Origin: Sphingomonas sp. 67-36
GTDB taxonomy: Bacteria > Pseudomonadota > Alphaproteobacteria > Sphingomonadales > Sphingomonadaceae
Length of the DNA: 64,000 nt
Direction of reading: 5' to 3'
Assembly (NCBI RefSeq): GCF_001897375.1
Contig: NZ_MKSU01000002.1
Span: 29,040-93,039 of the forward strand
In this document: positions 1 to 64,000 of the stretch, piece by piece
Position numbering within the stretch: the stretch's first letter is position 1
Layout of the letters: each line of letters begins with the position of its first letter
Position numbers and translations under genes: made by a program
The notes under the pieces: generated by a model
Told to the model about the DNA's origin: nothing
Databases searched by the model: none
The model's input: only the letters and a program-made list of their open reading frames with translations

Positions 1-65
1 GCCCATGCAGGCGCGGCCAGAGCCAAAGCAATCCAGGACACGGAAACCAGACGCAACCCTTTCAT
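1..65 (-). CDS. 5' end of a CDS that runs off the left edge; signal-peptide-like N-terminus (MKGLRLVSVSWIALALAAPAW...)
   Basis: ATG at 65-63 on the minus strand with GGAGGA 6 nt upstream; hydrophobic core ending in A-x-A; absent from the ORF track because the window truncates it. Confidence 0.35.
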   Translation of the reverse strand, partial: MKGLRLVSVSWIALALAAPAW

Positions 66-408
66 ATACGATCCTCCCCATAATGCCGGGCTGTTTGCGC
101 CCGATCGGTAAGGAACTGGTCTCAAAATTCACCTTGAACGTCAAGATGACAAATTCATTCATTTCAAACTGCACGACTCTCCGCCTTGAATGCGTTCAGG
201 AGGGCGGCGGGTCGGACACCGGAAACGCATGCGCCCTTCGCTCCCGATTGCGAACGATAAGAAAAAAGCCCCATATGGGCGCTATAAACCGCTCAAATAC
301 TGACTTTTCGAAAAGAAGCCCCCGCCGCAATCAAAGGATCGGCGTCACAGCGCAGGCTTCCGATAAGAACGCCCGGGTTGCGTTTTCGAAACCGGATACG
401 CTATCAAC

Positions 409-423
409 ATGACAAATTGTCAT
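409..423. promoter_or_regulatory. 15 bp palindrome ATGACAAATTGTCAT, candidate TetR operator
   Basis: TGACA-N3-TGTCA inverted repeat over the first ATG of the TetR ORF. A half-site copy ATGACAAATTCAT lies at 146-158, and TGTCAAAGTGACA lies at 1251-1263 upstream of the monooxygenase gene. Confidence 0.4.
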
Positions 424-1185
424 TTCGTGGAGTCACTCCTCATGGACAGCCCGGCCAAGGCGACCCGGATACGCAAATCCCCGGCTCCAAAGACTGCCCC
501 CATACAGGTGCGGATGCCGGGCGAGGATCATCGCACGCGGGTGGGTAGGGAAAGGCGCGAGCGCATGCGCCGCCATCTGCTGCAGGCCGTCACTAGCGTC
601 TGCTCCGGCCGCAAGATCACCGGACCCGCCGTTATCGAGGATGTGGTGCAATACGCCAATGTATCGCGTGGCACCTTCTATAAATATTTCGATTCACTGG
701 AAGAAGCCATTTCGCAGCTCGCCTTTGAAATGGTCGATGAGATGGTGATATCGTCCTCGGAATATTATGGACGCCTGACCGATCCCGTCCAGCGCACCGC
801 GACCGGCTTTCAGGCTTATCTCGCCCGATCGATCATAGATCGCGACTGGGGCGGTTTCGTCACGCATCTCGACCTGTTCAGTAAGGACGATGTGCGCATC
901 CTCAACAATATCCGGCACGATATCGAGACAGGCATCAAAACGGGCGATTATTTCGTGCGCTCGGTCGATGTCGCCGTTGACCTGGTCATCGGCGCGACGA
1001 TCGAGGCGATTCGCAGGATCGTCGCCGACAATCGCGGCGTGGACTATATGACCGCCATGACCGAACTGGTGCTGAACGCCCTTGGCGTGTCGCATTCAAA
1101 GGCGGAAAAGGTGGTCCGGCAAGCCTATGACAGGCTGCGCGAGCTTGGCCCCGGGAGCTTGCCCTGGTGGCGCCCGCTCGAATAG
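409..1185 (+). CDS. TetR/AcrR-family transcriptional regulator
   Basis: N-terminal HTH signature VSRGTFYKYFDSLEEA. The true start may be the ATG at 442, because 409-423 is a palindrome (likely operator). Confidence 0.85.
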   Translation: MTNCHFVESLLMDSPAKATRIRKSPAPKTAPIQVRMPGEDHRTRVGRERRERMRRHLLQAVTSVCSGRKITGPAVIEDVVQYANVSRGTFYKYFDSLEEAISQLAFEMVDEMVISSSEYYGRLTDPVQRTATGFQAYLARSIIDRDWGGFVTHLDLFSKDDVRILNNIRHDIETGIKTGDYFVRSVDVAVDLVIGATIEAIRRIVADNRGVDYMTAMTELVLNALGVSHSKAEKVVRQAYDRLRELGPGSLPWWRPLE

Positions 1186-1297
1186 GAATCGCGCTTTTCC
1201 GCCCTTCCGGCGGTGCCCGCAAATGCGCATTGACTTGAATTGCCGCATGATGTCAAAGTGACACAATAGTCGATAATGAGAACGAGCGAGTGGATGC

Positions 1298-2887
1298 ATG
1301 TCCTCACATTTTGACGTGGTGCTTGTGGGTTATGGCCCGACGGCGCAGCTTCTCGCGGTCGCGCTCGGGCGGCAAGGCCGGTCGGTGGCCGTGGTCGAGC
1401 GCTGGGAGGAACGCTATCCCCTCCCTCGCGCCGTCCATATCGATCATGAGATTTTCCGCATCATCGCCGCGCAGGGCCTCGACGCGCCGCTCTCCGCCAT
1501 CTGCCACGGCGCCGCGAAATATCAGTGGTTCAACGCTGATTGGGAAGAGCTGCTCGTCATCGACTTGAGCGCACCGCCCGTTTCCGGCGGGCTGTCCGCC
1601 AACTACATCAACCAGCCCCTGCTGGAGGAAGTGCTCGACACTGGCGTGCGCGCGCAACCGGGGGTGCGGCTCTTCCTCGGGCGCGAGGCCATTTCGGTGG
1701 GGCAGAACGAGCAGGGCGCATGGGTCGAGGCGAAGCACGTCGCGACAGGGGAGACGGAGCGCTTCACCGGCCGCTATGTGATCGGTTGCGATGGCGCCAA
1801 CAGCCTCGTGCGCAATTATATCTCCGGCGGGGTCGAGGATCTTGGTTTTCAGGAACATTGGCTGGTCGTCGATGTCCTCCTGAAGGACGGCGTGACCGTG
1901 GAGGGCCTCGGGCTCCCCGAAAGCGGCCAATATTGCAATCCCGAGCGGCCCACCACCATCGTCCCCGCCGGGATCGACAAGGATGGCCGCCTGTTCCGGC
2001 GCTGGGAATTCATGAAGCTGCCCGGCGAAGCGATCGAGGATCTCGAAAGCGAGGCAAAGGTCTGGGAATTGCTCGACCGCTGGGCCCGGCCGGATCAAGT
2101 CGAGCTGGTGCGGCACAGGACCTATAATTTCCGGTCGCTGATTTCCAACCAGTGGCGCGACCGGCGCGTCATGATCGCCGGCGACGCCGCCCATCTGACG
2201 CCGCCCTTCCTCGGGCAGGGGCTGTGCTCGGGCATCCGCGATTCCTGGAACCTCGCATGGCGGCTGGCGCTGGCGCTCGACGACAATGCGACGGACGCGA
2301 TTTTCGAGGATTATACGCGGGAACGCTATCCGCATGTGCGGCAGATGATCGAGATGGCGGTCTATCTGGGCGAGGTCATCTGCCTCGCCGACCCGGCCGA
2401 GGCGGCGAAGCGCGATGCCGCCTTCGCCAGCGGCGCCTATCCGCCCTTTCCGGATTATCCCTGCCTCACCACCGGCCTGTTGCACCGGCTTGACGACGGC
2501 AGGCTCCAGCCGGGCGCCGGCCTGCTCGGCCCGCATGCGATCATCGAGCGCGACGGCAAGGCGGCGCGCATGGATTCGGTGTTCGGGCCGGGCTTCCTGC
2601 TGGTGCTGCGCGGGCTGGACCCCGCCGCGATCCCCGCGCGGGCGCAGGACATACTGAACCGGATCGGCGGCCAGATCCTGCTGCTCGGCGAAGAGGCGGG
2701 CGCATGGCGCGATTGCGAGGGCCGCATAACCGGCTTCCTCGATCGGCGGGACTGGTCGGCGATGGTCGTCCGTCCGGATTTCTATGTCTATGGCGGCGCG
2801 GCGTCGGGAGAGGAACTAGGCGCGCTGCTGGAGGATTTCGCAAACGATCTCGCCGATGCCGGGCTGGCGGTGCCCGACATGGCATAG
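1298..2887 (+). CDS. FAD-dependent aromatic-ring monooxygenase (MhpA / 3-hydroxyphenylpropionate hydroxylase-like)
   Basis: N-terminal dinucleotide fold VVLVGYGPTAQLLAVALGRQGRSVAVVE, GCDGANSLVR, and AGDAAHLTPPFLGQGLCSGIRD (GD motif). Confidence 0.85.
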   Translation: MSSHFDVVLVGYGPTAQLLAVALGRQGRSVAVVERWEERYPLPRAVHIDHEIFRIIAAQGLDAPLSAICHGAAKYQWFNADWEELLVIDLSAPPVSGGLSANYINQPLLEEVLDTGVRAQPGVRLFLGREAISVGQNEQGAWVEAKHVATGETERFTGRYVIGCDGANSLVRNYISGGVEDLGFQEHWLVVDVLLKDGVTVEGLGLPESGQYCNPERPTTIVPAGIDKDGRLFRRWEFMKLPGEAIEDLESEAKVWELLDRWARPDQVELVRHRTYNFRSLISNQWRDRRVMIAGDAAHLTPPFLGQGLCSGIRDSWNLAWRLALALDDNATDAIFEDYTRERYPHVRQMIEMAVYLGEVICLADPAEAAKRDAAFASGAYPPFPDYPCLTTGLLHRLDDGRLQPGAGLLGPHAIIERDGKAARMDSVFGPGFLLVLRGLDPAAIPARAQDILNRIGGQILLLGEEAGAWRDCEGRITGFLDRRDWSAMVVRPDFYVYGGAASGEELGALLEDFANDLADAGLAVPDMA

Positions 2888-3021
2888 GAAAAGCGCGCCA
2901 CCGCCGCCGGAGCATATCGCTTTTCCGCAGGGGCCAGTGACAATCGAACCGGACGAAGGACCGCGCGGCGCGACATGCTTTCGCTCGCCCGGAAAACAGG
3001 ACTGATGAAGGAGAGGCTGAC

Positions 3022-4230
3022 ATGGCCATGACCGATGCCCCCACCTTGCAGAAAGCACCCGTCTATGAAGGCGATTTCTGGAGCGATGAGGTTATTCTCA
3101 ACCCCTATCCCGCCTATCGCGAATTGCGCGCGCTGGGGCCCGTTATCTGGATGGAGCGGCACAATACGTTCGCCCTTACCCATCATGCCAGCGTGAAGAA
3201 CGGCCTGCTCAACGCGGCGGTCTATTCCTCCGCCCATGGCACGACGATGAACGAGCCGACCAACGCCGCCGCCAAGGGCACGATGCTCAACAGCGACGAT
3301 CCGGAGCATCTGGCGAGGCGGCGGCTGTTCCAGAAGCCGCTGATGCCCAAGGCGCTTGTCGAGCTGAAGGACCGGCTCGCCCAGCTTGCCAACGGGCGCG
3401 TGGAGGAACTGGTCGCAAAGGGCAGCTTCGACGCGGTCAAGGACCTCGCGCATTTCCTGCCGTTGTCGATCGTCGTCGAGCTGGTCGGGCTCGATGCGGA
3501 AGGCCGCGAGCATATGCTCGATTGGGCCGCGGCGATCTTCAACGCCTTCGGCCCGATCGACAAACCGCGCACGCGCGAAGGCATGCAGGTCACGCAATAT
3601 GTCGTCGACTATGTGATGAACCGGCTCGAACGCCGCAATCTAGTGCCGACCGGCTGGGGCGAAGCGCTGTTCGCTGCGCATGACCGTGGCGAGATCAGCG
3701 AGTTGACCGCGCGCATGATGCTGATCGATTATCTCTCCCCCGCGCTCGACACCACCATCAACGCGACCAGCGCCGCCATAGAGCTGTTCGCGAAGAACCC
3801 GGAGCAGTGGGACATATTGCGCGCCGATCCCTTGCTGATCCCCCATGCGATCGACGAGGTGATCCGCCTCGAATCGCCGATCCGCGCCTTCTCGCGGCTG
3901 ACGCTGACCGATCATGAGGAATGCGGTGTCGCCATCCCTGAAAATTCGCGCGTGCTGATGCTCTACGCTTGCGCCAACCGGGACGAGGCCCGCTTCGAGG
4001 ACGCGGAGCGTTTCGACATCACACGCAAGCCAGGCGATCATCTCGGCTTCGGCATGGGGACGCATCTTTGCGCGGGCAAGCATCTCGCCAGGCTGGAAAT
4101 CTCGCTCATCGTCGAAGCGCTACTGAAGCATGTGGCGAAGTTCGAAGTGATCGAGGCGGAGCGCCGCCCGCACAACACGCTGCGCGGCCTCCACCGGCTC
4201 GACGTGCGGATTGAGCGGCTGAATGCCTGA
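3022..4230 (+). CDS. cytochrome P450
   Basis: Heme-thiolate loop FGMGTHLCAGKHLARLE, ExxR (EVIRLESPIR), length 402 aa. Confidence 0.9.
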   Translation: MAMTDAPTLQKAPVYEGDFWSDEVILNPYPAYRELRALGPVIWMERHNTFALTHHASVKNGLLNAAVYSSAHGTTMNEPTNAAAKGTMLNSDDPEHLARRRLFQKPLMPKALVELKDRLAQLANGRVEELVAKGSFDAVKDLAHFLPLSIVVELVGLDAEGREHMLDWAAAIFNAFGPIDKPRTREGMQVTQYVVDYVMNRLERRNLVPTGWGEALFAAHDRGEISELTARMMLIDYLSPALDTTINATSAAIELFAKNPEQWDILRADPLLIPHAIDEVIRLESPIRAFSRLTLTDHEECGVAIPENSRVLMLYACANRDEARFEDAERFDITRKPGDHLGFGMGTHLCAGKHLARLEISLIVEALLKHVAKFEVIEAERRPHNTLRGLHRLDVRIERLNA

Positions 4231-4903
4231 GCCGCGCTTCCTTTTCCGGCGAGGACGCCTACGCCAAGGCGGAGTTGTCTCCGTTCACTGGTAAACCGGC
4301 TCCACTCATCGGCATCAAGCGGCTTGCGGCCGAGGCACTCGGCCGGTTCGGCAAGACTGTCGAAGCATCCAGGTTCGAGCAGGCCTACAACAGCGGTCGC
4401 TCGACGCAGGTTCCCACCGGACGCACCTTAGCCGTGAAGGACAGAGTTTGTCGTCGCATAGGATATGATGGCAACTATGTCGTTCTGGAACGGACCTGAC
4501 GGATACACATCAGGCCGCGTCGCCGGTGCGCTTGCTGTCGATGAAGCTTTCGTCGAGACCGTTCTCTGTGTGGGAGTTCGCATTGGTGCATCGTGGGTAG
4601 CGTGCCGTTGCGACCCTGGACTATCCGGCGATCCGGCTGAGCGAGGACGTGCTGCGGCAGGGTGAGGCCAGCGTGCTGCTGAATCAAGGCGGGATCAATG
4701 CCGGGACCACCCGCGCTGAAGGGATTCGGAAGGCTTAGCTCCCCGGCTGGGGAATGCATCCCCTCGAAACATTCTATTCCGGTCAGCGAAAACAGCGCGC
4801 CGACCTCTCCAAAGAAAATGGACGACGGGTGGACGATGCCACGAAAATGGAACAGAAAGGAGTTGCGGCCCTTCCCGTAAACAGATGATTTTACTGGAAA
4901 AAA

Positions 4904-4948
4904 TGGAGCGGGCGAAGGGATTCGAACCCTCGACCCCAACCTTGGCAA
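4904..4948. repeat. 45 bp direct repeat, a copy of the 3' end of tRNA-Gly (distal att site of the island)
   Basis: TGGAGCGGGCGAAGGGATTCGAACCCTCGACCCCAACCTTGGCAA is identical to 34222-34266 in the same orientation; the tRNA 5' half is absent here. Confidence 0.85.
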
Positions 4949-5185
4949 AATTGCGTACAAACTATCCCAATTGAGGATAGCCAGAAAATGACATTTTGTC
5001 AAGATACTTCAAAGGGATAGATGCATCCAACTCTATCGTAGCCCGCCGCAGCCTCAGCAAGGTTGGCGTATACAATTTAAGGGGCCGCCGGCAACGGTCG
5101 GGAAAACTTTTTGCCCCCTTAGATGATCTCCCGCCGGCGCATCCGCGGTCCATTTATTAAAGCTCGGAAGAATCGTTTTGAGGAT

Positions 5186-5292
5186 CGTTATTCCGCTCTT
5201 TGATCATCAAAGTAGCGGAATAACGCTTGCATTTTGTTCAACCTCATAGTATCGGAATATCGCACATCTATGCTTTGATGATCGGAATTCCG
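5186..5292. promoter_or_regulatory. operator/promoter region of hipBA-1
   Basis: Near-perfect 40 bp palindrome CGTTATTCCGCTCTTTGATCATCAAAGTAGCGGAATAACG (5186-5225), plus two further ATCGGAAT half-sites at 5251-5258 and 5281-5288 and a second CTTTGAT at 5273-5279. Confidence 0.5.
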
Positions 5293-5293
5293 T

Positions 5294-5644
5294 ATGCCAG
5301 AATCGGTCTTCAACATGCTGGGCTCTCAGCTCCGCGCGGCACGGATGCAGCGCGGACTAAGCCAACCTGCGCTGGCTGCGCGGCTCGGCCGCAATCGGGC
5401 TCGCATCTCGGAACTGGAGCGCGATCTCGCAAACGATCGCTGGGGCCGCGACAGACTCACGCTGTTCGCAGAGATTTGTGACGCACTCGACCTTGTCCCC
5501 ATCCTGACACCTCGTTCGCGTGCTGCGGAAATCCGTGCGCTGGTCGGGGGAAGGGATCAAAGCACGCCGCGCGCCCATCCGGCACGCACCGCATATGATG
5601 AGCTCTTCGTCGATCTCGGAGAGGACGAAGGAGGAGAGGCCTGA
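5294..5644 (+). CDS. hipB: XRE-family HTH antitoxin (HipB-like), module 1
   Basis: HTH LRAARMQRGLSQPALAARLGRNRARISELE. The stop TGA overlaps the hipA ATG (TGATG at 5642-5646). An alternative start is at 5315. Confidence 0.75.
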   Translation: MPESVFNMLGSQLRAARMQRGLSQPALAARLGRNRARISELERDLANDRWGRDRLTLFAEICDALDLVPILTPRSRAAEIRALVGGRDQSTPRAHPARTAYDELFVDLGEDEGGEA

Positions 5645-6927
5645 TGGCCAAGGTTCCAGCCATCCTCGGCGTTCATCTGCTGGACGAGGCGCGCGGTCCC
5701 GTGCGGGTGGGTACGTTGGCTCGGGATGCCGATGGCGGGGTCGCCTTCGCGGTCGCCGAATCCTACCTCCGTGACCCCGCCAGGCCGATCCTGAGCCTCG
5801 GTTGGTACGATCCCGACAGCGAGGACGGTACACGTGACCGGCTGGCGGCCCGGCGGGACAAGATCGGCCTGCATGGCTCGCTGCCGCCCTGGTTCTCGGG
5901 GTTGCTACCCGAAGGCGCGCTCCGCGAACTCGTCCTCAGCGAAATGGGGCCTGGTGACCATGACCAGTTCGACGTGCTGACCCGGCTCGGCGCCGACCTT
6001 CCCGGTGCGGTGCTGGTCGTCCCGGAAACGGGTATCCCGCCCTCCGCGGGACCTGTCACGCTGGAGACCATCGCAGGTTTCCAGGCGCCCCTTCCCGACG
6101 GAACAGTCAAATTCTCGCTGGCGGGCATCCAGCTCAAATTCACCGCCAACCCCGATGGTGACCGCCTGACCGTTCCGGGGCGTGGCGCCACAGGCCGCTG
6201 CATCATCAAGGCGCCGAGCGATCGCTTCCCCGGTCTGCCTGAAGCCGAATATGGCGCGATGCGTCTCGCCGAGATGATCGGCGTCAGAACCGCGCCCTGT
6301 CGTCTTGTCCCGCGAGACGCCATCGCGGGCATACCGCCGGAACTTCTCGCTCATGGCGGGAACGTCCTGGCCGTCGATCGTTTCGATCGCACGGCCGAGG
6401 GCCAGCGCATTCACATCGAGGATGCCGGCCAGATCGTCGGCGCGGTTGGCGACCGAAAATATACGATGGCCACCACCGAGACGGTCATCAACATGATCCG
6501 CCGCTTCAGCACGGATCGCCGCGACGACATATTGGAAGCGGTGCGGCGGATCGTCGCGGACGTGCTGCTCGGGAATGGCGACAACCACCTCAAGAACTGG
6601 TCGTTCATCTTTCCAGAGCCCGGACAGGTCCGCCTGTCACCAGCTTATGACATCGTGCCGACCTTCCTCTTTATCCCGGGCGACAGGATGGCGCTGCGTT
6701 TCGTGGGGACGCACCAGTTCGAGATCGTCAACCTGCATCGGTTCGAACGGGTGGCGAGCTTCGTCCAGGTCGATCCCAAATGGATCGCGCGCGAAGTCAA
6801 AGCTACCGTGCAGCGGGCCCTGGATCTCTGGCCGATGGCCGCGCCGGAACTGTTGGGTGAGGAGCGCGGCAATCGGATCATCGAACGGCTATCGACGCTG
6901 CAACTCGTCCGTGAAACCAGAGCATAA
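5644..6927 (+). CDS. hipA: HipA-family Ser/Thr kinase toxin, module 1
   Basis: SLAGIQLKF (equivalent to the SLAGAQxK motif), GNGDNHLKNWSF catalytic loop, 427 aa with the N-terminal HipA coupling region. Confidence 0.85.
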   Translation: MAKVPAILGVHLLDEARGPVRVGTLARDADGGVAFAVAESYLRDPARPILSLGWYDPDSEDGTRDRLAARRDKIGLHGSLPPWFSGLLPEGALRELVLSEMGPGDHDQFDVLTRLGADLPGAVLVVPETGIPPSAGPVTLETIAGFQAPLPDGTVKFSLAGIQLKFTANPDGDRLTVPGRGATGRCIIKAPSDRFPGLPEAEYGAMRLAEMIGVRTAPCRLVPRDAIAGIPPELLAHGGNVLAVDRFDRTAEGQRIHIEDAGQIVGAVGDRKYTMATTETVINMIRRFSTDRRDDILEAVRRIVADVLLGNGDNHLKNWSFIFPEPGQVRLSPAYDIVPTFLFIPGDRMALRFVGTHQFEIVNLHRFERVASFVQVDPKWIAREVKATVQRALDLWPMAAPELLGEERGNRIIERLSTLQLVRETRA

Positions 6928-6933
6928 GTCCGC

Positions 6934-8640
6934 TCATGCCGCCTCCCAAACCTGATTGAGCACCTGCGCGGCCAACGCCGCTTTGTCCTGCGGAAGGAAG
7001 CGGGCATAATGTCTCGCAACCACATCGGGTGTGTCCTGAATGGCATAGCTTGCCTGCTCATAGGAGCCGGTCTTTTTCAGGGTATGCGTCGCGAGCACGT
7101 CTCGAACACTGTGCGGACCGTGAGGTAAAAGCCCCTTGATAGCCCCCCGCCCCGTATAGGGATTATAGATTCCGTATCGTTGGATAATCAGGCGCCAGGC
7201 TTCGTAGAAGCTGTTCTGGTCATAGGCGGCTTCTCTGCTGGTCCGTTTCACGGTCTTCACGAAAAATGTGCCGGGGTCGGCAAAACCGCCAAGCAGTATC
7301 GATCGATCCCGGCGGATGTAGGTTTCGATATAACCGTAGAGCCCCTCCAGATCGGGAAGGCGGAACTGGAAGGGACGTCTGGCAAAGAAGGACGAGCCGG
7401 CGTTCTTGAACGCTACGGCCGGGATGAACACCTCCCATATGCCTTCACGCTCAAGCCAGCGCAGTTCTCCGCATTTCCGAAGCTCCAACTGGCGCTCCGG
7501 CGTCGGCGGATGGCCCGGAAGACACAACAGAAGCTGCCGCAGATTCTTCTGACGCAATCCGAGGTGAAGACCCAGACGCAGCATCAATATCGATCGGACG
7601 GCTTCGGCCGCCGCCAACGGGTAGCGATCCGCGTCGGGCATCAAGCGAATGATCTCCTGAACGATGAGACGATATTCTCCGAGCGGACTCTCCGCTTCGA
7701 GGATTGGCAAGATCGGTTCGAAAGGATCGCGATGGACGCGGGCGACTCTTCGGATTTCGCCCGCGCGAGCAAAGCCGTATCGATAGAAAGCATCGCAAGC
7801 TCCGTCCCAGTCAGCCTGCACGGCGGCGATATCGGTTGGCGTGATCAGACCGGGGATGGGACGGACACGGTCGGCAAGCTCGGAATGCTGACGTAACCAG
7901 CCCGTTCCTGCGCCGGTCAGCGCCAGGCCAAGTTGCAGCATATTGGCTTCCCAGGCGGTGAAGAAGCCGCGGCGGCGCTCCCGCCATTGGAAATACCAGT
8001 CCCAGACCGCAGGAAAAATCAACAAGCCCATGGCCAGGCTCGCGCGTGGCACACCTGCGCCCGCGACCGGGGAAGACGGCGATGACGCCAGCGCGCCGAA
8101 CAACAGTCCGAGATATTCGACCTGCTGCATGGCCGTCTGCTCGTTCCAAACGCCGCTGCGCAGATATCCTATCTCCGTAAGCGTGGCGGTCTTGAAGCCG
8201 ACAAATCGGGCGACTTCTTTTGCAAGGCCTGCGGGTGCGTCCTTGCTCGCCGCGACCAGTTCGCACTCGACGTCGTCCAGCGGGTTGCGATCTTCATCGT
8301 CAGGCTTGTGGACCAACGATGGCTTTCGGCCCGTAAGTTCGGGAAAGCGCAGTGCGTATCGCTGTTTGAGCGCCTGAGCCTGAAACCGGCGGTACTCGGT
8401 TGAGCCGGCTATGATGACACGCCGAATCCATGCCACGATCTCGGCACGCTCGGTCGGAGACCGCCTGTCGAAATCATCCGGCAAATGCCAGGCAAGCCGC
8501 CGTCGCTCGGATGGTGAAACATCCTCAAGCTTCCGATGACCGCGCGCCGCATGCGCGCGATTGGGAAGCTTTGCTCGAAAATAACCGGCCGGCAGTTGAT
8601 AACGCCGTTCGATCCGAGTCAGCATATCCAGGCCTGGCAA
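6934..8640 (-). CDS. tyrosine recombinase / site-specific integrase (catalytic part)
   Basis: C-terminal HSVRDVLATH (HxxR) and VARHY (catalytic Tyr). The ORF only opens with a TTG at 8640, directly after an in-frame TGA. Confidence 0.8.
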   Translation of the reverse strand: MPGLDMLTRIERRYQLPAGYFRAKLPNRAHAARGHRKLEDVSPSERRRLAWHLPDDFDRRSPTERAEIVAWIRRVIIAGSTEYRRFQAQALKQRYALRFPELTGRKPSLVHKPDDEDRNPLDDVECELVAASKDAPAGLAKEVARFVGFKTATLTEIGYLRSGVWNEQTAMQQVEYLGLLFGALASSPSSPVAGAGVPRASLAMGLLIFPAVWDWYFQWRERRRGFFTAWEANMLQLGLALTGAGTGWLRQHSELADRVRPIPGLITPTDIAAVQADWDGACDAFYRYGFARAGEIRRVARVHRDPFEPILPILEAESPLGEYRLIVQEIIRLMPDADRYPLAAAEAVRSILMLRLGLHLGLRQKNLRQLLLCLPGHPPTPERQLELRKCGELRWLEREGIWEVFIPAVAFKNAGSSFFARRPFQFRLPDLEGLYGYIETYIRRDRSILLGGFADPGTFFVKTVKRTSREAAYDQNSFYEAWRLIIQRYGIYNPYTGRGAIKGLLPHGPHSVRDVLATHTLKKTGSYEQASYAIQDTPDVVARHYARFLPQDKAALAAQVLNQVWEAA

Positions 8641-8920
8641 GCGTGCGGGGTGTTTTCAGACCCGCGGCCCATCGGGCGATTGTCTTCCGGTCGGTGCGAT
8701 CTTCCGGCTCGGAGATTGCCTTGAGCAGTCGGCCGGCGGTTTCTCCATGTCGCGCCATGTGCAGCGTGAGCGCCTCGTGGAAGGTGGCAGGGTCTTTCCA
8801 CGACAGAGATCGCGGCTTGGGGAACTCGACGATTGGAAGAGGTTTGCGACCGGGCTTGGATGGCTGGACTTGGGATTCTCTAATTGCCTTCTTTCGTAAA
8901 GGCTTACGCGTAAAACTCAT
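8525..8920 (-). pseudogene. N-terminal HTH segment of the same integrase in another frame (probable 1-nt frameshift near 8625-8650)
   Basis: MSFTRKP...LTLHMARHGETAGRLLKAI...DRKTIARWAAGLKTPRTLA reads on naturally into LDMLTRIERRYQLPAGYF of the 6934-8640 frame. After the junction this frame turns into low-complexity S/A/R sequence. Confidence 0.55.
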
Positions 8921-9019
8921 ATAACTGAAATCGGCCTCTCTTGAATCGGGCCGAGCGCTTAACAGGGTGGGCTTCGTTGCAGAACCATAAGAAGCGGGGA
9001 AGAGGATCAGCCTAAAATT

Positions 9020-9138
9020 CTTCCCGATCGGGAAGATTGGACTTGTGAGGCATGCCGCTCCGATCAAATCATCCCGATCGGTAAGAATCCCTCTTGCAAA
9101 TCCACCTCGCTTATATGATCTTCCCGATCGGTAAGAAG
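9020..9138. promoter_or_regulatory. operator array of hipBA-2: three palindromic boxes phased exactly 50 bp apart
   Basis: TTCCCGATCGGGAAG (9021-9035), ATCCCGATCGGTAAG (9071-9085) and TTCCCGATCGGTAAG (9121-9135). A degenerate fourth copy TTCGATCGGCAGAAG lies at 9144-9158, just inside hipB. Confidence 0.55.
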
Positions 9139-9139
9139 C

Positions 9140-9340
9140 ATGGTTCGATCGGCAGAAGAATTCGGCGCGGCGGTTACGCAGGCACGCAAGACTCTGGGGT
9201 TGACCCAGCGCGAGCTGGCGCTTGCCATCAACAGCGGCGAACGTTTCATTGTCGACCTTGAGGCGGGCAAGCCCACGGCGCAGCTTGGGAAGGCCCTGGC
9301 TGCCGCCCACGCTGTCGGGCTGCATCTGACGCTGGGCTGA
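9140..9340 (+). CDS. hipB: XRE-family HTH antitoxin (HipB-like), module 2
   Basis: ARKTLGLTQRELALAINSGERFIVDLEAG HTH; 66 aa; lies 3 nt upstream of hipA-2. Confidence 0.8.
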   Translation: MVRSAEEFGAAVTQARKTLGLTQRELALAINSGERFIVDLEAGKPTAQLGKALAAAHAVGLHLTLG

Positions 9341-9343
9341 TCG

Positions 9344-10645
9344 ATGCTGCTGCCTGTCCACTATTGCGATCGACCCGTCGCGACGATTCTGGCTGATGCT
9401 GATGACGTGCGCCTCAGCTACGACGCGAACTGGCTGACCGCACCCGATCGCTTTCCGATCTCGCTCACCATGCCGCTTGGCGATGCGCATTATGACGCCG
9501 CCACGATCCTGCCCTGGCTGATGAATCTGCTGCCCGAAGGCGAACCCCTGCGGGCAATGACACGTGCGCTGGGTGTCTCGGTGGAAGACGTGCTCGGCCT
9601 TATCATGGAGATTGGTAGCGATCTTGCCGGCGCGCTCTCCATCGGCTCCGCGGAACAGCAGGGATCGCCTGCCTATCGCGTCATTCCGGATGCCGCCGCG
9701 CTGGAACGCATCATTACCGACCTGCCGGCGCGCCCCTTTCTCGTCGGCGAAGACGGTGTCTCGATGAGCCTGGCCGGAGCGCAGGACAAGCTGCCGGTTG
9801 CTTTGCGCGGGGATCGGCTGGCTATTCCGGTCAATGGCGCGCCCTCCACACACATATTGAAGCCCGACAATCGTCGTCTGCCCGATAGCGTTCAGAATGA
9901 AGCGCTGTGCATGGTTCTCGCGCGCCGCATCGGATTACCGACCGCGCCTGTCACCACGGGCAGGGCCGGCGAGCGCTCCTATCTGCTGGTGACGCGCTAT
10001 GATCGTGAGATCGGCGAATATGACGCCCGTCGCATCCATCAGGAAGATTTCTGTCAGGCCCTGGGCCGGGTGCCCGCGGCCAAATATGAGCTCAACCGGA
10101 CTGGACGACATGGGCCATCGGTGGCGGATATGTTCGCACTGCTACGCCAGCACATGACCGCCCGCGATATCACCCGGCTTCTCGATGCCGTGATTTTCAA
10201 CATTGCGATCGGCAATGTGGATTCGCACGCCAAGAATTATTCCATTCTTCTGCCTGCTGAAGGCCCGAGCCTCGCACCGCTTTATGATCTGATGTCCGGC
10301 CTGGCCTGGGACGGGATCACGCAAAACCACGCCCAGGCCATCGGTGGCCAGCGCCGCGGACGGCATATTTATGGACGCCATTGGCAGCGCATGGCTGGCG
10401 CCTGCGGCCTCGCCGCAAAAGCTACGGTTCGCCGCGTTGGCGATGTCACGAAACGGCTGCTCCGTGAGTTGCCCGCCGCGACCGAAGAGGTCGCAAACAT
10501 GCCAGCAGGATCCGGGTTCATGCTCGGCACTTTCTCGCACGCAATCGAAGAACGCATCCGCGAAGTTCAGTTGCATGCACAGCAGGAAGGCGATGATGAT
10601 CAGTCAGGCGATGCAAGCGCGGCTATTGGCGATTCTGCTTACTGA
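9344..10645 (+). CDS. hipA: HipA-family Ser/Thr kinase toxin, module 2
   Basis: SLAGAQDKLPV, GNVDSHAKNYSIL, 433 aa. Confidence 0.85.
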   Translation: MLLPVHYCDRPVATILADADDVRLSYDANWLTAPDRFPISLTMPLGDAHYDAATILPWLMNLLPEGEPLRAMTRALGVSVEDVLGLIMEIGSDLAGALSIGSAEQQGSPAYRVIPDAAALERIITDLPARPFLVGEDGVSMSLAGAQDKLPVALRGDRLAIPVNGAPSTHILKPDNRRLPDSVQNEALCMVLARRIGLPTAPVTTGRAGERSYLLVTRYDREIGEYDARRIHQEDFCQALGRVPAAKYELNRTGRHGPSVADMFALLRQHMTARDITRLLDAVIFNIAIGNVDSHAKNYSILLPAEGPSLAPLYDLMSGLAWDGITQNHAQAIGGQRRGRHIYGRHWQRMAGACGLAAKATVRRVGDVTKRLLRELPAATEEVANMPAGSGFMLGTFSHAIEERIREVQLHAQQEGDDDQSGDASAAIGDSAY

Positions 10646-11065
10646 TCCAGATCGCACGACAATCATACGAATGTCCACAATGTCGGACGATCCGGAACGG
10701 CGGCTTCGTAGATCAGAAGACGGGACGGCAGACATTCGATTGCGTCGGTGTCGACGTCAGGAACCGACCAACACACACCGTTCCGATGCAATGCGGGAAT
10801 GTCCGCTCACGCCGGAACCGGCCAATCTCAACGCTGATAGCAGCTGGGCAGCAACGCGCCCAAATATCGGACGTTCAGCCTGCCTCCGCACCCGCCCGGA
10901 ACCTGCCATTCGTTCATACGGCCGAGATCGCCGTAGGTACGACGGCCAATGGGACAAAGTGGCGGATGAGGTTGGGCAGCTCAAACGTTCGACCCTCCCA
11001 AGATCAGCCATTCAAACTGCCTCGGGGCGCGTCTGATAACTGTCATATACTCCGGGCGGCCCTTA

Positions 11066-11932
11066 TCACTCCGCGGGTTCGCGCGGTGCTGCCAGTTCTG
11101 ACTCGGGTTGCATTTTCGCATAGTTCAAGGACCAGCGGAGCAGCAGCCTCCCGCCACAGTCGCAGGGAATGGTGCCCCACTCGTGCCTGGCCATTTTCTC
11201 GATAGAGGCGGAGGTCACAAAGTGCGTCCTTCCGCACAAGCATTCCAGGTCGCGCCCCCGTCTGGCGAACTCATATTCGCCTTCGCTGATCTCGACATAC
11301 CATGTCTCGGCGCATTCCGGATTAATGCAGCTGACGATCTTGCCCTCTGGGAGGCATTGCATCCGGCGTTTGTTGGTCGCGCCGCACAGGCACTCGAACT
11401 TGACCTCTTTACCAAGCCCCGTGGAGATCATCGTGCCGGTTGCGATGCGCTCGATCTCGGCTAGCGCCACTTCGACCTGCTTTCTGATTTTGGTGGCGTC
11501 ACCATATTGCTTGACCTGATCCGCCTTGTTGACCGGCAAGTTGGCATGCAGCGCCACGTTGGAGAGGGCGTTCCAGAGCTTCTGGACATAATTCGCCTTG
11601 AAGCCGACCTGGGTGCCGATCTTGATATATTCCTGCGCCTCGTAGTCTTCCCGTGTCGGCTCGAGGCCACTAGGCAATGGATGGCGGCTCATCGAGAGCG
11701 TGTAGGTGTCAGCCACATGGGGATCGACGCCCTCGGTAAGTATCTTGATCACCCGAGCCGGCTGCCATCGGATCTCGTCATGCGAGATATAGTCATGCAT
11801 GGCGCGCAGCCGTTCATAACAGATCCGCTCCAGGGCGAGCCTGCACTCCAGCGCAGCATAGGTCAGGTTGCGCGGGGAACCTTCTTCAAGTTGTGCTCGG
11901 ATGGTGGCGATGCTGTCACTCAGGTCGATCAT
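11066..11932 (-). CDS. hypothetical protein: helical N-domain plus duplicated Cys-rich (zinc-ribbon-like) C-terminal modules
   Basis: Two ECLCG(A/R)T...C..C units (FECLCGATNKRRMQCLPEGKIVSCINPECAE and LECLCGRTHF...IPCDCGG). Third-position codon bias supports coding. Confidence 0.6.
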   Translation of the reverse strand: MIDLSDSIATIRAQLEEGSPRNLTYAALECRLALERICYERLRAMHDYISHDEIRWQPARVIKILTEGVDPHVADTYTLSMSRHPLPSGLEPTREDYEAQEYIKIGTQVGFKANYVQKLWNALSNVALHANLPVNKADQVKQYGDATKIRKQVEVALAEIERIATGTMISTGLGKEVKFECLCGATNKRRMQCLPEGKIVSCINPECAETWYVEISEGEYEFARRGRDLECLCGRTHFVTSASIEKMARHEWGTIPCDCGGRLLLRWSLNYAKMQPESELAAPREPAE

Positions 11933-12140
11933 TTAGCTCCAATAGCACGGACGATCGGCGGAAGAATCAACTCGTCGGAAAAGAAGCGGTTCTGGAGAAC
12001 ATCGACGAGGCCGTCCTCCATTCGATTCTCGGGCTGAATAGCTTGGAATAGGACGGGAACAAGGTGCCCCGTCGGTGGGTGCGGAGGATGAGTTCCAAAT
12101 TCTCACGCGAATCCCCATCTCGGGCGCGAAGGAGGAGGAA

Positions 12141-12905
12141 ATGGCCGAAGTCTTTGCGCCGCACGATCCCGACCGATGCTGTCTGTGCGGCTCGGCGCAG
12201 GACCTGACGGGCGAGCACAAGGTGAAGGCGTCGACGATCAGGTCGCTGTTCTCGGGCGAGCCGATGATGATCGGCACGTTCGACGAAGGGGCGCGTCCTC
12301 GTCGGGCGCAGAGCTCCAAGTCTAAGGCTTTCCACTTCCAGTCGAGGGTCTGCGCCGCCTGCAACTCGACGAGGACGCAGGACGCAGACGTCGAGTTCGC
12401 GCGCTTCGACGAGGCAGCGCGGGAGTTGCTCGCGCAGGGCGCCGATCCCGCAACCGCGTTCGATGATCCGCGCTACGCCCTGGGGAGCGCGCCTTACCTG
12501 AACGTCTTCCGGTATCTGGCGAAGGTTCTGGCCTGCCACATCGCGGAAGTGGGCGGTCCGCGCTTCACGGCTCTTGTGGACTTCGCGATCGGGCGCAGCG
12601 ACGCGAACCCCGTGAGCGTCCGCATGGGGGCGGACGGCCGGTTCCAGTTCTGGTTCGACCACACCGGCGATCCGGAGTTTGCCGGGCACGGCGGCCTCGG
12701 CGCCACGTTCTCGAAGCGCACCGGGCTGGCGAACGGCTTCGCGTCCTCGTTGACGCATGGGGCGCTCCGATACGAGTTCGGGATCAGCTTCAACTGGATG
12801 ATCGGCCTCCTCCTGCGCCTCCAGCACCCCACCTTCCACCAGCGTCTCGCCGAAGTCCGTCGCGATGCGCTTGCCGCTGCCGACAGCGCGTCCGAGGCCG
12901 CCTGA
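12141..12905 (+). CDS. hypothetical protein with an HNH-like treble-clef motif
   Basis: CCLCGSAQDLTGEHKV ... VCAACNSTR (CxxC..EH..CxxCN). GGAGGAGGA RBS immediately upstream of the ATG at 12141. Confidence 0.5.
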   Translation: MAEVFAPHDPDRCCLCGSAQDLTGEHKVKASTIRSLFSGEPMMIGTFDEGARPRRAQSSKSKAFHFQSRVCAACNSTRTQDADVEFARFDEAARELLAQGADPATAFDDPRYALGSAPYLNVFRYLAKVLACHIAEVGGPRFTALVDFAIGRSDANPVSVRMGADGRFQFWFDHTGDPEFAGHGGLGATFSKRTGLANGFASSLTHGALRYEFGISFNWMIGLLLRLQHPTFHQRLAEVRRDALAAADSASEAA

Positions 12906-12919
12906 CCCGGACGCATGGG

Positions 12920-13654
12920 CTAATTGTGGCTCACGCTGCCCATCGCGTAGCCCGAGCCGAACGACCCGCGCGCGGCATCGGCGGCGTCGGCCGACTTCAT
13001 GAAGAGGTCCAGATTGAGCGGGTGGCGGTGGATCTCTTCCGAGAACTTCGCGTCGGCGGCGGCCTCCGCCTCGATCGAGGCGGTGATCTCGGCCAGCTTT
13101 TCGTAGTAGACCGCACGCATTAGGTTCAACGCGGTCTCGATCTGCTGACGGGCGCGCCGCACGAGGTTTCGATCCACGGTCTGCCGCCTGGTCACCACGC
13201 CGACCTTCGCTTCCGCCCCGCTGAACTGGAGGATGACGAGCTCGGCCTGCCATTCGCCGCCGTAGCTTCCGCCGGAGCCGAAATGGGCGATCGCGCTGTC
13301 GCGCAGATCGCTCAGCTCCTTGTGGACGATCTTCTCCTCGTCGCCGAAGCGGGTTCGCAGATCGAAGCCGCCTCGTTCCTTCGACTCTGTCTTGGTCGCA
13401 CGGACGTAGAGCACGAGCGCGTTGTTGAGCAGCGCCGACTCGGTGATGAGCTTGCGGTGGTCGTCGGGATCGGCCGGAACGGTCAGCTCCGCCTCCAGCG
13501 CATCGATGCTCTCCATCGCCATCACGAGATCGGTCGACAGCGAATGGAGGTCGCGCGCGCGCCGGATCTGGTTCGCAAGCGGGATGAGCCGCTTCTCGGC
13601 GAAGAAGCGGTCGGCGAAGGCGGAGAGGTTGTAGGTCGGGTCCGGTGCGGTCAT
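12920..13654 (-). CDS. HEPN-like protein (Rx5H motif), paralogue of 28036-28773
   Basis: LYVRATKTESKERGG...HKELSDLRDSAIAH. The pattern LY.RAT...ERG...H....LR(D/N).A(I/M)AH is shared with the 28 kb gene. Confidence 0.55.
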   Translation of the reverse strand: MTAPDPTYNLSAFADRFFAEKRLIPLANQIRRARDLHSLSTDLVMAMESIDALEAELTVPADPDDHRKLITESALLNNALVLYVRATKTESKERGGFDLRTRFGDEEKIVHKELSDLRDSAIAHFGSGGSYGGEWQAELVILQFSGAEAKVGVVTRRQTVDRNLVRRARQQIETALNLMRAVYYEKLAEITASIEAEAAADAKFSEEIHRHPLNLDLFMKSADAADAARGSFGSGYAMGSVSHN

Positions 13655-13722
13655 CGCTGGAATTTAGGAGCGGGCGGGCGCACTTCAAACACATAGGGCT
13701 GGCACGGCGGAGGGATCGGGAG

Positions 13723-14553
13723 ATGGGCATGGCGGACCGCGAGGATAGGGCTACGGAGTTCGCGCGGTGGGATAGCTTTTCGCGCTTCGCGCGGCACGTC
13801 CGCTTCACCGGTCGATACGTCTGGGGCGACGAGGAAAGGGCCTTCCTGGAAACGGTGCTCGCAACGATCCACGACCGGGACGTGCATTTCAAGGAGGGGC
13901 GGACCTTCTACCGCGCCCAGCTCGGCGTCGATTTCCTCGATCAGAAGGACGAGGACGGCAACTGGACGGGCGAGGAGATCGTGGGATTCGGAGCCAAGCG
14001 GATGAAGCCTTTAACCGACCGCGTCCGCGAGGGAAGAGCGAACCCTATCGGCATACCGGCGCTCTACGTGGGCACGACCATCGAGACGGCGATATCGGAG
14101 GTGAGGCCCTGGATCGGTGCGGACGTCTCGCTCGCCTGGTGCCGGCTGGTGAAGCCCATGCGGACGCTCGACCTTACGCAGGGCCATGGCAGGACTTCGT
14201 TCGCCGGACCGGTGTTCCAGCATGTCATGGGCGGCCCGGACTTGACGCCGGCCGAAAAGGAGGAGGCCGTCTGGATCGACATCGACAACGCGTTTTCGGA
14301 GCCAGTCACTTCGACCGACGACCGCGCCGACTACGCGCCGACCCAGATATTGGCCGAGCTGTTCCGGAGCGCGGGATACGACGCGATCGGCTACAAGAGC
14401 CATTTCGGCGACGCCGGAGAGAAGCGTGGCTTCAACATAGCGATCTTCGATCCCGACGCCGTCGAGATCGTCGCCTGCGCGCCCTACCGAGTGGAGTCCA
14501 TCAAGGTCGAGGCCAAGCAGAACGGGAACGCCTGGTCCAAGGCCAGCGACTAG
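13723..14553 (+). CDS. RES-domain protein (NAD+-targeting toxin family) with an N-terminal extension of about 100 aa
   Basis: REGRANPIGIPALYVGTTIETAISEV (R..E), YAPTQILAELFRSAGYDAIGYKSHFG...GFNIAIFDP (S). GGAGGG RBS before the ATG at 13723. Confidence 0.7.
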   Translation: MGMADREDRATEFARWDSFSRFARHVRFTGRYVWGDEERAFLETVLATIHDRDVHFKEGRTFYRAQLGVDFLDQKDEDGNWTGEEIVGFGAKRMKPLTDRVREGRANPIGIPALYVGTTIETAISEVRPWIGADVSLAWCRLVKPMRTLDLTQGHGRTSFAGPVFQHVMGGPDLTPAEKEEAVWIDIDNAFSEPVTSTDDRADYAPTQILAELFRSAGYDAIGYKSHFGDAGEKRGFNIAIFDPDAVEIVACAPYRVESIKVEAKQNGNAWSKASD

Positions 14554-14762
14554 GCTGCCGCGTACCGGCGAGAACACCGTGGCGCTGGCGCCATCGGCGA
14601 TTTCGGGACCGCCGCTGATCTCGTGCAGCAAACCCGCCGTAATCTACCGCCGGGCGGTCGCGAACAAATTTCGCTGATACCGAACGGCGTAGCTGCGTGG
14701 AGCAACGTTCGCATTCTTGCCGACTATTTCGACTTCACTTGACGACTGTAGGGCAAGCGCTC

Positions 14763-15518
14763 CTACAGGAGCGCGGCGATGGCGTGGATCCATGCGGACA
14801 GCGTCTGAATGATCGAGTGGACCAGGACATGCAGAAAGGGCATCTCGGTCCAGATCTGCTCGCCCACCTCTTTGCCCAGACCGCCTAGGATGCCCGCTCC
14901 CACGGCGACGCCGGCCCATTTGCCGAAGCCTCCAAGCCTCGAGCCGAGCCCAGAGAAGCGATCACGCGCCTCCGTGAGCGTCGCGGCGTCGGCAGTGGTG
15001 ATGGCATCGGGCTTCACTAGCTCGCCGTGAACCGCGACGATGCTCTCTCGCAGACGCGCTATGTCGTCGTCGGTTAGCGTCAGCCGGAACTCGGTGGGCG
15101 GAGCGTTGTGCCCAATCATGCTGGAGAGCTGAGCTAGCCGCTCCAATGCCGCGTCGAGGGCGGAGAGCTGCTGTGGCAGCCGCTGCAGCATCGCCTCGAG
15201 GTCCTCTTGCTCGTCTTCGGGCGGCTCATCGTAAACGGGCTCGTGTTGCAGCCCGTAGGAGATGTCCTCAAGCAGCTCGTGCTCGCCGACGTCGGTCTCC
15301 TGCATGTTCTCGATGCCGATCGGATATTCCCAAAGACCCCACGCGAGGGTTCCTAGTTCCGGATGCTCAAAATCCGCCTGATAATGGACTTCGGGGCCCA
15401 TGTTGCGTTCGTCGGCGCCGATGGCCTCGAAGTCGAGCTCGTCGGCCTCGATCTCGTAGACGGCGCCCGTAGTGGCGTGTCGGATCCTCGCGGTCCCGCT
15501 GGCGGCGACGTAGGTCAT
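14763..15518 (-). CDS. hypothetical membrane-anchored protein (soluble N-domain, acidic linker, coiled coil, C-terminal hydrophobic helices)
   Basis: C-terminus GKWAGVAVGAGILGGLGKE...FLHVLVHSIIQTLSAWIHAIAALL. Start at 15518 (MTYVAAS) or 15554. Confidence 0.5.
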   Translation of the reverse strand: MTYVAASGTARIRHATTGAVYEIEADELDFEAIGADERNMGPEVHYQADFEHPELGTLAWGLWEYPIGIENMQETDVGEHELLEDISYGLQHEPVYDEPPEDEQEDLEAMLQRLPQQLSALDAALERLAQLSSMIGHNAPPTEFRLTLTDDDIARLRESIVAVHGELVKPDAITTADAATLTEARDRFSGLGSRLGGFGKWAGVAVGAGILGGLGKEVGEQIWTEMPFLHVLVHSIIQTLSAWIHAIAALL

Positions 15519-15591
15519 GTGGCGCAGGCTGCCGTTCGTAGTAGACAAAGGCAAGCATTCGGGTCGAGCCGAGTCTACGGGAGGGTCGCGC

Positions 15592-16428
15592 GTGGCGGGG
15601 ACTGAAGACGAGGGGAGGTTCTTCGATCACCGCATCAGCTTCGTGAATCACGCGGGCGAGCCTTCGTCACCGCTCGAGACGGTAGTCGCGATCGGGTTCT
15701 TCGATCCGACCATCGAGCTATTTCAGCCGTTCGCGACGGGCGTGTTCATCTCCGAAGTCGGACTCGTCTGCACTGCTAGGCACGTGCTCGAGTTCGAGCC
15801 CGCATTTCTGTCATCGATGCAGCATCTGTCGCCCCACAGCTTCGTCGCCGTGATGCAGCACTACGATGACCACACGATGGGCTATCGCGAGATCGTCGCG
15901 GCACATCCCCATCCGCGCTTCGACGTAGCGGTGGCGCGGCTGCAGCCGGTGGTCCATCTAAGGTCAGGAGAGAGCTTTTCGAACAAGGTGCTGGCGCTGA
16001 CCACCGACCGGTTCGAGATCGGCGACGCGGTCCACCAGTATTCGTATCCGGACCCGATCCTCTTCGATCAAGTCGACGGCCTGCAGCTCACGATGATTCC
16101 GCTGCTAACGGAAGGCAGGGTCATCGACTGGTTCCCGAAGGGCACGGGGAGCCTGTTCCCGTCGCCGTGCTACGTCATCGAAGGCTACATCGGAGCCGGC
16201 TCGAGCGGAGGTCCAGTGATGGATCGGACGGGCAGAGTGTTCGCCATAAGCTCGAGGGGCTGCACGGGCGGCGACTATTATTACGCCGTCCCGGTCCAGG
16301 CGATCGCCGACATCCGCATAACCTCCGTAATGCTCTCCTCGCCGCCCACAATCGAGGGGCCAACGGTGAAGGAGATGGTGTCGAGGGGCCTGATCTCCTT
16401 CGTCAAGCGTGTCGGCGAGGACGAATAA
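15592..16428 (+). CDS. trypsin-like (S1 family) serine protease with no signal peptide
   Basis: Catalytic triad context CTARHV (His), FDVAVARL (Asp), GAGSSGGPV (Ser). Likely GTG start at 15592 after GGGAGGG; the ORF track start is 15517. Confidence 0.7.
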   Translation: MAGTEDEGRFFDHRISFVNHAGEPSSPLETVVAIGFFDPTIELFQPFATGVFISEVGLVCTARHVLEFEPAFLSSMQHLSPHSFVAVMQHYDDHTMGYREIVAAHPHPRFDVAVARLQPVVHLRSGESFSNKVLALTTDRFEIGDAVHQYSYPDPILFDQVDGLQLTMIPLLTEGRVIDWFPKGTGSLFPSPCYVIEGYIGAGSSGGPVMDRTGRVFAISSRGCTGGDYYYAVPVQAIADIRITSVMLSSPPTIEGPTVKEMVSRGLISFVKRVGEDE

Positions 16429-16484
16429 CGCAACGGAGCGAGCGTCGGGACGCAATTCCGAGCGTAGGATGTTAGGGTGCGCAT

Positions 16485-17321
16485 ATGGCCGCCGAGGAGC
16501 ACAGGCTGCGCGTCGGGCGCTTGATCCGGGGAGATCGCAACGTCACCGATCTCGACCGGCTGTTCGCCGATCTCAGATTCGCGGATCCGGGGCGCCCGAC
16601 CGTCACCGAGATAGGAGACTTCGCCGCTCACCGCGAAGAGAGGAACAAGGGCATCGCGATGCGCCGCGTGGGCGACATCCAGATCAGCGCGCGCATTTGG
16701 GTGAGACAGCACTTTGGGATCGTCCCTTCGATCGAGGATACGAAGGCGGCGGGGTTCGCAAATCTGAAAATCGCCACCGACGAACAGATCCGAAGACGGT
16801 TGGGAACCAGCAGGCAGGTCGCCCGGTCGCAGTTCGTCCAGGGCCTCAAGCAGCTCGAGCTCGGGCGGTTGCCCAGTGCCAAGCAGAAGGCGGCCGTCAA
16901 TTATCTCGGAGGCAGTTTCGTCTGGCAGTTCGCTTTCGACGATGCGACGCTGGCGGGGGAATTCGCGGATGTTCTCATCGATTCTGGCGCCCTCGCCGCT
17001 TCGGATCGCGACGCCTTCCTCGGCATCGCGCCGTTCTTCGCTCTGCATGCGATCACGCTGATGCACGGCGCGCGCCTCGAACTTCCGGACGGGCAGTTCG
17101 CGCCCCTCCGGGCGGTCGTTCGTGACGAGACTGGGACGCTGCGGGTGGTGGCCGACGTGCCGGTTGAGAACTTCGGCAAGCCCATCGGCTGCATCGTGAC
17201 GATCTTCGAGACCGGGCTCGCTGCGGCAGATCATTGCGACGTCGATCTGCCCGGCGATCCGCACGCCACCATGTTCCCGTTGGAGATTGGCCGCGATGGG
17301 CGCCTCGTGGCGCTCGGATAG
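16485..17321 (+). CDS. hypothetical protein, co-directional with the protease (56 nt gap)
   Basis: 278 aa ORF with good third-position GC. Its stop TAG abuts the stop of the convergent SIR2 gene (TAGCTA at 17319-17324). Confidence 0.55.
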   Translation: MAAEEHRLRVGRLIRGDRNVTDLDRLFADLRFADPGRPTVTEIGDFAAHREERNKGIAMRRVGDIQISARIWVRQHFGIVPSIEDTKAAGFANLKIATDEQIRRRLGTSRQVARSQFVQGLKQLELGRLPSAKQKAAVNYLGGSFVWQFAFDDATLAGEFADVLIDSGALAASDRDAFLGIAPFFALHAITLMHGARLELPDGQFAPLRAVVRDETGTLRVVADVPVENFGKPIGCIVTIFETGLAAADHCDVDLPGDPHATMFPLEIGRDGRLVALG

Positions 17322-20300
17322 CTACCTGTTCTGTTCGCGCCGCGACAGCTCGGCCAGCCTAGGATCGTCCCGGACAGGTTCCTGCGCCTTGAGCGCGTCG
17401 AGCGTCCGGCGCGTCTCGTATGGCCACAGCCATGCGTCTTCGGGGAGAACCTTCCACAACAAGTCGAGGAGCTCTCGCGGATGCTGGGAGGCGATCCCTT
17501 CCTCCATGTCGATGAAGTGTCCCATTCGCACCGCCTGACCCGCGACCGCATCGAGCAGCGGTAGGATCGCATTGACGATCTCGACGAATCTGTCCGGCAT
17601 CGCCAGCGCCATGTCGACCAGCCTGCCTGACGTCTGAGGTGTCCGGACGGACCGCTGTCGTGGCCACACGCGTTCCAGGAAGGGAAGGATCCGGTCGCCC
17701 CATTTCGAGTCGGGCTCGTTCGACCACCGCTGCAGATACCACAGCATCTGGGTCCGCAGTTCGTCGTCGGCGTGAATCAGCACCTCGCGCAGTTCCACAT
17801 CGGGGATGAGCGCGTCGTCGTCGGTGGGGTCGTCGCTGCCGGCCCAGCCCGCGAGCAACATCCCGGCGAGCTTGTTGGCGTGGTCCCGGCGCTTCGCACC
17901 CGATCTAGCCAGCGCGATGAAGCCAGGCTTGAGGCGAGTGTAGAGCGGAAGCTGCGGCGTCCGGGCCGCCCAGAAATACCCTCCCCAGAAGGCCTGGGCG
18001 TCGGCATCGTCTCCGTCGGCGACAGTCAGCAGTCGTCTTTCGGTCCAGTCCGGGTCGATGAAGTAGAGCCAGTTCGAGTGCGGCGCGGTCATGGCGATCG
18101 CGTGCCGGCGCGCGTCGCCGGGGAGCGCGAGGAGCTGATCGAGCCGGGTCTTCCACTCGGCAGGCAGACCCTTATTCGAATTGAAGTCTGCCTTCGCCGG
18201 ATCCTTGAAGAGGGCATCGACCATGCGGCCGGCCGGCTGGTTGAGACCGTCATCGACCCATCCGGCGTCCGCTCGTCTGAACCGGTCCTTCGGCGGGTGG
18301 GCCGACAACGCGGCGACGAGCAAGTCCCACACCGCCTGGAACACGTCGGGAAGGTTGGTCAGTAGCCAAGTGGCGCGGTCGCAAATCCATTCGCTGACGG
18401 GATGCTGGAGCTCCGCGACTTTCTGCGGCCCAAGCCTGGCGAGCCGCGCCGCAATGGCGGTCAGCAGGCGTCGGTTGGGTTCGCCCTTGGCGGTTTCGTG
18501 CAGGAGAGCGGCCCATTCCCGCGCCGGAAACTCACCTTTGCGTGCGGCATCGGTCAGCACCGACAGCGCGAACGCGGGACGCCTTTCGGCCAGCCCGGAG
18601 AAGGGCCGGTGGTCGATGAAGGTCTCGAAGTCGCGGCCCGAGGCTTCGCGCACGGCGGCCAGCACCTCTCCGACCGGGAGCCCCTCCAGAGGAGTGGGGT
18701 CGGTGTCGGTCGGAATGCTGCGGACCTTGCCTACGTTCGGCTGGGCCGTGCGATCTGCGAACCTGGTCTCCCAATCGGGATTGTCTTTGCGCAGGTTGGT
18801 CATCTCGGCTTCCAGGCCGAAACCGAACTTCACTCCTTGAGCGCTCAGCCATTGAAGGCGGTTGAGGCGGTAGTGAGCCTTGATCCTGGCGAGATCGTCG
18901 CGGGGCTCTGGCCAGGGGAATGAGCCTGTCAGCAGACGGCGCTCGAGGTCCTGTCGACTCTTCGCGTCTAGGTCCGTCCATCTGTCGCGCAGTGCATACA
19001 GAAGGTCCCGTTCCTGCTGATCGGTCCAGAACGACTCGTCGTCGAGAGACAGAAACACCTCGGCGGCCTCGTGCGGATCGAGGATTGTGGGCTGGCCCGC
19101 CGCCCAGATCCGGAGGCGGTCGAAGACCGGATTCGAACCGGCCGGCCAGCGGCCGAACTCCTCCCTCGCCGCCGCGCGGTCGGCCTCTGCCAGGCGGACC
19201 ATCATGTTTACGAACGTCGCGAGGAGGCCGGTCAGTTGGAAACCGTCCTCGTCAGGCTGTTCTCCATCGTCCGCCCGCGTGGTGTCGAAGTAGATCCGGT
19301 CATGTCCGCCGATCTCGCGTTCGAGGACGATCGCATGCTCGATCTGGGCTCGAAGAAGCTGCAGCGCATAGCCGAGATGCTCCGGCGGGATGACGAGCGG
19401 CTCGTGCGGTCTCGGATACTTGACGTCCGGCCTGAGCACGTTCCCGATCGCCACTTCATCCTGGCCCGGAGGCAGTCGCGTGAGGATCGGCGGCTCGACG
19501 GTCAGCAGCGGACGATACATGTCGATCGTCGACCTGACCGCCGCCGTCGACCAGCCCGACTGGGCGACCACCGCCTCGATCTCGTAGCGCTGGCGATTGG
19601 GGTCTGGCGGGTCGGTGCGCCACGCGGCGATGAGCAGGCGCCATGCCTCTCGGATGGTCGCCGGAAAGCGATCCTGCTGCTGGCGCAGTGACCATTCGAG
19701 ATGCGACACGACGTCGGGATGCAGACCGTGCTGGTGCGCCGCCCACCAGATTGCGGCCGGCTGGTGGGCGACGCGGACCAGATACGCTCCAAGATGCCAG
19801 AGGCGGGTCGGCAGCTTCGAAGGGCGGCCGGCATCCGGACCCCGCAGCCGACCCGTCGCGTCCGGTGCCAGCCGCTCGCGATCGGCTTCGGTGGCGGCAA
19901 GCAGATCCCAAGCGTCCGCCGGAGCCTCGCGGCTGGAGAACCGGTCGTCGGGATCGGTCGTCGGTGGTGGTCGATCCGAGTCGAGACTTAGTAAATCGAA
20001 CGGATCGACGCGCTCGCTTCCTTCCACGTGAGGGTCTCGCGGGCCGGGAGGCGCGTAGCGCCTCTTCGGATCGAAGACGCAGAGCCATTCCGCCGGAAGA
20101 GGCGTTCCCTTGTCCGCCAGCCGCCGGGCGCCGTCGCGCGTCGCCGCAACGTGGGCGACGATACCCCGCTCGTGGGGCTGGAGGGCGCCCGGGCCGGCGG
20201 CCGCCATGGCGATGACCCTCTCGTGCCAGGCGTCCACGTCGCGCGCTCGGTCCGCCCATGCCCGCAAGGTCTCCCAGAGCGCAAAGTGGCCGTTGGCGCT

Positions 20301-21119
20301 GTCGTATGCGATGGGCTGCACGCCCTTATGCTTCCATTGCGCGGCGGCCTGGTCGATGCTGCCTGACTGGAAGGCGTAGAGGTCGTTCGGCCTGTCCTCC
20401 TCCCGGCTGAGCGCCTCCAGAAGATACTGGACCGGCGGATCGTCCGCCGAATACCCGACGAACACGATCTTGAAGCGTTGCAGCAGCGTCCGGATGTAGC
20501 GGGTTGCCCAGCCATCCGCGAGATACGCCCGGCCGAAGTCTGCGCTCGAAAGAACGAACTCGTTGTCGCAGGCGCGGCTATACTCGGCATCGACGCGGCC
20601 ATGGATGTGGATGACGCCCCTGAAGTCCGCCGGGCGCCGAGGATCGGGCAGATGCGGCGGATTGAACGAGCCGAGACCGGGGTCGCAGTCCTCGAACAGC
20701 CGGTCGAAGTTAGTGGTGATCAGCCTGACGACGTCCGCCGGATCGCGTGACAGGTCGAGCAAGGTGCGATGGGCGCCGAGCCCATGCCCGTGAGGAGGAA
20801 CCAGGGCCTTAGCGACGGCCTGGCGCACCTCTTCGGGGTAGAACTCCTGCTCTAGTAGGCCGAAGATCCGGTCGGTGGCGACGACGCCGGTGAGGCCGGT
20901 CGCCTTCTCGAAGTCCTGGCTCGCCGAGAACAATCGTCTGGCCGGGCTGTCGAGGGCGGAGCCCAGAGAGGACAGCACCCGGCCAGCAAGGCTGGGAAAA
21001 TTCGGCAGGTGTGCCTCAGCTTGCGAGACGCCCGCTCCGCAGAAGAACAGGACATGTCCGGCGTCGCGGGCGGTCAGCAGCTCGTCGGGTAGTTCCGGAC
21101 CGTCGGCAATAAACCTCAT
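17322..21119 (-). CDS. SIR2-like (SIR2_2 type) NADase-domain protein with a C-terminal helical region of about 950 aa; DSR-like single-gene defence candidate
   Basis: N-terminus LFFCGAGVSQ (Rossmann Gly loop), ITTNFDRLFE (Asn137), IHIHGR (His171/173), VFVGYSADDP. 1265 aa; no Walker A motif noticed by eye. Confidence 0.75.
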   Translation of the reverse strand: MRFIADGPELPDELLTARDAGHVLFFCGAGVSQAEAHLPNFPSLAGRVLSSLGSALDSPARRLFSASQDFEKATGLTGVVATDRIFGLLEQEFYPEEVRQAVAKALVPPHGHGLGAHRTLLDLSRDPADVVRLITTNFDRLFEDCDPGLGSFNPPHLPDPRRPADFRGVIHIHGRVDAEYSRACDNEFVLSSADFGRAYLADGWATRYIRTLLQRFKIVFVGYSADDPPVQYLLEALSREEDRPNDLYAFQSGSIDQAAAQWKHKGVQPIAYDSANGHFALWETLRAWADRARDVDAWHERVIAMAAAGPGALQPHERGIVAHVAATRDGARRLADKGTPLPAEWLCVFDPKRRYAPPGPRDPHVEGSERVDPFDLLSLDSDRPPPTTDPDDRFSSREAPADAWDLLAATEADRERLAPDATGRLRGPDAGRPSKLPTRLWHLGAYLVRVAHQPAAIWWAAHQHGLHPDVVSHLEWSLRQQQDRFPATIREAWRLLIAAWRTDPPDPNRQRYEIEAVVAQSGWSTAAVRSTIDMYRPLLTVEPPILTRLPPGQDEVAIGNVLRPDVKYPRPHEPLVIPPEHLGYALQLLRAQIEHAIVLEREIGGHDRIYFDTTRADDGEQPDEDGFQLTGLLATFVNMMVRLAEADRAAAREEFGRWPAGSNPVFDRLRIWAAGQPTILDPHEAAEVFLSLDDESFWTDQQERDLLYALRDRWTDLDAKSRQDLERRLLTGSFPWPEPRDDLARIKAHYRLNRLQWLSAQGVKFGFGLEAEMTNLRKDNPDWETRFADRTAQPNVGKVRSIPTDTDPTPLEGLPVGEVLAAVREASGRDFETFIDHRPFSGLAERRPAFALSVLTDAARKGEFPAREWAALLHETAKGEPNRRLLTAIAARLARLGPQKVAELQHPVSEWICDRATWLLTNLPDVFQAVWDLLVAALSAHPPKDRFRRADAGWVDDGLNQPAGRMVDALFKDPAKADFNSNKGLPAEWKTRLDQLLALPGDARRHAIAMTAPHSNWLYFIDPDWTERRLLTVADGDDADAQAFWGGYFWAARTPQLPLYTRLKPGFIALARSGAKRRDHANKLAGMLLAGWAGSDDPTDDDALIPDVELREVLIHADDELRTQMLWYLQRWSNEPDSKWGDRILPFLERVWPRQRSVRTPQTSGRLVDMALAMPDRFVEIVNAILPLLDAVAGQAVRMGHFIDMEEGIASQHPRELLDLLWKVLPEDAWLWPYETRRTLDALKAQEPVRDDPRLAELSRREQNR

Positions 21120-21962
21120 CGAAGTATACTAGGCGTCGAACGCGTGGTGCGGGAAGTCCGGCGTTTTAAAATATCGATTTCGGTGATGCCGATACGGTAT
21201 ATTGCGAGCAGGCCAGCAGCTCTTACTAAACGATGTCGGCATTCGCGTTAGGTCACTGGATAAACGCTGACCGTAAAAGGCCTACGCCAGACCCACCCGG
21301 CCTAAACGGAAAGCCCTACCTCGAATGTCTGCTTCGCGACTATCTCGTCCAAAAGCTGTCTGTCTGGAAGCGGCCCAGCTTCAGTCGTAACGCGACGCCG
21401 CGCGGACAAGCGTTGAACGTCAGCTTCCGACAAGAGCCGACGTTCAAGCTGTGGCATGGGAACGACGGGTTTGTCCCCAGATCCAGCCATTCGGATAATT
21501 GCGAAGCCGCCTGGCAGCTAAGCGCCCCAATAGCGGCCATTCAATCCGATGAGGCACGGCCCCGAAACTTGTCGTTTGTTCGTGATGCGCGGCGCGATGA
21601 CCGGGGCCGGCTGACTTTGGATCCGCGTCAACGCCTGGTTGCTAAGCGTACACTCTCCTGTCAGATCGATACATGATGACGGGGTTAATCGAAAAAGACG
21701 AGAAGGGCGAAACTGTCGTCAGACCAGTGCGGTGGTCAGAGTTTTCGCTCGCGGAGATCATCAAACCGTCATCTTTCATATGCTGGTGGCTGGATCGTTC
21801 ATCGCAGTTTATGCGGTCATCCTCATAAGCGCCCGTGAGACGGGGCTGTACACGCGGCTCCGAGTCTTCGGACGAGTTTTCACGACGTTCGAACACCCCC
21901 GCTGGGGGAGTGTTGGCGACGGATCAGCGCTGCGGACAAAATTCGCCCAGTATGCGACCCTG

Positions 21963-22199
21963 ATGCTCGGTCTTTTCTTATCGCTATGCCTGGCTAGTTG
22001 CTCGAAGCCGCCGCCGGATCGGCCCGGGGTGCAGCAGGATCAATTCAAGCCAGCCTATTGGCCGGTGTCCTTGCTCAAAGGCGTCTATCTCGGGGGTGTG
22101 CGATGTTCCTCTGCAACTTGCCGCGCGGGCGATGCGTCGCGGGCTTTCCTGAGGACGGCTGTTGGGTCGAGTTCTCCAAACGCGCTTCTGATCAGGTAA
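21963..22199 (+). CDS. small lipoprotein-like ORF, possibly broken
   Basis: MLGLFLSLCLASCSKPPPD carries a lipobox (L-A-S-C). A protein-like continuation sits in another frame (22103-22363), suggesting a frameshift. Confidence 0.25.
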   Translation: MLGLFLSLCLASCSKPPPDRPGVQQDQFKPAYWPVSLLKGVYLGGVRCSSATCRAGDASRAFLRTAVGSSSPNALLIR

Positions 22200-22428
22200 C
22201 CCGTATCATAAAGCAGCGGGATCGGCGTCTATATGGAGAGTATTGGTTTGAAGGAGCGGGTCGAGTGGCGTGGCAACCAGGCAATTTTGGTCATCTGGGG
22301 ACGTACAATTGGCACCTGAAAGCGGCCACTGGTGGAATCCGCGCTCTTCACGTGAGACCCTGACAAATCGTTCCGGATCGAAGTGGAACAAATGGCGATC
22401 ACGCAACACTTCGTGCTAGATCGCAACG

Positions 22429-25400
22429 ATGATCAGCGACGAACTTGTATCCCAGGATGACCTCGACCTCGAAGACGTGTTCGCCATGCTCGGCGCCTTC
22501 AGCGGTGGGGGTTATGGCGGGCTCGACCAAATGCTTGGCAAGCGGCCTGACATCGTCCGTCGGCTGCAGGCATTGTCGCCGCAGGCAGCCACCACCTTCG
22601 GCGCGCTGTTGACGGTTCCAGAGCTGCAGGCGAGCTCGGCGCGGATCGAGGCGATGGTCCATTTGGCCGTCGCCTATGCGCAGGGCACGCAAGCGCCGAG
22701 CAGCCGCCTCACGCACGACCTTTACCACCATGTCGGGTCGGTCGCCGGGCATCTCGAGGATCCGGCCGAGGATCTGATGATCGAGGCGGTGCGCGGTCCC
22801 TGGGGCAACTTCCGGGTAGTTGCCGGCCTTTGGGAGGGGGGCGGCTTCTTTTTGCAGCGCTTCCTCGATGTCATCGCCCATATGCCCGAAGGCGAACCGT
22901 TCGAAAGCGTCCAGCGGCCGGTCATCGCATTGCTCAAGCTGTCCGAAGAATTATGCGCGCGGGGCGGTCTCGCACGGCACGCACTTGGTGCCGAGATGCC
23001 GCTCAGGGCGGTCGCGAAGGAGCAGCTCGGCAGATGGATGCGGGGCCGATCATGGCTCTCCTTCTCCGACTCCGACCTCGATCGGCTGGGGATCGTTCCG
23101 GACGATCTTGCACCCTTCGTGTCGACCACCGCCGACAAACCAGTTTTGTTGTCGAGCGCGCTCGGCAACACGGTGCTCGAACGCCGCCCGCTGATCGCAG
23201 CCGGCGGCGAATATCATCTGGTCCTTCCGAACGCTGTTACCGCTGCGATTCGCTACTGGGTCATCGACGCGCTCACCCGCCTAGGCCGCCGCACCGACCT
23301 CTGTCGCGCGCTCAGCCTCAGCTACGCGCAGCTGTTCAACGAGATTCAGCTGCTCGGCGGCGCCTCGAGTGCGGTGCTTGACTTCGAGCCCGACGGTGGC
23401 GCGTTGGTCGCCGAAACCATGATCCGGTTCGACACCGGGCGGACCATCCACTTCCTGTTCTTTACCGACACGCTCGATGACATCGACGAGACGGGCCTGT
23501 CCGGCCTCAACCCGGCGGGCGTCACGCTTGGCGAGATGTTCGAGAAACGGATCGCGGCGCGCTATAGCCAGGCCGCAGGAGACCCCGATTACAAGGAAGG
23601 CATGACGCTGCTGGTCGGCTGCGGCATCGGCCGCGCATCTGCAGTCTCGTTCGGTGGTGACGATCATCCCGGTTGGCGGGTTGAGAGCTGTCCTGCCCAT
23701 GACCTGCTCGCGCTGAGCCTGCTCCACCGCTTCCGCACCGCCAATCTCTGGCGAATCCTGGAAGCGCGCGACCGCATCCGGTCGCTTGGCCTGCGCTTGC
23801 CCAACGTCAATGGCTTGCTAAACCTCGTCTCTTGGTCGCGATCGCTTGGCGGCCATCTCGTACCCCATGCCGAGGTTCCCGAGGCCTCGGCCGGCGGCGG
23901 TACTGTACTACTGATGGCCCAGAACGGTCTTCGCGAATTGCGGCAGGAGGCGGCGCTTGAAGCCGATTTCCGTGTCGGACGGTTCGTCGATGGCAATTGG
24001 CTGCGGCTTCGCCGCGACGCGCCCTCTGTGTTCGACGATGACCGCCGCGCTCCCGTCTATGGCAGCGAGGATCCGGGCCGGCATGACAAGCCGATGATCG
24101 CCTACGTCTCCGACCACCGGGACTGGTGGGCGGATGTTGAAAGTCCCGAGCAGGCCGGCGGCACCGTCGCCTATGAGCGGTGGCGGATGGCGAGCGTCTG
24201 GCTGTCGCGTGCCGCGCCGCGGCTGGAGCAGAAGCTAGATCTGCCCGCCGGTCCGATACTGTGGGACCTGATCTTCGAAGGCGATCTGAGCGATCGCCGT
24301 CTCGTGCACGATCGGCTGACCTATGACGCGGCACGGGCCGCGATCCGGGTTGAGATCGACCCTGCTCGATCGACGATCGTCACCCGCATCGGCAGCGACT
24401 TCGACAAGGCGCTGTTCCACCCGCAGAACATCGCCGAGCGCGCGCTAGTCGCAGCGCTAATTAGCGGCGCCGCCCAGCTCGCGGGAGAGGTCGATCCCGA
24501 CGCGATCACGGATGCGCTGCTCGGCGAGATCGTGACCAGTCCGGAAGCGCGGCACAGCCATGCCTTCGCGCAGCGCAGCTTTCGCGATCATGTCCGCACC
24601 CATGATGCGGGCAACCAGCTCATTCGCATCACGCGCGAGGATGATGCCTATACGCGGCTCAATCTCGGCTGGAGCGTCCGCGAACGGTCGGAGGGCGCGA
24701 CGATCCTCGGCAAGGCCGACTGTACCGCGTTCCTCAATGCGGTCGTCACGCATCTCCAGGACGAATTGCTCGAGATGCTACGAGGATATGACCGTCGCCA
24801 GATGCTCGAGCGCCTGCTGCGCAATCATGAGCTGGCTATCGACGACCGCGATCGGTGGACGCGGACGTCATCGGCGCTGATCGCGCTCCATGGCCGCACG
24901 CCTGAAACGCTCGCTCGCCTGATCAAGGCCGAGCAGAGCTTGAACGCCGTCTTCCAGGCGACTCGCATCCTCGTCGAGATGGCGATCTGCGAATGTCCGC
25001 TCGCCGGCGGCGCGCGACCGGGCCGGCTCGACATCTCGCTGTTGATGGCGAAGTCGACCCTCCTGTTCGAGATCGGCGGCTGGTCCGACGCAGTGCGCTG
25101 GGACGTGATGAAACCCGATATTCGGATCACGCCGCTCGGCGACATCCATGCCAATTTCGGCTTCTACGACGAGATCATCATCCCGCACGCCAACGCCACC
25201 GGTGAAGAGCGGATCGAACGAGCGATCACCGGCTATGCGAAGAACCTGGAGGAGCGACCGACGTCCGAAAGCGTGCAAGGCGAGCTCGAGCACGATTTTG
25301 CCGAAGCCTGGGTTGAACAGATCGGGGCAACGATCGACGAAGTCCGGCTGTTCGTCGATTCCGTCGAACAGATAGGCATCGAAGAGGATGCGCAGGTTAT

Positions 25401-26211
25401 CCGGGTGACGCGCGACCGCTTTAAGGAAATGCGGGTCGGCGATGCTTCGATCGGTGATGTGACGGCCGGGCGCATCCTCGCGACCCTCACGCTTACCTCG
25501 CGCGATAGTTGGCGCGACGTACCACAGGGCTTCGAGGAGCGGGATCGCCATCCGTGGCGCTTCCGGCGGCAATTGTCATTCCTGCGCCGCCCGATCCTCG
25601 ACTGGGATCCTGCCGGCGACATGCTGCTCGTCGCGCCCGGCATGCTGCGCGACAGCCTTGTCTATATGTATTCGCTCTACGAGAGCGGCGACTTCCCCGG
25701 CAGCCAGCTCACGCCCAAGATGGCGGCCTGGCGCGGGATCGCGAACGGGCGGCGTGGCACGATATTCGCTGAGGAAGTGGCCGAGGCTATGCGCGCCAAT
25801 GGATGGCACGCCGAGGTCGAGGTCAAGGTGACCAAGCTGCTTCGGCGCGGTTTCGACAAGGACTATGGCGATGTCGACGTGCTGGCGTGGCGTGACGACG
25901 GCCGCGTACTCGCGATCGAGTGCAAGGATGTCCAGTTCCGCAAGACGCTAGGCGAAATGGCGGAGCAGCTCAGCGATTTTCGCGGCGAGATTCGCTCGAA
26001 CGGCAAGCGCGACGAGCTGCGTAAGCATCTGGACCGATTGGAGGTCATTCGGAAGCACCTGCCGCTAGTCGCCACCTATGTTGGACGACCGTCGCTAGAT
26101 GCGATCGAGAGCCATCTCCTGTTCCGCAATCCAGTCCCGATGGAGTTCGCGCTCGCCAGGATGGCGGGCCAAGTCCAGGTGAGCAATTTTGGGGCGATAG
26201 CGTCGATCTAA
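22429..26211 (+). CDS. 1260 aa protein of unknown function with a C-terminal PD-(D/E)xK (restriction-endonuclease-fold) motif
   Basis: FAEEVAEAMRANGWHAEVEVKV...YGDVDVLAWRDDGRVLAIECKD (D1150, E1164, K1166; AAG for K1166 at 25924-25926). The N-terminal ~1100 aa show no motif I recognise. Confidence 0.7.
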   Translation: MISDELVSQDDLDLEDVFAMLGAFSGGGYGGLDQMLGKRPDIVRRLQALSPQAATTFGALLTVPELQASSARIEAMVHLAVAYAQGTQAPSSRLTHDLYHHVGSVAGHLEDPAEDLMIEAVRGPWGNFRVVAGLWEGGGFFLQRFLDVIAHMPEGEPFESVQRPVIALLKLSEELCARGGLARHALGAEMPLRAVAKEQLGRWMRGRSWLSFSDSDLDRLGIVPDDLAPFVSTTADKPVLLSSALGNTVLERRPLIAAGGEYHLVLPNAVTAAIRYWVIDALTRLGRRTDLCRALSLSYAQLFNEIQLLGGASSAVLDFEPDGGALVAETMIRFDTGRTIHFLFFTDTLDDIDETGLSGLNPAGVTLGEMFEKRIAARYSQAAGDPDYKEGMTLLVGCGIGRASAVSFGGDDHPGWRVESCPAHDLLALSLLHRFRTANLWRILEARDRIRSLGLRLPNVNGLLNLVSWSRSLGGHLVPHAEVPEASAGGGTVLLMAQNGLRELRQEAALEADFRVGRFVDGNWLRLRRDAPSVFDDDRRAPVYGSEDPGRHDKPMIAYVSDHRDWWADVESPEQAGGTVAYERWRMASVWLSRAAPRLEQKLDLPAGPILWDLIFEGDLSDRRLVHDRLTYDAARAAIRVEIDPARSTIVTRIGSDFDKALFHPQNIAERALVAALISGAAQLAGEVDPDAITDALLGEIVTSPEARHSHAFAQRSFRDHVRTHDAGNQLIRITREDDAYTRLNLGWSVRERSEGATILGKADCTAFLNAVVTHLQDELLEMLRGYDRRQMLERLLRNHELAIDDRDRWTRTSSALIALHGRTPETLARLIKAEQSLNAVFQATRILVEMAICECPLAGGARPGRLDISLLMAKSTLLFEIGGWSDAVRWDVMKPDIRITPLGDIHANFGFYDEIIIPHANATGEERIERAITGYAKNLEERPTSESVQGELEHDFAEAWVEQIGATIDEVRLFVDSVEQIGIEEDAQVIRVTRDRFKEMRVGDASIGDVTAGRILATLTLTSRDSWRDVPQGFEERDRHPWRFRRQLSFLRRPILDWDPAGDMLLVAPGMLRDSLVYMYSLYESGDFPGSQLTPKMAAWRGIANGRRGTIFAEEVAEAMRANGWHAEVEVKVTKLLRRGFDKDYGDVDVLAWRDDGRVLAIECKDVQFRKTLGEMAEQLSDFRGEIRSNGKRDELRKHLDRLEVIRKHLPLVATYVGRPSLDAIESHLLFRNPVPMEFALARMAGQVQVSNFGAIASI

Positions 26212-26250
26212 GATGCGCTGGGGATCCAATCCGTAGTCGAACCCCGCATC
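26212..26250 (+). terminator. hairpin immediately after the stop of the 1260 aa gene
   Basis: GATGCG(CT)GGGG ... CCCCGCATC followed by CCAGTTTC; the T-tract is weak. Confidence 0.3.
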
Positions 26251-26437
26251 CCAGTTTCGATGCAGCAAGCGGCCGCGTAGCGTCGTTGCCCAATCTTAGC
26301 GCTCCGCTTTCAACGCCACGCTGGACGCATTGCAGACGACCCCGGGTTCCGCGCACGATGCGGGCGAAATACCTTTCGGCGACGTTGGATCACGTCGCCA
26401 GAATTACGGGTGGATCGGCTTGGTCAAATCACACATT

Positions 26438-26542
26438 CTATTCTTCCGGCGGCCTGCGTCCGCGCAGCGAGGCGATAAGGGCGGCTCCGCCGAGCAGAAG
26501 CTGGGCGAAGGCGGTGAGAGTGGCAGGATCGAGGATCGTCAT
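26438..26542 (-). CDS. 34 aa hydrophobic peptide (MTILDPATLTAFAQLLLGGAALIASLRGRRPPEE)
   Basis: Below the ORF-track cutoff. ATG at 26542 has GGAG 8 nt upstream. One predicted TM helix plus a basic tail. Lies 82 nt downstream of the 26625-27677 gene on the same strand. Confidence 0.35.
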   Translation of the reverse strand: MTILDPATLTAFAQLLLGGAALIASLRGRRPPEE

Positions 26543-26624
26543 GACGAAAGCTCCGACTGTGAGGCCGAAGCTTCAGCATGGATTTCGTCACATCAACCTT
26601 GGCATTTGTGTCACAAAAGCTTGG

Positions 26625-27677
26625 CTATTGTGACGTTTGCGCCGCAGCTTTCTGCTCCCTGCGCAGCTTCGAAATGAAGTTCTGGATGGTGTCGACGCCG
26701 GGCGGATTGAGATTGCGCTGGCGGCTGAACTTGCGCGCGTATGCGGCAATGCTGGGTCCAATCTTGCCCGCTTCGAAATCCGCACGCACCTGCGCCATCC
26801 ACGGCTTTTTGCGCTTCGAGCGCGCGAGTCGGCTCTGTTCGGCGAAGCGGGTGCGACCCGCCTGCAGGAACTCGTAATTCTCGCGCCACAGCTCCCATTC
26901 GCGCGTGATCGCGCCGAGCATAATGGCGATGTGCGTGGCGCGCTCTGGATTGGCGCGCATCGCCTCGCACAGGCGCACGACACGGAAGGCATAGGCCGGA
27001 TCGCTTTCGGGGCCTGAGAGTTCGTCGATTTCTTCGAGGGTGTAGAAATCCCACTCACCGGTATCGATCGGATGCACGCCGGGCGCGGGCGCCGGCTCGG
27101 GCAGCATTTGCGGCCCGCCCTCGGCATCTTCGTCGATCGACACCACCGAGATCGCCTCGTCGAAGAACTTCTCCGCCGCTGCGCCGCCCTTGCGTAACGC
27201 ATCCGGCACGAGCGAAGCGGCATAGGCCTTGAGCTCGTCTTCACTCGCATCGTCTCCGAGACACATACGGGCGATGTCGAGCCCTTCCTCACCATCCATC
27301 GACACTGCCCATTCGAGCACATTGGCGAGATTGACGGCGCGATGCTCTGCTTCACCTTGCTCGAGCACCTCGCGGGCAATGGTTTCAAGCTCCTCGGGCG
27401 GCAACATTCTGAAGCGGATCGGCACGGCGCGGGTGATCGTCCAACTCCGCGGCTTCTTGCGGCCCTGCTTCGGAAAGGTGATGGTCCGCCGCTCGAGGAT
27501 CTGCTCCCCGAAACCCGCGAGCGGGTCGCCTCTAATGAAAATCTCTGGCTTGGAGACCGTTGCGCCGGGCGCCGCCTCCTCGGCCGCGTTCGCTACCGAT
27601 TCCCACCACGAGATACCATACGCGAGCATCGCGTCCCGGGCGCGTTCGAAGGCGTTGCGGGGATGATTGTCTGCCAT
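26625..27677 (-). CDS. hypothetical protein (350 aa), acidic middle region and basic C-terminus
   Basis: Start taken at MADNHPRN (27677). Coding-like codon bias. No motif recognised. Confidence 0.55.
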   Translation of the reverse strand: MADNHPRNAFERARDAMLAYGISWWESVANAAEEAAPGATVSKPEIFIRGDPLAGFGEQILERRTITFPKQGRKKPRSWTITRAVPIRFRMLPPEELETIAREVLEQGEAEHRAVNLANVLEWAVSMDGEEGLDIARMCLGDDASEDELKAYAASLVPDALRKGGAAAEKFFDEAISVVSIDEDAEGGPQMLPEPAPAPGVHPIDTGEWDFYTLEEIDELSGPESDPAYAFRVVRLCEAMRANPERATHIAIMLGAITREWELWRENYEFLQAGRTRFAEQSRLARSKRKKPWMAQVRADFEAGKIGPSIAAYARKFSRQRNLNPPGVDTIQNFISKLRREQKAAAQTSQ

Positions 27678-28035
27678 GGTATTAGCTGTCCGCTCCTGTG
27701 CGCCGGATGCCTCGCTCGCGGGCACCTGCACGATGGCGCGAGATTCTGGCCCGCGCGGACGATCCGCGTCAATTTCAGAATCTCATCCGCGTTTTCGGCT
27801 TTCGGAAGGGCCGGTTCCTGCATCGCATATCTGAAACCCGCCAGTCTGCAGACGGCCCAATCTCGGTTCATGCGGACCCGTGCTAACGTATGGCCGCTTT
27901 CGGGCGGTTCAACCTGGCGGCGAACGGCAGAATTGTCGGCACCACCGGCCAGCAGCGAGGTTTTTCTACATCAAAAGATGCTAGCATGAGAAGGCAAATT
28001 TTTTAGAATGGGCCAGCTTGTTTCCGAGGATATTC

Positions 28036-28773
28036 ATGGCGCTACCAAAGATTTTGGATCTTCTTCGCTTGGCGAGCGACCTCCGGGCCAGGGGCACGCA
28101 CGGATCGTTCACGGGTCCGCTGCGGAAGGCTGCCACGGCTCAATCGTGCCTCGCCGATCTTAGGCAGGCGGGGCATTGCTGCGAAGTCTTTCGAAGCACC
28201 GAACATCCAGGGCGCGAAGATGAGTATAGCGCAGCCCATCGAACCGTTCAGCAATCACTGTTAATGATGGCCGTGTCTTTGTATTCGCGGGCGACACACT
28301 CGACGGGCCAATATGGGGAGAGGGGTGCGATCCAAGTTTCGTCCCGTCTTCCTCCGCAGCTGCTGGCGGACCATGCGGCCGTCGTCGCGCTTCGCAATAA
28401 AGCTATGGCCCATGTCTACTTCGCAGAAGATCATGAGGACGGGGTCTGGCACGATCAGTTCCTGTTCGCGATACAAGATCTTGAGAAGGGATGGCTTCCC
28501 GGAAGCGCAACCCGAACGACACAAACGCGGCCGAAAACGCTGCTGCGGTTAGAGCGGCTCATTCCGGAAGCCGGCGGAATTTTGTCGCGGCAATTTCAAA
28601 AACACCTGCAAACCGCGATGAACGCATTCAACGCCGCAAGCGTCGATGTAAATCTTGCTGATTACACTGATAATGCCGAAGAATACTTTCCTAGCGAGAG
28701 TTTTGCGCGAGCAATTTTGCGAGATGCCGCGCCGAAAGCTGAGACCGTTATCCTCGGTGACAACTCAGCTTAG
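28036..28773 (+). CDS. HEPN-like protein (Rx5H motif), paralogue of 12920-13654
   Basis: LYSRATHSTGQYGERGA...HAAVVALRNKAMAH. GAGGA RBS 5 nt before the ATG at 28036. Lower GC than its surroundings. Confidence 0.55.
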   Translation: MALPKILDLLRLASDLRARGTHGSFTGPLRKAATAQSCLADLRQAGHCCEVFRSTEHPGREDEYSAAHRTVQQSLLMMAVSLYSRATHSTGQYGERGAIQVSSRLPPQLLADHAAVVALRNKAMAHVYFAEDHEDGVWHDQFLFAIQDLEKGWLPGSATRTTQTRPKTLLRLERLIPEAGGILSRQFQKHLQTAMNAFNAASVDVNLADYTDNAEEYFPSESFARAILRDAAPKAETVILGDNSA

Positions 28774-29152
28774 CTGGGTTGGGCGCTTCGATGGAGGTCG
28801 AGCCATAACACATGGGCGATGGTGTCCATCCCGTCCGCCGAGCTGCCATCTGGAACCGGCGATGCTGGCCAACCTGAATGACAGACAGCTATTGGGCTTC
28901 CAAAATGGACCCCTGGATGACGGTTAAGTCAGCGGCTCCTTTCACACAAGGATGCAGGGGGAACGGCAGCTATAGCTTTCCGCCATCCCAAGACCTGTCA
29001 GACAGCAAGCGGCAAGAGCTGACGCTCGACCTGCGGCAACGGAACGTCGGGTTTGTCCCAAAGCAGGTCGATAAGCCGGCCGCGACAGCTTCATGAATGA
29101 AGGGCAGGTTTCAGGGACCCGCTTTCGGCCGTCGAATGCGCCTATCGGGGCG

Positions 29153-30049
29153 CTACCCGTCGCGGTATCGCAAGGCGTCCACGAACAGCTTGAAGGCTGG
29201 CGAAGCAAACCGACGGCTCGGGTAGTACAGGTGATAGCCAGGAAGATCGGGCGTGGCACGGGAAAGCACACGTTCAAGCCGACCATCACCAAGATGATCC
29301 TTGATCTGATCGAGCGGAAGGTAGGCGAGCCCATGGCCGGCCAGAGCGGCGTCGCGAATGAGATCAATTGTGTTGAGTATAAGCGGACCATCGATGCGCA
29401 CGCGTGTTTCGCGTTTCCCGACTGCCAGGCGCCATCCGTTCAGCGTCCCGGAACTTGGCAAGCGGAGATTGATCGCTCGATGCTCGACGAGCTCTGATGG
29501 CGAGCTCGGGCGGCCATGCGCCTCGAAATACGATGGTGCGCCAACGATCGCCATCGGGACATCCGCGCTGATGCGGACGGCGATCATGTCCTTCGCGATC
29601 TCGCCGCCGAGCCTCACGCCCGCGTCGAACCGATCCGCCACGATATCGGCCATGCCATAGTCAATTGTTATCTCGACAGTGATGTCGGGATGATCTGGCA
29701 GAAGTCTGTCCATCGCCGGCAGCAGGACGATCTTGGCCGCGTGCTCGACCGTCGTAATGCTAATCGTGCCGGAGGGCTTGTCGCGCAGGTCGCTCAACGA
29801 CGCGATTGCGGCATCCATGTCGCGCATCATCGGTGCCAGTGTCGCAATTAAGCGATCACCCGCTTCTGTCGGTGCCACACTGCGGGTCGTGCGCGACAAC
29901 AACCGAAGACCTAGCCTGGCCTCCAGTTTCCGGACGATCTGGCTGAGCGACGACTGCGACATTCCGAGCCGAACAGCGGCGCGCGTGAAGCTGCGCTCTT
30001 CGGCGACCACGAGAAACGCAGTCATGTCGGCCATCTCGTCGCGGCGCAT
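29153..30049 (-). CDS. LysR-family transcriptional regulator
   Basis: MTAFLVVAEERSFTRAAVRLGMSQSSLSQIVRKLEARLGLRLLSRTTR HTH; divergent from the hydrolase gene. Confidence 0.9.
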   Translation of the reverse strand: MRRDEMADMTAFLVVAEERSFTRAAVRLGMSQSSLSQIVRKLEARLGLRLLSRTTRSVAPTEAGDRLIATLAPMMRDMDAAIASLSDLRDKPSGTISITTVEHAAKIVLLPAMDRLLPDHPDITVEITIDYGMADIVADRFDAGVRLGGEIAKDMIAVRISADVPMAIVGAPSYFEAHGRPSSPSELVEHRAINLRLPSSGTLNGWRLAVGKRETRVRIDGPLILNTIDLIRDAALAGHGLAYLPLDQIKDHLGDGRLERVLSRATPDLPGYHLYYPSRRFASPAFKLFVDALRYRDG

Positions 30050-30185
30050 TTATCACTCAGATGATAGGTTCATGCGGAATTGAGAGTCTAATCGCTGGAC
30101 CCGCTTTGGCCTAGATCTGTTTCATCAGCACTGGCTGCTGACCGCAATTTCCCGAAGTTCACGAACCATCTCGAGGAGAAGCGCC

Positions 30186-31244
30186 ATGAGCAACGAAGCA
30201 TACACACTCGCCGCGAGCGACACTGCGGTCGATGTCGGCGCAAACGACATCGACTACAAGAAGGCGCTCGGCGCCGACGACGGCGGCCTCGTCGATACCG
30301 CAGTCGAGGCGATCAAGGGCATGGCCGGAAAGGTCGTCGACAAGCTTGACCCGCTGACCGAGCAATATGCCGGCCTGTTCAAGACTGGCCTGCGCACACC
30401 TGTGATGCGCAAGCCGAGCGACTACGACATGGACTTCGAGGAGACCTGGTTCCCGTCGATGGACGGCGTACCGCTGGAAGCCTGGTTCATTCCCGCGCCC
30501 TCCGACAAACTGCTCATCATCAATCATCCGATGACCTGCAATCGATACGGCTTTCCGGGCCACCTACCCGAGTACAAGGCCTACTTTGGCGGCTTCGAGG
30601 TCAATTTCCTGCCGGAGCTCACGGCGCTCCATGACGCCGGCTACAACATCCTGACTTACGATCTTCGCAATTGCGGCCGCAGCGGGGAAGGCAATGGCGG
30701 GATCAGTGGGCTCGGATTGCTCGAATGCCGCGACGTCGTCGGCTCGGTGCGCCATGCTCGCGAGCATCCCGTCATGGGCAAGATGCGCACCAGCCTGTTC
30801 AGCCGTTGCATGGGTGGCAACTCGACAATCATAGCAATGGCCAAATGGCCTGACGAATTCCGTCACATCGAGGCGCTTGCTCTGCTCAACGTCGTTTCTG
30901 GCCCGACCTTCATCGAGCGCGGCGCGGAAAACCTCGGGCTCGACCCGGCCGCTGCTGCGAAGCGGCTCGATGAGCGCTGCCGGGAGACGACTGGATTCAG
31001 CGTCTTCGATTTTCGGCCGCAGGACTACGGCCACGGAGTCACCATTCCCACTTTCGTGGCGCAGTTGCGCCGCGACTTCCTGATCCATGGCGAGAAGGAC
31101 GGTCAGGAGATCTTCGACTCACTTGCCGCTGAAACGAAGGAGCTGCTGTGGATCGACCAGTCGAACCAGCGCTTTTACGCCTACAACCACTTCGGCCAGC
31201 ATCCCGAACGGCTGATCGAGTGGTTCGACAAGCACATGGCCTGA
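30186..31244 (+). CDS. alpha/beta-fold hydrolase-like protein (possible Cys nucleophile, dienelactone-hydrolase-like)
   Basis: Length and LFSRCMGGNS elbow-like motif; the fold assignment is tentative. Confidence 0.5.
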   Translation: MSNEAYTLAASDTAVDVGANDIDYKKALGADDGGLVDTAVEAIKGMAGKVVDKLDPLTEQYAGLFKTGLRTPVMRKPSDYDMDFEETWFPSMDGVPLEAWFIPAPSDKLLIINHPMTCNRYGFPGHLPEYKAYFGGFEVNFLPELTALHDAGYNILTYDLRNCGRSGEGNGGISGLGLLECRDVVGSVRHAREHPVMGKMRTSLFSRCMGGNSTIIAMAKWPDEFRHIEALALLNVVSGPTFIERGAENLGLDPAAAAKRLDERCRETTGFSVFDFRPQDYGHGVTIPTFVAQLRRDFLIHGEKDGQEIFDSLAAETKELLWIDQSNQRFYAYNHFGQHPERLIEWFDKHMA

Positions 31245-31479
31245 AGGGACCGCCGCTCGCCTGACGCAACACGTTTCAAACTGAGTAATCTGGGGGCGCT
31301 CTCCGAGCACTCCCAGATGCCGAGTGCGGGGCGACGAATGTAGGGCACCTTTTTGACAGCCGGATTTGTCGTTCGAATGGCTGCTGTGTTGGCGGAAGAC
31401 GCCGGACCCGGTTTCATAACCGGTGAACTGCTTGGTAGGGCTGATAGTCCGCACGACCAGCAGCGATCACGTATGGACG

Positions 31480-31971
31480 ATGGGCAGAAGCGAGAGCACC
31501 GATAGGCGGATGGAGGGAGATGAAGCGCGGATCATCGGCGAACTGGCAACGAGTCTCGGCGCCGGGGCGCAATATTTGCGTAGCGTGGCGGCTTCGCCGC
31601 CCGCCGACAAAGGCGCCTATCTGCTGCTGCTGCGCCTCGACGCACCGCTCGACCTGCGACTGCTTCACTCCGAGATCAGGCTGTGCTCCGGATATTACGT
31701 CTACGCCGGCAACGCCTATGGCTCCGGCGGGATCGGCGCACGTCTGCGGCGTCATCTTTGGCGCGACAAGCGCCTGCACCGGCATATCGACCGGTTGACC
31801 GGCATCGCCGACGCCATCCACGCCTTCGCCGTGCCTGACGGGCATGAATGCGTGATCGTCGCGCAGCTTCTGGCAACAGGGCGGTTCGACGTGCCTGTCC
31901 CGGGCTTTGGCAGCAGCGATTGTCGCCATTGCGAGGCGCATCTGCTCCGCCTGCGACCACGCGCATTCTGA
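31480..31971 (+). CDS. DUF123 / GIY-YIG-superfamily (Uri-like) protein
   Basis: GAYLLLLRL...SGYYVYAGNAYGSGGIGARLRRHLWRDKRLHRHIDRL. Start uncertain (31423, 31480 or 31510). Confidence 0.6.
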   Translation: MGRSESTDRRMEGDEARIIGELATSLGAGAQYLRSVAASPPADKGAYLLLLRLDAPLDLRLLHSEIRLCSGYYVYAGNAYGSGGIGARLRRHLWRDKRLHRHIDRLTGIADAIHAFAVPDGHECVIVAQLLATGRFDVPVPGFGSSDCRHCEAHLLRLRPRAF

Positions 31972-32026
31972 TGCGGCATGTCTTGCGTGACTCGCACTGG
32001 CATCTTCTGTTCAACAGAAATAGGAT

Positions 32027-32395
32027 TTGTTGGACATGGTCATGGGCAAACATCAATTTTTGAGCGGCGCTAAGAGCGGCAAGACCGCTCACACGAAATC
32101 GGGACGCAGCGTGCGAACGGCGAAAACGACGGAGCGTGTCACGGGTCATGCCGGCCAGGTCGAGGCAGTGATGGCGGCGGCCGAACGCTCCGGGTTGCTC
32201 GAGGAAAAGAGCGGCCGGATCGGCGGCCGGGTGAGCCCGGCGCTCGTCAAGCGCGCCAAGGCGCTGACCGGCATCGATACCGACACCGATCTCATCGAAT
32301 TTGCGCTGGCCAACGTCGCGCTAGAGGATGGGTTCGCCGAGTGCTTCAAGGCCGCGCGCGGCAAGGTGGATCCGGACATCCAGCTCGGCTTCTGA
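32027..32395 (+). CDS. putative type II antitoxin (VapB-like, ribbon-helix type C-terminal half)
   Basis: RVSPALVKRAKALTGIDTDTDLIEFALANVALED. Its stop is 2 nt before the GTG of the next ORF. Confidence 0.5.
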   Translation: MLDMVMGKHQFLSGAKSGKTAHTKSGRSVRTAKTTERVTGHAGQVEAVMAAAERSGLLEEKSGRIGGRVSPALVKRAKALTGIDTDTDLIEFALANVALEDGFAECFKAARGKVDPDIQLGF

Positions 32396-32397
32396 AG

Positions 32398-32874
32398 GTG
32401 GCGGCGTTCGATATCGGCGCGGCACTGCGCTGGTCGCGCTTCGATCCCGGTCGCACACTGCAACGTCGGGCGGACGGAGAGTTACCCTCCGCCAGCGCGG
32501 AAGAGTTGGCCGGGCAACCTCTGCTGCTCGCCACCTGCGTTTATATCGATCAACTCCAGGGCCGCGCGCCGTCGCTGGTCGAGGGGCTGATCGACAAGCG
32601 ACAGGTCAATCATTCGACGGTCGCGATTCAGGAACTCAGCCACACAATCGGCGTACTCGATCCGGCCGACAAGCGGACGCCGAATGTCATCACCGTCATC
32701 CGTGATCAGATCGAGGCGATGCCCGAGCACCGGACCTTCGCGCCCGATGCCGATGTGCTCGGCCGCGCCGCCTTGCTGTCGGGCACCCCTTCGAAACGCC
32801 TGAAGAAGCCGGATGCAATTCTGTCCAGTATGCCGTGGGCGTCTCAAAGCTCGATGTCCCGTGAACGCGCGTGA
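32398..32874 (+). pseudogene. PIN-like (VapC-type) toxin remnant: active-site Asp apparently replaced and C-terminus truncated
   Basis: LLATCVYIDQLQGRAP...HSTVAIQELSHTIG resembles the N-terminal half of a PIN family that, from memory, reads LLDTCVYIDQLQG. The expected C-terminal ..LT.N..DF.. part is absent, and the 3' end overlaps the convergent phd-like gene. Confidence 0.35.
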
Positions 32875-33092
32875 TTGCGTTCGAACTCACCGCCGGGAAA
32901 GCTCCGCAGGTAGGAGACGAAGCTAGCCCTTTCGCGCCGGATCGTCCGATGCGCGATTTCGGCGGCTTCGAGCGACACGAGTGCGGCGACGGGCTTGCCG
33001 TGGCGGGTAATCGTCACGAACTCGCCCCTGATGGCTTTGTCAACAAGATGGGAAAGCCCCGCCTTCGCATCCTTGAGACCGATGGTCAGCAT
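32844..33092 (-). CDS. Phd/YefM-family antitoxin with no cognate toxin
   Basis: MLTIGLKDAKAGLSHLVDKAIRGEFVTITRHGKPVAALVSLEAAE. No credible toxin ORF lies downstream on the minus strand. Confidence 0.7.
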   Translation of the reverse strand: MLTIGLKDAKAGLSHLVDKAIRGEFVTITRHGKPVAALVSLEAAEIAHRTIRRERASFVSYLRSFPGGEFERNHARSRDIEL

Positions 33093-33201
33093 CTGCTGCT
33101 CCGTATTGTGGTCACTTATGACCGCAATGCCGATCAGTGCTCCAAATACAAGTAGCGCGTGATCGGTCTCATGCTGCCTGCATCGGAAAAAGCACCTGTG
33201 A

Positions 33202-33816
33202 TTGGTAACGAAACGTTCCAGCATCGGAGCCTTTCGCATCACGATACGGGCGGGCTATCCATATAAGTTCGACTTCGGTGTCGGGGGCGCCGTGGGATCG
33301 GCCATGCGCGAATGTGCGGCCCCGCAGCGTCGGCAGGATGCTCATCGGGTTTCCGGCGAGTCGAAAACCCGATGGGAGACCGAACGCGGCCCCGACCGCA
33401 ACATGGTGCTGCTCGAGGACTTCTGGTTCATCGACCGAAAGGGACGGAAATGGTCGGCGGCTCGTAGCAGCCGGATCAGCGGCGCCTCGATTCCCAAGCC
33501 GCTGTGGACCATAGTGGGCTCGCCCCACACCGGCGACTATCGCCGTGCATCGATCGTGCACGATATCGCTTGCGAAGAGGCAGGTTCGCGCCGGCAGGCT
33601 GACAAGATGTTCTACGACGCCTGCCGGGAAGGCGGTTGCAGCATCTGGGAATCGACTGTTCCCTGTGTGGGAGTGCGCATCGGGGCATGGCGGGGCTCGA
33701 TCGCCACACTGGACGACGAGGCAATCCGGCTGAGTGAAGACGTAACGATGGCCGAAGTTCAGCTGGACTTTCGGATCGTCAGCGAGGACGTTACTGCGGC
33801 AGGGCGAGGCCGATGA
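33202..33816 (+). CDS. DUF1353-like protein
   Basis: SGASIPKPLWTIVGSPHTGDYRRASIVHDIACEE...RRQADKMFYDACREGG. Start uncertain. Confidence 0.5.
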   Translation: MVTKRSSIGAFRITIRAGYPYKFDFGVGGAVGSAMRECAAPQRRQDAHRVSGESKTRWETERGPDRNMVLLEDFWFIDRKGRKWSAARSSRISGASIPKPLWTIVGSPHTGDYRRASIVHDIACEEAGSRRQADKMFYDACREGGCSIWESTVPCVGVRIGAWRGSIATLDDEAIRLSEDVTMAEVQLDFRIVSEDVTAAGRGR

Positions 33817-34221
33817 TCCCGATCTCGTCGAAGCGCGGACCGACGTTGCGATCAAAGCGCAAGCTGGAATTGGCAGCCGCCTCAAGAGCACCGATTTAGC
33901 TGCTAGGGCCGAGGGGCAAGCGGGCCTCGATCGTGGGCGCCGCAATCGCGAAGTCGATCAGGCCCGTGAGCGCGAGAAGCTCGACCGGAAGGTCGAGGCA
34001 GCGGAGAGAACTACGACCGGGAAATGAAGACGTGGCGGCCGGACGAAACACTGTGCACGCATCGGGCAAGGCGTTTCCCCGGTGGACTGATTTCGACGCC
34101 AACGTACCAAGCTGTACGCCAGCATGAGTAACCTGCGTGGTCGCCCGGTGGTCGCCCGCGCAAAATCAAGGCAATGAGCGCGTGGCCCGCGCCCACTAAG
34201 CTATTGATTTTCTTAGAAAAT

Positions 34222-34296
34222 TGGAGCGGGCGAAGGGATTCGAACCCTCGACCCCAACCTTGGCAAGGTTGTGCTCTACCCCTGAGCTACGCCCGC
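34222..34296 (-). tRNA. tRNA-Gly (anticodon GCC), 75 nt including CCA
   Basis: The reverse complement GCGGGCGTAGCTCAGGGGTAGAGCACAACCTTGCCAAGGTTGGGGTCGAGGGTTCGAATCCCTTCGCCCGCTCCA folds as a cloverleaf with anticodon loop TTGCCAA. Confidence 0.95.
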
Positions 34297-34419
34297 TCTG
34301 GCGCCTGGCCCGGAAGGTTCCGGGCGGGTGAGGCGCGGCCACTAGCAGCCGATTCCGGCCTTGCCAACCCCCTTCGTCACGTTGACCGCACAACCGCTTC
34401 GCGATTAGGCCAGCACGCG

Positions 34420-35130
34420 ATGACCGCCCCCGTGATCCTGCTCGTCGAGGACGATCCCGCGCTGCGCATGCTGACGGCGCGCGCGTTGCAGGAGAACGGC
34501 TTCGTCGTGCGCCCCGCCTCCGCCGCGCCGGAGATGTGGCTGGCGCTCGATTCGGGGCCGGTCGACCTCGTGCTGCTCGACATCATGCTGCCCGGCACCA
34601 GCGGCATCGACCTGTGCCGCGCGCTGCGCCAGAAAAGCGATGTGCCGATCATCTTCATGTCGGCGCGCTCCAGCGAGACGGATCGCGTCGTCGGGCTGGA
34701 GCTGGGCGCGGACGATTATATCGCCAAGCCGTTCGGCGTGCGCGAGCTGGTCGCGCGGGTACGCGCGGTGCTGCGCCGGCCACCGCTCGATCGCCGCTCC
34801 GGCGAGGGCGATTCGGGGCTGCTGAAGTTCGAGGGGTGGACGGTCAACCTGCCGCGCCGCGAGCTGATCTCGCCGACCGGCGCGGTGGTGGACCTGACCG
34901 GCGCTGAGTTCGACCTGCTCGTGGTGCTCGCCGACCACGCCCAGCGGGTCATCGCGCGCGAGCGGCTGATCGAGCTGTCGCGCACGCGGCTGGGCGACAG
35001 CTCGGATCGCTCGATCGACGTGCTGGTCAGCCGGCTCCGGCGCAAGCTCTCCGGCGCCGGCCATGCCGCGCCGATCGTCACGGTGCGCGGCGTGGGCTAT
35101 ATGCTCAACGTGCCGGTGGAGCGCAGTTGA
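34420..35130 (+). CDS. OmpR-family response regulator
   Basis: ILLVEDDP...LVLLDIMLPG receiver domain; winged-helix C-terminus IVTVRGVGYML. Confidence 0.9.
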   Translation: MTAPVILLVEDDPALRMLTARALQENGFVVRPASAAPEMWLALDSGPVDLVLLDIMLPGTSGIDLCRALRQKSDVPIIFMSARSSETDRVVGLELGADDYIAKPFGVRELVARVRAVLRRPPLDRRSGEGDSGLLKFEGWTVNLPRRELISPTGAVVDLTGAEFDLLVVLADHAQRVIARERLIELSRTRLGDSSDRSIDVLVSRLRRKLSGAGHAAPIVTVRGVGYMLNVPVERS

Positions 35131-36443
35131 GGCGGCTCGTCCCCTCGGTCGGCCTGCTCGGGCAGGTCGTCGCGATCCTGCTGCTGACGATGCTGATCGA
35201 GTTCGGCGTCTCGACCGTGCTCTACGAGCGCGCCAGCCAGTTCTCGGTGCGCGACGACGAGGCGCGGCGGCTGGCCGAACATCTCGTCATCAGCCGGCGG
35301 CTGGTCGAGGAGCGCACGCCGGCGGAGCGCACGGCGATGGCCGACGACCTCACCACCGACCGCTACGAGATCCATTGGGATCGCGAGCCGCCGCACGTCC
35401 CGCCGGTCGCGCCGACGCTGGACCAGATGCGGCGGCAGATCGTCGAGTGGGAGCCGTCGCTCGGCGCGCGCGACCTGCGCATCCGGCTGGCCTCGCCGGG
35501 GGCCAGTTCGGCGGTGACCGGCGGCTTGCGGCTGGACGACGCGAGCTGGCTGCATTTTCGCACGCTGGCGCCGGTCGCGCGGCTCAATTTCGGGCTGGAG
35601 CGGATCGCGCTGGCGCTGGTGCCGGCGATCGCGCTGATGGTGATCGGCGGGCTGATGCTGCGCCGCGCGCTGTTGCCGCTGCGACGGCTGGCGGTGGCGG
35701 CGGATCGCGTCGGGCATGACGAGGTGGCGCCGGTGCCGGAGCACGGGCCGGGCGACGTGCGCCGCGTGGTGGCGGCGTTCAACCGGATGCAGGCCCGCAT
35801 CCGCGCGCTGATCGACACGCGCACCCAGGCGCTGGCGGCGGTGGGGCACGATCTGCGCACGCCGCTGGCGCGGCTCCGGCTGCGCACCGAAGCGGTGGGC
35901 GACGCCGACACGCGCGGTGCGATCGAACACGACCTCGCCGAGATGGAGGCGATGGTCACCTCGCTGCTCGCCTTCCTCGGCGGGGAGAGCGATCCCGAGA
36001 CGCCGGTGCCGGTCGATCTCGCGGTGATGTGCGCGACGCTGGTAGATGATGCCAGCGACGCCGGGCAGGCGGCCGATTATGTCGGGCCGGATCATCTGGA
36101 GCTGCGGATGCGGCGTTCCGGCTTCAAGCGCGCGCTGACCAATCTGGTCGACAATGCGCTGCATTACGGCGAGCGGCTGACGATCGCGCTGGAGGCGGAT
36201 GCGGGCGGCGTCACGGTGCGGGTGATCGACGACGGGCCGGGCATCCCGGAGGACAAGCTCAGCGAGGTGCTGCAACCGTTCGTCCGGCTCGATCCGGCGC
36301 GGCGGCGCGATACGGTCGGCTTCGGGCTGGGGCTGGCGATCGCGACGCAGGCGGTGCTGGCGGAGGGCGGCACGCTGACGCTCGCCAATCGCGCGCCGCG
36401 CGGGCTGGAGGCGGTGATCCGGCTGCCGGGACATAAAATTTAA
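35127..36443 (+). CDS. sensor histidine kinase
   Basis: H-box AAVGHDLRTPLARLRL, N-box LVDNALHY, G-box DDGPGIPED, GFGLGLAI. Overlaps the regulator stop. Confidence 0.9.
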   Translation: MRRLVPSVGLLGQVVAILLLTMLIEFGVSTVLYERASQFSVRDDEARRLAEHLVISRRLVEERTPAERTAMADDLTTDRYEIHWDREPPHVPPVAPTLDQMRRQIVEWEPSLGARDLRIRLASPGASSAVTGGLRLDDASWLHFRTLAPVARLNFGLERIALALVPAIALMVIGGLMLRRALLPLRRLAVAADRVGHDEVAPVPEHGPGDVRRVVAAFNRMQARIRALIDTRTQALAAVGHDLRTPLARLRLRTEAVGDADTRGAIEHDLAEMEAMVTSLLAFLGGESDPETPVPVDLAVMCATLVDDASDAGQAADYVGPDHLELRMRRSGFKRALTNLVDNALHYGERLTIALEADAGGVTVRVIDDGPGIPEDKLSEVLQPFVRLDPARRRDTVGFGLGLAIATQAVLAEGGTLTLANRAPRGLEAVIRLPGHKI

Positions 36444-36514
36444 CAAACGCGCGGCGTCGCAGCAAAATTGCCCACCTAGTTACCCTGCTCCATGACAAAG
36501 AGGAGCAGGCTCTC

Positions 36515-37210
36515 GTGAACGAACTGATCGGCCGCGTCTTCAGCTTCGAGAAACAGGTATTCCCGAACCAGCAGGCGCTTTACTCGCAATTGGCGACGCA
36601 TGGGCAAAGCCCCAAGGCGCTGATGATATCCTGCGCGGATTCGCGCGTCGTGCCCGAGCACATCATGCAGGCGCAGCCCGGCGACCTGTTCGTCTGCCGC
36701 AACGCGGGCAACATCGTGCCGCCGTTCGCGACGATGAACGGCGGCGTCTCCTCGACGGTGGAATATGCCGTCGCGGCGCTCAAGGTGCGCGACATCATCG
36801 TGTGCGGCCATTCGGACTGCGGCGCGATGAAGGCGCTGGTGAACCCTGAACTGATGGAGGGGATGCCCAATGTCGCGGCGTGGCTGCGCCACAGCCATGC
36901 GGCGAAATGCGTGCTCGATGCTTCCTATCCCACGCTGGAGAACGGCGCGGCGGTGCGCGCGGCGAGCCTGGAGAATGTCGTGGTGCAGATCGCGCATCTG
37001 CGCACCCACCCCTCGGTGGCAGCGGGCATCGCGCGGGGCGAGATCGCGCTGCACGGCTGGTTCGTCGACATCCACGCCGGGCAGATGCTGGCGCTGGATG
37101 GCGAGACCGGCCGCTTCGTCGCGGTGCGCGAGGATGCGCCGCTGCCCGTCGCCGTGCGCGCCACCCCGCGCATCGCGGCCGATTTCTCGTGGCCGGAGGC
37201 GGCGGAGTGA
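36515..37210 (+). CDS. beta-class carbonic anhydrase
   Basis: CADSRVVPE and GHSDCGAM zinc-ligand motifs. GTG start after GAGGAG. Confidence 0.9.
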   Translation: MNELIGRVFSFEKQVFPNQQALYSQLATHGQSPKALMISCADSRVVPEHIMQAQPGDLFVCRNAGNIVPPFATMNGGVSSTVEYAVAALKVRDIIVCGHSDCGAMKALVNPELMEGMPNVAAWLRHSHAAKCVLDASYPTLENGAAVRAASLENVVVQIAHLRTHPSVAAGIARGEIALHGWFVDIHAGQMLALDGETGRFVAVREDAPLPVAVRATPRIAADFSWPEAAE

Positions 37211-37242
37211 CGGAGGCAGTTATCCCCCGGCCCGGCGTTTCG

Positions 37243-38742
37243 ATGCCCCGGCTGAAGTTCCTCGGGCGCGATCTCACCGCGTCGATCGTCGTGTTCCTCG
37301 TCGCGATGCCGCTGTGCATGGGCATTGCGATCGCCTCCGGCGTCCCGCCGGAAAAGGGACTCATCACCGGCATCATCGGCGGCATCGTCGTCGGCGCGCT
37401 GGCGGGATCGCCGTTGCAGGTCAGCGGCCCCGCCGCCGGCCTCGCGGTGATCGTGTTCGAACTGGTGCGCGATCAGGGCCTTTCGGCGCTCGGCCCGATC
37501 CTGATCCTTGCCGGCGCGATCCAGGTCGCGGCGGGCGTGTTCCGGCTCGGCGGCTGGTTCCGCGCGATCAGCCCGGCGGTGGTCCACGGGATGCTCGCTG
37601 GGATCGGCGTGCTGATCGTCGTCGGCCAGTTCCATGTGCTGTTCGACGCGAAGCCGCTGTCGAGCGGCCCCGCCAACCTCGCCGCGATGCCCGGCCGCCT
37701 GCTCGGCCTCTCCGCCAGCAACATGGCGGCGGCCGAACTCGCCTTCATCGTCGCGCTGGTGACGATCGGCGCGATGCTGGCGTGGGAGAAGTGGCGTCCC
37801 GCGTCGCTGAAGCTCGCGCCGGGGGCGCTGGTCGGCGTGCTCGCGGGGACGTTACTGACGGTCGCGCTGGGGCTGGACGTGGCGAAAGTCGCGGTGCCCG
37901 AATCGATCACCGCCGCGATCGCGCTGCCGGAAAGCGGCTTCTGGGCGAAGTGGCTCGATCCCTCGGTGCTCGCCAGCGCGTTGGCCATCGCCTTCATCGC
38001 CTCGGCCGAGACGTTGCTGTCGGCGGCGGCGGTCGACAAGATGCACGACGGGGTGCGCACCGATTACAACAAGGAATTGCGCGCGCAGGGCGTCGGCAAC
38101 CTGCTGTGCGGCGCGGCGGGCGCGCTGCCGATGACCGGCGTGATCGTCCGCTCCTCCGCCAATGTGCAGGCCGGGGCGGTGACGCGCGCCTCGGCGATCC
38201 TGCACGGCGCGTGGATCCTCGGCTTCGTCGCGCTGCTGCCATGGCTGCTGCGCGAGATTCCGATGGCGGCGCTCGGCGCGATTCTCGTTGTCACCGGCTG
38301 GCGGCTGGTGAGTCTCGCCCATGCGAAGCACCTGTTGCGCGACCACGGCGTGCTGCCGGTGGTGATCTGGGCGGCGACGCTGATCATGGTGGTGGCGACC
38401 GACCTCTTGACCGGCGTGCTGGTCGGCATCGGCCTGTCGCTGCTGGAACTGCTGCCGCATTTCCGCCGCCTGCGCCTCAAGGTGGAGGAACGGGCGGAGG
38501 ACGAGGCGCACCATATCGCGCTCGACGGCGCGGCGACCTTCGTCAGCCTCCCGAAACTGTCCGACACGCTCGATCGCGTGCCGGCGGGCAGGCCGGTGCG
38601 GCTGGACGTTTCGCGGCTCGCGGCGATCGACCACACCAGCGCGGAGCTGCTGCGCGACTGGTTCCAGCGCCGCCGCGCCAGTGGCGCGCCGGTGGAGATG
38701 CTGGGTGCGACGCGTGGCAAAATCGCCACACTCGCGAGCTGA
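37243..38742 (+). CDS. SulP-family anion transporter with a C-terminal STAS domain
   Basis: GIIGGIVVGALAGSPLQVSGPAAGLAV and multiple TM segments. An alternative GTG start is at 37207. Confidence 0.85.
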   Translation: MPRLKFLGRDLTASIVVFLVAMPLCMGIAIASGVPPEKGLITGIIGGIVVGALAGSPLQVSGPAAGLAVIVFELVRDQGLSALGPILILAGAIQVAAGVFRLGGWFRAISPAVVHGMLAGIGVLIVVGQFHVLFDAKPLSSGPANLAAMPGRLLGLSASNMAAAELAFIVALVTIGAMLAWEKWRPASLKLAPGALVGVLAGTLLTVALGLDVAKVAVPESITAAIALPESGFWAKWLDPSVLASALAIAFIASAETLLSAAAVDKMHDGVRTDYNKELRAQGVGNLLCGAAGALPMTGVIVRSSANVQAGAVTRASAILHGAWILGFVALLPWLLREIPMAALGAILVVTGWRLVSLAHAKHLLRDHGVLPVVIWAATLIMVVATDLLTGVLVGIGLSLLELLPHFRRLRLKVEERAEDEAHHIALDGAATFVSLPKLSDTLDRVPAGRPVRLDVSRLAAIDHTSAELLRDWFQRRRASGAPVEMLGATRGKIATLAS

Positions 38743-38900
38743 GCACGCCTGTAGAAACATTTCGACACGATTCAGCAACAAAAGTGATAAAATGCTGCAC
38801 TAGCGTAATGACCTCCGGCCAGCCGATGCCCGCCCTTCGCGGGTGAGAGCATCGGCGGACGGAGAAGCAGGAGGAGCCTCTGACCAACAGGAGGTTCCAC

Positions 38901-39749
38901 ATGAAGACGTTCTATCTCATTCCCGCTATCGCGCTCGGTCTCGCGGCACATCCCGCAGCCGCACAGGAAACCGCTCCCCCCAAGGCCATCACCGTCACCG
39001 GCAGTGTCGCCGTGGTGAGCGACTATCGCCTGCGCGGCGTGTCGCAGTCCGACAAGCACGCCGCGGTGCAGGGTGGCTTCACCATCGCGCACGAGAGCGG
39101 CTTCTATGTCGGCACCTGGGGATCGAGCCTTGCCGGCTGGGGCACGTTCGGTGGCGCCAACATGGAACTGGACCTGATCGGCGGCTACAAGAGATCGCTG
39201 GGCAGCGGCATCTCGGTCGACGCCGGCCTCACCTGGTACATGTATCCGGGCGGCGCGAGCAAAAGCGATTTCGCGGAGCCGTTCGTGAAGCTTTCGGGCA
39301 CCGCCGGTCCGGTGAGCGCGCTGGTCGGCGTCGCCTATGCGCCCAAGCAGCAGGCGCTGGGCAAATGGTATGACGGCGCGACGGATTACGGGCTCGGCAC
39401 GCCCACCCATCCGGGCGCAAAGAACGACAACCTCTATATCTGGACCGACCTGTCGGCCGCCATTCCCTCCACCCCGCTCACCGCCAAGGCCCATCTTGGC
39501 CATTCGGACGGCAACAGCGGCCTTGGCCCCAACGGCACCAGCGCCGCGCCGACCGGCCATTACTGGGACTGGATGGTCGGGGCCGATTTCGTGGTGAAGG
39601 GAACGCCGCTGACGCTGAGCGCGGCGTGGATCGACACGGATATCAGCCGGAGCAAATCGGCCTATCTCTGGCCGAACTTCGCCTCCACCAAGGACGGCAG
39701 CTCGATCGCCGGCTCCACCGCGCTGTTTTCGGTGACCGCCGCGTTCTGA
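38901..39749 (+). CDS. outer-membrane beta-barrel protein (TorF / TIGR02001-like porin)
   Basis: Signal peptide MKTFYLIPAIALGLAAHPAAAQ, SDYRLRGVSQSD motif, C-terminal aromatic residue (F). Confidence 0.75.
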   Translation: MKTFYLIPAIALGLAAHPAAAQETAPPKAITVTGSVAVVSDYRLRGVSQSDKHAAVQGGFTIAHESGFYVGTWGSSLAGWGTFGGANMELDLIGGYKRSLGSGISVDAGLTWYMYPGGASKSDFAEPFVKLSGTAGPVSALVGVAYAPKQQALGKWYDGATDYGLGTPTHPGAKNDNLYIWTDLSAAIPSTPLTAKAHLGHSDGNSGLGPNGTSAAPTGHYWDWMVGADFVVKGTPLTLSAAWIDTDISRSKSAYLWPNFASTKDGSSIAGSTALFSVTAAF

Positions 39750-39768
39750 CCTTCATTTGATGCTCCGG

Positions 39769-39798
39769 GCGGGCCGGGGGGTTTGCTTCCCCCGGCCC
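39769..39798 (+). terminator. GC-rich hairpin after the porin gene
   Basis: CGGGCCGGGGG-8 nt-CCCCCGGCCCG; perfect 11 bp stem, no T-tract. Confidence 0.4.
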
Positions 39799-39853
39799 GT
39801 CCCCACATAAGGGCGCACCAATCAAGCTGGAGCGACCCTTGGCAACCCTGGGC

Positions 39854-40750
39854 ATGAGTGAAGCGGAAAAGACGGCGGTGCAGGAATTCCGCCGCGACGT
39901 GGTCGAACCGTCGATGACGAAGCTCGTCATCATCGATTTCTGGGCGGAATGGTGCGGGCCGTGCAAGGCGCTCGCCCCGGTGCTGGAAAAGGTCGCGGAA
40001 GCCTATGCCGACAAGGGCGTGGTGCTGGCGAAGGTCGATACCGACAAGAACCAGTTCATCGCCGCGCAATTCCAGGTGCGCTCGATCCCCACCGTCTATG
40101 CGATGTTCCAGGGCCAGCTCGTCGCGGACCTGACCAATGCGCGCACCGAATCGCAGCTCCGCACGACGCTCGACCAGCTCCTGCGCCAGCTCCCTATCCA
40201 GGGCGAGGCGCAATCGCAGGAGGCGGAGCTCGAGCCGCTGATCGCGATGGGCGAGGAGGTGCTGGCTTCGGGCGACGCGCAACGCGCGCTGTCGATCTTC
40301 GACCAGCTCGTGGAGATGGGGCCGGATCACCACGCCGTCCTCTCCGGCCGCATCCGCGCGCTGGTGGCGGCGGGCGATCTCGCCGCCGCCGAGGCCGCGA
40401 TCGCCGCGCTGCCGGAGGAGGTGGCGAAGCTGCCCGATATCGAGCGCGCCCGATCGGCGGTGGAGCTGGCGAAATCCGCGCCCGAAGTGTCCGATCTCGC
40501 CCCGCTGGAAGCGGCGGTGGCGGCCGATCCGAACGATCTTCAGGCGCGCTACGACCTCGCCAACGCCCGGATGGCGGCGGGGAATCGCGATGCGGCGGCG
40601 GAGGGTTTCCTCGCCATCACCGCCGCCGACCGCGAGTGGAACGAGGGCGCCGCGCGCCAGCAGCTCCTCAAATTGTTCGAGGTGGTCGGGCTGGAAGACC
40701 CGTGGGTGTCGCAGCAGCGCCGCAAGCTCTCGGCGATCCTGTTCGGGTGA
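39854..40750 (+). CDS. thioredoxin-domain plus TPR co-chaperone (YbbN/CnoX-like)
   Basis: VIIDFWAEWCGPCKAL and a helical-repeat C-terminus. Confidence 0.85.
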   Translation: MSEAEKTAVQEFRRDVVEPSMTKLVIIDFWAEWCGPCKALAPVLEKVAEAYADKGVVLAKVDTDKNQFIAAQFQVRSIPTVYAMFQGQLVADLTNARTESQLRTTLDQLLRQLPIQGEAQSQEAELEPLIAMGEEVLASGDAQRALSIFDQLVEMGPDHHAVLSGRIRALVAAGDLAAAEAAIAALPEEVAKLPDIERARSAVELAKSAPEVSDLAPLEAAVAADPNDLQARYDLANARMAAGNRDAAAEGFLAITAADREWNEGAARQQLLKLFEVVGLEDPWVSQQRRKLSAILFG

Positions 40751-40751
40751 C

Positions 40752-41357
40752 ATGACGCGGCTGTCGATCTTTCCTCTTGCCGGCGCGATCCTCTTTCCGG
40801 GGATGCACCTGCCGCTGCACATCTTCGAGCCGCGTTATCGCGCATTGGTCTCCGATGCGATGGCGCGCGACCGCCGGATCGGGATGATCCAGCCGCGCGG
40901 CGAAGGCGAGGCGCCGCCGCTGTACGACATCGGCTGCATCGGGCGGATCGTCGAGGTCGAGATGCTCGACGATGGGCGCTCGAACATCGTGCTCGAAGGA
41001 CAGTCGCTGTTCCGCGTCGCACGCGAGCTGGAGGTGACGACCAAGTTCCGTCAGGTCGAGGCGGAGCTGATCGCCACCCCGGCCGACGACGCGCTGTCGC
41101 TCGCCGCGCGCGCCGGGCTGGAGATGGAATCGAAGCGCTTCGCCGAGGCGCAGGGCTATGCCGTGGACTGGAACGCGGTGGGTCGGCTCGACGACGCCAG
41201 CCTCGTCAACGGCATCGCGCAGATCGCGCCGTTCGACGCGGCAGCCAAGCAGGCGCTGCTCGAAACGCCGACGATCGCCGAACGCGCCGAACTGATCGTC
41301 CAGCTCCTGCAATTCTTCGGCCGCCACGACGGCGAAGACCGCGTGACGCTGCAATGA
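40752..41357 (+). CDS. LON substrate-binding (LON N-terminal) domain protein
   Basis: [30 protein letters not shown]. Confidence 0.8.
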
Positions 41358-41527
41358 TCGATCCGTGGCTATTGGAGCGGCTGGCCTGCCCCGTCACGCG
41401 CCAGCCGCTGCGCTACGACGAGGCGGCGGGGGAGCTGGTTTCGGAGGCCGCCGGTCTCGCCTATCCGATCCGCGACGGCGTGCCGGTGCTGCTGGTAGAG
41501 GAAGCGCGCCCGCTTACTTCTGGCTGA
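41354..41527 (+). CDS. Trm112/UPF0434-family small protein (57 aa)
   Basis: [51 protein letters not shown] overlap with the upstream stop. Below the ORF-track cutoff. Confidence 0.7.
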
Positions 41528-41856
41528 CAACGTGCGTCGGCGCGTCCGGCGCGGGCGTGTCGGCAAGCGCGGGGTGCAGCGCGAACAGCCCGATCGCGCC
41601 GATCACGAACCCGCCCGTGAACTGCCACAATAAGGTGGATTTGAGGAAACGGGTCATACGCTCGGGTCTCGTTATCGGAATCTGGACAGGCCGACGGGCG
41701 GAGCGCGTCCGGCCGGCGACGGGGAAGTTATAGTCGGGCTTGCTGAACCCCGGCTGGCGCCGCCGTTCATCTCGCAGTTGCGATATAGGTGCCTGCGCTT
41801 TGCCGCGCTATTTCAGCGATCGAAACTTTATGTTTCGTCGCTGAAACCATTGTCGC

Positions 41857-44911
<3,055 letters not shown>

Positions 44912-44991
44912 CGCCTTGCGGCAAGGGCGTGGAGGTGATTAGGAATCACCGCATCGCGGCGTGGCCGCTTTCTGCCGAAAGGATCGTTTCG

Positions 44992-45654
44992 ATGACCGAA
45001 CCCGCGTTGCGCGCGATGATCGTGCCGGTCACGGCGATCGAACAGAATTGCACGATCGTCTGGTGCACCGCGACGAGGAAGGCGGCGGTGATCGATCCGG
45101 GCGGCGACATCCCGCGCATCAAGGCGGCGATCGCGCAGGCCGGCGTGACGGTGGAGAAGGTGCTGCTCACCCACGGCCATATCGACCACGCCGGCGAGGC
45201 GAAGCCGCTGGCCGACGAGCTGGGCGTGCCGATCGAGGGGCCGCACGAGGACGATCGCTTCTGGCTCGCCCGACTGGCCGACGACGGCCGCAACTGGGGG
45301 ATTCGCGGCGTGCCGTTCGAGCCGGACCGCTGGCTGGAGGACGGCGACACGGTGACGGTCGGCGATCTGACGCTCGACGTCTATCACACGCCCGGCCACA
45401 CGGCGGGCCATGTGATCTACCACCACGCGCCGTCGCGATTCGCGCAGGTCGGCGACGTGCTGTTCCAGGGCTCGGTCGGGCGCACCGACCTGCCGCAGGG
45501 CAACCACCAGCAGCTGATCGAGTCGATCGTCACGAAGCTGTGGCCGCTGGGCGACGACGTGACCTTCATTCCGGGGCACGGCAAGGCCAGCACCTTCGGC
45601 CATGAGCGGCAATGGAACATGTTCGTCAGCGACGAGGCGCTGTCGGCGGCCTGA
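44992..45654 (+). CDS. MBL-fold metallo-hydrolase (glyoxalase II-like)
   Basis: LLTHGHIDHAG (HxHxDH), HTPGHTAGH. Confidence 0.85.
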   Translation: MTEPALRAMIVPVTAIEQNCTIVWCTATRKAAVIDPGGDIPRIKAAIAQAGVTVEKVLLTHGHIDHAGEAKPLADELGVPIEGPHEDDRFWLARLADDGRNWGIRGVPFEPDRWLEDGDTVTVGDLTLDVYHTPGHTAGHVIYHHAPSRFAQVGDVLFQGSVGRTDLPQGNHQQLIESIVTKLWPLGDDVTFIPGHGKASTFGHERQWNMFVSDEALSAA

Positions 45655-45664
45655 GGCCTGAACG

Positions 45665-45705
45665 AAAAAGGCCGCGACCGTATCGAGACGGTCGCGGCCT
45701 TTTTT
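45665..45705. terminator. bidirectional rho-independent terminator
   Basis: AAAAA-GGCCGCGACCG-tatcgaga-CGGTCGCGGCC-TTTTTT between the convergent MBL hydrolase and rpoZ. Confidence 0.85.
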
Positions 45706-45726
45706 CAGCCCGGTGCCGAAAGGGCG

Positions 45727-46071
45727 TCAGCCCTCGTAATCGGCGCCGAGGTTCTGGTTGCGCGGCGGGGCGGCGGCGGTGAGGCGCAGCGCCTCCGCCG
45801 ACGCGGCGAGGCTGCCGACCGCATCCGCCTCGTCGTCGTCGTCGATCTGCACGCGCTGCAGGCTGGCGACGAGCGATTCCTCGAGGTGGCCGGGCAGGAT
45901 CGTCTGCTCGGCGATCTCGCGCAGCGCGACCACCGGATTTTTATCGCGGTCGCGATCAATCGTCAGTTCCGCGCCGCCCGATACCTGCCGCGCGCGCTGC
46001 GCCGCGAGCAGGACCAGATCGAAGCGGTTGGGGATCTTGTCGACGCAATCCTCGACCGTGACGCGCGCCAT
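45727..46071 (-). CDS. rpoZ: DNA-directed RNA polymerase subunit omega
   Basis: [29 protein letters not shown]. Confidence 0.95.
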
Positions 46072-46180
46072 GGACGCTTTCCTTCGCTTGAATTTCGCTG
46101 GATGAAGGCGCGCGATCTAGGTGGGCGGGCGCGCAAAGTCAAGAAAAGCGCGCTTGTCGCCGCGCCGCCGCCCGGCCAAC

Positions 46181-47335
46181 ATGAGCGCGATGGAGACGTT
46201 CACCGTCGAGGGCAATCGCCTGACCCTGCTCACCGAAGGGCCGGCGCGGCTCGACGCGCTGGTGGCATTGATCGATGGCGCGCGCAGAAGCCTGCGCATC
46301 CTCTATTACATCTATGCCGACGACGAATCGGGCCGGCGCGTCAACGAGGCTTTGCTCGCCGCCGCCGCGCGCGGGGTACGGGTGGCGCTGATCGTCGACG
46401 GCTTCGGCAGCGACGCGGCCAGCCGCAAGCATTTCTTCGACCCGCTGGCGGCGGCCGGCATCTCGATATGCTGGTTCGCGCCGCGCTTCGGCCGCCGCTA
46501 CCTGCTGCGCAACCACCAAAAGCTCGCGCTCGCCGACGAGGCGCGGATCATGATCGGCGGGTTCAACATCGCCAACGATTATTTCGCCGCCGAGGATGCG
46601 GACGCGTGGCGCGATCTCGGCCTGCTGGTCGAAGGGCCGGCGGCGGGGCGGATCGCGCGCTATTTCGACGCGCTGCGCGAATGGGTGCTGCTTCCGGCGG
46701 GACGGACGCGGCATCTCGGCCGCGTGCTGGCGCGGTGGAGCGAGCCGGCAGGGCGGGTGCGCTGGCTGATCGGCGGCCCGACGCGGCGGCTGTCGCCCTG
46801 GGCGCGCGCGGTGCGCCACGACATGCGGCTGGCGGCGCGGATCGACATCATCGCCGGCTATTTCACGCCCAGCCCGACGATGCTGCGGCGGATCGACCGC
46901 GCGGCGCGGCGCGGCGACGCGGTGCGGATCGTCACCGCAGCGCGATCGGACAACAACGCCACGATCGCCGCCGCGCGCTTCAGCTATCGCGGGCTGCTGA
47001 AGCAGGGGGTGCGCATCTTCGAATATCAGCCGTCGAAGCTGCACACCAAGCTCTATGCGATCGACAATGCGGTGCATATCGGCAGCGCCAATTTCGACAT
47101 GCGCAGCCTGTTCATCAATCTGGAGCTGATGCTGCGGATCGATGACGCCGCCTTCGCCGCCTATGTCCGCCGCTATATCGATGGCGAGGTGGCGCGCTCG
47201 ATCGAGATCACGCCCGACGCCTATCGTGCCGCGACCGGCTGGTGGCAGCGGGTGAAGCAGTTCTTCGCCTATCTGATCGTCGGCGTGGCGGACCCGACGC
47301 TGTCGCGCGGGCTGAATTTCGGGATCGATGACTGA
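46181..47335 (+). CDS. phospholipase D / cardiolipin-synthase-like protein (two HKD motifs)
   Basis: HQKLALAD and HTKLYAIDN...GSANFD. Start at 46181 (MSAMETF) or 46121. Confidence 0.8.
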   Translation: MSAMETFTVEGNRLTLLTEGPARLDALVALIDGARRSLRILYYIYADDESGRRVNEALLAAAARGVRVALIVDGFGSDAASRKHFFDPLAAAGISICWFAPRFGRRYLLRNHQKLALADEARIMIGGFNIANDYFAAEDADAWRDLGLLVEGPAAGRIARYFDALREWVLLPAGRTRHLGRVLARWSEPAGRVRWLIGGPTRRLSPWARAVRHDMRLAARIDIIAGYFTPSPTMLRRIDRAARRGDAVRIVTAARSDNNATIAAARFSYRGLLKQGVRIFEYQPSKLHTKLYAIDNAVHIGSANFDMRSLFINLELMLRIDDAAFAAYVRRYIDGEVARSIEITPDAYRAATGWWQRVKQFFAYLIVGVADPTLSRGLNFGIDD

Positions 47336-47455
47336 GGGGGGGCGGCGGCCAAGCCGTCGTCGGACGGGTTCGGCTATGCCGACCCGCCGGCCGGGCCGCG
47401 CGCTGCGCCTTTGGCGCATCGCGCCGTCGCTTCGCCGACGCGCCTGCGCCCCGCC

Positions 47456-48076
47456 TTACTCCGCGTCCTTCCACGCCCAGTAAAGCTGCGCCGGCGGCAC
47501 GTTCCACCATTCCATCCCGTGATCGATGCGCGGGAAGTGCGGCGCGATGAAATCATGCACCTTGGGGCTGAACTGATAGACGAGGAACGCCCCGCCCGTG
47601 CGGATCACCCGCTGTGTCGCCGATGCGATCGCCGGGCCGACGCCGGTGGGCAGGGTGGAAAAAGGAAGGCCGGAAAGCACGTAATCGGCCTTCTCATGCC
47701 CGTGATCCGCGACGATCTTCTCCACGTCGGCGGCGGAGCCGAGCACCGGCACGAAGCGCGAATCCACGATCGTGTGGCGCAGGTAGTTGATGAAGTCCGG
47801 ATTGGTGTCGATCGCGATCAGGGTCGCATCCGGCGCCATCTTGCTCAGGATCGGGCGGCAGAAGGTGCCGACGCCGGGGCCGTATTCGACGAACAGCTTG
47901 CACCGCTGCCAGTCGACGGGGCCGAGCATCTTCTCGATCAGCTTCTCCGACGAGGGGATGATCGATCCCACCATCACCGGATGCTTGAGGAAGCCCTGGA
48001 AGAACATCTGCCACGGACCCGGAACGCCGGCGGGGCGGGATCGCGCGCGGCGGACGGCGCTGGTCGAACTGGGCAT
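47456..48076 (-). CDS. class I SAM-dependent methyltransferase (phospholipid N-methyltransferase-like)
   Basis: FLKHPVMVGSIIPSS...VEYGPGVGTF. Start uncertain (the ORF extends to 48196). Confidence 0.7.
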   Translation of the reverse strand: MPSSTSAVRRARSRPAGVPGPWQMFFQGFLKHPVMVGSIIPSSEKLIEKMLGPVDWQRCKLFVEYGPGVGTFCRPILSKMAPDATLIAIDTNPDFINYLRHTIVDSRFVPVLGSAADVEKIVADHGHEKADYVLSGLPFSTLPTGVGPAIASATQRVIRTGGAFLVYQFSPKVHDFIAPHFPRIDHGMEWWNVPPAQLYWAWKDAE

Positions 48077-48213
48077 CGAGGCTATGTCACTCCCGGACGT
48101 GGAAATGGGCAGGATAGGATTTTGCCCCGTCGCACATCTTTCGAACGCTGGGCAAGCGCTATCAGTTGCACGGCCGGGGTTGCGTCCGCGCGGCAAGCGC
48201 CTAAGCGGGCGTC

Positions 48214-48549
48214 ATGCACGACGGAACGAGCGTGGACCGGGCGGGGCAGGTGGCGGTGATCTTCGTCTCGCAGCGCACCTCCGCCGATGGGGCGGGATAT
48301 GCGGCGGCGGCCGCGGCGATGGACGCGCTCGCCGCCCGGCAGCCCGGCTATCGCGGGGTGGACAGCGCGCGCGATGCGGACGGATTGGGCATCACCGTCT
48401 CCTATTGGGCGAGCGAGGCGGAGGCGCTGGCGTGGCGTGCCCATCCCGAGCACGCCGCGATCCGCGCGCGCGGGCGGGCGGACTGGTATGAAAGCTATCA
48501 GGTGATCGTGACGCGCGTCGAGCGCGGCTATGGCTGGACGCGGCCGTGA
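48214..48549 (+). CDS. antibiotic-biosynthesis-monooxygenase (ABM) domain protein
   Basis: About 110 aa with GITVSYWASEAEALAWRAHPEH, typical of the ABM/Dabb fold. Confidence 0.65.
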   Translation: MHDGTSVDRAGQVAVIFVSQRTSADGAGYAAAAAAMDALAARQPGYRGVDSARDADGLGITVSYWASEAEALAWRAHPEHAAIRARGRADWYESYQVIVTRVERGYGWTRP

Positions 48550-49859
48550 CGCGAGGGTTCGACCGGCGCTTCACGCTGCTGTTCCTCGTCATGCTGACGA
48601 TCGCGGCGGGCAACACCGCGCTGCAATCCGTGCTGCCCGCGCTGGGGCGCTCGCTGGGGGTGATGGATAGCGCGGTGGCGGCGGCCTTCTCGGTTTCCGC
48701 GCTGCTGTGGGTGATCGCCGCACCCTTCTGGGCCAATCGATCCGACCGGCAGGGGCGGCGCGCGATGGTGCTGCTGGGCGTCGGCGGCTTCACCGTCAGC
48801 CTCGGCCTTTGCGGCCTGTTCCTCGCCGCCGGCATCAACGGCTGGATCAGCGGCACCGCCGCCTTCGGCCTGTTCATCCTCGGGCGCCTGATCTACGGCA
48901 CGTTCGGCTCGGCCGCGCCGCCGGCGGTGCAGGCGATGGTCGCCGGCAACACCACGCGGGAGGAGCGTACCCGCGCGCTGACCCTCCTCGCCTCCGCCTT
49001 CGGCCTCGGGACGATCCTCGGCCCGGCGATCGCGCCCTATCTGATCCTTGGCACGTTCGGCGCGTTCGAGATCGGGCTGGCCGGCCCGGCGTTTATCTTC
49101 GCGGCGTTCGGGCTGGCGATGTTCCTGACCGTCAGGCGAATGCTGGCGGACGACCGCGATGTCGAAGGCGAGGTTTACGGCGCGATGAGCGCCTATCCCT
49201 CGATCGGCGGCCAGCCGACCGGCGCCAGCGTGCGCGCCGCGACCGAGCCGCACGGGGCGGAGGTGAAGTTCACCGACCGGCGCATCCGCGGCTGGATGAT
49301 CGTCGGCCTCGTCGCCGGCCATGCGCAGGCGATGACCAGCCAGGTGGTCGGCTTCCTCGTCATCGATCGGCTGCACCTTGCCCCCGCCGCCGCGCTGGAG
49401 CCGACCGGCATCGTGCTGATGATGGGGGCGGGGGCCTCGCTGCTGGCGCAATGGGGGCTGATCCCGCTGCTCAACCTCACGCCGCGCGCGCTGGTGCTGT
49501 GGGGGCTGCTGCTCGCGGCGGCGGGCGCCGCGCTGACCGGCACGGCGACCTCGCTCTACGGCATCGCCACCGCTTATGCGCTGGCGAGCCTCGGCTTCGG
49601 TTTCATCCGGCCCGGCTACACGGCGGGGTCGAGCCTCGCCGTGGGATATGAATCGCAGGGGTCGGTCGCCGGCAAGGTGACGAGCATCAATGGCGCGAGC
49701 TTCATCCTCGGCCCGTCGATCGGCGTCGGGCTGTACGAACTGCATCGCCCGCTGCCCTATCTCTCCGCCGGCCTCGCCTGCCTGCTGCTGTTCGCTTATT
49801 GCTGGAAGCAGTTGCGCGATCAGCCGGCCGAGGCGCCGCACGACGGGCTGGCCGGCTGA
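48546..49859 (+). CDS. MFS transporter
   Basis: About 12 hydrophobic segments; WANRSDRQGRR loop 2-3 motif. Confidence 0.85.
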   Translation: MTRGFDRRFTLLFLVMLTIAAGNTALQSVLPALGRSLGVMDSAVAAAFSVSALLWVIAAPFWANRSDRQGRRAMVLLGVGGFTVSLGLCGLFLAAGINGWISGTAAFGLFILGRLIYGTFGSAAPPAVQAMVAGNTTREERTRALTLLASAFGLGTILGPAIAPYLILGTFGAFEIGLAGPAFIFAAFGLAMFLTVRRMLADDRDVEGEVYGAMSAYPSIGGQPTGASVRAATEPHGAEVKFTDRRIRGWMIVGLVAGHAQAMTSQVVGFLVIDRLHLAPAAALEPTGIVLMMGAGASLLAQWGLIPLLNLTPRALVLWGLLLAAAGAALTGTATSLYGIATAYALASLGFGFIRPGYTAGSSLAVGYESQGSVAGKVTSINGASFILGPSIGVGLYELHRPLPYLSAGLACLLLFAYCWKQLRDQPAEAPHDGLAG

Positions 49860-49866
49860 TCGGAGG

Positions 49867-52146
49867 TCAGCGTTGCCGGGTTGACTGGCCCGGCATGGCG
49901 AAGCCGATCGACTGCGGCGCGTTGGCCTCCTGCTTCAGCCGGGCGGCGATCTGGGCATATTCCTGCTCCAGCTCCGGCGTCACGCTGGCGCGCGATTCCT
50001 TCAGCGCGGCGCGGAAATGCGCCATCGTCACCTGCTTCGTCTCCAGCGATTCGCGCAGCGCGACCAGGCCGGCGCGGCGCACCACGTCCTCCAGATCGGC
50101 CCCGGTGAAGCGATCCGTCTCCGCCGCGATCGCGTCGAGATCGACATCGGGCGCGAGCGGCATCTTCTGCGTCTGGATCGCCAGGATGCGCCGCCGCCCC
50201 GCCTGATCGGGCACGCCGACATAGATCAATTCGTCGAACCGCCCCGGCCTGAGCAGCGCCGGATCGATCAGGTTGGGCCGGTTGGTTGCGCCGATCACCA
50301 CCACGGATTGCAATTCCTCCAGCCCGTCCATCTCGGCAAGGATGGTGTTGACCACCCGCTCGGTCACCTGCGGCTCGCCCAGCCCGCCGCCGCGCGCGGG
50401 GACGAGGCTGTCCAGCTCGTCGATGAAGATCACCGTCGGCGCCACCTGACGCGCGCGCTGGAACAGGCGGGCGATCTGCTGCTCGCTCTCGCCATACCAT
50501 TTGCTCAGCAGGTCGGACGACTTGGTGGCGATGAAATTCGCCTCCGCCTCGCGCGCGACGGCCTTGGCAAGCAGGGTCTTGCCGGTGCCCGGCGGGCCAT
50601 AGAGCAGGAAGCCCTTGGCCGGGCGGATGCCGAGCCGGCGGAAGGCGTTAGGGTCCTTGAGCGGCAGCTCCACCCCTTCCTTCAGCCGCATCTGCGCGTC
50701 GTCCAGCCCGCCCACGTCGGTCCAGCGGACGGTGGGGGCCTGCACCATCACCTCGCGCATCGCCGACGGCTGGACGCGCTTTAGCGCCTCCATAAAGTCG
50801 TTGCGCGTCACCGCCAGCGTGTCGAGCACCTCGGCGGGGATGGTGCGCTCCTCGAGGTTGAGCTTCGGCATGATGCGGCGCACCGCCTCGATCGCCGCCT
50901 CGCGGGTGAGCGCGGCGATGTCCGCGCCGACGAAGCCGAAGGTGGTGCGCGCCAGCTCGTCGAGGCTGACGTTATGCTCCAGCGGCATACCGCGCGTGTG
51001 GATGCCGAGGATCTCGCGCCGCCCGCGCTCGTCCGGCACGCCGACGACGATCTCGCGATCGAAGCGGCCGGGGCGGCGCAGCGCCTCGTCGATCGCCTCC
51101 GGCCGGTTGGTGGCGGCGATCACGACGAGGTTGGCGCGCGCCTCCAGCCCGTCCATCAGCGTCAGGAGCTGGGCGACGACGCGCTTCTCCGCCTCGCCGG
51201 AAACCTGCCCGCGCTTCGGCGCGATCGAATCGATCTCGTCGATGAACACGATCGAGGGGGCGTTCTTCGCCGCCTCCTCGAACACGCTCCTCAGCCGCTG
51301 CTCGCTCTCGCCATAGGCCGAGCCCATGATCTCCGGGCCGTTGATGAGGAAGAATTGCGCGTCGCTCTCGTTCGCCACGGCGCGGGCGAGCCGCGTCTTG
51401 CCGGTGCCGGGCGGGCCATGGAGCAGCACGCCCTTGGGCGGCTCGACGCCCAGCCGCTCGAACAATTCGGGATAGCGCAGCGGCAGCTCGACCATCTCGC
51501 GGAGCTGGTCGATCGTGGCGGCCATGCCGCCGATATCGTCATAGGTGACATCGGCGCGCCGCGCGTCGCCCGGCTCCTGATATTCGGGGCGCAGCTCCAC
51601 TTCGGTATTCTCGTCGATATGGACGATGCCCTTGGGCGCGGCCGATACCACGACGAGGCGGATCTCCTGCAACGCATAGGCCGGGGCGTTGACGAACTGC
51701 GCCATGTTCGGCGGCATGTTCTGCACGCGCTGGTGGCCGGCGGTCGCGACGATATCGCCCTGGCACAGCGGACGGTTGAAGAAGGTGCGCTTCAGTGCGT
51801 GGGTCGATCCCTGCAGGCGCAGATTCTGCTGCGCCGGCGCGAAGACGACACGGGTCGCCGGCTTCGATTCGGCGCGATGCACCTCGACATAGTCGCCCGC
51901 GCCGACGCCGGCATTGGCGCGTTGCAGACCGTCGATGCGAATGATCTCCAGCCCCTCGTCGTCGCCATAGGGGCCGACCGCGCGGGCGGGCGTGGATTTC
52001 TTGCCGACGATCTCGATGACGTCGCCCTCGGCGATGCCCGCCGCCGTCATGAAGGCGCGCGGGAGATGAGCGATGCCGTGCCCGGAATCCTCCGGCCGCG
52101 CGTTCGCCACCTGCAGCTTGCGTGTCGCCTCGCCACCGTCCGCCAC
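49867..52146 (-). CDS. Cdc48/p97-like double-ring AAA+ ATPase
   Basis: Two Walker A motifs (GPPGTGKT twice), two Walker B motifs ([16 protein letters not shown]), and an N-domain [16 protein letters not shown]. Likely GTG start at 52146 after GGAG; the ORF track extends to 52230. Confidence 0.85.
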
Positions 52147-52230
52147 TATCCGATCTCCAAACAGCCTCGCTGTGGAAGATAGAAACGATCGGTGCCGGTT
52201 TCGAGATGCCGCGCGCATGGGCGCAGGCAT

Positions 52231-52260
52231 AAAAAAAGGGCCGATCGCGAGGACCGGCCC
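52231..52260 (-). terminator. orphan rho-independent terminator oriented on the minus strand
   Basis: On the minus strand GGGCCGGTC-loop-GATCGGCCC is followed by TTTTTTT. No minus-strand CDS lies upstream of it. Confidence 0.5.
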
Positions 52261-52347
52261 ATGAAAGTTTATAGGAGAGGATGCCTGAAAGGCCCGCCCT
52301 ATGTGCGGCGCGGCAGGTTATTGTGCAAGTGCGAAGAAAGTTAGCAT

Positions 52348-52366
52348 GATTGCATTTTTTGCAATC
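52348..52366. promoter_or_regulatory. LysR-type box (inverted repeat GATTGCA-N5-TGCAATC)
   Basis: Palindrome about 75 nt upstream of the LysR-family gene, in the divergent intergenic region. Confidence 0.4.
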
Positions 52367-52439
52367 GCTAAGTTCTGACGCTTGCGTTGCCCCGCGCCGC
52401 GAGTGCATGATGCGATGCACAAGAAAAGAGCGGGATTCC

Positions 52440-53333
52440 ATGCGTCGGCTGCCACCCCTGACCGCGATCGAGGCGTTCGTTGCCGTCGCCCGGCTCGGCT
52501 CGGTGAAGGCGGGCGCGCAGGAGCTGGCGCTGTCGCCGCCCGCGCTGAGCCGGCGCGTGCAGACGCTCGAACGCTTCATCGGCCGGCCGCTGTTCGATCG
52601 CCGCCATCAGGCGATGGTGCCCAATGCGGATGGCGAGCGGCTGCTGGCGCAGATCGCGCCGGTGCTCGATCAATTGTCCGATGCGCTCGCCGGACTTACC
52701 AGCGCGGCGGAGGTGGTGCGGCTGCGGCTCGGCGTGATGCCGCTGTTCGCCTCGCAGCGGCTGTTCCCGCGGCTCGGCGGGCTGCGCGCCGCCCATCCGG
52801 AACTGCATCTCGACATCGATACCGCCGGCCATGCGATGACCCGGCTGGGTGAGGGGCTGGACGCGGTGATCGCGTTGGCGCGAGAGGTCGATCCGACGCT
52901 TTATGCCCGCCGGCTCGATCGCAACATGGTCTATGCGATCGGCGCGCGGGCGCTGGTCGAAGGGCCGAACCCGATCACGCGGCCCGAGCAGCTTGCCGAC
53001 CTTTCGGTGCTGATCCACCGCGACATGCCCGACACCTATTCCACCTGGCGCCACGCCGCCGGGCTGCCGGAGATCGAGCCGGTGGCGATCGACCATTTCG
53101 ATTCGGGCGGGCTGATGCTGGAGGCGGCGGCGCAGGGACTGGGCGTCGCCTTCATGCTCGAAAGCCATTTCGAGGATGCGCACGATCCGCGTCTCGTCCG
53201 GCTGTTCGCCGATATCGAGGTGGAAAGCCCTTACAGCTACTGGTTCGTCTGCCGCCCGCGCGCGTTGCAGCAGAAGCCGGTGAAGATCTTCCGCGACTGG
53301 CTGCTCGCCAATCTCCGGCAGGAAGGGGTGTAG
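52440..53333 (+). CDS. LysR-family transcriptional regulator (GcvA-like)
   Basis: LPPLTAIEAFVAVARLGSVKAGAQELALSPPALSRRVQTLE. Confidence 0.9.
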   Translation: MRRLPPLTAIEAFVAVARLGSVKAGAQELALSPPALSRRVQTLERFIGRPLFDRRHQAMVPNADGERLLAQIAPVLDQLSDALAGLTSAAEVVRLRLGVMPLFASQRLFPRLGGLRAAHPELHLDIDTAGHAMTRLGEGLDAVIALAREVDPTLYARRLDRNMVYAIGARALVEGPNPITRPEQLADLSVLIHRDMPDTYSTWRHAAGLPEIEPVAIDHFDSGGLMLEAAAQGLGVAFMLESHFEDAHDPRLVRLFADIEVESPYSYWFVCRPRALQQKPVKIFRDWLLANLRQEGV

Positions 53334-53532
53334 AGCGCAGGCGGCCCGCGGACAGCCATGCTATCCGCGAGACCGCCAAGCCCGGCCGACGGGTCGCGTC
53401 AGCGAACCCGTCCGGCGACGCGGCTTCACCGCGGCGCGATCGTGGCGCGCGATGGGAAGGAACCCAATCGAATCGACCGCCGCCCGGTGGACCCCGGCAC
53501 AAGGCCGGGGTGGCGGCCGTTCGGAGAAGACC

Positions 53533-53988
53533 TTATTCCGCGCGCATCTTCTCGATCTTGCCCGGCTCGCGCGGCGGCTCGCCCTTGGGGAGCGCGTCGA
53601 TATGCTCCATGCCGGACGTCACCTCGCCCCACACGGTATATTGGCCGTCGAGGAAGCGGGCGTCGTCGAAGCAGATGAAGAACTGCGAATTGGCGCTGTC
53701 CGGGTTCATCGTCCGCGCCATCGAGCAGACGCCGCGCACATGCGGCTCGCGGCTGAACTCCTGCTTCAGGTCCGGCAGGTCCGAACCGTGCATCCCGGTG
53801 CCGGTGGGATCGCCGCCCTGCGCCATGAAGCCGGGGATGACGCGGTGGAACACCACGCCGTCGTAGAAGCCCTGATTGGCCAGCGTCGCGATGCGCTCGA
53901 CGTGATTCGGCGCGAGATCGGGGCGCAGCTTGATCGTCACGTCGCCGTCGGCGAGCGTCATGGTCAGCGTCTGGAAGGTATCGGCCAT
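53533..53988 (-). CDS. cyclophilin-type peptidyl-prolyl cis-trans isomerase
   Basis: GFYDGVVFHRVIPGFMAQGGDPTGTG ... SQFFICF ... LDGQYTVWG. Start at MADTFQT. Confidence 0.9.
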   Translation of the reverse strand: MADTFQTLTMTLADGDVTIKLRPDLAPNHVERIATLANQGFYDGVVFHRVIPGFMAQGGDPTGTGMHGSDLPDLKQEFSREPHVRGVCSMARTMNPDSANSQFFICFDDARFLDGQYTVWGEVTSGMEHIDALPKGEPPREPGKIEKMRAE

Positions 53989-54116
53989 CGTCGGCTCCTG
54001 ATTCCGGGGAAGCCGGCGCCCTACCGCCGGCGCGGCCGCATGGCAAATCGCGGCTTGTCGATCCACCGTCGTGCCCATATCAGCAGGCACGCGCGATACT
54101 GGAAGGAGGCGAAGCG

Positions 54117-55514
54117 ATGAGCGACACCGAACTTCAGGTCGTGGACGACGAAAGCCAGCTCGACGCGGACGACCGGCTGAAGCCCGAATTCGTCGATGCG
54201 GTGCTCGCCGCCGTCGAGGCCGGCGACGACGAGGCGGCGCGCGCGTTGGTCGAGCCGCTCCATGCCGCCGATATCGCCGATTTGTTCGAGCTGGTGGCGG
54301 AGGACCGCCGCGCCGCGCTGGCGAAGGCGCTCGCCGACCTGCTCGATGCCGATGTGTTCGCCGAGATGAACGATTACGTCCGCGAGGACGTGATCGACAC
54401 GCTCGACGCGCGGCAGGTGGCGGACATCGCCTCCGAGCTCGACACCGACGACGCCGTCGCGATCATCGAGGACCTCGACGTCGAGGACCAGCGCGAGGTG
54501 CTCCGGGCGATGGAGCCGGACGATCGCGCCGCGATCGAGGAGGCGCTGAGCTACCCGGAGGAATCCGCCGGCCGCCTGATGCAGCGCGAGCTGATCGCGG
54601 TGCCGGAGCATTGGACGATCGGCGATACGATCGATTTCCTGCGCGGGCATGAGGAGCTGACCACCGACTTCTGGGAAGTGTTCGTGGTCGATCCCTCGCA
54701 TCGTCCGGTCGGCACCGTGGCGCTGTCGTGGATATTACGCACGCCGCGCGCGATCCCGATCGCCGACGTGATGCAGCGCGAGCAGACGCTGATCCCGGTC
54801 GACATGGACCAGGAGGAAGTGGCGCTGCGCTTCCAGAAATATGCGCTGATCTCGGCGGCCGTGGTCGATGGCAGCGGGCGGCTGGTCGGCATGATCACCG
54901 TCGATGACGTGGTCCATATCATCCAGGAGGAAGCTGGCGAGGACACGCTGAAGCTCGCCGGCGCGGGCGACGGCGACATCAACGAGCCGCTCGCCGTCAC
55001 CGTGCGCACCCGCGTCGCGTGGCTGGTGGTCAATCTCGGCGCGACGATGCTGTCCGCCTCGGTGGTCGGGCTGTTCCAGGGCGAGATCGCGCGCTTCGCG
55101 CTGCTCGCCGCGCTGATGCCGATCGTCTCCGCGCTGGGTGGCAATGCCGGCACGCAGACGCTGGCGGTGGTGGTGCGCGCGCTCGCCACCAACCAGCTCA
55201 CCAGCTCGAACACCTTGCGCATGTTGCTGCGCGAGTTCCGTGTGGCGATCTTCAACGGCATCGCGCTGGGGGCGATCGGGGCATTGGGGAGCTATGTCAT
55301 CCTCGGCAACGCCGGCCTGTCGGTGGTGTTCGCGGTGGCGATGATCATCAACAGCATCGTCGCCGGGCTGGTCGGCGTGATGGTGCCGGTGGCGCTGGAC
55401 AAGGCGAACGTCGATCCGGCGGTGTCTTCCGCCGTGTTCGTCACGACGATGACCGACGTGATGGGATTCTTCTCCTTCTTGGGCCTCGCCGCCTTGTGGG
55501 GGCTGGGCGGCTGA
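54117..55514 (+). CDS. mgtE: magnesium transporter MgtE
   Basis: N-domain, tandem CBS domains, then the TM domain with the GGNAGTQ motif. Confidence 0.9.
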   Translation: MSDTELQVVDDESQLDADDRLKPEFVDAVLAAVEAGDDEAARALVEPLHAADIADLFELVAEDRRAALAKALADLLDADVFAEMNDYVREDVIDTLDARQVADIASELDTDDAVAIIEDLDVEDQREVLRAMEPDDRAAIEEALSYPEESAGRLMQRELIAVPEHWTIGDTIDFLRGHEELTTDFWEVFVVDPSHRPVGTVALSWILRTPRAIPIADVMQREQTLIPVDMDQEEVALRFQKYALISAAVVDGSGRLVGMITVDDVVHIIQEEAGEDTLKLAGAGDGDINEPLAVTVRTRVAWLVVNLGATMLSASVVGLFQGEIARFALLAALMPIVSALGGNAGTQTLAVVVRALATNQLTSSNTLRMLLREFRVAIFNGIALGAIGALGSYVILGNAGLSVVFAVAMIINSIVAGLVGVMVPVALDKANVDPAVSSAVFVTTMTDVMGFFSFLGLAALWGLGG

Positions 55515-55528
55515 CCCACATCCCTCCC

Positions 55529-55930
55529 ATGCTGCATCTCACCAAGGTCGCGTTCGGGGCAAGCGGGGTGGACGATCTGGCCGAGCGGCTGCGCTGGCGT
55601 GGCGAGCAGGGGCCGGTGTTCCTCACCACGCGCTATCTGCCGAAGCGGCACGAGGAGATCGCGGGGCGCGGCTCGCTGTTCTGGATCATCAAGCACGCCC
55701 TGGTCGCACGTTCACCGATCCTGAAGTTCGGCGAGGCGGAAGGCGGGCGCGTCGCGATCCATATCGATCCGGTGCTGCGCCTCGTCCATCCCCGGCCGAA
55801 GCGCGCGCATCAGGGCTGGCGCTATCTCGAGGCGGCGGACGCGCCGCTCGACCTCTCCGACGGGGAGGGCGGCGGCGAGGTGCTGCCGGCGTCGTTGGCC
55901 GGCAAGCTGGGCGAGCTGGGCCTCATCTGA
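55529..55930 (+). CDS. DUF1489-family protein
   Basis: MLHLTKVAFGASGVDDL...RGSLFWIIKH...HQGWRYLE. Confidence 0.65.
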   Translation: MLHLTKVAFGASGVDDLAERLRWRGEQGPVFLTTRYLPKRHEEIAGRGSLFWIIKHALVARSPILKFGEAEGGRVAIHIDPVLRLVHPRPKRAHQGWRYLEAADAPLDLSDGEGGGEVLPASLAGKLGELGLI

Positions 55931-56811
55931 CGCGCCGCCCAGGCGGCTTTCAGGCTCTCGCTGGTGTCGCGGCTGTTGTCGTGGCTCCAGCCGGGCGGGC
56001 GCCAGATATAGCCGGACTTGGCGCGCCACGGCGCGGCTCGCACGTCGCGCGCGATGCCGATCCATTCATGGAACGCCGCCCAGATCAGGTTGAACGAGCC
56101 GAGCTGGTGGACGATGCCGTAGCGTGGGCGCTCCTCGTCAAGCTCCGGCTCGAACGTGCCGAACATCCGGTCCCACACGATGAACACGCCGGCATAATTG
56201 CGGTCGAGATAGCGCGGGTTGGTCGCATGGTGGACGCGGTGGTGCGACGGCGTGTTCATCACCGCCTCGAACCAGCGCGGCATCCGCCCGATCACCTCGG
56301 TATGGATCCAGAATTGATAGACGAGGTTCACCCCCGCGACGAAGAACACCATCGCCGGCGGGAAGCCGATCAGAAATAAAGGCAGGCGGAACAGGAAGGC
56401 CATGCTGAAGAAGCCGGTCCACGTCTGCCGCAGCGCGGTGGACAGGTTGTAATGCTGCGAGCTGTGGTGGATCACATGGCTCGCCCAGAACCAGCGCACG
56501 CGATGCGCTGAGCGGTGGAAGACGTAATAGGCCAGATCATCCAGCACGAAGGCGACGGCGAACCAATACCATTGCCAGCCGATGTCGAACAGGCGGAAGC
56601 GCCACACCCACATCGCCAGCGCATAGACCGCACCGGCCGACAGCACCCCCGCGATCGTGCTGCCGAAGCCGAGCATCAGGCTGGTGAGCGTATCGCGCGG
56701 CTCGTAGCGGCTACGATCGCGGAAGCGCGCCACCACCATCTCCGCCAGCACGAGCAGGACGAAGCCGGGGACGGCGATGTTGACCGGATCGGGCAGCGCG
56801 GGCGGGGTCAC
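55822..56811 (-). CDS. fatty-acid hydroxylase / sterol-desaturase-family membrane protein
   Basis: Histidine boxes HRSAH, HVIHH, HHRVHH. The low-complexity C-terminal tail overlaps the convergent gene by 109 nt. Confidence 0.8.
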   Translation of the reverse strand: MTPPALPDPVNIAVPGFVLLVLAEMVVARFRDRSRYEPRDTLTSLMLGFGSTIAGVLSAGAVYALAMWVWRFRLFDIGWQWYWFAVAFVLDDLAYYVFHRSAHRVRWFWASHVIHHSSQHYNLSTALRQTWTGFFSMAFLFRLPLFLIGFPPAMVFFVAGVNLVYQFWIHTEVIGRMPRWFEAVMNTPSHHRVHHATNPRYLDRNYAGVFIVWDRMFGTFEPELDEERPRYGIVHQLGSFNLIWAAFHEWIGIARDVRAAPWRAKSGYIWRPPGWSHDNSRDTSESLKAAWAARQMRPSSPSLPANDAGSTSPPPSPSERSSGASAASR

Positions 56812-56821
56812 GCCCGCGAGC

Positions 56822-57217
56822 TTACACTCGTGTCAGTTGCGGCGCCAGCCTGCGCACGTCGAGCGCATCCACACCCGGCAGCGCCACCGCGCCGAAGCGC
56901 CGCTCGCCGGTTTCGACCAGCATTCCGCCGGGAGTGGCGCGCACCGCGTCCCATTCGATCACGCGCGCGGCGATGCGCGCGCCGTGCGCCTTGAGCACCA
57001 CGACGCGGCGATCCTCCCCGAACACCAGGGCGCCGCGCCCGTCCGACCCGATCACGGCGGAGACGGCGACGAAGCCGGCGATTGCCTCATCGGCGGCGCG
57101 CAGCGCATCGGCTTCCTCGACCAGGATGCGCTCCTTCCGGCCGAGCTTCAGTCCCGCCGCGATGCCGCCAAGCGCCAGCACAGCGCCGAGCGACCCGCCC
57201 AGGGTGATCCAGTTCAT
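56822..57217 (-). CDS. hypothetical membrane-anchored protein
   Basis: MNWITLGGSLGAVLALGGIAAGL TM helix followed by a soluble domain. Confidence 0.5.
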   Translation of the reverse strand: MNWITLGGSLGAVLALGGIAAGLKLGRKERILVEEADALRAADEAIAGFVAVSAVIGSDGRGALVFGEDRRVVVLKAHGARIAARVIEWDAVRATPGGMLVETGERRFGAVALPGVDALDVRRLAPQLTRV

Positions 57218-57231
57218 CGCCGCCAAGTGCG

Positions 57232-57666
57232 TCAGCCCTGCCGCGCCACCGCGTCCATCAGCGGGCGAAGATTGGCGAGGCCGTAGCCCGCGCCCTCGCC
57301 CTTCGCCGTCACCTCGTCGGCATCCGCGCCCAGTTTCGCCTGCGCCAGCGCCCACAGGTTGCACGAGCGGGTGCCGGAGCGGCAGAAGGCGAGCACCGGG
57401 CCGCCGGCTTTCTCCAGCGCATCGATCATCGCCGTCACCTGCGGCTGGGAGAAGCCGGCTTGGGTGATCGGGATCGCGGTATAGGCAAGCCCCGCATCCT
57501 CCGCCGCCGTGCGGATCGCGTCGCCGTCCGGCTGGCCGGCTTCCTCGCCGTCCGGGCGGTTGTTGACGATCGCGACGAAGCCGGCGGCCTTGATCGCGGC
57601 GATATCCTCCGGCGCGATCTGCGGCGCGACGGCGATGGTGGCGTCGATGGGGCGAATGTCGAGCAT
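57232..57666 (-). CDS. TIGR01244/DUF442-family (Cys-X5-Arg phosphatase-fold) sulfur-transferase-like protein
   Basis: VAIVNNRPDGEE...LAFCRSGTRS. Confidence 0.7.
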   Translation of the reverse strand: MLDIRPIDATIAVAPQIAPEDIAAIKAAGFVAIVNNRPDGEEAGQPDGDAIRTAAEDAGLAYTAIPITQAGFSQPQVTAMIDALEKAGGPVLAFCRSGTRSCNLWALAQAKLGADADEVTAKGEGAGYGLANLRPLMDAVARQG

Positions 57667-57776
57667 GGTCGTGGCCTTGTGTTGGTCCGCTTGCGCGGAC
57701 GCGGCACCGGCCGCCGATTCAGCGAAGCTGAAGCGGCCTTAGCGCAGCTTGTCGCGGGATTGAACCGGGTGGACGA

Positions 57777-59537
57777 TCAGTTTTCGTGGATAACCCGGAG
57801 GAATGCCTCGCCATAGGCATCGAGCTTGCGCTGCCCGATGCCGGCGATCCGCGCCATCTGGCCAAGCGAGGCTGGTCGGGACGCCGCCATCTCGCGCAGC
57901 ACCGAATCGTGGAAGATGACGTACGGCGGCACCTGCGCCTCCTTCGCGAGATCGCGGCGCTTCTCGCGCAGCGCCTCGAACAGCGGATCGCCGACGGGGT
58001 TGGCGGCGGCCTCGCCCTTGCGGCGGCGCTCCCGCTTCGGCGGCAGGACCAATGCGACCTGCTCCTCGCCCTTCAGGATGGCGCGCGCCGCGGGGCCGAA
58101 CTCAAGCCCGCCATGCGGATTGGCGCGCAAGGCATCGCGAAGCTGGAGCGCGCGGCCGACCGGCTTGAGCAGCGCCGTATCCTCCCCGTCGACGATCCCC
58201 CAGACGGAGAGCGATTCATGGCCGTTCATCAGGCTGCGCTCGGACGATTTGCCCGTCAGCACCTGCTCGACATAGGTCGATCCGAACATCTGCCCGGTGC
58301 GGAACACGGCGGAGAGATATTTCTGCGCCACCGTGCTCGCGTCGATCGCGCTGGGCGGCGACAGGCAATTGTCGCAATTGCCGCAGCTTTCGGGCGGCTC
58401 TTCGCCGAAATGCCGCAGCAGGATGCGGCGGCGGCACCCGGCCGTCTCGACCAGCGCGCCGAGCGCATTTAGCCGGGCGCGCTCGCCGGGCTGGCGGCGC
58501 TCCTCCACCTCGGCGATGCGCTGGCGGGCGCGGGCGAAATCCTCGGCGCCCCAGAAGAGATGCGCCACCGCCGGATCGCCGTCTCGCCCGGCGCGGCCGG
58601 TCTCCTGATAATAAGCCTCGATCGACTTGGGCAGGCCGGCATGCGCGACGAAGCGGACGTCCGGCTTGTCGATCCCCATGCCGAAGGCGACCGTGGCGCA
58701 GATCACCATGTCCTCGCTGGCGACGAAGGCGGCCTGGTTGGCGGCGCGCACCGCCGGCTCCAGCCCGGCGTGATAGGCGCGCACCGGGCGGCCGGTGACC
58801 GCCAGCGCCTCCGCCAGCCGCTCCGTCCCCGCGCGCGTCTGGGCATAGACGATGCCGGGGCCGGGCGTGGCGCGGATCAGGTCGAGGATCTGCCGCGTGG
58901 TGTTGTCGCGCGGGGTGATGGCGTAGCGGATGTTCGGCCGGTCGAAGCCGGCGACGATCATCCCGTCGTGCGGAATGCCGAGCTGATCGAGGATGTCGGC
59001 GCGGGTATGCGCGTCGGCGGTGGCGGTGAGCGCGAGGCGCGGGAGATCCGGGAAGCTGTCGAGCAGCGGGCGCAGCAGCCGATAGTCGGGGCGGAAATCA
59101 TGCCCCCATTCGCTGACGCAATGCGCCTCGTCGATCGCGAACAGCGAGATGCGGCCGCGCTGGAGCAGGTCGCGGAAATCGGCGGTCGAGGCGCGTTCGG
59201 GCGCGACATAGAGCAGGTCGAGCGCGCCATCGAGGAAGCGTCCGCGCGTCTCGGCGCGGTTCTCGTCCACGCTGGTGAGGGTGGCGGCGCGGATGCCAAC
59301 CGCCTCCGCCGCGCGAAGCTGGTCGTGCATCAGCGCGATCAGCGGGGAGACGACGACGCACGTCCCTTCCAGCATCACCGCCGGAAGCTGATAGCACAGC
59401 GACTTGCCCGCGCCGGTCGGCATCACCGCCAGCGTGTTCTCGCCCGCCAGCACGCGGCTCACCACGTCGCGCTGGACACCGCGGAAGTCGGGGAAGCCGA
59501 AGATGCGCTGGAGGGTGGAAACCGGGTCGGCAAGCAT
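57777..59537 (-). CDS. recQ: ATP-dependent DNA helicase RecQ
   Basis: MPTGAGKSLCYQLP, DEAHCVSEWGHDFRP, the zinc-binding CGNCDNC, and a C-terminal HRDC domain. Confidence 0.95.
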   Translation of the reverse strand: MLADPVSTLQRIFGFPDFRGVQRDVVSRVLAGENTLAVMPTGAGKSLCYQLPAVMLEGTCVVVSPLIALMHDQLRAAEAVGIRAATLTSVDENRAETRGRFLDGALDLLYVAPERASTADFRDLLQRGRISLFAIDEAHCVSEWGHDFRPDYRLLRPLLDSFPDLPRLALTATADAHTRADILDQLGIPHDGMIVAGFDRPNIRYAITPRDNTTRQILDLIRATPGPGIVYAQTRAGTERLAEALAVTGRPVRAYHAGLEPAVRAANQAAFVASEDMVICATVAFGMGIDKPDVRFVAHAGLPKSIEAYYQETGRAGRDGDPAVAHLFWGAEDFARARQRIAEVEERRQPGERARLNALGALVETAGCRRRILLRHFGEEPPESCGNCDNCLSPPSAIDASTVAQKYLSAVFRTGQMFGSTYVEQVLTGKSSERSLMNGHESLSVWGIVDGEDTALLKPVGRALQLRDALRANPHGGLEFGPAARAILKGEEQVALVLPPKRERRRKGEAAANPVGDPLFEALREKRRDLAKEAQVPPYVIFHDSVLREMAASRPASLGQMARIAGIGQRKLDAYGEAFLRVIHEN

Positions 59538-59602
59538 GATCCGTGCGCTATAGCGATGGAAAAGGCTGCGGCACCAGCCCGACAGACATGAAAGGACTTT
59601 CG

Positions 59603-59875
59603 ATGGAAATCGTGCGCGACAACCGGGCCGAGCAGGAATTCGAGCTGGACGTCGACGGGCACCGCGCCCTCGCCGCCTATCAGATCGAGGGCGACCGGAT
59701 CGTGTTCACGCATACCTTGGTGCCGAAGGCACTGGAGGGGCGGGGGATCGGATCGAAGCTGATCCGCGCCGCGCTCGACAGTGCGCGCGACCAGGGGCTG
59801 AAGGTGGTGCCGCAATGCTCCTTCGTGCGCGCCTATATCGAGCGGCACGACGAATATCGGGATTTGCTCGCGTAA
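59603..59875 (+). CDS. small GNAT-like acetyltransferase (YjdJ type)
   Basis: VFTHTLVPKALEGRGIGSKLIRAALDSARDQGLKVVPQCSFV. Confidence 0.7.
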   Translation: MEIVRDNRAEQEFELDVDGHRALAAYQIEGDRIVFTHTLVPKALEGRGIGSKLIRAALDSARDQGLKVVPQCSFVRAYIERHDEYRDLLA

Positions 59876-59880
59876 TGTCC

Positions 59881-59959
59881 GTCACCCCAGCGAAAGCTGG
59901 GGTCGCGCGCCATGGGAGTAACGCCTGCCGTCCGAGACCCCAGCTTTCGCTGGGGTGAC
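59881..59959. repeat. pair of inverted REP-like hairpin units
   Basis: GTCACCCCAGCGAAAGCTGGGGTC (59881-59904) and its reverse complement (59936-59959), between convergent genes. Confidence 0.8.
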
Positions 59960-59962
59960 GAC

Positions 59963-61822
59963 TCACTCCGCCGCGAGCGCTTCCTCGCGCTCTTTGGCCT
60001 GCCGCGCCCACATCTCCGCGTAGAGGCCGCCGCGCGCCAATAGCTGCGCGTGGCTGCCCTGCTCCACGATCCGCCCGGCCTCCAGCACAACGATCTTGTC
60101 GGCATGAACCACGGTGGAAAGGCGATGCGCGATCATGATCGTGGTGCGGCCGCGCTCGATCGCCTCCAGCGTCGCCATGATCTCCGCCTCGGTGCGGCTG
60201 TCGAGCGCGCTGGTCGCCTCGTCGAGGATCAGGATCGGCGGGTCCTTCAGCAAGGTCCGCGCGATCGCCACGCGCTGCTTCTCGCCGCCGGAGAGCTTCA
60301 GCCCGCGCTCGCCGACGCGGGTGCCGTAGCCTTCGGGCTGACGCTCGATGAAATCCGCGATCGCTGCGCCGCGCGCCGCTGCCTCGATCTCCGCCTCGCC
60401 CGCGCCCTCGCGGCCATAGGCGATGTTGTAGCCGATCGTGTCGTTGAACAGCACCGTATCCTGCGGGACGATGCCGATCGCGGCGCGTAAGGAAGCCTGC
60501 GTCACCTCGGCGATGTCCTGCCCGTCGATCGTCACGCGCCCGCCGGTGAGGTCGTAGAAACGATAGAGCAGCCGCGCGAGCGTCGATTTGCCCGCGCCGG
60601 ACGGGCCGACCACCGCCACGGTCGCGCCGGCCGGCACGTCGAGGTCGATGCCCTTCAGGATATCGCGCCCCGGCTCATAGCCGAAGCGCACGTCCTCGAA
60701 GCGCAGATGGCCGCGCGTCACCAGCAACGGCGGCGCGCCGGGCGCGTCGGTTACCTCGGCCGGCGTGTCGACCAGATCGAACATCGCGCCCATGTCGATT
60801 ACGCCCTGGCGGATCGTGCGATAGACCATGCCGAGCAGGTCGAGCGGGCGGAACAGCTGCGACAGCAGGGTGGAGACGAGCACGACATTGCCCGCCGTGA
60901 ACCGGCCGTGGCCCCAGCCGACCACCACCCACGCCATGCCGGCGGCGAGCATCAGGTTGGTGATGAGCGCCTGCCCGATGTTGAGCCAGGCGAGGCTGTT
61001 CTCCGATTTCACCGCCGCCCCGGCATAAGCGGTCATCGCCGCTTCGTAGCGGCGGCCCTCACGCCCTTCCGCGTTGAAATATTTCACCGTCTCGAAATTG
61101 AGCAGCGAATCGACCGCATGGGCGACCGCGCCGGTATCGAGATCGTTCATCTGCGCGCGCAGGGCGGCGCGCCAGTCGGTCACCCAGCGCGTGAACCAGA
61201 TATAGACGACCACCATCGCCAGCGTCGCCACCACCAGCGGCCAACCGAACTTCGTCCAGAAGATGCCGATGACGAGGCTCAGCTCCAGCACCGTCGGCGC
61301 GATGTTGAACAGCATGAAATAGAGCATCGTGTCGATGCTCTTGGTGCCACGCTCGACGACCTTGGTGACCGCCCCGGTGCGCCGTTCGAGGTGGAAGCGC
61401 AGCGAAAGCTGGTGGAGATGCCGGAACACCCGCACCGCCAGCCGCCGCGTCGCCTCCTGCCCGACGCTCTCGAACACCGCGTTGCGCAGATTGTCGAACA
61501 GCGTGGTGCCGAAGCGCGCGGCGGCATAGCCGATCGCCAGCAGCACGATCAGCGTGACCGGCGAGCGAGCGCCGGGCGCCATGCCGTCCACCACGCCCTG
61601 CAGCGCGAAGGGTGCGCCATAGACCTGCACCAGCTTCGACAGCACGACCAGCGCCAGCGCACCGGCGACGCGCGCGCGCATCGCGCGCGAATCCGACGGC
61701 CAGAGATAGGGGAGGAAGCGCCGCAGCGTCGGCCACATCGGGCGGTCGGCGGTCTTCGCGGCGGTGGGGTCGATCGGTGGCATGGATCGCCGGAATGTCA
61801 GGACGCCGGGGGCCGCCGTCAA
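59963..61822 (-). CDS. ABC exporter, fused permease and ATPase (ATM1/HMT1-like)
   Basis: GPSGAGKST, LSGGEKQRVAIARTLL, ILILDEATSALD, six N-terminal TM segments. Confidence 0.9.
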   Translation of the reverse strand: MTAAPGVLTFRRSMPPIDPTAAKTADRPMWPTLRRFLPYLWPSDSRAMRARVAGALALVVLSKLVQVYGAPFALQGVVDGMAPGARSPVTLIVLLAIGYAAARFGTTLFDNLRNAVFESVGQEATRRLAVRVFRHLHQLSLRFHLERRTGAVTKVVERGTKSIDTMLYFMLFNIAPTVLELSLVIGIFWTKFGWPLVVATLAMVVVYIWFTRWVTDWRAALRAQMNDLDTGAVAHAVDSLLNFETVKYFNAEGREGRRYEAAMTAYAGAAVKSENSLAWLNIGQALITNLMLAAGMAWVVVGWGHGRFTAGNVVLVSTLLSQLFRPLDLLGMVYRTIRQGVIDMGAMFDLVDTPAEVTDAPGAPPLLVTRGHLRFEDVRFGYEPGRDILKGIDLDVPAGATVAVVGPSGAGKSTLARLLYRFYDLTGGRVTIDGQDIAEVTQASLRAAIGIVPQDTVLFNDTIGYNIAYGREGAGEAEIEAAARGAAIADFIERQPEGYGTRVGERGLKLSGGEKQRVAIARTLLKDPPILILDEATSALDSRTEAEIMATLEAIERGRTTIMIAHRLSTVVHADKIVVLEAGRIVEQGSHAQLLARGGLYAEMWARQAKEREEALAAE

Positions 61823-61831
61823 GGAGCGGGG

Positions 61832-62587
61832 TTACGCCCCCACCGCCGTCACGAAATAATCGAGCACGGTCGAATCGCTCAGCGCGAAGCCGCGCGTCGG
61901 GGAGAAGCTCAGCCCGCGCACGTCGATCACGCGCATCCCGGCGCGCGCGAGCAGGTCGCCGAGTTCGTCGGGCGTCAGGAAGCGGTTCCAGTCGTGCGTG
62001 CCGCGCGGGATGCGGCCGGTGCCTTCCGCCAGCGTGATCAGCGCGAGCCGCGACAGCGGCGTGCGATTCGGCGTGGACATGATGAGCAGCCCGCCTGGCG
62101 CCACCGCCCGCGCCAGCCCGGCGACGAACGATTCGGGATCGGTGACATGTTCGATCACCTCCATCGAGGTGACCAGATCGAACGTCTCGCCCGCCACGGT
62201 CTCCACGCCGCCGACGCGATAGTCGATCGCCAGCGCGCCGGCATGATCGCGCGCGGCGGCGATATTCTCCGGCGCGGCGTCGATCGCCGTGACGCTCGCG
62301 CCAAGCCGCGCGAGCGGCTCCGCGAGCAGCCCCGCGCCGCAGCCCACGTCCAGCGCGCGCTTGCCGGCAAGCGGGGTGAAGCCCTCGCCGTCGTCGTCCC
62401 AATGCGTGTCGATCCGCTCGCGGATATAAGCGAGCCGGGGCGGGTTGAGCCGGTGCAGCATCGCCGAGGAGCCCTTCGGGTTCCACCAGTCGCCGGCCAT
62501 CGCGCCGAAATGCGCCGCCTCGCGCGGATCGATCGATGAAGGCGCGCTTTCGGCGTCTGTCACTTTTGTTACGGTTGCGTCGGGCAT
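61832..62587 (-). CDS. ubiG: ubiquinone biosynthesis O-methyltransferase
   Basis: WWNPKGSSAMLHRLNPPRLAYIR, LDVGCGAGLLAEPLARLGASVTAID. Confidence 0.85.
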   Translation of the reverse strand: MPDATVTKVTDAESAPSSIDPREAAHFGAMAGDWWNPKGSSAMLHRLNPPRLAYIRERIDTHWDDDGEGFTPLAGKRALDVGCGAGLLAEPLARLGASVTAIDAAPENIAAARDHAGALAIDYRVGGVETVAGETFDLVTSMEVIEHVTDPESFVAGLARAVAPGGLLIMSTPNRTPLSRLALITLAEGTGRIPRGTHDWNRFLTPDELGDLLARAGMRVIDVRGLSFSPTRGFALSDSTVLDYFVTAVGA

Positions 62588-62646
62588 AAGCTCTACCTAT
62601 CAGGGCCGCCGTTTCCCCCCAAGCGGAAGGTTGGACGGCAGCGACA

Positions 62647-63903
62647 ATGGCGCGCATCGTGATGAAGTTCGGCGGCACCTCGATGGCCGGGATCGAGCGC
62701 ATCAGGAGCGTCGCCGCGCGCGTCAAACGCGAGGTCGATGCCGGCAATCAGGTCGCGGTGGTGGTCTCCGCGATGGCGGGCGAAACGGACCGGCTGGTCG
62801 GTTTCTGCCGCGAGGCGTCGCCGCTTTACGATCCGCGCGAATATGACGTGGTGGTCTCCGCCGGGGAGCAGGTGACGAGCGGGCTGCTGGCGATCGCGCT
62901 TCAGGCGCTGGGCGTGAAGGCGCGCTCGTGGCTCGGCTGGCAATTGCCGATCAACACCTCCGATGCCTTCGCCAAGGCGCGGATCGGCACGATCGACACC
63001 GAGGCGCTCGACGAGAGCCTCGCGGCCGGCGAGGTGGCGGTGATCCCCGGCTTCCAGGGCGTGCACGAAGGCCGCGTGACGACGCTCGGCCGTGGCGGGT
63101 CGGACACGTCGGCGGTGGCGGTGGCGGCGGCGATGAAGGCCGACCGCTGCGACATCTACACCGATGTGGACGGCGTCTATACCACCGATCCGCGCATCGT
63201 CCCGCGCGCGCGTAAGCTCGCCAAGGTGACCTATGAGGAGATGCTGGAACTCGCCAGCGTCGGGGCCAAGGTGCTCCAGACGCGCTCGGTGGGGCTGGCG
63301 ATGAAGGAAAAGGTCCGCGTCCAGGTGCTCTCGTCGTTCACCGGCGAGGACGCGCCGATGGCGGACGAACTGCCCGGAACGATGATCGTGGGCGAGGAGG
63401 AGATCGACGACGTGGAACGGCAGCTCATCACCGGCATCGCGCACGACAAGAACGAGGCCAAGATCACGCTGACCAGCGTGCCGGACAAGCCCGGCGCGGT
63501 GGCGAGCATCTTCGAGCCGCTGGCCGAGGCCAATATCAACGTCGACATGATCATCCAGAACATCGCGCATGGTTCCGGATCGACCGATGTCACCTTCACC
63601 GTGCCGGCCGCCGATCTGGCGCGCTCGATCGAGACGCTCAACCAGGGGCGCGAGAAGATCGGCTTCGCGGAGCTGGTGCATGACACGCGCGTCGCGAAGA
63701 TCTCGGTGGTCGGGGTGGGGATGCGCAGCCATGCCGGCGTCGCCTCGACGATGTTCACCACGCTCGGCGCGCGTGGGATCAACATCATGGCGATCACCAC
63801 CAGCGAGATCAAAGTCTCGGTGCTGATCCATGAGGACGAGACGGAGCTGGCGGTGCGCGTCCTCCACACCGCCTACGGGCTGGACGCGGACGAGGCGGCC
63901 TGA
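62647..63903 (+). CDS. lysC: aspartate kinase
   Basis: MARIVMKFGGTSMAG, GRGGSDTSAVAVAAA, two C-terminal ACT domains. Confidence 0.95.
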   Translation: MARIVMKFGGTSMAGIERIRSVAARVKREVDAGNQVAVVVSAMAGETDRLVGFCREASPLYDPREYDVVVSAGEQVTSGLLAIALQALGVKARSWLGWQLPINTSDAFAKARIGTIDTEALDESLAAGEVAVIPGFQGVHEGRVTTLGRGGSDTSAVAVAAAMKADRCDIYTDVDGVYTTDPRIVPRARKLAKVTYEEMLELASVGAKVLQTRSVGLAMKEKVRVQVLSSFTGEDAPMADELPGTMIVGEEEIDDVERQLITGIAHDKNEAKITLTSVPDKPGAVASIFEPLAEANINVDMIIQNIAHGSGSTDVTFTVPAADLARSIETLNQGREKIGFAELVHDTRVAKISVVGVGMRSHAGVASTMFTTLGARGINIMAITTSEIKVSVLIHEDETELAVRVLHTAYGLDADEAA

Positions 63904-64000
63904 CGATCGGCGGGCGGCGCGCTATCTGGCGCCCGTTCCGCACGTCACCGGGCCGTCCGCGACGGCCTTCACCGTGCATTTGGCGGCCCCCAGCACCGTT

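Follow-up and report, generated by a model that had tools for sequence, protein, structure and literature searches.

A probable genomic island in the 3' end of tRNA-Gly(GCC) of Sphingomonas sp. 67-36, carrying defence and toxin genes and a frameshifted tyrosine recombinase

Results

The window analysed here comprises 64,000 nucleotides of Sphingomonas sp. 67-36 (contig NZ_MKSU01000002.1), and all coordinates refer to it. An intact tRNA-Gly(GCC) at 34222-34296 on the minus strand was the sole tRNA called by ARAGORN, and the Rfam result was concordant. The last 45 nt of this gene (34222-34266; TGGAGCGGGCGAAGGGATTCGAACCCTCGACCCCAACCTTGGCAA) recur at 4904-4948 in the same orientation, where the copy runs from the first anticodon-loop base to the CCA end, without the tRNA 5' half. 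This repeat had been described in the first-pass annotation and the match was confirmed to be exact. The possibility, also raised there, that the 45-mer is a dispersed repeat gained nothing from the window, which contains exactly two copies; a third or degenerate copy was absent from it when up to 16 mismatches were tolerated and when 20-mer pieces were searched, and chance matches in 100 shuffles, with up to three mismatches tolerated, numbered zero. By reading, both copies are followed past the tRNA 3' end by ~20 nt of weaker similarity (TGATTTT..GAAAA).

The 3' 45 nt of the intact tRNA gene were assigned as the attL core and the displaced partial tRNA at 4904-4948 (minus strand) as the attR core. 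On the chromosomal side of attR lie the native tRNA-Gly trailer and a terminator-like hairpin (4852-4903, minus strand; terminator-like site at 4878-4852), and the TTTTCCAGT-type trailer resembles those at two of the related loci described below (L207 and L210). On the island side, the P arm of the attachment site (4949-5190, minus strand) was examined by a promoter scan and by alignment of six islands. The scan gave an outward-facing sigma-70-like motif (-35 TTGACA at 5002-4997, -10 TATCCT at 4979-4974), and the arm also holds a conserved block, GACCCCA..AATT..TACGC. TTGAC and TA...T are invariant across the six islands, against a mean column identity of 52%; any role of this promoter-like motif is putative. 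The P' arm, which is the non-coding island end adjoining the tRNA (33817-34221), contains a palindrome, ATTTTCTAAGAAAAT, and a direct repeat, GGGCGACCAC, both recognised by reading.

A large tyrosine recombinase gene occupies 6934-8920 on the minus strand. The first-pass annotation had reported a tyrosine recombinase between the repeats; the gene is present and is broken by a frameshift. The main frame (8640 to 6934) encodes 568 aa, while the N-terminal ~95 aa (8920 to ~8634) lie in another frame: compared with L207 and L212, the gene carries one inserted nucleotide near 8634. The segment PIVEFP..HEAL.LHM.RHG..W..G.K.PR, which is in frame in 58 homologues, is out of frame here, and the stretch around the insertion (8560-8700) is unchanged in the ENA, JGI and NCBI assemblies. 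Residues R363, K412, H510, R513, H544 and Y545 were invariant in sets of 20 and 25 homologues. XerD structures were the only high-probability (0.99) fold matches, obtained from a weak structure model (pLDDT 58.8) whose low-confidence parts include the catalytic C-terminus. Membership of a known integrase family is weak by profile: Pfam Phage_integrase was not significant for the family (two of 20 members at E 0.04), and neither a PHROG match nor, by profile search, a PDB sequence match was obtained for the recombinase. The recombinase family numbers at least 1,710 clusters, has no Pfam model and is nearly always annotated as "hypothetical".

Both of the hipBA modules previously placed between the repeats were found. 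hipBA-1 (5294-6927, plus strand; HipB 5294-5644, HipA 5644-6927), with Pfam matches to HTH_31, Couple_hipA and HipA_C, sits between the recombinase stop codon and the P arm, a place from which it is missing in the relatives. hipBA-2 (9140-10645, plus strand; HipB 9140-9340, HipA 9344-10645) is divergent from the recombinase, and the module is kept beside the recombinase in L212-L214.

The first-pass annotation had described a run of nuclease, NADase, protease, HEPN-motif and unrecognised genes, and profile searches broadly bore out this gene content. Many of the genes said to have no recognisable function did lack a family match, with the exception of the two largest, which encode DSR1 and Upx. 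The DSR1-type defence sirtuin (17322-21119, minus strand; 1265 aa) has an N-terminal SIR2 domain with the motifs GAGVS, TTNFD and IHIHG, and matched Dsr1 models of PADLOC (7.8e-91) and NCBIfam (4e-122), the best-matching stretch being the SIR2 domain at residues 1-350. The Upx anti-phage nuclease (22429-26211, plus strand; 1260 aa) matched PADLOC Upx (2.5e-215), NCBIfam Upx (5e-248) and PDB 9wuf_A (1.7e-140). The NCBIfam scores were 409 bits for DSR1 and 826 bits for Upx, below the equivalog cut-offs of 1400 and 1900 bits respectively, so that both are divergent members of known single-gene defence systems.

No family match was obtained for genes A (11066-11932, minus strand; 288 aa, with a Cys-rich C-terminus), B (12075-12905, plus strand; 276 aa, with CxxC...H...CxxCN motifs that are HNH-like by eye only), E (14763-15554, minus strand; 263 aa, with a hydrophobic C-terminus) and K (26625-27731, minus strand; 368 aa). 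HEPN-like motifs occur in gene C (12920-13654, minus strand; 244 aa, LRDxAIAH), for which the homologue search gave 105 clusters, none of them named, and in its weak paralogue gene L (28018-28773, plus strand; 251 aa, LRNKAMAH). [quoted passage not shown] Gene F (15517-16428, plus strand) encodes a trypsin-like serine protease (Pfam Trypsin_2 1e-10) with weak PADLOC matches to RT-Protease_XI and PDC-M35A, and gene G (16485-17321, plus strand; 278 aa) belongs to an unnamed family of 799 clusters at 50% identity; its predicted fold is confident (pLDDT 90.1) and gave no structural match. Neither protease F and G nor HEPN-like C and the RES protein proved to be a conserved pair. Ordinary accessory cargo follows, with a LysR regulator (29153-30049, minus strand) and a gene weakly matching alpha/beta-hydrolases (30186-31244, plus strand), and then a DUF123 protein (31423-31971, plus strand; Pfam 6e-17). 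A putative VapBC-like pair at 32027-32874 received no Pfam or NCBIfam support. Nearest to the tRNA are an orphan Phd/YefM antitoxin (32844-33242, minus strand; Pfam 5e-11, TIGR01552 7e-10) and a DUF1353 protein resembling a phage tail-assembly chaperone (33202-33816, plus strand; Pfam 8e-16, phrog_1158 3e-18).

Relatives of the recombinase were examined at six loci (L207, L210 and L212-L215), representing five distinct intact proteins (P0002, P0005, P0008, P0010 and P0011) of 660-662 aa as read from DNA and 77-92% identity. All five were followed by the same partial tRNA-Gly fragment, in the same orientation, 150-280 nt past the stop codon, and ARAGORN called no full tRNA in the three loci scanned. 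In L207 and L210 the fragment marks a step in GC content, from 0.55-0.60 up to 0.64-0.68, and in both of these loci and in L215 the sequence past it carries core-like genes. Defence cargo lies upstream of the recombinase and differs between loci, as does the chromosome past the fragment where the contig continues. More distant members of the recombinase family have a tRNA upstream of the recombinase rather than downstream; the layout of recombinase and then attR belongs to the close subclade only.

The island extends from 4904 to 34221 (29,318 bp). Its GC content (0.624) is below that of the right flank (0.689), as had been proposed, and equal to that of the left flank (0.624 over 11.9 kb, of which 7 kb lie outside the window), so the island differs in composition from just one of its two flanks. 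In the assembly, a single unitig of 29,327 nt spans the island from core to core (4919-34245) at a depth of 44.2, compared with 43.1 for the left flank. In the nearest genome, Sphingomonas sp. 3P27F8 (~82% nucleotide identity), similarity begins at 34221, the base immediately outside the tRNA at its 3' end. A search for an empty site had been suggested in the first-pass annotation; no related genome was found with an unoccupied tRNA-Gly site, and this nearest genome, the only one sharing the right flank, carries a different, serine-recombinase element at the same tRNA. The exact left junction was absent among 185,579 species representatives, and the P450 encoded in the left flank had no close sphingomonad relative (best match 39%).

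Discussion

The preferred reading, to which we assign a probability of roughly 0.85, is that a foreign island of 29,318 bp was integrated in the 3' end of tRNA-Gly(GCC), brought defence and toxin cargo with a member of an integrase family, and is now probably fixed. The feature is of an ordinary kind with some uncharacterised parts. The strongest support for site-specific integration is the association of the related recombinases with the same tRNA-Gly fragment; this shared layout makes the island one member of a family of tRNA-Gly islands that have an undescribed integrase in common and carry it at their far end. The integrative-island reading of the first-pass annotation, with attL and attR at the tRNA 3' end and a defence and toxin load, is thereby upheld, as the relatives adjoin the same fragment with different cargo.

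In the proposed mechanism, the island-encoded recombinase would have recombined a 45-bp attP core with its identical counterpart at the tRNA 3' end in a Sphingomonas of a wastewater or bioreactor community. The island's own core would now complete the tRNA as attL, and the displaced original 3' part would lie at the far end as attR, followed by the trailer and terminator of the tRNA. The family backbone at this end consists of hipBA, then the recombinase reading toward attR, and then the P arm with its promoter-like motif, and the cargo between backbone and tRNA varies across the family. Here the cargo comprises DSR1 (a SIR2 NADase), Upx (a nuclease), the stand-alone RES protein, the HEPN-like proteins C and L, the trypsin-like protease F, both HipBA kinase modules and several proteins of no known family. 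The 1-nt insertion that split the recombinase gene has most likely immobilised this copy of the island. The N-terminal ~95 residues, conserved in every intact homologue, are probably important and may form a DNA-binding domain.

Classical tRNA islands with P4-type integrases include the leuX, pheV and selC islands of Enterobacteria, and defence islands or hotspots occur in elements of this kind. As in the present island, the tRNA 3' end is duplicated as a direct repeat, an integrase is carried internally, composition is patchy and the cargo abounds in defence and toxin-antitoxin genes. However, their integrase, of about 400 aa, matches Pfam Phage_integrase and lies beside the tRNA, whereas the present integrase (about 661 aa in intact form) lacks a Pfam match and is encoded at the far end, pointing toward attR. 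IntB13, the integrase of ICEclc, is likewise unusually long, at about 657 aa; the present recombinase has no significant Phage_integrase match. ICEclc, from Pseudomonas knackmussii B13, integrates at the 3' end of tRNA-Gly genes and restores its target in doing so; in its integrated form it carries at one end a constitutive promoter, Pcirc, that points outward (PMC5812530). The tRNA-Gly target and the outward-facing promoter, here a promoter-like motif beside the att core, are shared with the present island, but the ICEclc core is 18 bp rather than 45 bp, and ICEclc is a conjugative element of roughly 100 kb whereas no conjugation genes were seen in the island. Pcirc and the integrase occupy opposite ends of ICEclc, and the promoter drives the integrase gene once the element has circularised; the motif described here shares its end with the recombinase, downstream of which it lies, and therefore cannot work as Pcirc does.

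It is possible, though unlikely, that the island is still mobile, being excised and integrated by the 568-aa product or by a related recombinase in trans. The frame encoding the catalytic part (8640-6934) is open throughout and retains every catalytic residue, the att cores are still 100% identical, and related recombinases are common in the habitat of this Sphingomonas. However, the lost N-terminal residues are retained by all intact homologues, the island is covered by one clean unitig at the depth of the left flank, and wherever the assemblies overlap the window they agree, differing at one position at most over 14.2 kb. Somewhat less probable still is a composite of successive elements in one tRNA, in which a hipBA-integrase element at the far end and an integrase-less cargo element by the tRNA would have lost the att site between them. 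Such accretion would accord with the tRNA directly upstream of distant recombinases, with the lone phage-like gene and orphan antitoxin at the tRNA-proximal end, with the GC-poor left flank, and with the use of the same tRNA as a hotspot by the serine-recombinase element. It is not needed, since cargo, recombinase and then attR is the normal layout of the family, shared by all five close relatives, and no third att copy is present even at 16 of 45 mismatches.

A decayed prophage or phage satellite, as opposed to a dedicated genomic island, is very improbable. Recombinase homologues of 63-64% identity do occur on five IMG/VR contigs, on one of them adjoining a tRNA-Ser, and the island carries a single gene of phage type, close to the tRNA; yet Pfam, NCBIfam and PHROGs gave no matches to capsid, terminase, portal, tail, lysis or replication genes in the scanned island ORFs, the recombinase itself has no PHROG counterpart, and the cargo of the related islands consists of defence and toxin genes only. 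That the 45-bp repeat is a chance match or a duplication remnant of the tRNA gene in a variable GC-poor region can hardly be credited. The equal GC of island and left flank and the failure to find an empty site in related genomes would fit such an origin, but no matches are expected by chance, the fragment begins at the anticodon loop like classical tRNA att sites, and it accompanies the same recombinase at six other loci with different cargo.

For the unnamed cargo genes, a candidate defence function is a reasonable suggestion from their neighbourhood. Stand-alone antiphage RES proteins (aRES) are defined by RES with an N-terminal PF18870 and a length of 300-600 aa (bioRxiv 10.64898/2026.01.28.702374); the RES protein resembles them in its domain, in having no operonic antitoxin and in its site among defence genes, whereas it is 276-302 aa long and PF18870 was not detected by hmmscan. 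DSR proteins deplete NAD+ (bioRxiv 10.1101/2021.12.14.472415), and the present protein shares with the DSR1 system the N-terminal SIR2 domain with GAGVS, TTNFD and HG motifs and the PADLOC match. The match to the Upx anti-phage system (PMC13099982, PMC13601566) extends over the full length of the PADLOC and NCBIfam models and of PDB 9wuf_A. An 8.5-kb cassette of the cargo (12.87-21.39 kb) is common to other sphingomonad genera, and parts of it (12871-14606 and 17228-21387) have ~92-93% nucleotide identity in Sphingobium indicum, Sphingomonas melonis, Sphingomonas sp. JC676 and Croceicoccus.

Boundaries of the island

The sole tRNA in the window is a tRNA-Gly(GCC) on the minus strand (34222–34296), called by ARAGORN and in agreement with Rfam. 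The 3' 45 nt of this tRNA were present exactly twice and in the same orientation, at 34222–34266 and at 4904–4948, when none would be expected by chance. One copy completes the intact tRNA, giving a direct repeat of the tRNA 3' end, while the distal copy has no 5' half, beginning with the first base of the anticodon loop. A check for tandem islands, allowing up to 16 mismatches in 45 positions and also using 20-mer pieces, found no third copy. The repeat was therefore as the first-pass annotation had described it, and its interpretation as the boundary of an integrative island was correct, the feature being of an ordinary kind. The resulting unit (4904–34221) measures 29,318 bp, and in one metagenome run a single unitig of 29,327 nt covers 4919–34245. 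The match to Sphingomonas sp. 3P27F8 starts at 34221, one base beyond the tRNA 3' end.

At the tRNA end of the island (the P' arm, 33817–34221), a perfect palindrome, ATTTTCTAAGAAAAT, adjoins the tRNA 3' end within 34138–34221. The same interval contains a tandem GGGCGACCAC repeat, which resembles a conserved GCGACCCCA block in the P arm, the island end beside the distal repeat (4949–5190). The palindrome and the tandem repeat may represent arm sites for the recombinase; no 9-mers were shared between the P and P' arms in a comparison for arm-type repeats common to both.

A divergent recombinase

The island carries its own site-specific recombinase, a large protein encoded on the minus strand (6934–8920), though the gene is split by a 1-nt insertion. 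The 568-aa frame gave no match in Pfam, NCBIfam, PADLOC or PHROG. The C-terminus has the form HSVR...ATH...RHY, and R363, K412, H510, R513, H544 and Y545, corresponding to the catalytic R-K-H-R-H/W-Y set, were invariant in two alignments. The threshold for PF00589 was not reached, with no match for the window protein and a Phage_integrase match in two of 20 homologues (E 0.039), and a profile search of the PDB with the recombinase yielded no sequence match. The AlphaFold model was weak (pLDDT 58.8); with this model the top two Foldseek matches were XerD and the XerD catalytic domain, at a probability of 0.99 with E values of 0.014–0.055 and low TM scores, and no other match reached high probability. 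The protein is taken to be a very divergent tyrosine recombinase.

It belongs to a family of at least 1,710 clusters (90% identity) that is not represented by a model in Pfam, NCBIfam or PHROG and whose members nearly all carry the annotation "hypothetical". The median length of full-length members is ∼675 aa (about 660–800 aa in the family), and they are solitary, with no conserved neighbours. Distant members (50–70% identity) are found at other sites, some with an upstream tRNA of other identity, and five lie on IMG/VR contigs. Mobile-element finders that rely on Pfam would miss islands of this family, and recognition of the integrase family would let annotators find overlooked islands in Alphaproteobacteria.

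The reading frame was examined by alignment with homologues. In 58 homologues an N-terminal segment (...KRGRKPKPIVEFP...FHEAL.LHM.RHGD...W..G.K.PRS) reads in frame into the remainder of the protein, and in the window it lies in another frame. Alignment with two related loci, L207 and L212, placed one additional base near 8634, within CCAGGCC; without this base the gene runs from 8920 to 6934 and encodes 661 aa. The stretch 8560–8700 was unchanged in the ENA, JGI and NCBI assemblies, therefore the frameshift is not a one-off assembly error.

Related islands at tRNA-Gly

Five close relatives of the recombinase, 92% (P0002), 88% (P0005), 80% (P0008), 77% (P0010) and 77% (P0011) identical, were looked up. 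In all five, representing six loci, the sequence TTGCCAAGGTTGGGGTCGAGGGTTCGAATCCCT(T)CGCCCGCTCCA was located 150–280 nt past the stop codon and oriented as it is in the window, showing the same recombinase lineage and the same att site in independent elements. Three short contigs end inside the tRNA fragment, and ARAGORN called no full tRNA in the three loci scanned. GC content rises at the fragment in L207 and L210, and beyond it in L207, L210 and L215 are core-like genes (TonB receptors, PhoD, PilZ, an adhesin and an efflux pump).

The upstream cargo varies between islands. L207 carries DUF5623, Xre-RES and HipA; L210 carries AbiE, MazG_C/HMUDK_hel, Metallophos and EVE; L212 carries AAA_16 and DUF6414; L214 carries EAD5-trypsin, a Tle1-like protein, dCTP deaminase and an S8 protease; and L215 carries NOV_C. 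A divergent hipBA adjoining the recombinase is common to the window, L212/L213 and L214, and the window has an extra module, hipBA-1, between the recombinase and the P arm. The tRNA-Gly subclade offers a way to harvest variable defence cargo, namely the whole interval from the tRNA to the recombinase.

A conserved outward-facing promoter motif

The P arm has a mean column identity of 52% across six islands, and within it TTGAC, a spacer of 17–18 nt and TA...T are invariant in all six, ∼25 nt before the core and facing outward. The window motif is TTGACA-17-TATCCT (5002–4974, minus strand), with equivalents in L207, L210, L212, L214 and L215. The recombinase lies upstream of the motif and therefore cannot be its target. 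In L207, L210, L215 and the window, the first called genes past the distal repeat are encoded on the strand opposite to that of the motif, and in the window it is followed by the terminator-like hairpin of the tRNA. A structured small RNA composed of the promoter and the tRNA fragment was considered and rejected, as the fold z-score was −0.92 and Rfam identified the tRNA only. RNA runs contained ∼5% of the words and were uninformative on the promoter.

In ICEclc, the Pcirc promoter acts across the circular form after excision (PMC5812530). Given the opposite-strand genes, the hairpin and a predicted transcript of no special structure, our best guess, by analogy with Pcirc, is that the motif would have a role in the circular form. 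The likeness lies in the proposed firing across attP after excision, and the target would differ.

Gene content and known defence systems

From the far end, the order is attR and the P arm, hipBA-1 (5294–6927), the recombinase, hipBA-2 (9140–10645), A, B, C, RES, E, F, G, DSR1, Upx, K and L, where single letters other than F, a trypsin-like protease, denote genes without a named family. Beyond K and L are a LysR regulator and a weak α/β-hydrolase match, followed by the tRNA-proximal genes for a DUF123 protein, an orphan Phd/YefM antitoxin and a DUF1353 (phage tail-chaperone-like) protein, ∼400 nt of non-coding DNA and the tRNA. An alternative reading of 32027–32874 as VapBC was dropped for want of family support.

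Both HipBA modules have the arrangement of type II toxin–antitoxin systems, with an HTH antitoxin directly preceding a kinase that has both the N- and the C-terminal HipA domain, and the HipA proteins of the two modules share 28% identity. The DSR1-type sirtuin (17322–21119; PADLOC 7.8e-91, NCBIfam Dsr1 4e-122) is ∼1,260 aa in length with an N-terminal SIR2 domain, the catalytic N and H, and intact GAGVS, TTNFD and HG motifs; its NCBIfam equivalog score of 409 is below the cut-off of 1400, and it is consequently a divergent member. Upx (22429–26211) gave a full-length match to the PADLOC model (2.5e-215, residues 42–1246) and matched a solved structure (PDB 9wuf_A, 1.7e-140), with an NCBIfam score of 826 against a cut-off of 1900. 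The RES protein is like aRES in being a stand-alone RES protein but differs in being slightly short (276–302 aa, against 300–600 aa for aRES) and in having no PF18870 match at E up to 10, a domain for which the aRES authors used the more sensitive hhsearch.

A shared cassette and genes without a named family

In other sphingomonads, the segment 12871–14606 (C and RES) is joined directly to 17228–21387 (DSR1 with its upstream region and the 3' end of G). This cassette, ∼92–93% identical at the nucleotide level, was found in Sphingobium indicum, Sphingomonas melonis, Sphingomonas sp. JC676, Croceicoccus and a metagenome contig. All the other copies (L238, L239, L241, L243, L244 and L245) share a 2.6-kb deletion of 14607–17227. 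As they keep only a 26-aa stub of the G tail, the window represents a fuller form with E, F and G, and this form is presumably ancestral.

G (16485–17321, plus strand) belongs to an unnamed family of ∼290-aa stand-alone proteins, and its residues H49, R50, E52 and R53 are invariant. A word index recovered 39 clusters and an exhaustive profile search 799 (50% identity, E ≤0.001), therefore the idea that G is a very rare family was abandoned. The AlphaFold model was confident (pLDDT 90.1, pTM 0.85), and no structural match was obtained in the PDB (best probability 0.16) or BFVD (a 52-column local match, 0.84, E 1.7). A two-gene system of F and G was also rejected, since none of the 22 loci with a G homologue had an F homologue or other conserved neighbour.

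The homologue search with C (12920–13654, minus strand) gave 105 clusters with invariant Y.RATKT and LRDxAIAHFG motifs, of the HEPN Rx4-6H kind. C and L (28018–28773, plus strand) appear as weak paralogues within one island, sharing Y.RAT... and LR[DN]xA[IM]AH. In an Altererythrobacter defence island (L242, 6117–8732), a C homologue of 63% identity immediately follows a TIR protein of 610 aa. C and RES do not form an obligate pair, as they occur together only in near-identical cassette copies, and C homologues of 56–76% identity are found without RES.

Origin, mobility and proposed function

These data are best accounted for by one integrative island from a recurring family. Its own tyrosine recombinase would have carried out the insertion by way of the 45-bp core, and its toxin–antitoxin modules would have stabilized it. 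The benefit to the host would be phage defence through several routes: NAD+ depletion by DSR1 and RES, nucleic-acid cleavage by Upx and perhaps by the HEPN-like and HNH-like proteins, and growth arrest by HipA. In this respect the island is one more tRNA-associated defence island, a kind which is well known. Features that merit further work are the integrase family, which is undescribed and has a fixed architecture, the outward promoter conserved between islands and a few of the unnamed cargo genes.

That the island is still mobile is unlikely. The catalytic residues of the recombinase and both copies of the core are preserved, and the recombinase gene is frameshifted; the island is probably now stuck in place owing to this frameshift. 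Identical sequence recurs in MAG GCA_017305145.1 and in numerous metagenomes from bioreactors and wastewater, the runs having release dates between 2016 and 2020, and with the integrase insertion in every assembly checked the locus provides a dated case of island decay. Accretion of two elements is considered rather improbable: the repeat has two copies only, and all five close relatives looked up share one layout of cargo, recombinase and att fragment. A decayed prophage is more improbable again, as the tail-chaperone-like DUF1353 gene is accompanied by no phage structural genes seen in the island. Scans of island ORFs with Pfam, NCBIfam and PADLOC gave no ICE genes (relaxase, coupling protein or type IV secretion).

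An origin of the repeat other than by integration would sit with the composition of the DNA and with the searches for an empty site. The GC content of the island (0.624) is lower than that of the right flank (0.689) but equal to that of the left flank (0.624), and its tetranucleotide correlations were 0.91 with the right flank and 0.90 with the left, the halves of the right flank giving 0.96 with each other. The compositional contrast initially proposed was thus upheld against the right flank and not against the left, and the island is not distinct from both. An unoccupied tRNA-Gly site, which had been anticipated in related genomes, was not found, and the exact left junction gave no matches in GTDB genomes. 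In the nearest genome, 3P27F8 (L001, 7610–9878), a large serine recombinase of 557 aa adjoins the orthologous tRNA-Gly, its ORF extending into the 3' end of the tRNA, and next to it are a second resolvase and a ThiF-family gene; this tRNA thus hosts a different, unrelated element there. Use of the left-flank P450 as a probe gave a best relative only 39% identical and not a sphingomonad, indicating that this flank, too, is accessory and of no help in the search. With the same fragment following the same recombinase lineage in six other loci, a repeat arising without integration is scarcely credible, and integration of a single island is retained as the preferred reading.

A broader proposal is that the ∼660-aa recombinase defines an undescribed tRNA-Gly-specific family of defence islands, that the promoter acts in the circular form across attP and that at least one unnamed cargo gene encodes a new single-gene anti-phage protein. 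This is tentative, with a probability of roughly 0.3. Candidates for such a protein are G, whose confidently predicted fold has no structural counterpart, the two HEPN-like proteins (C and L), or one of A, B, E and K. The unnamed cargo, G included, provides a short list for phage-challenge tests.

Flanking DNA

The left flank (1–4903, together with 7 kb further left, L202 1–6979) encodes a catabolic set of TonB receptors, tannase, a TetR regulator, an FAD monooxygenase and P450. It also encodes a 115-aa protein with a VanA_C match only, possibly a fragment. This flank may be older acquired DNA, and the bases directly past the distal repeat look, in sequence, like a native tRNA-Gly trailer. The right flank has 82% DNA identity to 3P27F8. 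A plasmid origin was rejected, as the only matches on plasmids were of the 45-mer to tRNA genes.

In one metagenome run (X10), the depth was 43.1 over the left flank, 44.2 over the island and 55–70 over the right flank, which was fragmented; the runs are kept as k=31 contigs that break at the 45-bp repeat, and depth therefore gives a hint only. The right flank from 34297 to 36000 was split into many short unitigs in this run, while the island formed one clean unitig. This pattern suggests co-existing strains that have the core right flank in common but not the island side.

Follow-up and report, generated by a model that had tools for sequence, protein, structure and literature searches.

A probable single-protein anti-phage gene of Sphingomonas sp. 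67-36 from a divergent sister clade of DSR1

Sequence comparison places the 1265-aa protein encoded at 17322-21119 of the window (the whole 64,000-nucleotide stretch of Sphingomonas sp. 67-36 DNA that was analysed) in a large sister clade to canonical Dsr1. The gene probably codes for an anti-phage protein that works alone and belongs to this divergent clade of the DSR1 family; in it a SIR2 NADase would be silenced by a solenoid until a phage protein binds. The features of the locus are the following:

17322..21119, minus strand: DSR1-like gene, 1265 aa (ORF translation; PADLOC, NCBIfam and hhalign matches; exact-sequence look-up)
20220..21119, minus strand: N-terminal SIR2 (NADase-type) effector, approximately aa 1-300 (Pfam, AlphaFold, Foldseek)
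20709..20711, minus strand: codon of Asn137 (TTNFD), predicted catalytic Asn (clade invariance, alignments)
20601..20603, minus strand: codon of His173 (HIHGR), predicted catalytic His (clade invariance, alignments)
19200..20219, minus strand: middle region, aa 301-640 (structure model; profile-profile alignment)
17325..19199, minus strand: C-terminal alpha-solenoid, aa 641-1265, presumed phage-protein sensor (Dsr1 homology, AlphaFold)
21120..21374, minus strand: co-inherited 5' flank, presumed promoter and 5' UTR (DNA homology with related loci)

The gene and its locus

The initial annotation had described a 1265-aa open reading frame on the minus strand with four SIR2-type motifs and no Walker A motif. 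Translation reproduced the reading frame and located FFCGAGVS at aa 25, TTNFD at 135 (Asn137), HIHGR at 171 (His171, His173) and FVGYSADDP at 220; the Walker A pattern [GA]xxxxGK[ST] is absent from the protein. The reading frame is a genuine gene, and a chance ORF of high-GC DNA is ruled out, because the product matches Pfam SIR2_2 (E 7e-18), more than 2200 homologues were detected, the dN/dS of 0.13-0.16 (about 0.14) across all three regions of the protein indicates purifying selection, and GC3 is 0.80. An exact-sequence look-up found the protein to be identical to OJV34356.1 / WP_293864248.1 of Sphingomonas sp. 67-36, labelled "SIR2 family protein".

Downstream, the stop codons of the gene and of the convergent 278-aa ORF (16485-17321) abut in the hexamer TAGCTA at 17319-17324, as had been reported. 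Upstream, the gap to the next long gene (22429) had been called a non-coding-looking spacer of 1.3 kb. Its length, 1309 bp, and its lower GC (0.57) agree with that description, but it contains the 255 bp of co-inherited flank, a sphingomonad repeat of roughly 110 bp and, in one public assembly, a called ORF of 139 aa. An Rfam search of the spacer (21120-22428) gave no RNA family match, and no sigma-70-like promoter site was detected on the minus strand upstream of the gene; the lack of a promoter-like site on the coding strand counts against the DSR1-type defence explanation.

In the window the gene is flanked by an Upx homologue on one side and a RES-domain gene on the other, and the low-GC island that holds them ends at a tRNA-Gly and also contains two HipBA modules. 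This location is a defence island. Beside relatives of the gene were found SoFic, Avs2, a type III-A retron, CBASS, Hhe, AbiJ, integrases and transposases, and in one case a protein that matches Pfam iSirtuin.

Copies with 92-93% identity were found in Sphingomonas melonis, Croceicoccus and Erythrobacter, with different neighbours. These copies have in common only the gene and 96-255 bp upstream of it; two of the three also have the RES block. The DNA homology extends over 17228-21374 and then ends in Sphingomonas melonis and Croceicoccus, and covers 17322-21215 in Erythrobacter. By these comparisons, the gene moves horizontally as a one-gene cassette.

The genes next to the DSR1-like gene are the same in 23 public contigs carrying the identical protein as they are in the window, and the stops abut. 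This arrangement would fit a multi-gene system formed with the divergent Upx homologue, or with the convergent 278-aa and trypsin-like genes. Several observations argue against such a system, which has a very slight probability. The 92-93% copies in the three genera lack the Upx, 278-aa and trypsin-like genes, and the latter two lie within a lineage-specific insert of 2.6 kb (14607-17227). Neither Upx nor the 278-aa neighbour was present nearby in any of 80 relatives' loci, among which no window neighbour recurred; no conserved neighbour was found in 71 relatives' loci, and of 125 neighbouring proteins at most 3 had any one Pfam family in common. Upx itself has been published as a system of one protein (PMC13099982). 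That no partner is conserved, and that near-identical copies occur elsewhere without the window neighbours, bears out the earlier view of the gene as single and self-contained.

Homology to Dsr1 and a divergent clade

The approximately 950 C-terminal residues had been considered unassigned and possibly a new family. This view did not hold: NCBIfam, blastp and hhalign show that the region is homologous to the C-terminal region of DSR1, collinearly and over its full length. When the C-terminal 915 aa were searched alone, residues 632-1254 were collinear with positions 637-1254 of the NCBIfam Dsr1 model (E 4e-54), and PADLOC Dsr1 was matched with E 5e-38. Alignment by hhalign of the clade profile with canonical Dsr1 ran end to end over 1197 columns (probability 100%, E 2.6e-99, 25% identity). 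With blastp, residues 1-491 and 639-1261 aligned to residues 1-463 (E 1e-47) and 649-1272 (E 4e-25) of E. coli Dsr1, and a single HSP across 83-1264 was obtained with Agrobacterium Dsr1 (E 5e-62). By profile scores alone, the PADLOC Dsr1 models PDLC02183 (E 7.8e-91) and PDLC04167 (E 6.2e-84) each matched in two stretches. In a Serratia protein of the clade, residues 1-1273 aligned as a single stretch with positions 1-1259 of the Dsr1 model.

A new SIR2 defence family, with a C-terminal sensor unrelated to DSR1 or DSR2, would agree with the C-terminal 950 aa finding no match in single-sequence Pfam and PDB searches, and with the generic solenoids (TM <=0.26) returned by Foldseek. The matches of the isolated C-terminal region to the NCBIfam and PADLOC models, the blastp alignment of this region to E. 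coli Dsr1 and the 1197-column hhalign alignment already refute this reading, and its probability is negligible. DSR2, which had been named as a possible family, was set aside: when the PADLOC models were run against the 1265-aa protein, no Dsr2 model matched at E<=1, and neither ThsA nor any other system was found.

The NCBIfam Dsr1 model (NF041818) was the sole meaningful NCBIfam match, with 409 bits, and its equivalog cut-off of 1400 was missed. The scores against this model are bimodal, 1424-2057 bits for canonical proteins and 343-461 for seven relatives from the clade. In a neighbour-joining tree the clade and canonical Dsr1 split at the midpoint, with identities of 20-27% between the two and 43-81% within canonical Dsr1.

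These values bear on whether the protein is a canonical DSR1, that is, an equivalog that shares its trigger and outcome with the tested proteins of E. coli and Bacillus. Equal length, equal domain order, end-to-end profile homology and the PADLOC Dsr1 matches speak for this assignment; the score of 409 bits against a cut-off of 1400, the bimodal scores, the midpoint split and the NCBI name of the clade, only "SIR2 family protein", speak against it, and we regard it as unlikely. It had been anticipated that this would be a known system if DSR1 or DSR2 matched clearly over the full length. The DSR1 match largely bears this out, but it is a remote one (20-27% identity, 409 vs 1400 bits).

The clade comprises at least 503 clusters at 50% identity (E<=1e-30). 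Its proteins are of about 1265 aa, and in all 503 clusters the sensor occupies about residues 640-1265. Members occur in many phyla; they belong mainly to Alpha- and Betaproteobacteria, with further ones from Gamma- and Deltaproteobacteria, Planctomycetota and other groups, and NCBI gives them no name beyond "SIR2 family protein". What the NCBI Dsr1 equivalog model covers is a single branch within a far larger family of constant architecture, the second branch being common in environmental Proteobacteria and beyond. As the clade carries this label and misses the equivalog cut-off, defence censuses that use strict models would under-count DSR1-type NAD+-depleting immunity.

As a tentative suggestion, and a doubtful one, the clade may be a functionally distinct DSR1 subtype, widespread and labelled by pipelines only as "SIR2 family protein". 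If so, the sensor, which is about 23% identical to that of E. coli Dsr1, might recognise another phage protein or another class of capsid, and the outcome (abortive or transient NAD+ depletion) might differ from that of canonical Dsr1.

The SIR2 effector and the C-terminal solenoid

The SIR2_2-type N-terminus of the initial annotation was confirmed by the Pfam match, which covers aa 133-270 (nt 20310-20723), and by the alignment of the catalytic Asn and His. For aa 1-420 AlphaFold gave a model with a pLDDT of 87.6 and a pTM of 0.88, and in Foldseek the modelled SIR2 domain was closest to KomC (TM 0.73 on target), ThsA, DSR2 and the Avs5 SIR2, with E values from 1e-10 to 1e-8. Asn137 is invariant (57/57 and 30/30 clade members) and aligns with the invariant Asn127 of canonical Dsr1 and with the TTNYD of KomC. 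His173 is also invariant within the clade and aligns with His166 of E. coli Dsr1 and with KomC His146, which has been replaced by Asn in PDB entry 9xvc, KomC(H146N). Both histidines of the His171/His173 pair noted earlier are present in HIHGR, but by this alignment the catalytic one is His173, not His171. Searched with phmmer against PDB sequences, the single protein sequence gave no match; the clade profile gave only short matches to the SIR2 motifs of KomC and ThsA, which helped with the catalytic residues and are uninformative on the sensor.

Inactive sirtuin domains are known in conflict systems, and an iSirtuin match lies beside one relative. These two points would suit a protein that is no immune NADase but a deacylase, an ADP-ribosyltransferase or an inactive regulatory module, with a housekeeping or mobile-element function. 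Such a function is highly unlikely. The classical sirtuin deacylase (CobB/Sir2) model NF001752 gave a score of 10.7 bits (cut-off 221, E 0.27). The closest structures are without exception NADases of defence systems, and neither the catalytic Asn nor the catalytic His varies. Moreover, homologues show NAD+ depletion (10.1101/2021.12.14.472415), the distribution is patchy with horizontal transfer, and relatives lie in island contexts.

The structure model shows helices in the middle region, and a poorly structured stretch rich in Pro around aa 355-435. This is the part most divergent from canonical Dsr1: it is missed by the single-sequence search with the Dsr1 HMM and covered by the profile-to-profile alignment.

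The C-terminal part had been described as helical, and its AlphaFold model (pLDDT 87.1) is indeed nearly all helical, an alpha-solenoid. In a Foldseek search of the PDB the matches of this model were all generic solenoids of the HEAT/ARM type (mTOR, DNA-PKcs, CAND1, importins, PP2A-A), at TM <=0.26, and no DSR2 chain was among the top 50 matches. No TPR or other repeat family was matched by the C-terminal region in Pfam at E<=1. The Dsr1 sensor has been described as a bilobed TPR of the Avs7 type (PMC12803255), and the C-terminal alpha-solenoid is expected, by transitivity through Dsr1, to be of the Avs7-sensor type as well. The region is presumed to be the phage sensor, as the initial annotation had proposed, in agreement with published work on DSR1 (PMC12803255; 10.1101/2024.02.11.579819).

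The sensor was also searched alone against 1.84 billion representatives. The best 150 matches all had the same architecture of approximately 1265 aa or were fragments of it. One match, on an Enterobacter plasmid, was considered as a possible fusion to an alternative effector and was found to be a fragment between IS3 transposases, and uninformative.

In the preferred explanation, a DSR1-type defence protein, the N-terminal SIR2 domain would be the effector, an NAD+ glycohydrolase with Asn137 and His173 as catalytic residues, and the remaining approximately 950 residues would form the alpha-solenoid that holds the enzyme silent before a phage protein binds. Binding of a protein made by the phage would release the NADase, NAD+ would fall and phage replication would stop. 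Canonical DSR1 depletes NAD+ upon infection (Garb et al., 10.1101/2021.12.14.472415), and the trigger of E. coli Dsr1 is the phage major capsid protein (PMC12803255). From these publications on canonical DSR1 we infer NAD+ depletion, C-terminal sensing and a possible capsid trigger for the present protein. The weakest step of the explanation is which trigger this clade recognises: because the identity is 20-27% and the score 409 bits against 1400, the specificity for the trigger may differ, and so may the outcome itself (transient depletion or abortive infection).

Comparison with known defence systems

ThsA of type I Thoeris, KomC, Avs5 and the SIR2-HerA effectors have the same defence-type SIR2 NADase fold with a catalytic Asn/His pair. 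They differ in activation, which involves a signalling nucleotide (SLOG domain), partner proteins or an NTPase module, none of which is present in the protein described here. PADLOC gave no ThsA/ThsB match for the protein and 10 neighbours, and the sequence match to ThsA was marginal and confined to the SIR2 domain (E 0.09). AVAST and HerA were likewise not matched by the protein or its neighbours.

DSR2 of Bacillus subtilis combines a SIR2 domain with a HEAT-like CTD for binding of the tail tube protein. Both proteins have the SIR2 fold (Foldseek E about 1e-9) and join a SIR2 effector to an alpha-solenoid sensor, but the resemblance is limited to SIR2, no PADLOC Dsr2 model is matched, and DSR2 is about 1000 aa long.

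Avs7 is a STAND NTPase whose TPR sensor, common to Dsr1, binds the phage major capsid protein (PMC12803255, which lists 9,097 Avs7-sensor proteins). It has the same order of N-terminal effector and C-terminal protein sensor; in contrast, our protein, with no Walker A, lacks a STAND NTPase domain and is likened to Avs7 through Dsr1 only.

The closest system is DSR1 (NF041818, PDLC02183, PDLC04167), from which the protein differs in overall identity (20-27%; 30% in SIR2 and about 23.5% in the sensor), in a middle region (aa 350-630) unalignable by single sequence, in a score below the equivalog cut-off and in its separate clade. Both are single polypeptides of approximately 1265-1275 aa (E. coli Dsr1, WP_029488749.1, 1275 aa) and single-gene systems with no NTPase; both have an N-terminal SIR2_2 NADase domain with the motifs GAG, TTNFD, HG and GYS, and the homology is collinear up to the last helices. 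DSR1 can be overcome by the NARP1 and NARP2 pathways of phages. The gene extends a known mechanism by one more example and reveals no new one.

The Dsr1-like gene and its SIR2 domain

The open reading frame under study translates to a protein of 1265 aa:

17322-21119, (-) strand, Dsr1-like gene

The motifs reported in the initial annotation were all found in this protein: FFCGAGVS at aa 25, TTNFD (Asn137), HIHGR (His171/His173) and FVGYSADDP at aa 220; a motif scan confirmed the absence of a Walker A motif. The gene and the 278-aa ORF 16485-17321 are convergent with abutting stop codons, as had been described (TAGCTA, 17319-17324), and the upstream spacer of about 1.3 kb corresponds to a 1309-bp gap extending until the next long gene at 22429, with a GC content of 0.57 vs 0.66-0.68 within the Dsr1-like gene. 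The ORF is a real gene, since it has a Pfam SIR2_2 match (aa 133-270, E 7e-18), more than 2200 homologues, a GC3 of 0.80, as in other genuine genes of the window, a dN/dS of 0.13-0.16 (against five orthologues) and an identical protein on record (OJV34356.1 / WP_293864248.1, "SIR2 family protein", Sphingomonas sp. 67-36), which is present on 23 public contigs.

The AlphaFold2 model of aa 1-420 (57-sequence alignment) had a pLDDT of 87.6 and a pTM of 0.88. Its best PDB neighbours were all defence SIR2 NADases: KomC (E 1.8e-10, TM 0.73 on target), EcThsA, DSR2 and the Avs5 SIR2. When the profile was aligned to KomC, TTNFD was placed opposite TTNYD, and the profile "lHG" opposite KomC FHG, whose His146 is replaced in PDB entry 9xvc, KomC(H146N). 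Because of this alignment, the catalytic histidine is predicted to be His173 and not His171. No aligned member of the window clade, the sister group of canonical Dsr1 that includes the window protein, deviates at Asn137 or His173; their canonical Dsr1 counterparts are the invariant Asn127 and His166.

Homology of the C-terminal region to DSR1

Two PADLOC Dsr1 models matched the protein (E 7.8e-91 and E 6.2e-84), and no Dsr2, ThsA, AVAST or HerA model of PADLOC did. The sole meaningful NCBIfam match was the Dsr1 equivalog NF041818, with 409 bits vs a curated cut-off of 1400. The best stretch for the full protein had spanned only aa 1-350, and residues 351-1265 were searched separately: aa 632-1254 were collinear with positions 637-1254 of the NCBIfam Dsr1 model (E 4e-54), and the PADLOC Dsr1 model was matched over positions 603-1271 (E 4.7e-38).

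The protein was also compared with Dsr1 genes annotated on plasmids and chromosomes. Against E. coli Dsr1 (1275 aa), blastp aligned residues 1-491 with 1-463 (30% identity, E 1e-47) and 639-1261 with 649-1272 (23.6%, E 4e-25); Agrobacterium Dsr1 gave a single HSP spanning 83-1264 (E 5e-62). With hhalign, the profiles of the window clade (30 sequences) and of canonical Dsr1 (5 sequences) aligned from residue 1 through to the final helices, with a probability of 100%, E 2.6e-99 and 25% identity over 1197 aligned columns. Taken together, the separate C-terminal matches, blastp and hhalign identify as the DSR1 C-terminal region the 950 aa that the initial annotation had left unassigned; its observations held, its interpretation only in part. 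The gene belongs to the known DSR1 family, as a divergent member, and has no new architecture.

The model of aa 300-1265 (pLDDT 87.1) was nearly all helix with few short strands, apart from a Pro-rich, poorly structured segment at about aa 355-435. Foldseek retrieved generic HEAT/ARM solenoids only (TM <=0.26), a result compatible with, although not proof of, the bilobed TPR-type sensor of Dsr1/Avs7 (PMC12803255).

Canonical Dsr1 controls scored 2057 and 1424 bits on NF041818, against 343-461 bits for five proteins related to that of the window (from Klebsiella, Serratia, Pseudidiomarina, a planctomycete and an actinobacterial MAG); the Serratia one matched in a single stretch (1-1273 to 1-1259). 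The midpoint of a neighbour-joining tree separated canonical Dsr1 from the window clade; canonical Dsr1 proteins share 43-81% identity with one another, window-clade members 31% or more, and the two groups 20-27%.

The window clade has many members, with a uniform architecture. From the first 599 pattern matches in GTDB species representatives, 347 loci were confirmed, distributed over Alpha-, Beta-, Gamma- and Deltaproteobacteria, Planctomycetota, Latescibacterota, Bacteroidota, Verrucomicrobiota and Actinobacteria. A search with the sensor only (aa ~641-1265) yielded 1738, 1073 and 503 clusters at 50% identity (E<=1e-3, 1e-10 and 1e-30, respectively); the full-length proteins among the best 150 matches were all of about 1245-1300 aa, with the sensor at about 640-1265. 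All clade members are named "SIR2 family protein" by NCBI. On an Enterobacter hormaechei plasmid (L091, NZ_CP056156.1, 4947-6767) a 606-aa 'hypothetical protein' corresponds to the sensor part only (aa 615-1189, E 7e-41); insertion sequences have truncated this Dsr1-like gene, since IS3-family transposases lie on both sides.

Genomic setting

The Dsr1-like gene lies within a low-GC region (~0.61, 1-34 kb), followed by GC ~0.69 at 34-64 kb. The features of the region are:

5294-6927 and 9140-10645, two separate HipB/HipA (HTH + HipA kinase) toxin-antitoxin modules of the same island
12920-14553, RES gene with a divergent 244-aa gene without family match
13723-14553, (+), RES-domain gene (Pfam RES, E 2e-17)
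14607-17227, 2.6-kb insertion, window-specific compared with the S. melonis and Croceicoccus loci
21371-21483, ~110-bp element starting exactly where S. melonis/Croceicoccus homology ends
21780-22199, (+), 139-aa spacer ORF, a gene call in one JGI assembly
22429-26211, (+), full-length Upx homologue, 1260 aa (PADLOC Upx, E 2.5e-215 over 42-1246)
29010-29059, 50-bp partial copy of the ~110-bp element, same orientation as the 21371-21483 copy
34222-34296, (-), tRNA-Gly(GCC), exactly at the GC change from ~0.61 to ~0.69

The position of the tRNA gene at the GC change identifies the setting of the window defence genes as a tRNA-associated genomic island; no integrase was found among the ORFs scanned. 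A tRNA-Gly-like sequence occurs 3.8 kb downstream of the Dsr1-like gene of a Xanthobacter relative (L010). In the high-GC core of the window lies an Rfam mmgR (suhB family) sRNA (52223-52300, (-), 51 bits), consistent with an alphaproteobacterial host.

The product of 22429-26211, transcribed divergently from the Dsr1-like gene, is Pfam Upx-like in the precomputed annotation and, like the Dsr1-like gene, falls under its NCBIfam equivalog cut-off (826 vs 1900 bits). Upx is a published single-protein, dual-nuclease, terminase-sensing defence (PMC13099982, PMC13601566). The two copies of the ~110-bp element flank the Upx block (Upx, 350-aa and 245-aa genes); unannotated plasmid stretches of Sphingobium yanoikuyae and Sphingomonas sanxanigenens are 84-86% identical to the element, which may represent a REP-like repeat or the scar of an insertion. 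The spacer ORF, confined to contigs identical to the window, has a lipobox-like LCLASC behind a hydrophobic stretch and a GC3 of only 0.60, and possibly represents a small lipoprotein gene that is foreign or has decayed.

Encoded in the 2.6-kb insertion are a 251-aa product (-), a trypsin-like protease of 278 aa (Pfam Trypsin_2, E 9e-11), which in PADLOC weakly resembles the protease part of RT-Protease_XI, and a 278-aa protein without family match; the insertion may be an as yet uncharacterised defence cassette built around the protease. PADLOC gave no match to the RES/244-aa pair, which directly adjoins the Dsr1-like gene in the S. melonis and Croceicoccus loci (92-98% identity). A recent report links RES proteins to defence by NAD+ degradation, aRES (10.64898/2026.01.28.702374), so two NAD+-targeting systems may stand side by side here.

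Sphingomonas melonis, Croceicoccus sp. BE223 and Erythrobacter sp. R86502 have copies of the Dsr1-like protein with 92-93% identity, and Sphingobium indicum falls in the same 90% cluster. DNA homology to S. melonis and Croceicoccus comprised two blocks, 17228-21374 (the gene and 255 bp upstream) and 12869-14606 (the RES and 244-aa genes); that to Erythrobacter was confined to 17322-21215. No Upx homologue was found in any of 80 relatives' loci, and no Pfam family occurred more than three times among 125 neighbouring proteins (>=180 aa) of the 71 relatives' loci with a Dsr1-like gene that could be delimited. Strong PADLOC matches among relatives' neighbours were SoFic (twice), Avs2, a retron III-A RT with PRTase, a CBASS cyclase with phospholipase effector, Hhe, HamC and several PDC candidates; integrases and transposases were also present. 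Isolated homology blocks, the lack of a recurrent neighbour family and the proximity of unrelated defence genes, integrases and transposases thus form a pattern typical of a self-contained, horizontally mobile defence gene.

Comparison with characterized DSR1 systems

By homology to DSR1, the protein would be a SIR2 NADase under autoinhibition, which the binding of a phage protein to the C-terminal sensor would relieve. In Bacillus, a DSR1 depleted NAD+ and protected the cells; the depletion was, unusually, transient and the culture did not collapse (Garb et al., 10.1101/2021.12.14.472415). Detection of phage by the DSR1 C-terminal domain is described as activating the N-terminal SIR2 (Osterman et al., 10.1101/2024.02.11.579819). 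A 2026 preprint describes the TPR sensor of Avs7 as homologous to that of Dsr1, and the phage ZL19 major capsid protein as the one trigger that makes E. coli Dsr1 toxic (PMC12803255). The trigger of the window clade may differ from that of canonical Dsr1, since sensor identity is only ~23%; that this mis-annotated sister clade has a trigger specificity or outcome distinct from those of canonical Dsr1 is a tentative reading, less likely than not.

Follow-up and report, generated by a model that had tools for sequence, protein, structure and literature searches.

The question raised by this locus is whether the gene at 22429..26211 (plus strand) of the window, the whole stretch of 64,000 nucleotides analysed here, belongs to a defence system that had escaped description. 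The original prediction, made from the letters alone, held that it might be an undescribed single-gene defence system, or one half of a locus shared with a divergently transcribed SIR2-like gene. Comparisons of sequences and of predicted structures instead give us considerable confidence that the gene encodes an intact Upx, a stand-alone anti-phage sensor-nuclease that is already known. The proposed architecture, an autonomous large sensor with a C-terminal PD-(D/E)xK nuclease, has held up, but the proposed novelty has not, as this is a named system. Standard defence-annotation models already call the gene Upx, and a solved structure and two papers on the mechanism exist, so that it offers no lead to a discovery; its value is the more modest one of a divergent, intact alphaproteobacterial Upx in a tRNA-Gly island, adjoining Dsr1.

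Assignment to the Upx family

The discovery of Upx is credited by PMC13099982, in its reference 11, to Gao et al. (2020, Science). The member used for comparison here is SeUpx, the Upx of Salmonella enterica NCTC6026 (SQI81149.1), which protects against PhiV-1 and for which there is a cryo-EM structure (PDB 9wuf). The open reading frame in the window is as originally described: it starts with ATG, encodes 1260 residues plus a stop codon, and contains in its translation the C-terminal letters that had been quoted. Also as described, a Pfam scan of the whole 1260 residues found no ATPase, helicase, methylase or repeat motif. What the protein does match, over nearly its entire length, is Upx: the PADLOC Upx model with an E-value of 2.5e-215 (40-1255 of its 1271 positions covered), the NCBIfam model NF042954 (Upx_antiphage) with an E-value of 5.2e-248 (15-1223 of 1240), and chain A of 9wuf with an E-value of 1.7e-140 (window residues 56-1246 against 9wuf residues 55-1256). 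A database protein identical to ours (P0001) and all of its listed homologues carry the Pfam family PF28173, "Upx-like".

The score against NF042954, 825.6 bits, is nevertheless below the cut-off of that model, which is an equivalog model for a narrow SeUpx-like clade with a curated threshold of 1900 bits; as judged from its sequence, the window protein is a divergent family member rather than a close SeUpx orthologue. The low score also accounts for the annotation of its public homologues as "hypothetical protein". It is similar to SeUpx in length (1260 vs 1272 residues), in its collinearity over residues 56-1246, in its predicted fold of N-terminal, middle and C-terminal domains (NTD, MD and CTD; TM 0.83), in having an identical catalytic D/E/K triad, and in being a single gene without an NTPase. 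It differs from SeUpx in that the two are only ~29% identical (over 1181 aligned residues), in falling short of the equivalog cut-off, in the replacement of two of the five published NTD residues discussed below, and in its host, which, to judge from a 90%-identical Allosphingosinicella homologue, is a sphingomonad-type alphaproteobacterium rather than an enterobacterium.

AlphaFold2 predicts the window protein with a pLDDT of 89.8 and a pTM of 0.88. When this model was searched against the PDB with Foldseek, 9wuf was matched with an E-value of 3.4e-70 (TM 0.83/0.82 over 1238 columns), and there was no other match at E<=1e-3. The family as a whole is uniform in length and large: a threshold of E<=1e-3 yields 2246 cluster representatives, and one of E<=1e-30 still yields 783. 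Our family alignment has 94 columns in which conservation among the 60 sequences other than the window protein is 90% or higher, and the window protein has the conserved residue in all 94. In the broad sense of the family (the PADLOC Upx model and PF28173) it thus has full-length collinear homology, the NTD-MD-CTD fold and the catalytic triad, and it has no obligatory partner.

At the DNA level, blastn homology to the Allosphingosinicella locus extends from 22361 to 26216 and homology to an Acetobacter locus from 22377 to 26198, with unrelated flanks in both cases. The Upx gene is carried as a gene-sized cassette, and a conserved 5′ leader or promoter region of ~68 bp (22361..22428, plus strand) moves with it. 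A hairpin that had been noted 3′ of the gene folds no better than chance (z = 0.33; 123 of 200 shuffled sequences were equally good), a scan for a terminator-like site after the stop codon found none, and Rfam had no match near the gene.

The C-terminal nuclease and the putative sensor

Aligned with 9wuf (residues 966-1256), the CTD of the window protein corresponds to residues 714-1260 (24568..26208, plus strand), and the PD-(D/E)xK core lies within it at residues ~1110-1260 (25756-26208, plus strand). The catalytic residues are predicted to be D1150 (25876-25878), E1164 (25918-25920) and K1166 (25924-25926), just where the original prediction had put them (together 25876..25926, plus strand), and they are equivalent to D1161, E1176 and K1178 of SeUpx. 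It had been asked whether these residues are conserved among homologues: in the family alignment, which reaches down to 26% identity, all three are present in every one of the 61 diverse homologues, as is C1165 alongside them. The mutants E1176A and E1176A/K1178A of SeUpx abolished defence (PMC13099982, PMC13601566). Two details of the earlier assignment need correction. E1115, E1116 and E1119, the helix glutamates proposed to supply the initial "E" of the motif, are not conserved across the family alignment, and the label "Mrr/NERD-like" finds no counterpart in Pfam, since neither Mrr_cat nor NERD was matched by the whole protein at E<=0.1 or by its last 161 residues at E<=10. In a profile search, the CTD matched 9wuf with an E-value of 5.8e-33 and otherwise gave marginal matches to DUF1887 and XisH, which are restriction-endonuclease-fold proteins.

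With the SeUpx domain limits taken from PMC13099982, the NTD, the putative phage-protein sensor part, comprises residues 1-514 (22429..23970, plus strand; SeUpx 1-515, from the phmmer alignment to 9wuf), and the MD comprises residues 515-713 (23971..24567, plus strand; SeUpx 516-714, likewise from alignment to 9wuf). Modelled by itself, the NTD had a pLDDT of 90.3 and matched only 9wuf in Foldseek (TMq 0.85). A match to FokI was not significant (E 0.019, probability 0.15, TM 0.14), and we rejected a nuclease fold or any other known fold for this domain. We also rejected an internal duplication in which the NTD would be a decayed second copy of the CTD nuclease core, as hhalign gave a probability of 0.2% for similarity between the two.

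Because of the homology to SeUpx, HpUpx and PbUpx, on which work has been published, we propose the following mechanism for the window protein. The N-terminal and middle region of ~1100 residues would sense a protein that the phage makes as it infects the cell. Of the triggers proposed, the large terminase is the best supported, and its ATPase domain would be bound while partly unfolded. Its binding would free the C-terminal Mg2+-dependent nuclease, and the freed nuclease would then degrade DNA (3′-5′ on single-stranded DNA in vitro) and so halt phage replication. Evans et al. (2026, PMC13601566) found that a diverse set of terminase ATPase domains activated each of SeUpx, HpUpx and PbUpx, whose identities go down to 16%; terminase binding by Upx rests on AlphaFold 3 models in that study. 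The trigger is disputed, being gp16 in PMC13099982 and the large terminase in PMC13601566, and so is the outcome, which is either direct immunity or toxicity and abortive infection. HpUpx and PbUpx, which are terminase-activated at ~16% identity to SeUpx, are members of the same family as the window protein. Their activation indicates that terminase sensing is shared across the family, and it probably extends to the window protein too.

Large terminase is also what Avs1-3, which are antiviral STAND NTPases, sense, and Upx resembles them in that its sensor recognises this protein and that the nuclease effector is part of the same polypeptide. Pfam, however, finds neither a STAND domain nor any other NTPase domain in the window protein, and it is therefore not an Avs member. 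Apo Upx, moreover, is reported to be monomeric. A Foldseek match to Avs3 (8dgc_B) was noise (E 0.9, TM 0.08).

A different account of the NTD is the dual-nuclease model of Zhou et al. (2026), in which this domain is a second, auto-inhibited 3′-5′ exonuclease acting on single-stranded DNA, a gp16-type ejection protein relieves the inhibition, and defence depends on both nucleases. The published SeUpx biochemistry and mutants favour that model, the NTD of the window protein has a fold like that of 9wuf, and of the SeUpx residues reported to be catalytic there (D122, D127, R129, E147 and D173; Zhou et al., 2026) it retains R129 as well as acidic residues at two further positions (D147 for E and E173 for D). 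However, R122 takes the place of D122 and N127 that of D127, so that the published site is incomplete in our protein. Nor is this peculiar to it: position 122 varies freely across the 61 homologues, and at position 127 no more than 8 of them have D whereas 40 have N, so the published NTD site does not typify the family. The Foldseek and hhalign comparisons above give no significant nuclease resemblance to the NTD either, and Evans et al. found gp16 to be non-activating and terminase to be the sole activator. On balance we consider it improbable that the dual-nuclease model describes the window protein, and we prefer the single C-terminal nuclease released by terminase.

What is conserved in the NTD is a nearly invariant acidic motif, E110-D111-P112-x-E114-D115 ... 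N127-x-R129 ... G133-x-W135-E136 (22756..22836, plus strand). Of 61 sequences, E114 and G133 are found in all 61, D111 in 60, E110 in 57, E136 in 56 and D115 in 55; in the model, the acidic cluster is predicted to sit on a helix-strand-strand-helix unit. PMC13099982 makes no mention of these residues. It is conceivable, although we would not lean on it, that E110/D111/E114/D115/N127/R129/E136, rather than the published D122/D127/R129/E147/D173 site, form the conserved functional centre of the NTD. Were this the case, the dual-nuclease model would have to be revised, and the cluster could be another metal site or a switch that couples terminase binding to release of the nuclease. The family-wide conservation around the window Upx in any case questions how general the published second-nuclease site is.

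The neighbouring SIR2 gene and the genomic island

As the original prediction stated, a SIR2-like gene is transcribed divergently from Upx: it lies at 17322..21119 on the minus strand, 1309 bp away, and encodes 1265 residues. Its best matches are to Dsr1 in both PADLOC (E 7.8e-91) and NCBIfam (409 bits, against a cut-off of 1400), and Pfam finds SIR2_2 in it with an E-value of 7.1e-18. Like Dsr1, it is a single protein of ~1265 residues in which an N-terminal SIR2 domain with the catalytic N and H motifs (GAGVS at 28, TTNFD at 135 and HIHG at 171) is followed by a long C-terminal region; it is unlike Dsr1 in that the strong match is mainly to the first ~350 residues and the NCBIfam score does not reach the cut-off. 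No solved structure for it is detectable by sequence. We identify this neighbour by homology as Dsr1, a separate defence protein predicted to deplete NAD+ and independent of Upx; DSR1 functions as a single protein.

The adjacency of the two genes, divergent and 1309 bp apart in the same island, and the fact that both products are defence proteins might suggest that the pair makes up one two-effector system, controlled from a common regulatory region and acting cooperatively. We think this very unlikely, since each of the two window genes encodes a complete homologue of a system, Upx or DSR1, that works alone, and the company that other Upx genes keep also speaks against it. A tblastn search with six ORFs that neighbour Upx in the window, Dsr1 among them, covered 86 other Upx loci, gathered by a metagenome scan with alignment and comprising 737 kb of flanking DNA (35 of the 86 with at least 5 kb upstream), and gave zero matches: the SIR2 pairing that had been suggested recurs in 0 of 86 loci. 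The Upx genes that are 90% and 72% identical to ours have unrelated surroundings without SIR2. DNA homology to the closest Upx loci also reaches only ~70 bp beyond the 5′ end of Upx, which places the 1.3-kb spacer outside any shared unit. In that spacer (21120-22428) are three ORFs that gave only one chance-level match in Pfam, PADLOC and NCBIfam, show no codon-position GC bias and have no homologues adjoining other Upx genes. More generally, the 105 nearest neighbours of Upx genes, scanned with Pfam and PADLOC, are heterogeneous and include no recurrent partner family. The Upx likeness might also reflect a shared fold only, in a protein whose function is something other than defence, such as a nuclease for island maintenance or addiction or a DNA-repair enzyme; the dominance of toxin-antitoxin genes in the surrounding island and the score below the NCBIfam equivalog cut-off would fit such a function. 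Yet the homology to Upx spans the whole length of the protein and so goes beyond fold, and homologues at only 16% identity keep terminase-triggered anti-phage activity, whereas the window protein is much closer to SeUpx than that (29%). Many defence genes, moreover, adjoin members of the family, the nearest neighbours including restriction-modification systems, Shedu, Lamassu, AbiE, Gabija GajB and defence reverse transcriptases. A role outside defence therefore seems to us a far-fetched reading, and a stand-alone defensive Upx the much better one.

Since Dsr1 is a stand-alone system, none of the 86 loci is paired and homology is confined to the Upx gene plus ~70 bp, Upx and Dsr1 are independent neighbours within a mobile, toxin-antitoxin-rich tRNA-Gly island, and the locus is an ordinary one, made up of a known Upx and a separate known Dsr1. 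No integrase was found among the 71 ORFs of at least 110 residues in the island; its toxin-antitoxin genes include HipA (twice), RES and Phd. The tRNA, a repeat and the GC content delimit the island to ~29.3 kb (4904..34296). It is bounded by a 45-bp direct repeat (4904-4948 = 34222-34266) that corresponds to the 3′ half of tRNA-Gly(GCC), the complete gene for which is at 34222-34296 (minus strand), and its GC content is ~0.62, compared with 0.69 outside.

The protein is a member of the known Upx family

The ATG-initiated gene at 22429–26211 (+; 1260 codons plus stop) was as described from sequence: the quoted C-terminal text is found in its translation, and a Pfam scan of the whole protein likewise shows no domain of the ATPase, helicase, methylase or repeat type. 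It belongs to a named, already known system, Upx. The PADLOC model "Upx" matches with E 2.5e-215 (positions 40–1255 of 1271) and NCBIfam NF042954, "anti-phage protein Upx", with E 5.2e-248 (15–1223 of 1240), at a score of 825.6 bits that lies under this model's strict equivalog cut-off of 1900. The sole sequence match in the PDB is 9wuf_A (E 1.7e-140), from the cryo-EM structure of Salmonella enterica Upx (SeUpx), which is collinear over residues 56–1246 and ~29% identical over 1181 aligned positions. An identical protein is already public (P0001, on a 176 kb ENA contig), and Pfam PF28173, "Upx-like", is found on it and on all 120 homologues among the matches listed. With PADLOC, NCBIfam, PDB 9wuf and Pfam PF28173 all giving Upx, the original prediction of an undescribed system fails; its functional guess, an autonomous sensor-nuclease, was right. 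An exhaustive search returned 2246 cluster representatives with E≤1e-3, 783 of which reach E≤1e-30; almost every one is ~1250 aa long. In a 61-sequence alignment, the window Upx agrees with the other 60 members at every one of the 94 columns in which these are at least 90% conserved, and it therefore looks intact and functional.

The C-terminal nuclease and the N-terminal acidic motif

The C-terminal motif residues D1150, E1164 and K1166 (codons 25876–25878, 25918–25920 and 25924–25926, all +) align with D1161, E1176 and K1178 of SeUpx in 9wuf. As had been expected of them, they are conserved, being invariant in the 61-sequence alignment (down to 26% identity), as are C1165, G1147, G1186, D1195, H1200 and R1203; the helix glutamates earlier taken as the motif's first "E" are unconserved in the same alignment. 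A nuclease-core profile recovers 9wuf with E 5.8e-33 and reaches DUF1887 and XisH proteins, which have the restriction-endonuclease fold, only marginally (E 0.06–0.16). Since the window Upx has no Pfam match to an Mrr or NERD domain, the label "Mrr/NERD-like" is unsupported: the domain is a divergent PD-(D/E)xK nuclease, in agreement with the literature, and not specifically of that type. Past the ExK strand, at 25966–26037 (aa 1180–1203), Q1180 (58/61) and an aromatic residue at 1184 (61/61) give a Q-x-x-x-F/Y spacing upstream of the invariant G1186, D1195, H1200 and R1203; this spacing may resemble the QxxxY motif known from RecB/Cas4-type exonucleases. Substitution of E1176 alone (E1176A) or together with K1178 (E1176A/K1178A) costs SeUpx both defence and terminase-induced toxicity (PMC13601566, PMC13099982).

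Five residues of the SeUpx N-terminal domain have also been reported as catalytic (PMC13099982), two of which, D122 and D127, are replaced in the window Upx by R122 and N127. In the 61 homologues, no residue is conserved at position 122; at position 127, 40 carry N and 8 carry D, and N or D stands at position 147. Judged by this alignment, the published "catalytic" positions 122 and 127 are not family-conserved, and here we depart from the literature. E110, D111, P112, E114, D115, G133, W135 and E136 are instead invariant or nearly so, forming the motif E110-D111-P-x-E114-D115 ... N127-x-R129 ... G133-x-W135-E136 (aa 110–136; 22756–22836), which the predicted model places at a helix end, a beta-hairpin and the start of the next helix. 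The SeUpx structure paper (PMC13099982) makes no mention of these motif residues, and hhalign gave no sign of kinship between this region and the C-terminal nuclease.

For the window Upx, our analysis establishes family membership, fold, catalytic residues and autonomy; the remaining mechanism we take from the literature. On that reading, recognition of a phage protein by the extensive N-terminal and middle region would license the C-terminal Mg2+-dependent nuclease. The two published accounts conflict on trigger and outcome. In a genome-wide screen by Evans et al., only the large terminase acted as an activator; three homologues, identical by as little as 16%, responded to ATPase domains from diverse terminases, and from AlphaFold 3 models the authors proposed that an unfolded ATPase core is bound via beta-augmentation (PMC13601566). 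Zhou et al. reported 3′-5′ ssDNA exonuclease activity for SeUpx, a second nuclease in the N-terminal domain, activation by gp16, and direct immunity (PMC13099982). We favour terminase sensing as the trigger, since this mechanism extends across the family.

A one-gene cassette in a tRNA-Gly island

The neighbouring SIR2 gene (17322–21119, −; Pfam SIR2_2 E 7.1e-18) is indeed divergent from Upx, across a gap of 1309 bp. It best matches Dsr1 models (PADLOC E 7.8e-91; NCBIfam 409 bits, under the cut-off of 1400) and carries the SIR2 motifs GAGVS, TTNFD and HIHG; DSR1 is known to defend as a single protein, by depleting NAD+. The suggestion that the two genes form a paired, two-effector locus is not supported. 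A 90%-identical Upx (Allosphingosinicella MAG) and a 72%-identical one (Acetobacter persici) both lie in integrase- or resolvase-bearing islands that contain no SIR2 gene, and a tblastn search with the window Dsr1 against 86 Upx loci (737 kb of flanks; at least 5 kb of upstream flank in 35 of the 86) gave zero matches. The 105 nearest neighbour ORFs are mixed, with integrases, resolvases, type II RM, Shedu, Lamassu, AbiEi, Gabija GajB and defence RTs among them and no family seen more than a few times. DNA homology to the closest loci covers only 22361–26216 (87.5% identity) and 22377–26198 (70%), that is, the Upx gene plus ~50–70 bp upstream, between unrelated flanks. Together, the SIR2-free relatives, the absence of Dsr1 from the surveyed loci, the mixed neighbours and the gene-sized homology show that Upx travels as a one-gene cassette, autonomous as predicted, and that adjacency to Dsr1 is peculiar to this island alone.

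The island (~29.3 kb) is bracketed by a 45 bp exact direct repeat (4904–4948 and 34222–34266) that copies the 3′ half of the tRNA-Gly(GCC) gene (34222–34296), and GC content shifts at the repeat (~0.62 inside, ~0.69 outside). Besides Dsr1 and Upx it holds an HTH-HipA pair, a second HipA, a RES toxin, a trypsin-like protease, a LysR regulator, DUF123, a Phd antitoxin and DUF1353. Its 71 ORFs of at least 110 aa yielded neither an integrase nor a recombinase, so it may be an immobilised remnant. The island is rich in toxin–antitoxin genes (HTH plus HipA, second HipA, RES-domain toxin and Phd/YefM antitoxin at 5294–6927, 9344–10645, 13645–14553 and 32844–33242). The protease (15517–16428) weakly matches the protease part of PADLOC's RT-Protease_XI (E 7e-8); after it comes a 278 aa ORF without matches (16485–17321), whose end abuts that of the convergent Dsr1 gene; the two (15517–17321) could be another defence module.

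Flanking sequences and other observations

The ~68 bp leader immediately before the Upx start (22361–22428) is conserved with the Allosphingosinicella and Acetobacter loci; beyond this leader the flanks are unrelated. It has no obvious Shine-Dalgarno sequence and contains, near the ATG, the stretch TGCTAGAT, similar to an extended -10 element. The leader may thus represent either a promoter that moves with the gene or a leaderless start. The 1.3 kb Dsr1–Upx spacer (21120–22428) contains only weak ORFs, without family matches or codon-position GC bias. Within it, ~110 bp at 21371–21483 share ~85% identity with unannotated DNA on Sphingobium and Sphingomonas plasmids and may therefore be a small repeat element. 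The hairpin proposed after the Upx stop did not hold up: shuffled sequence folds just as well as the inverted repeat (z = 0.33), and a scan found no terminator-like site there.

A viral-contig collection gave only three Upx matches, one of them full-length (locus L087, 7887–11687; IMG/VR UViG_2878102749_000001, a 32.6 kb predicted viral contig); it adjoins an AbiGi-like gene, a weak HEPN match and an RHS-repeat protein, a context more suggestive of a defence island than of a phage. Elsewhere in the window, 52223–52300 (−) matches the Rfam mmgR/suhB family, presumably an alphaproteobacterial sRNA, at 51.3 bits against a gathering score of 41.
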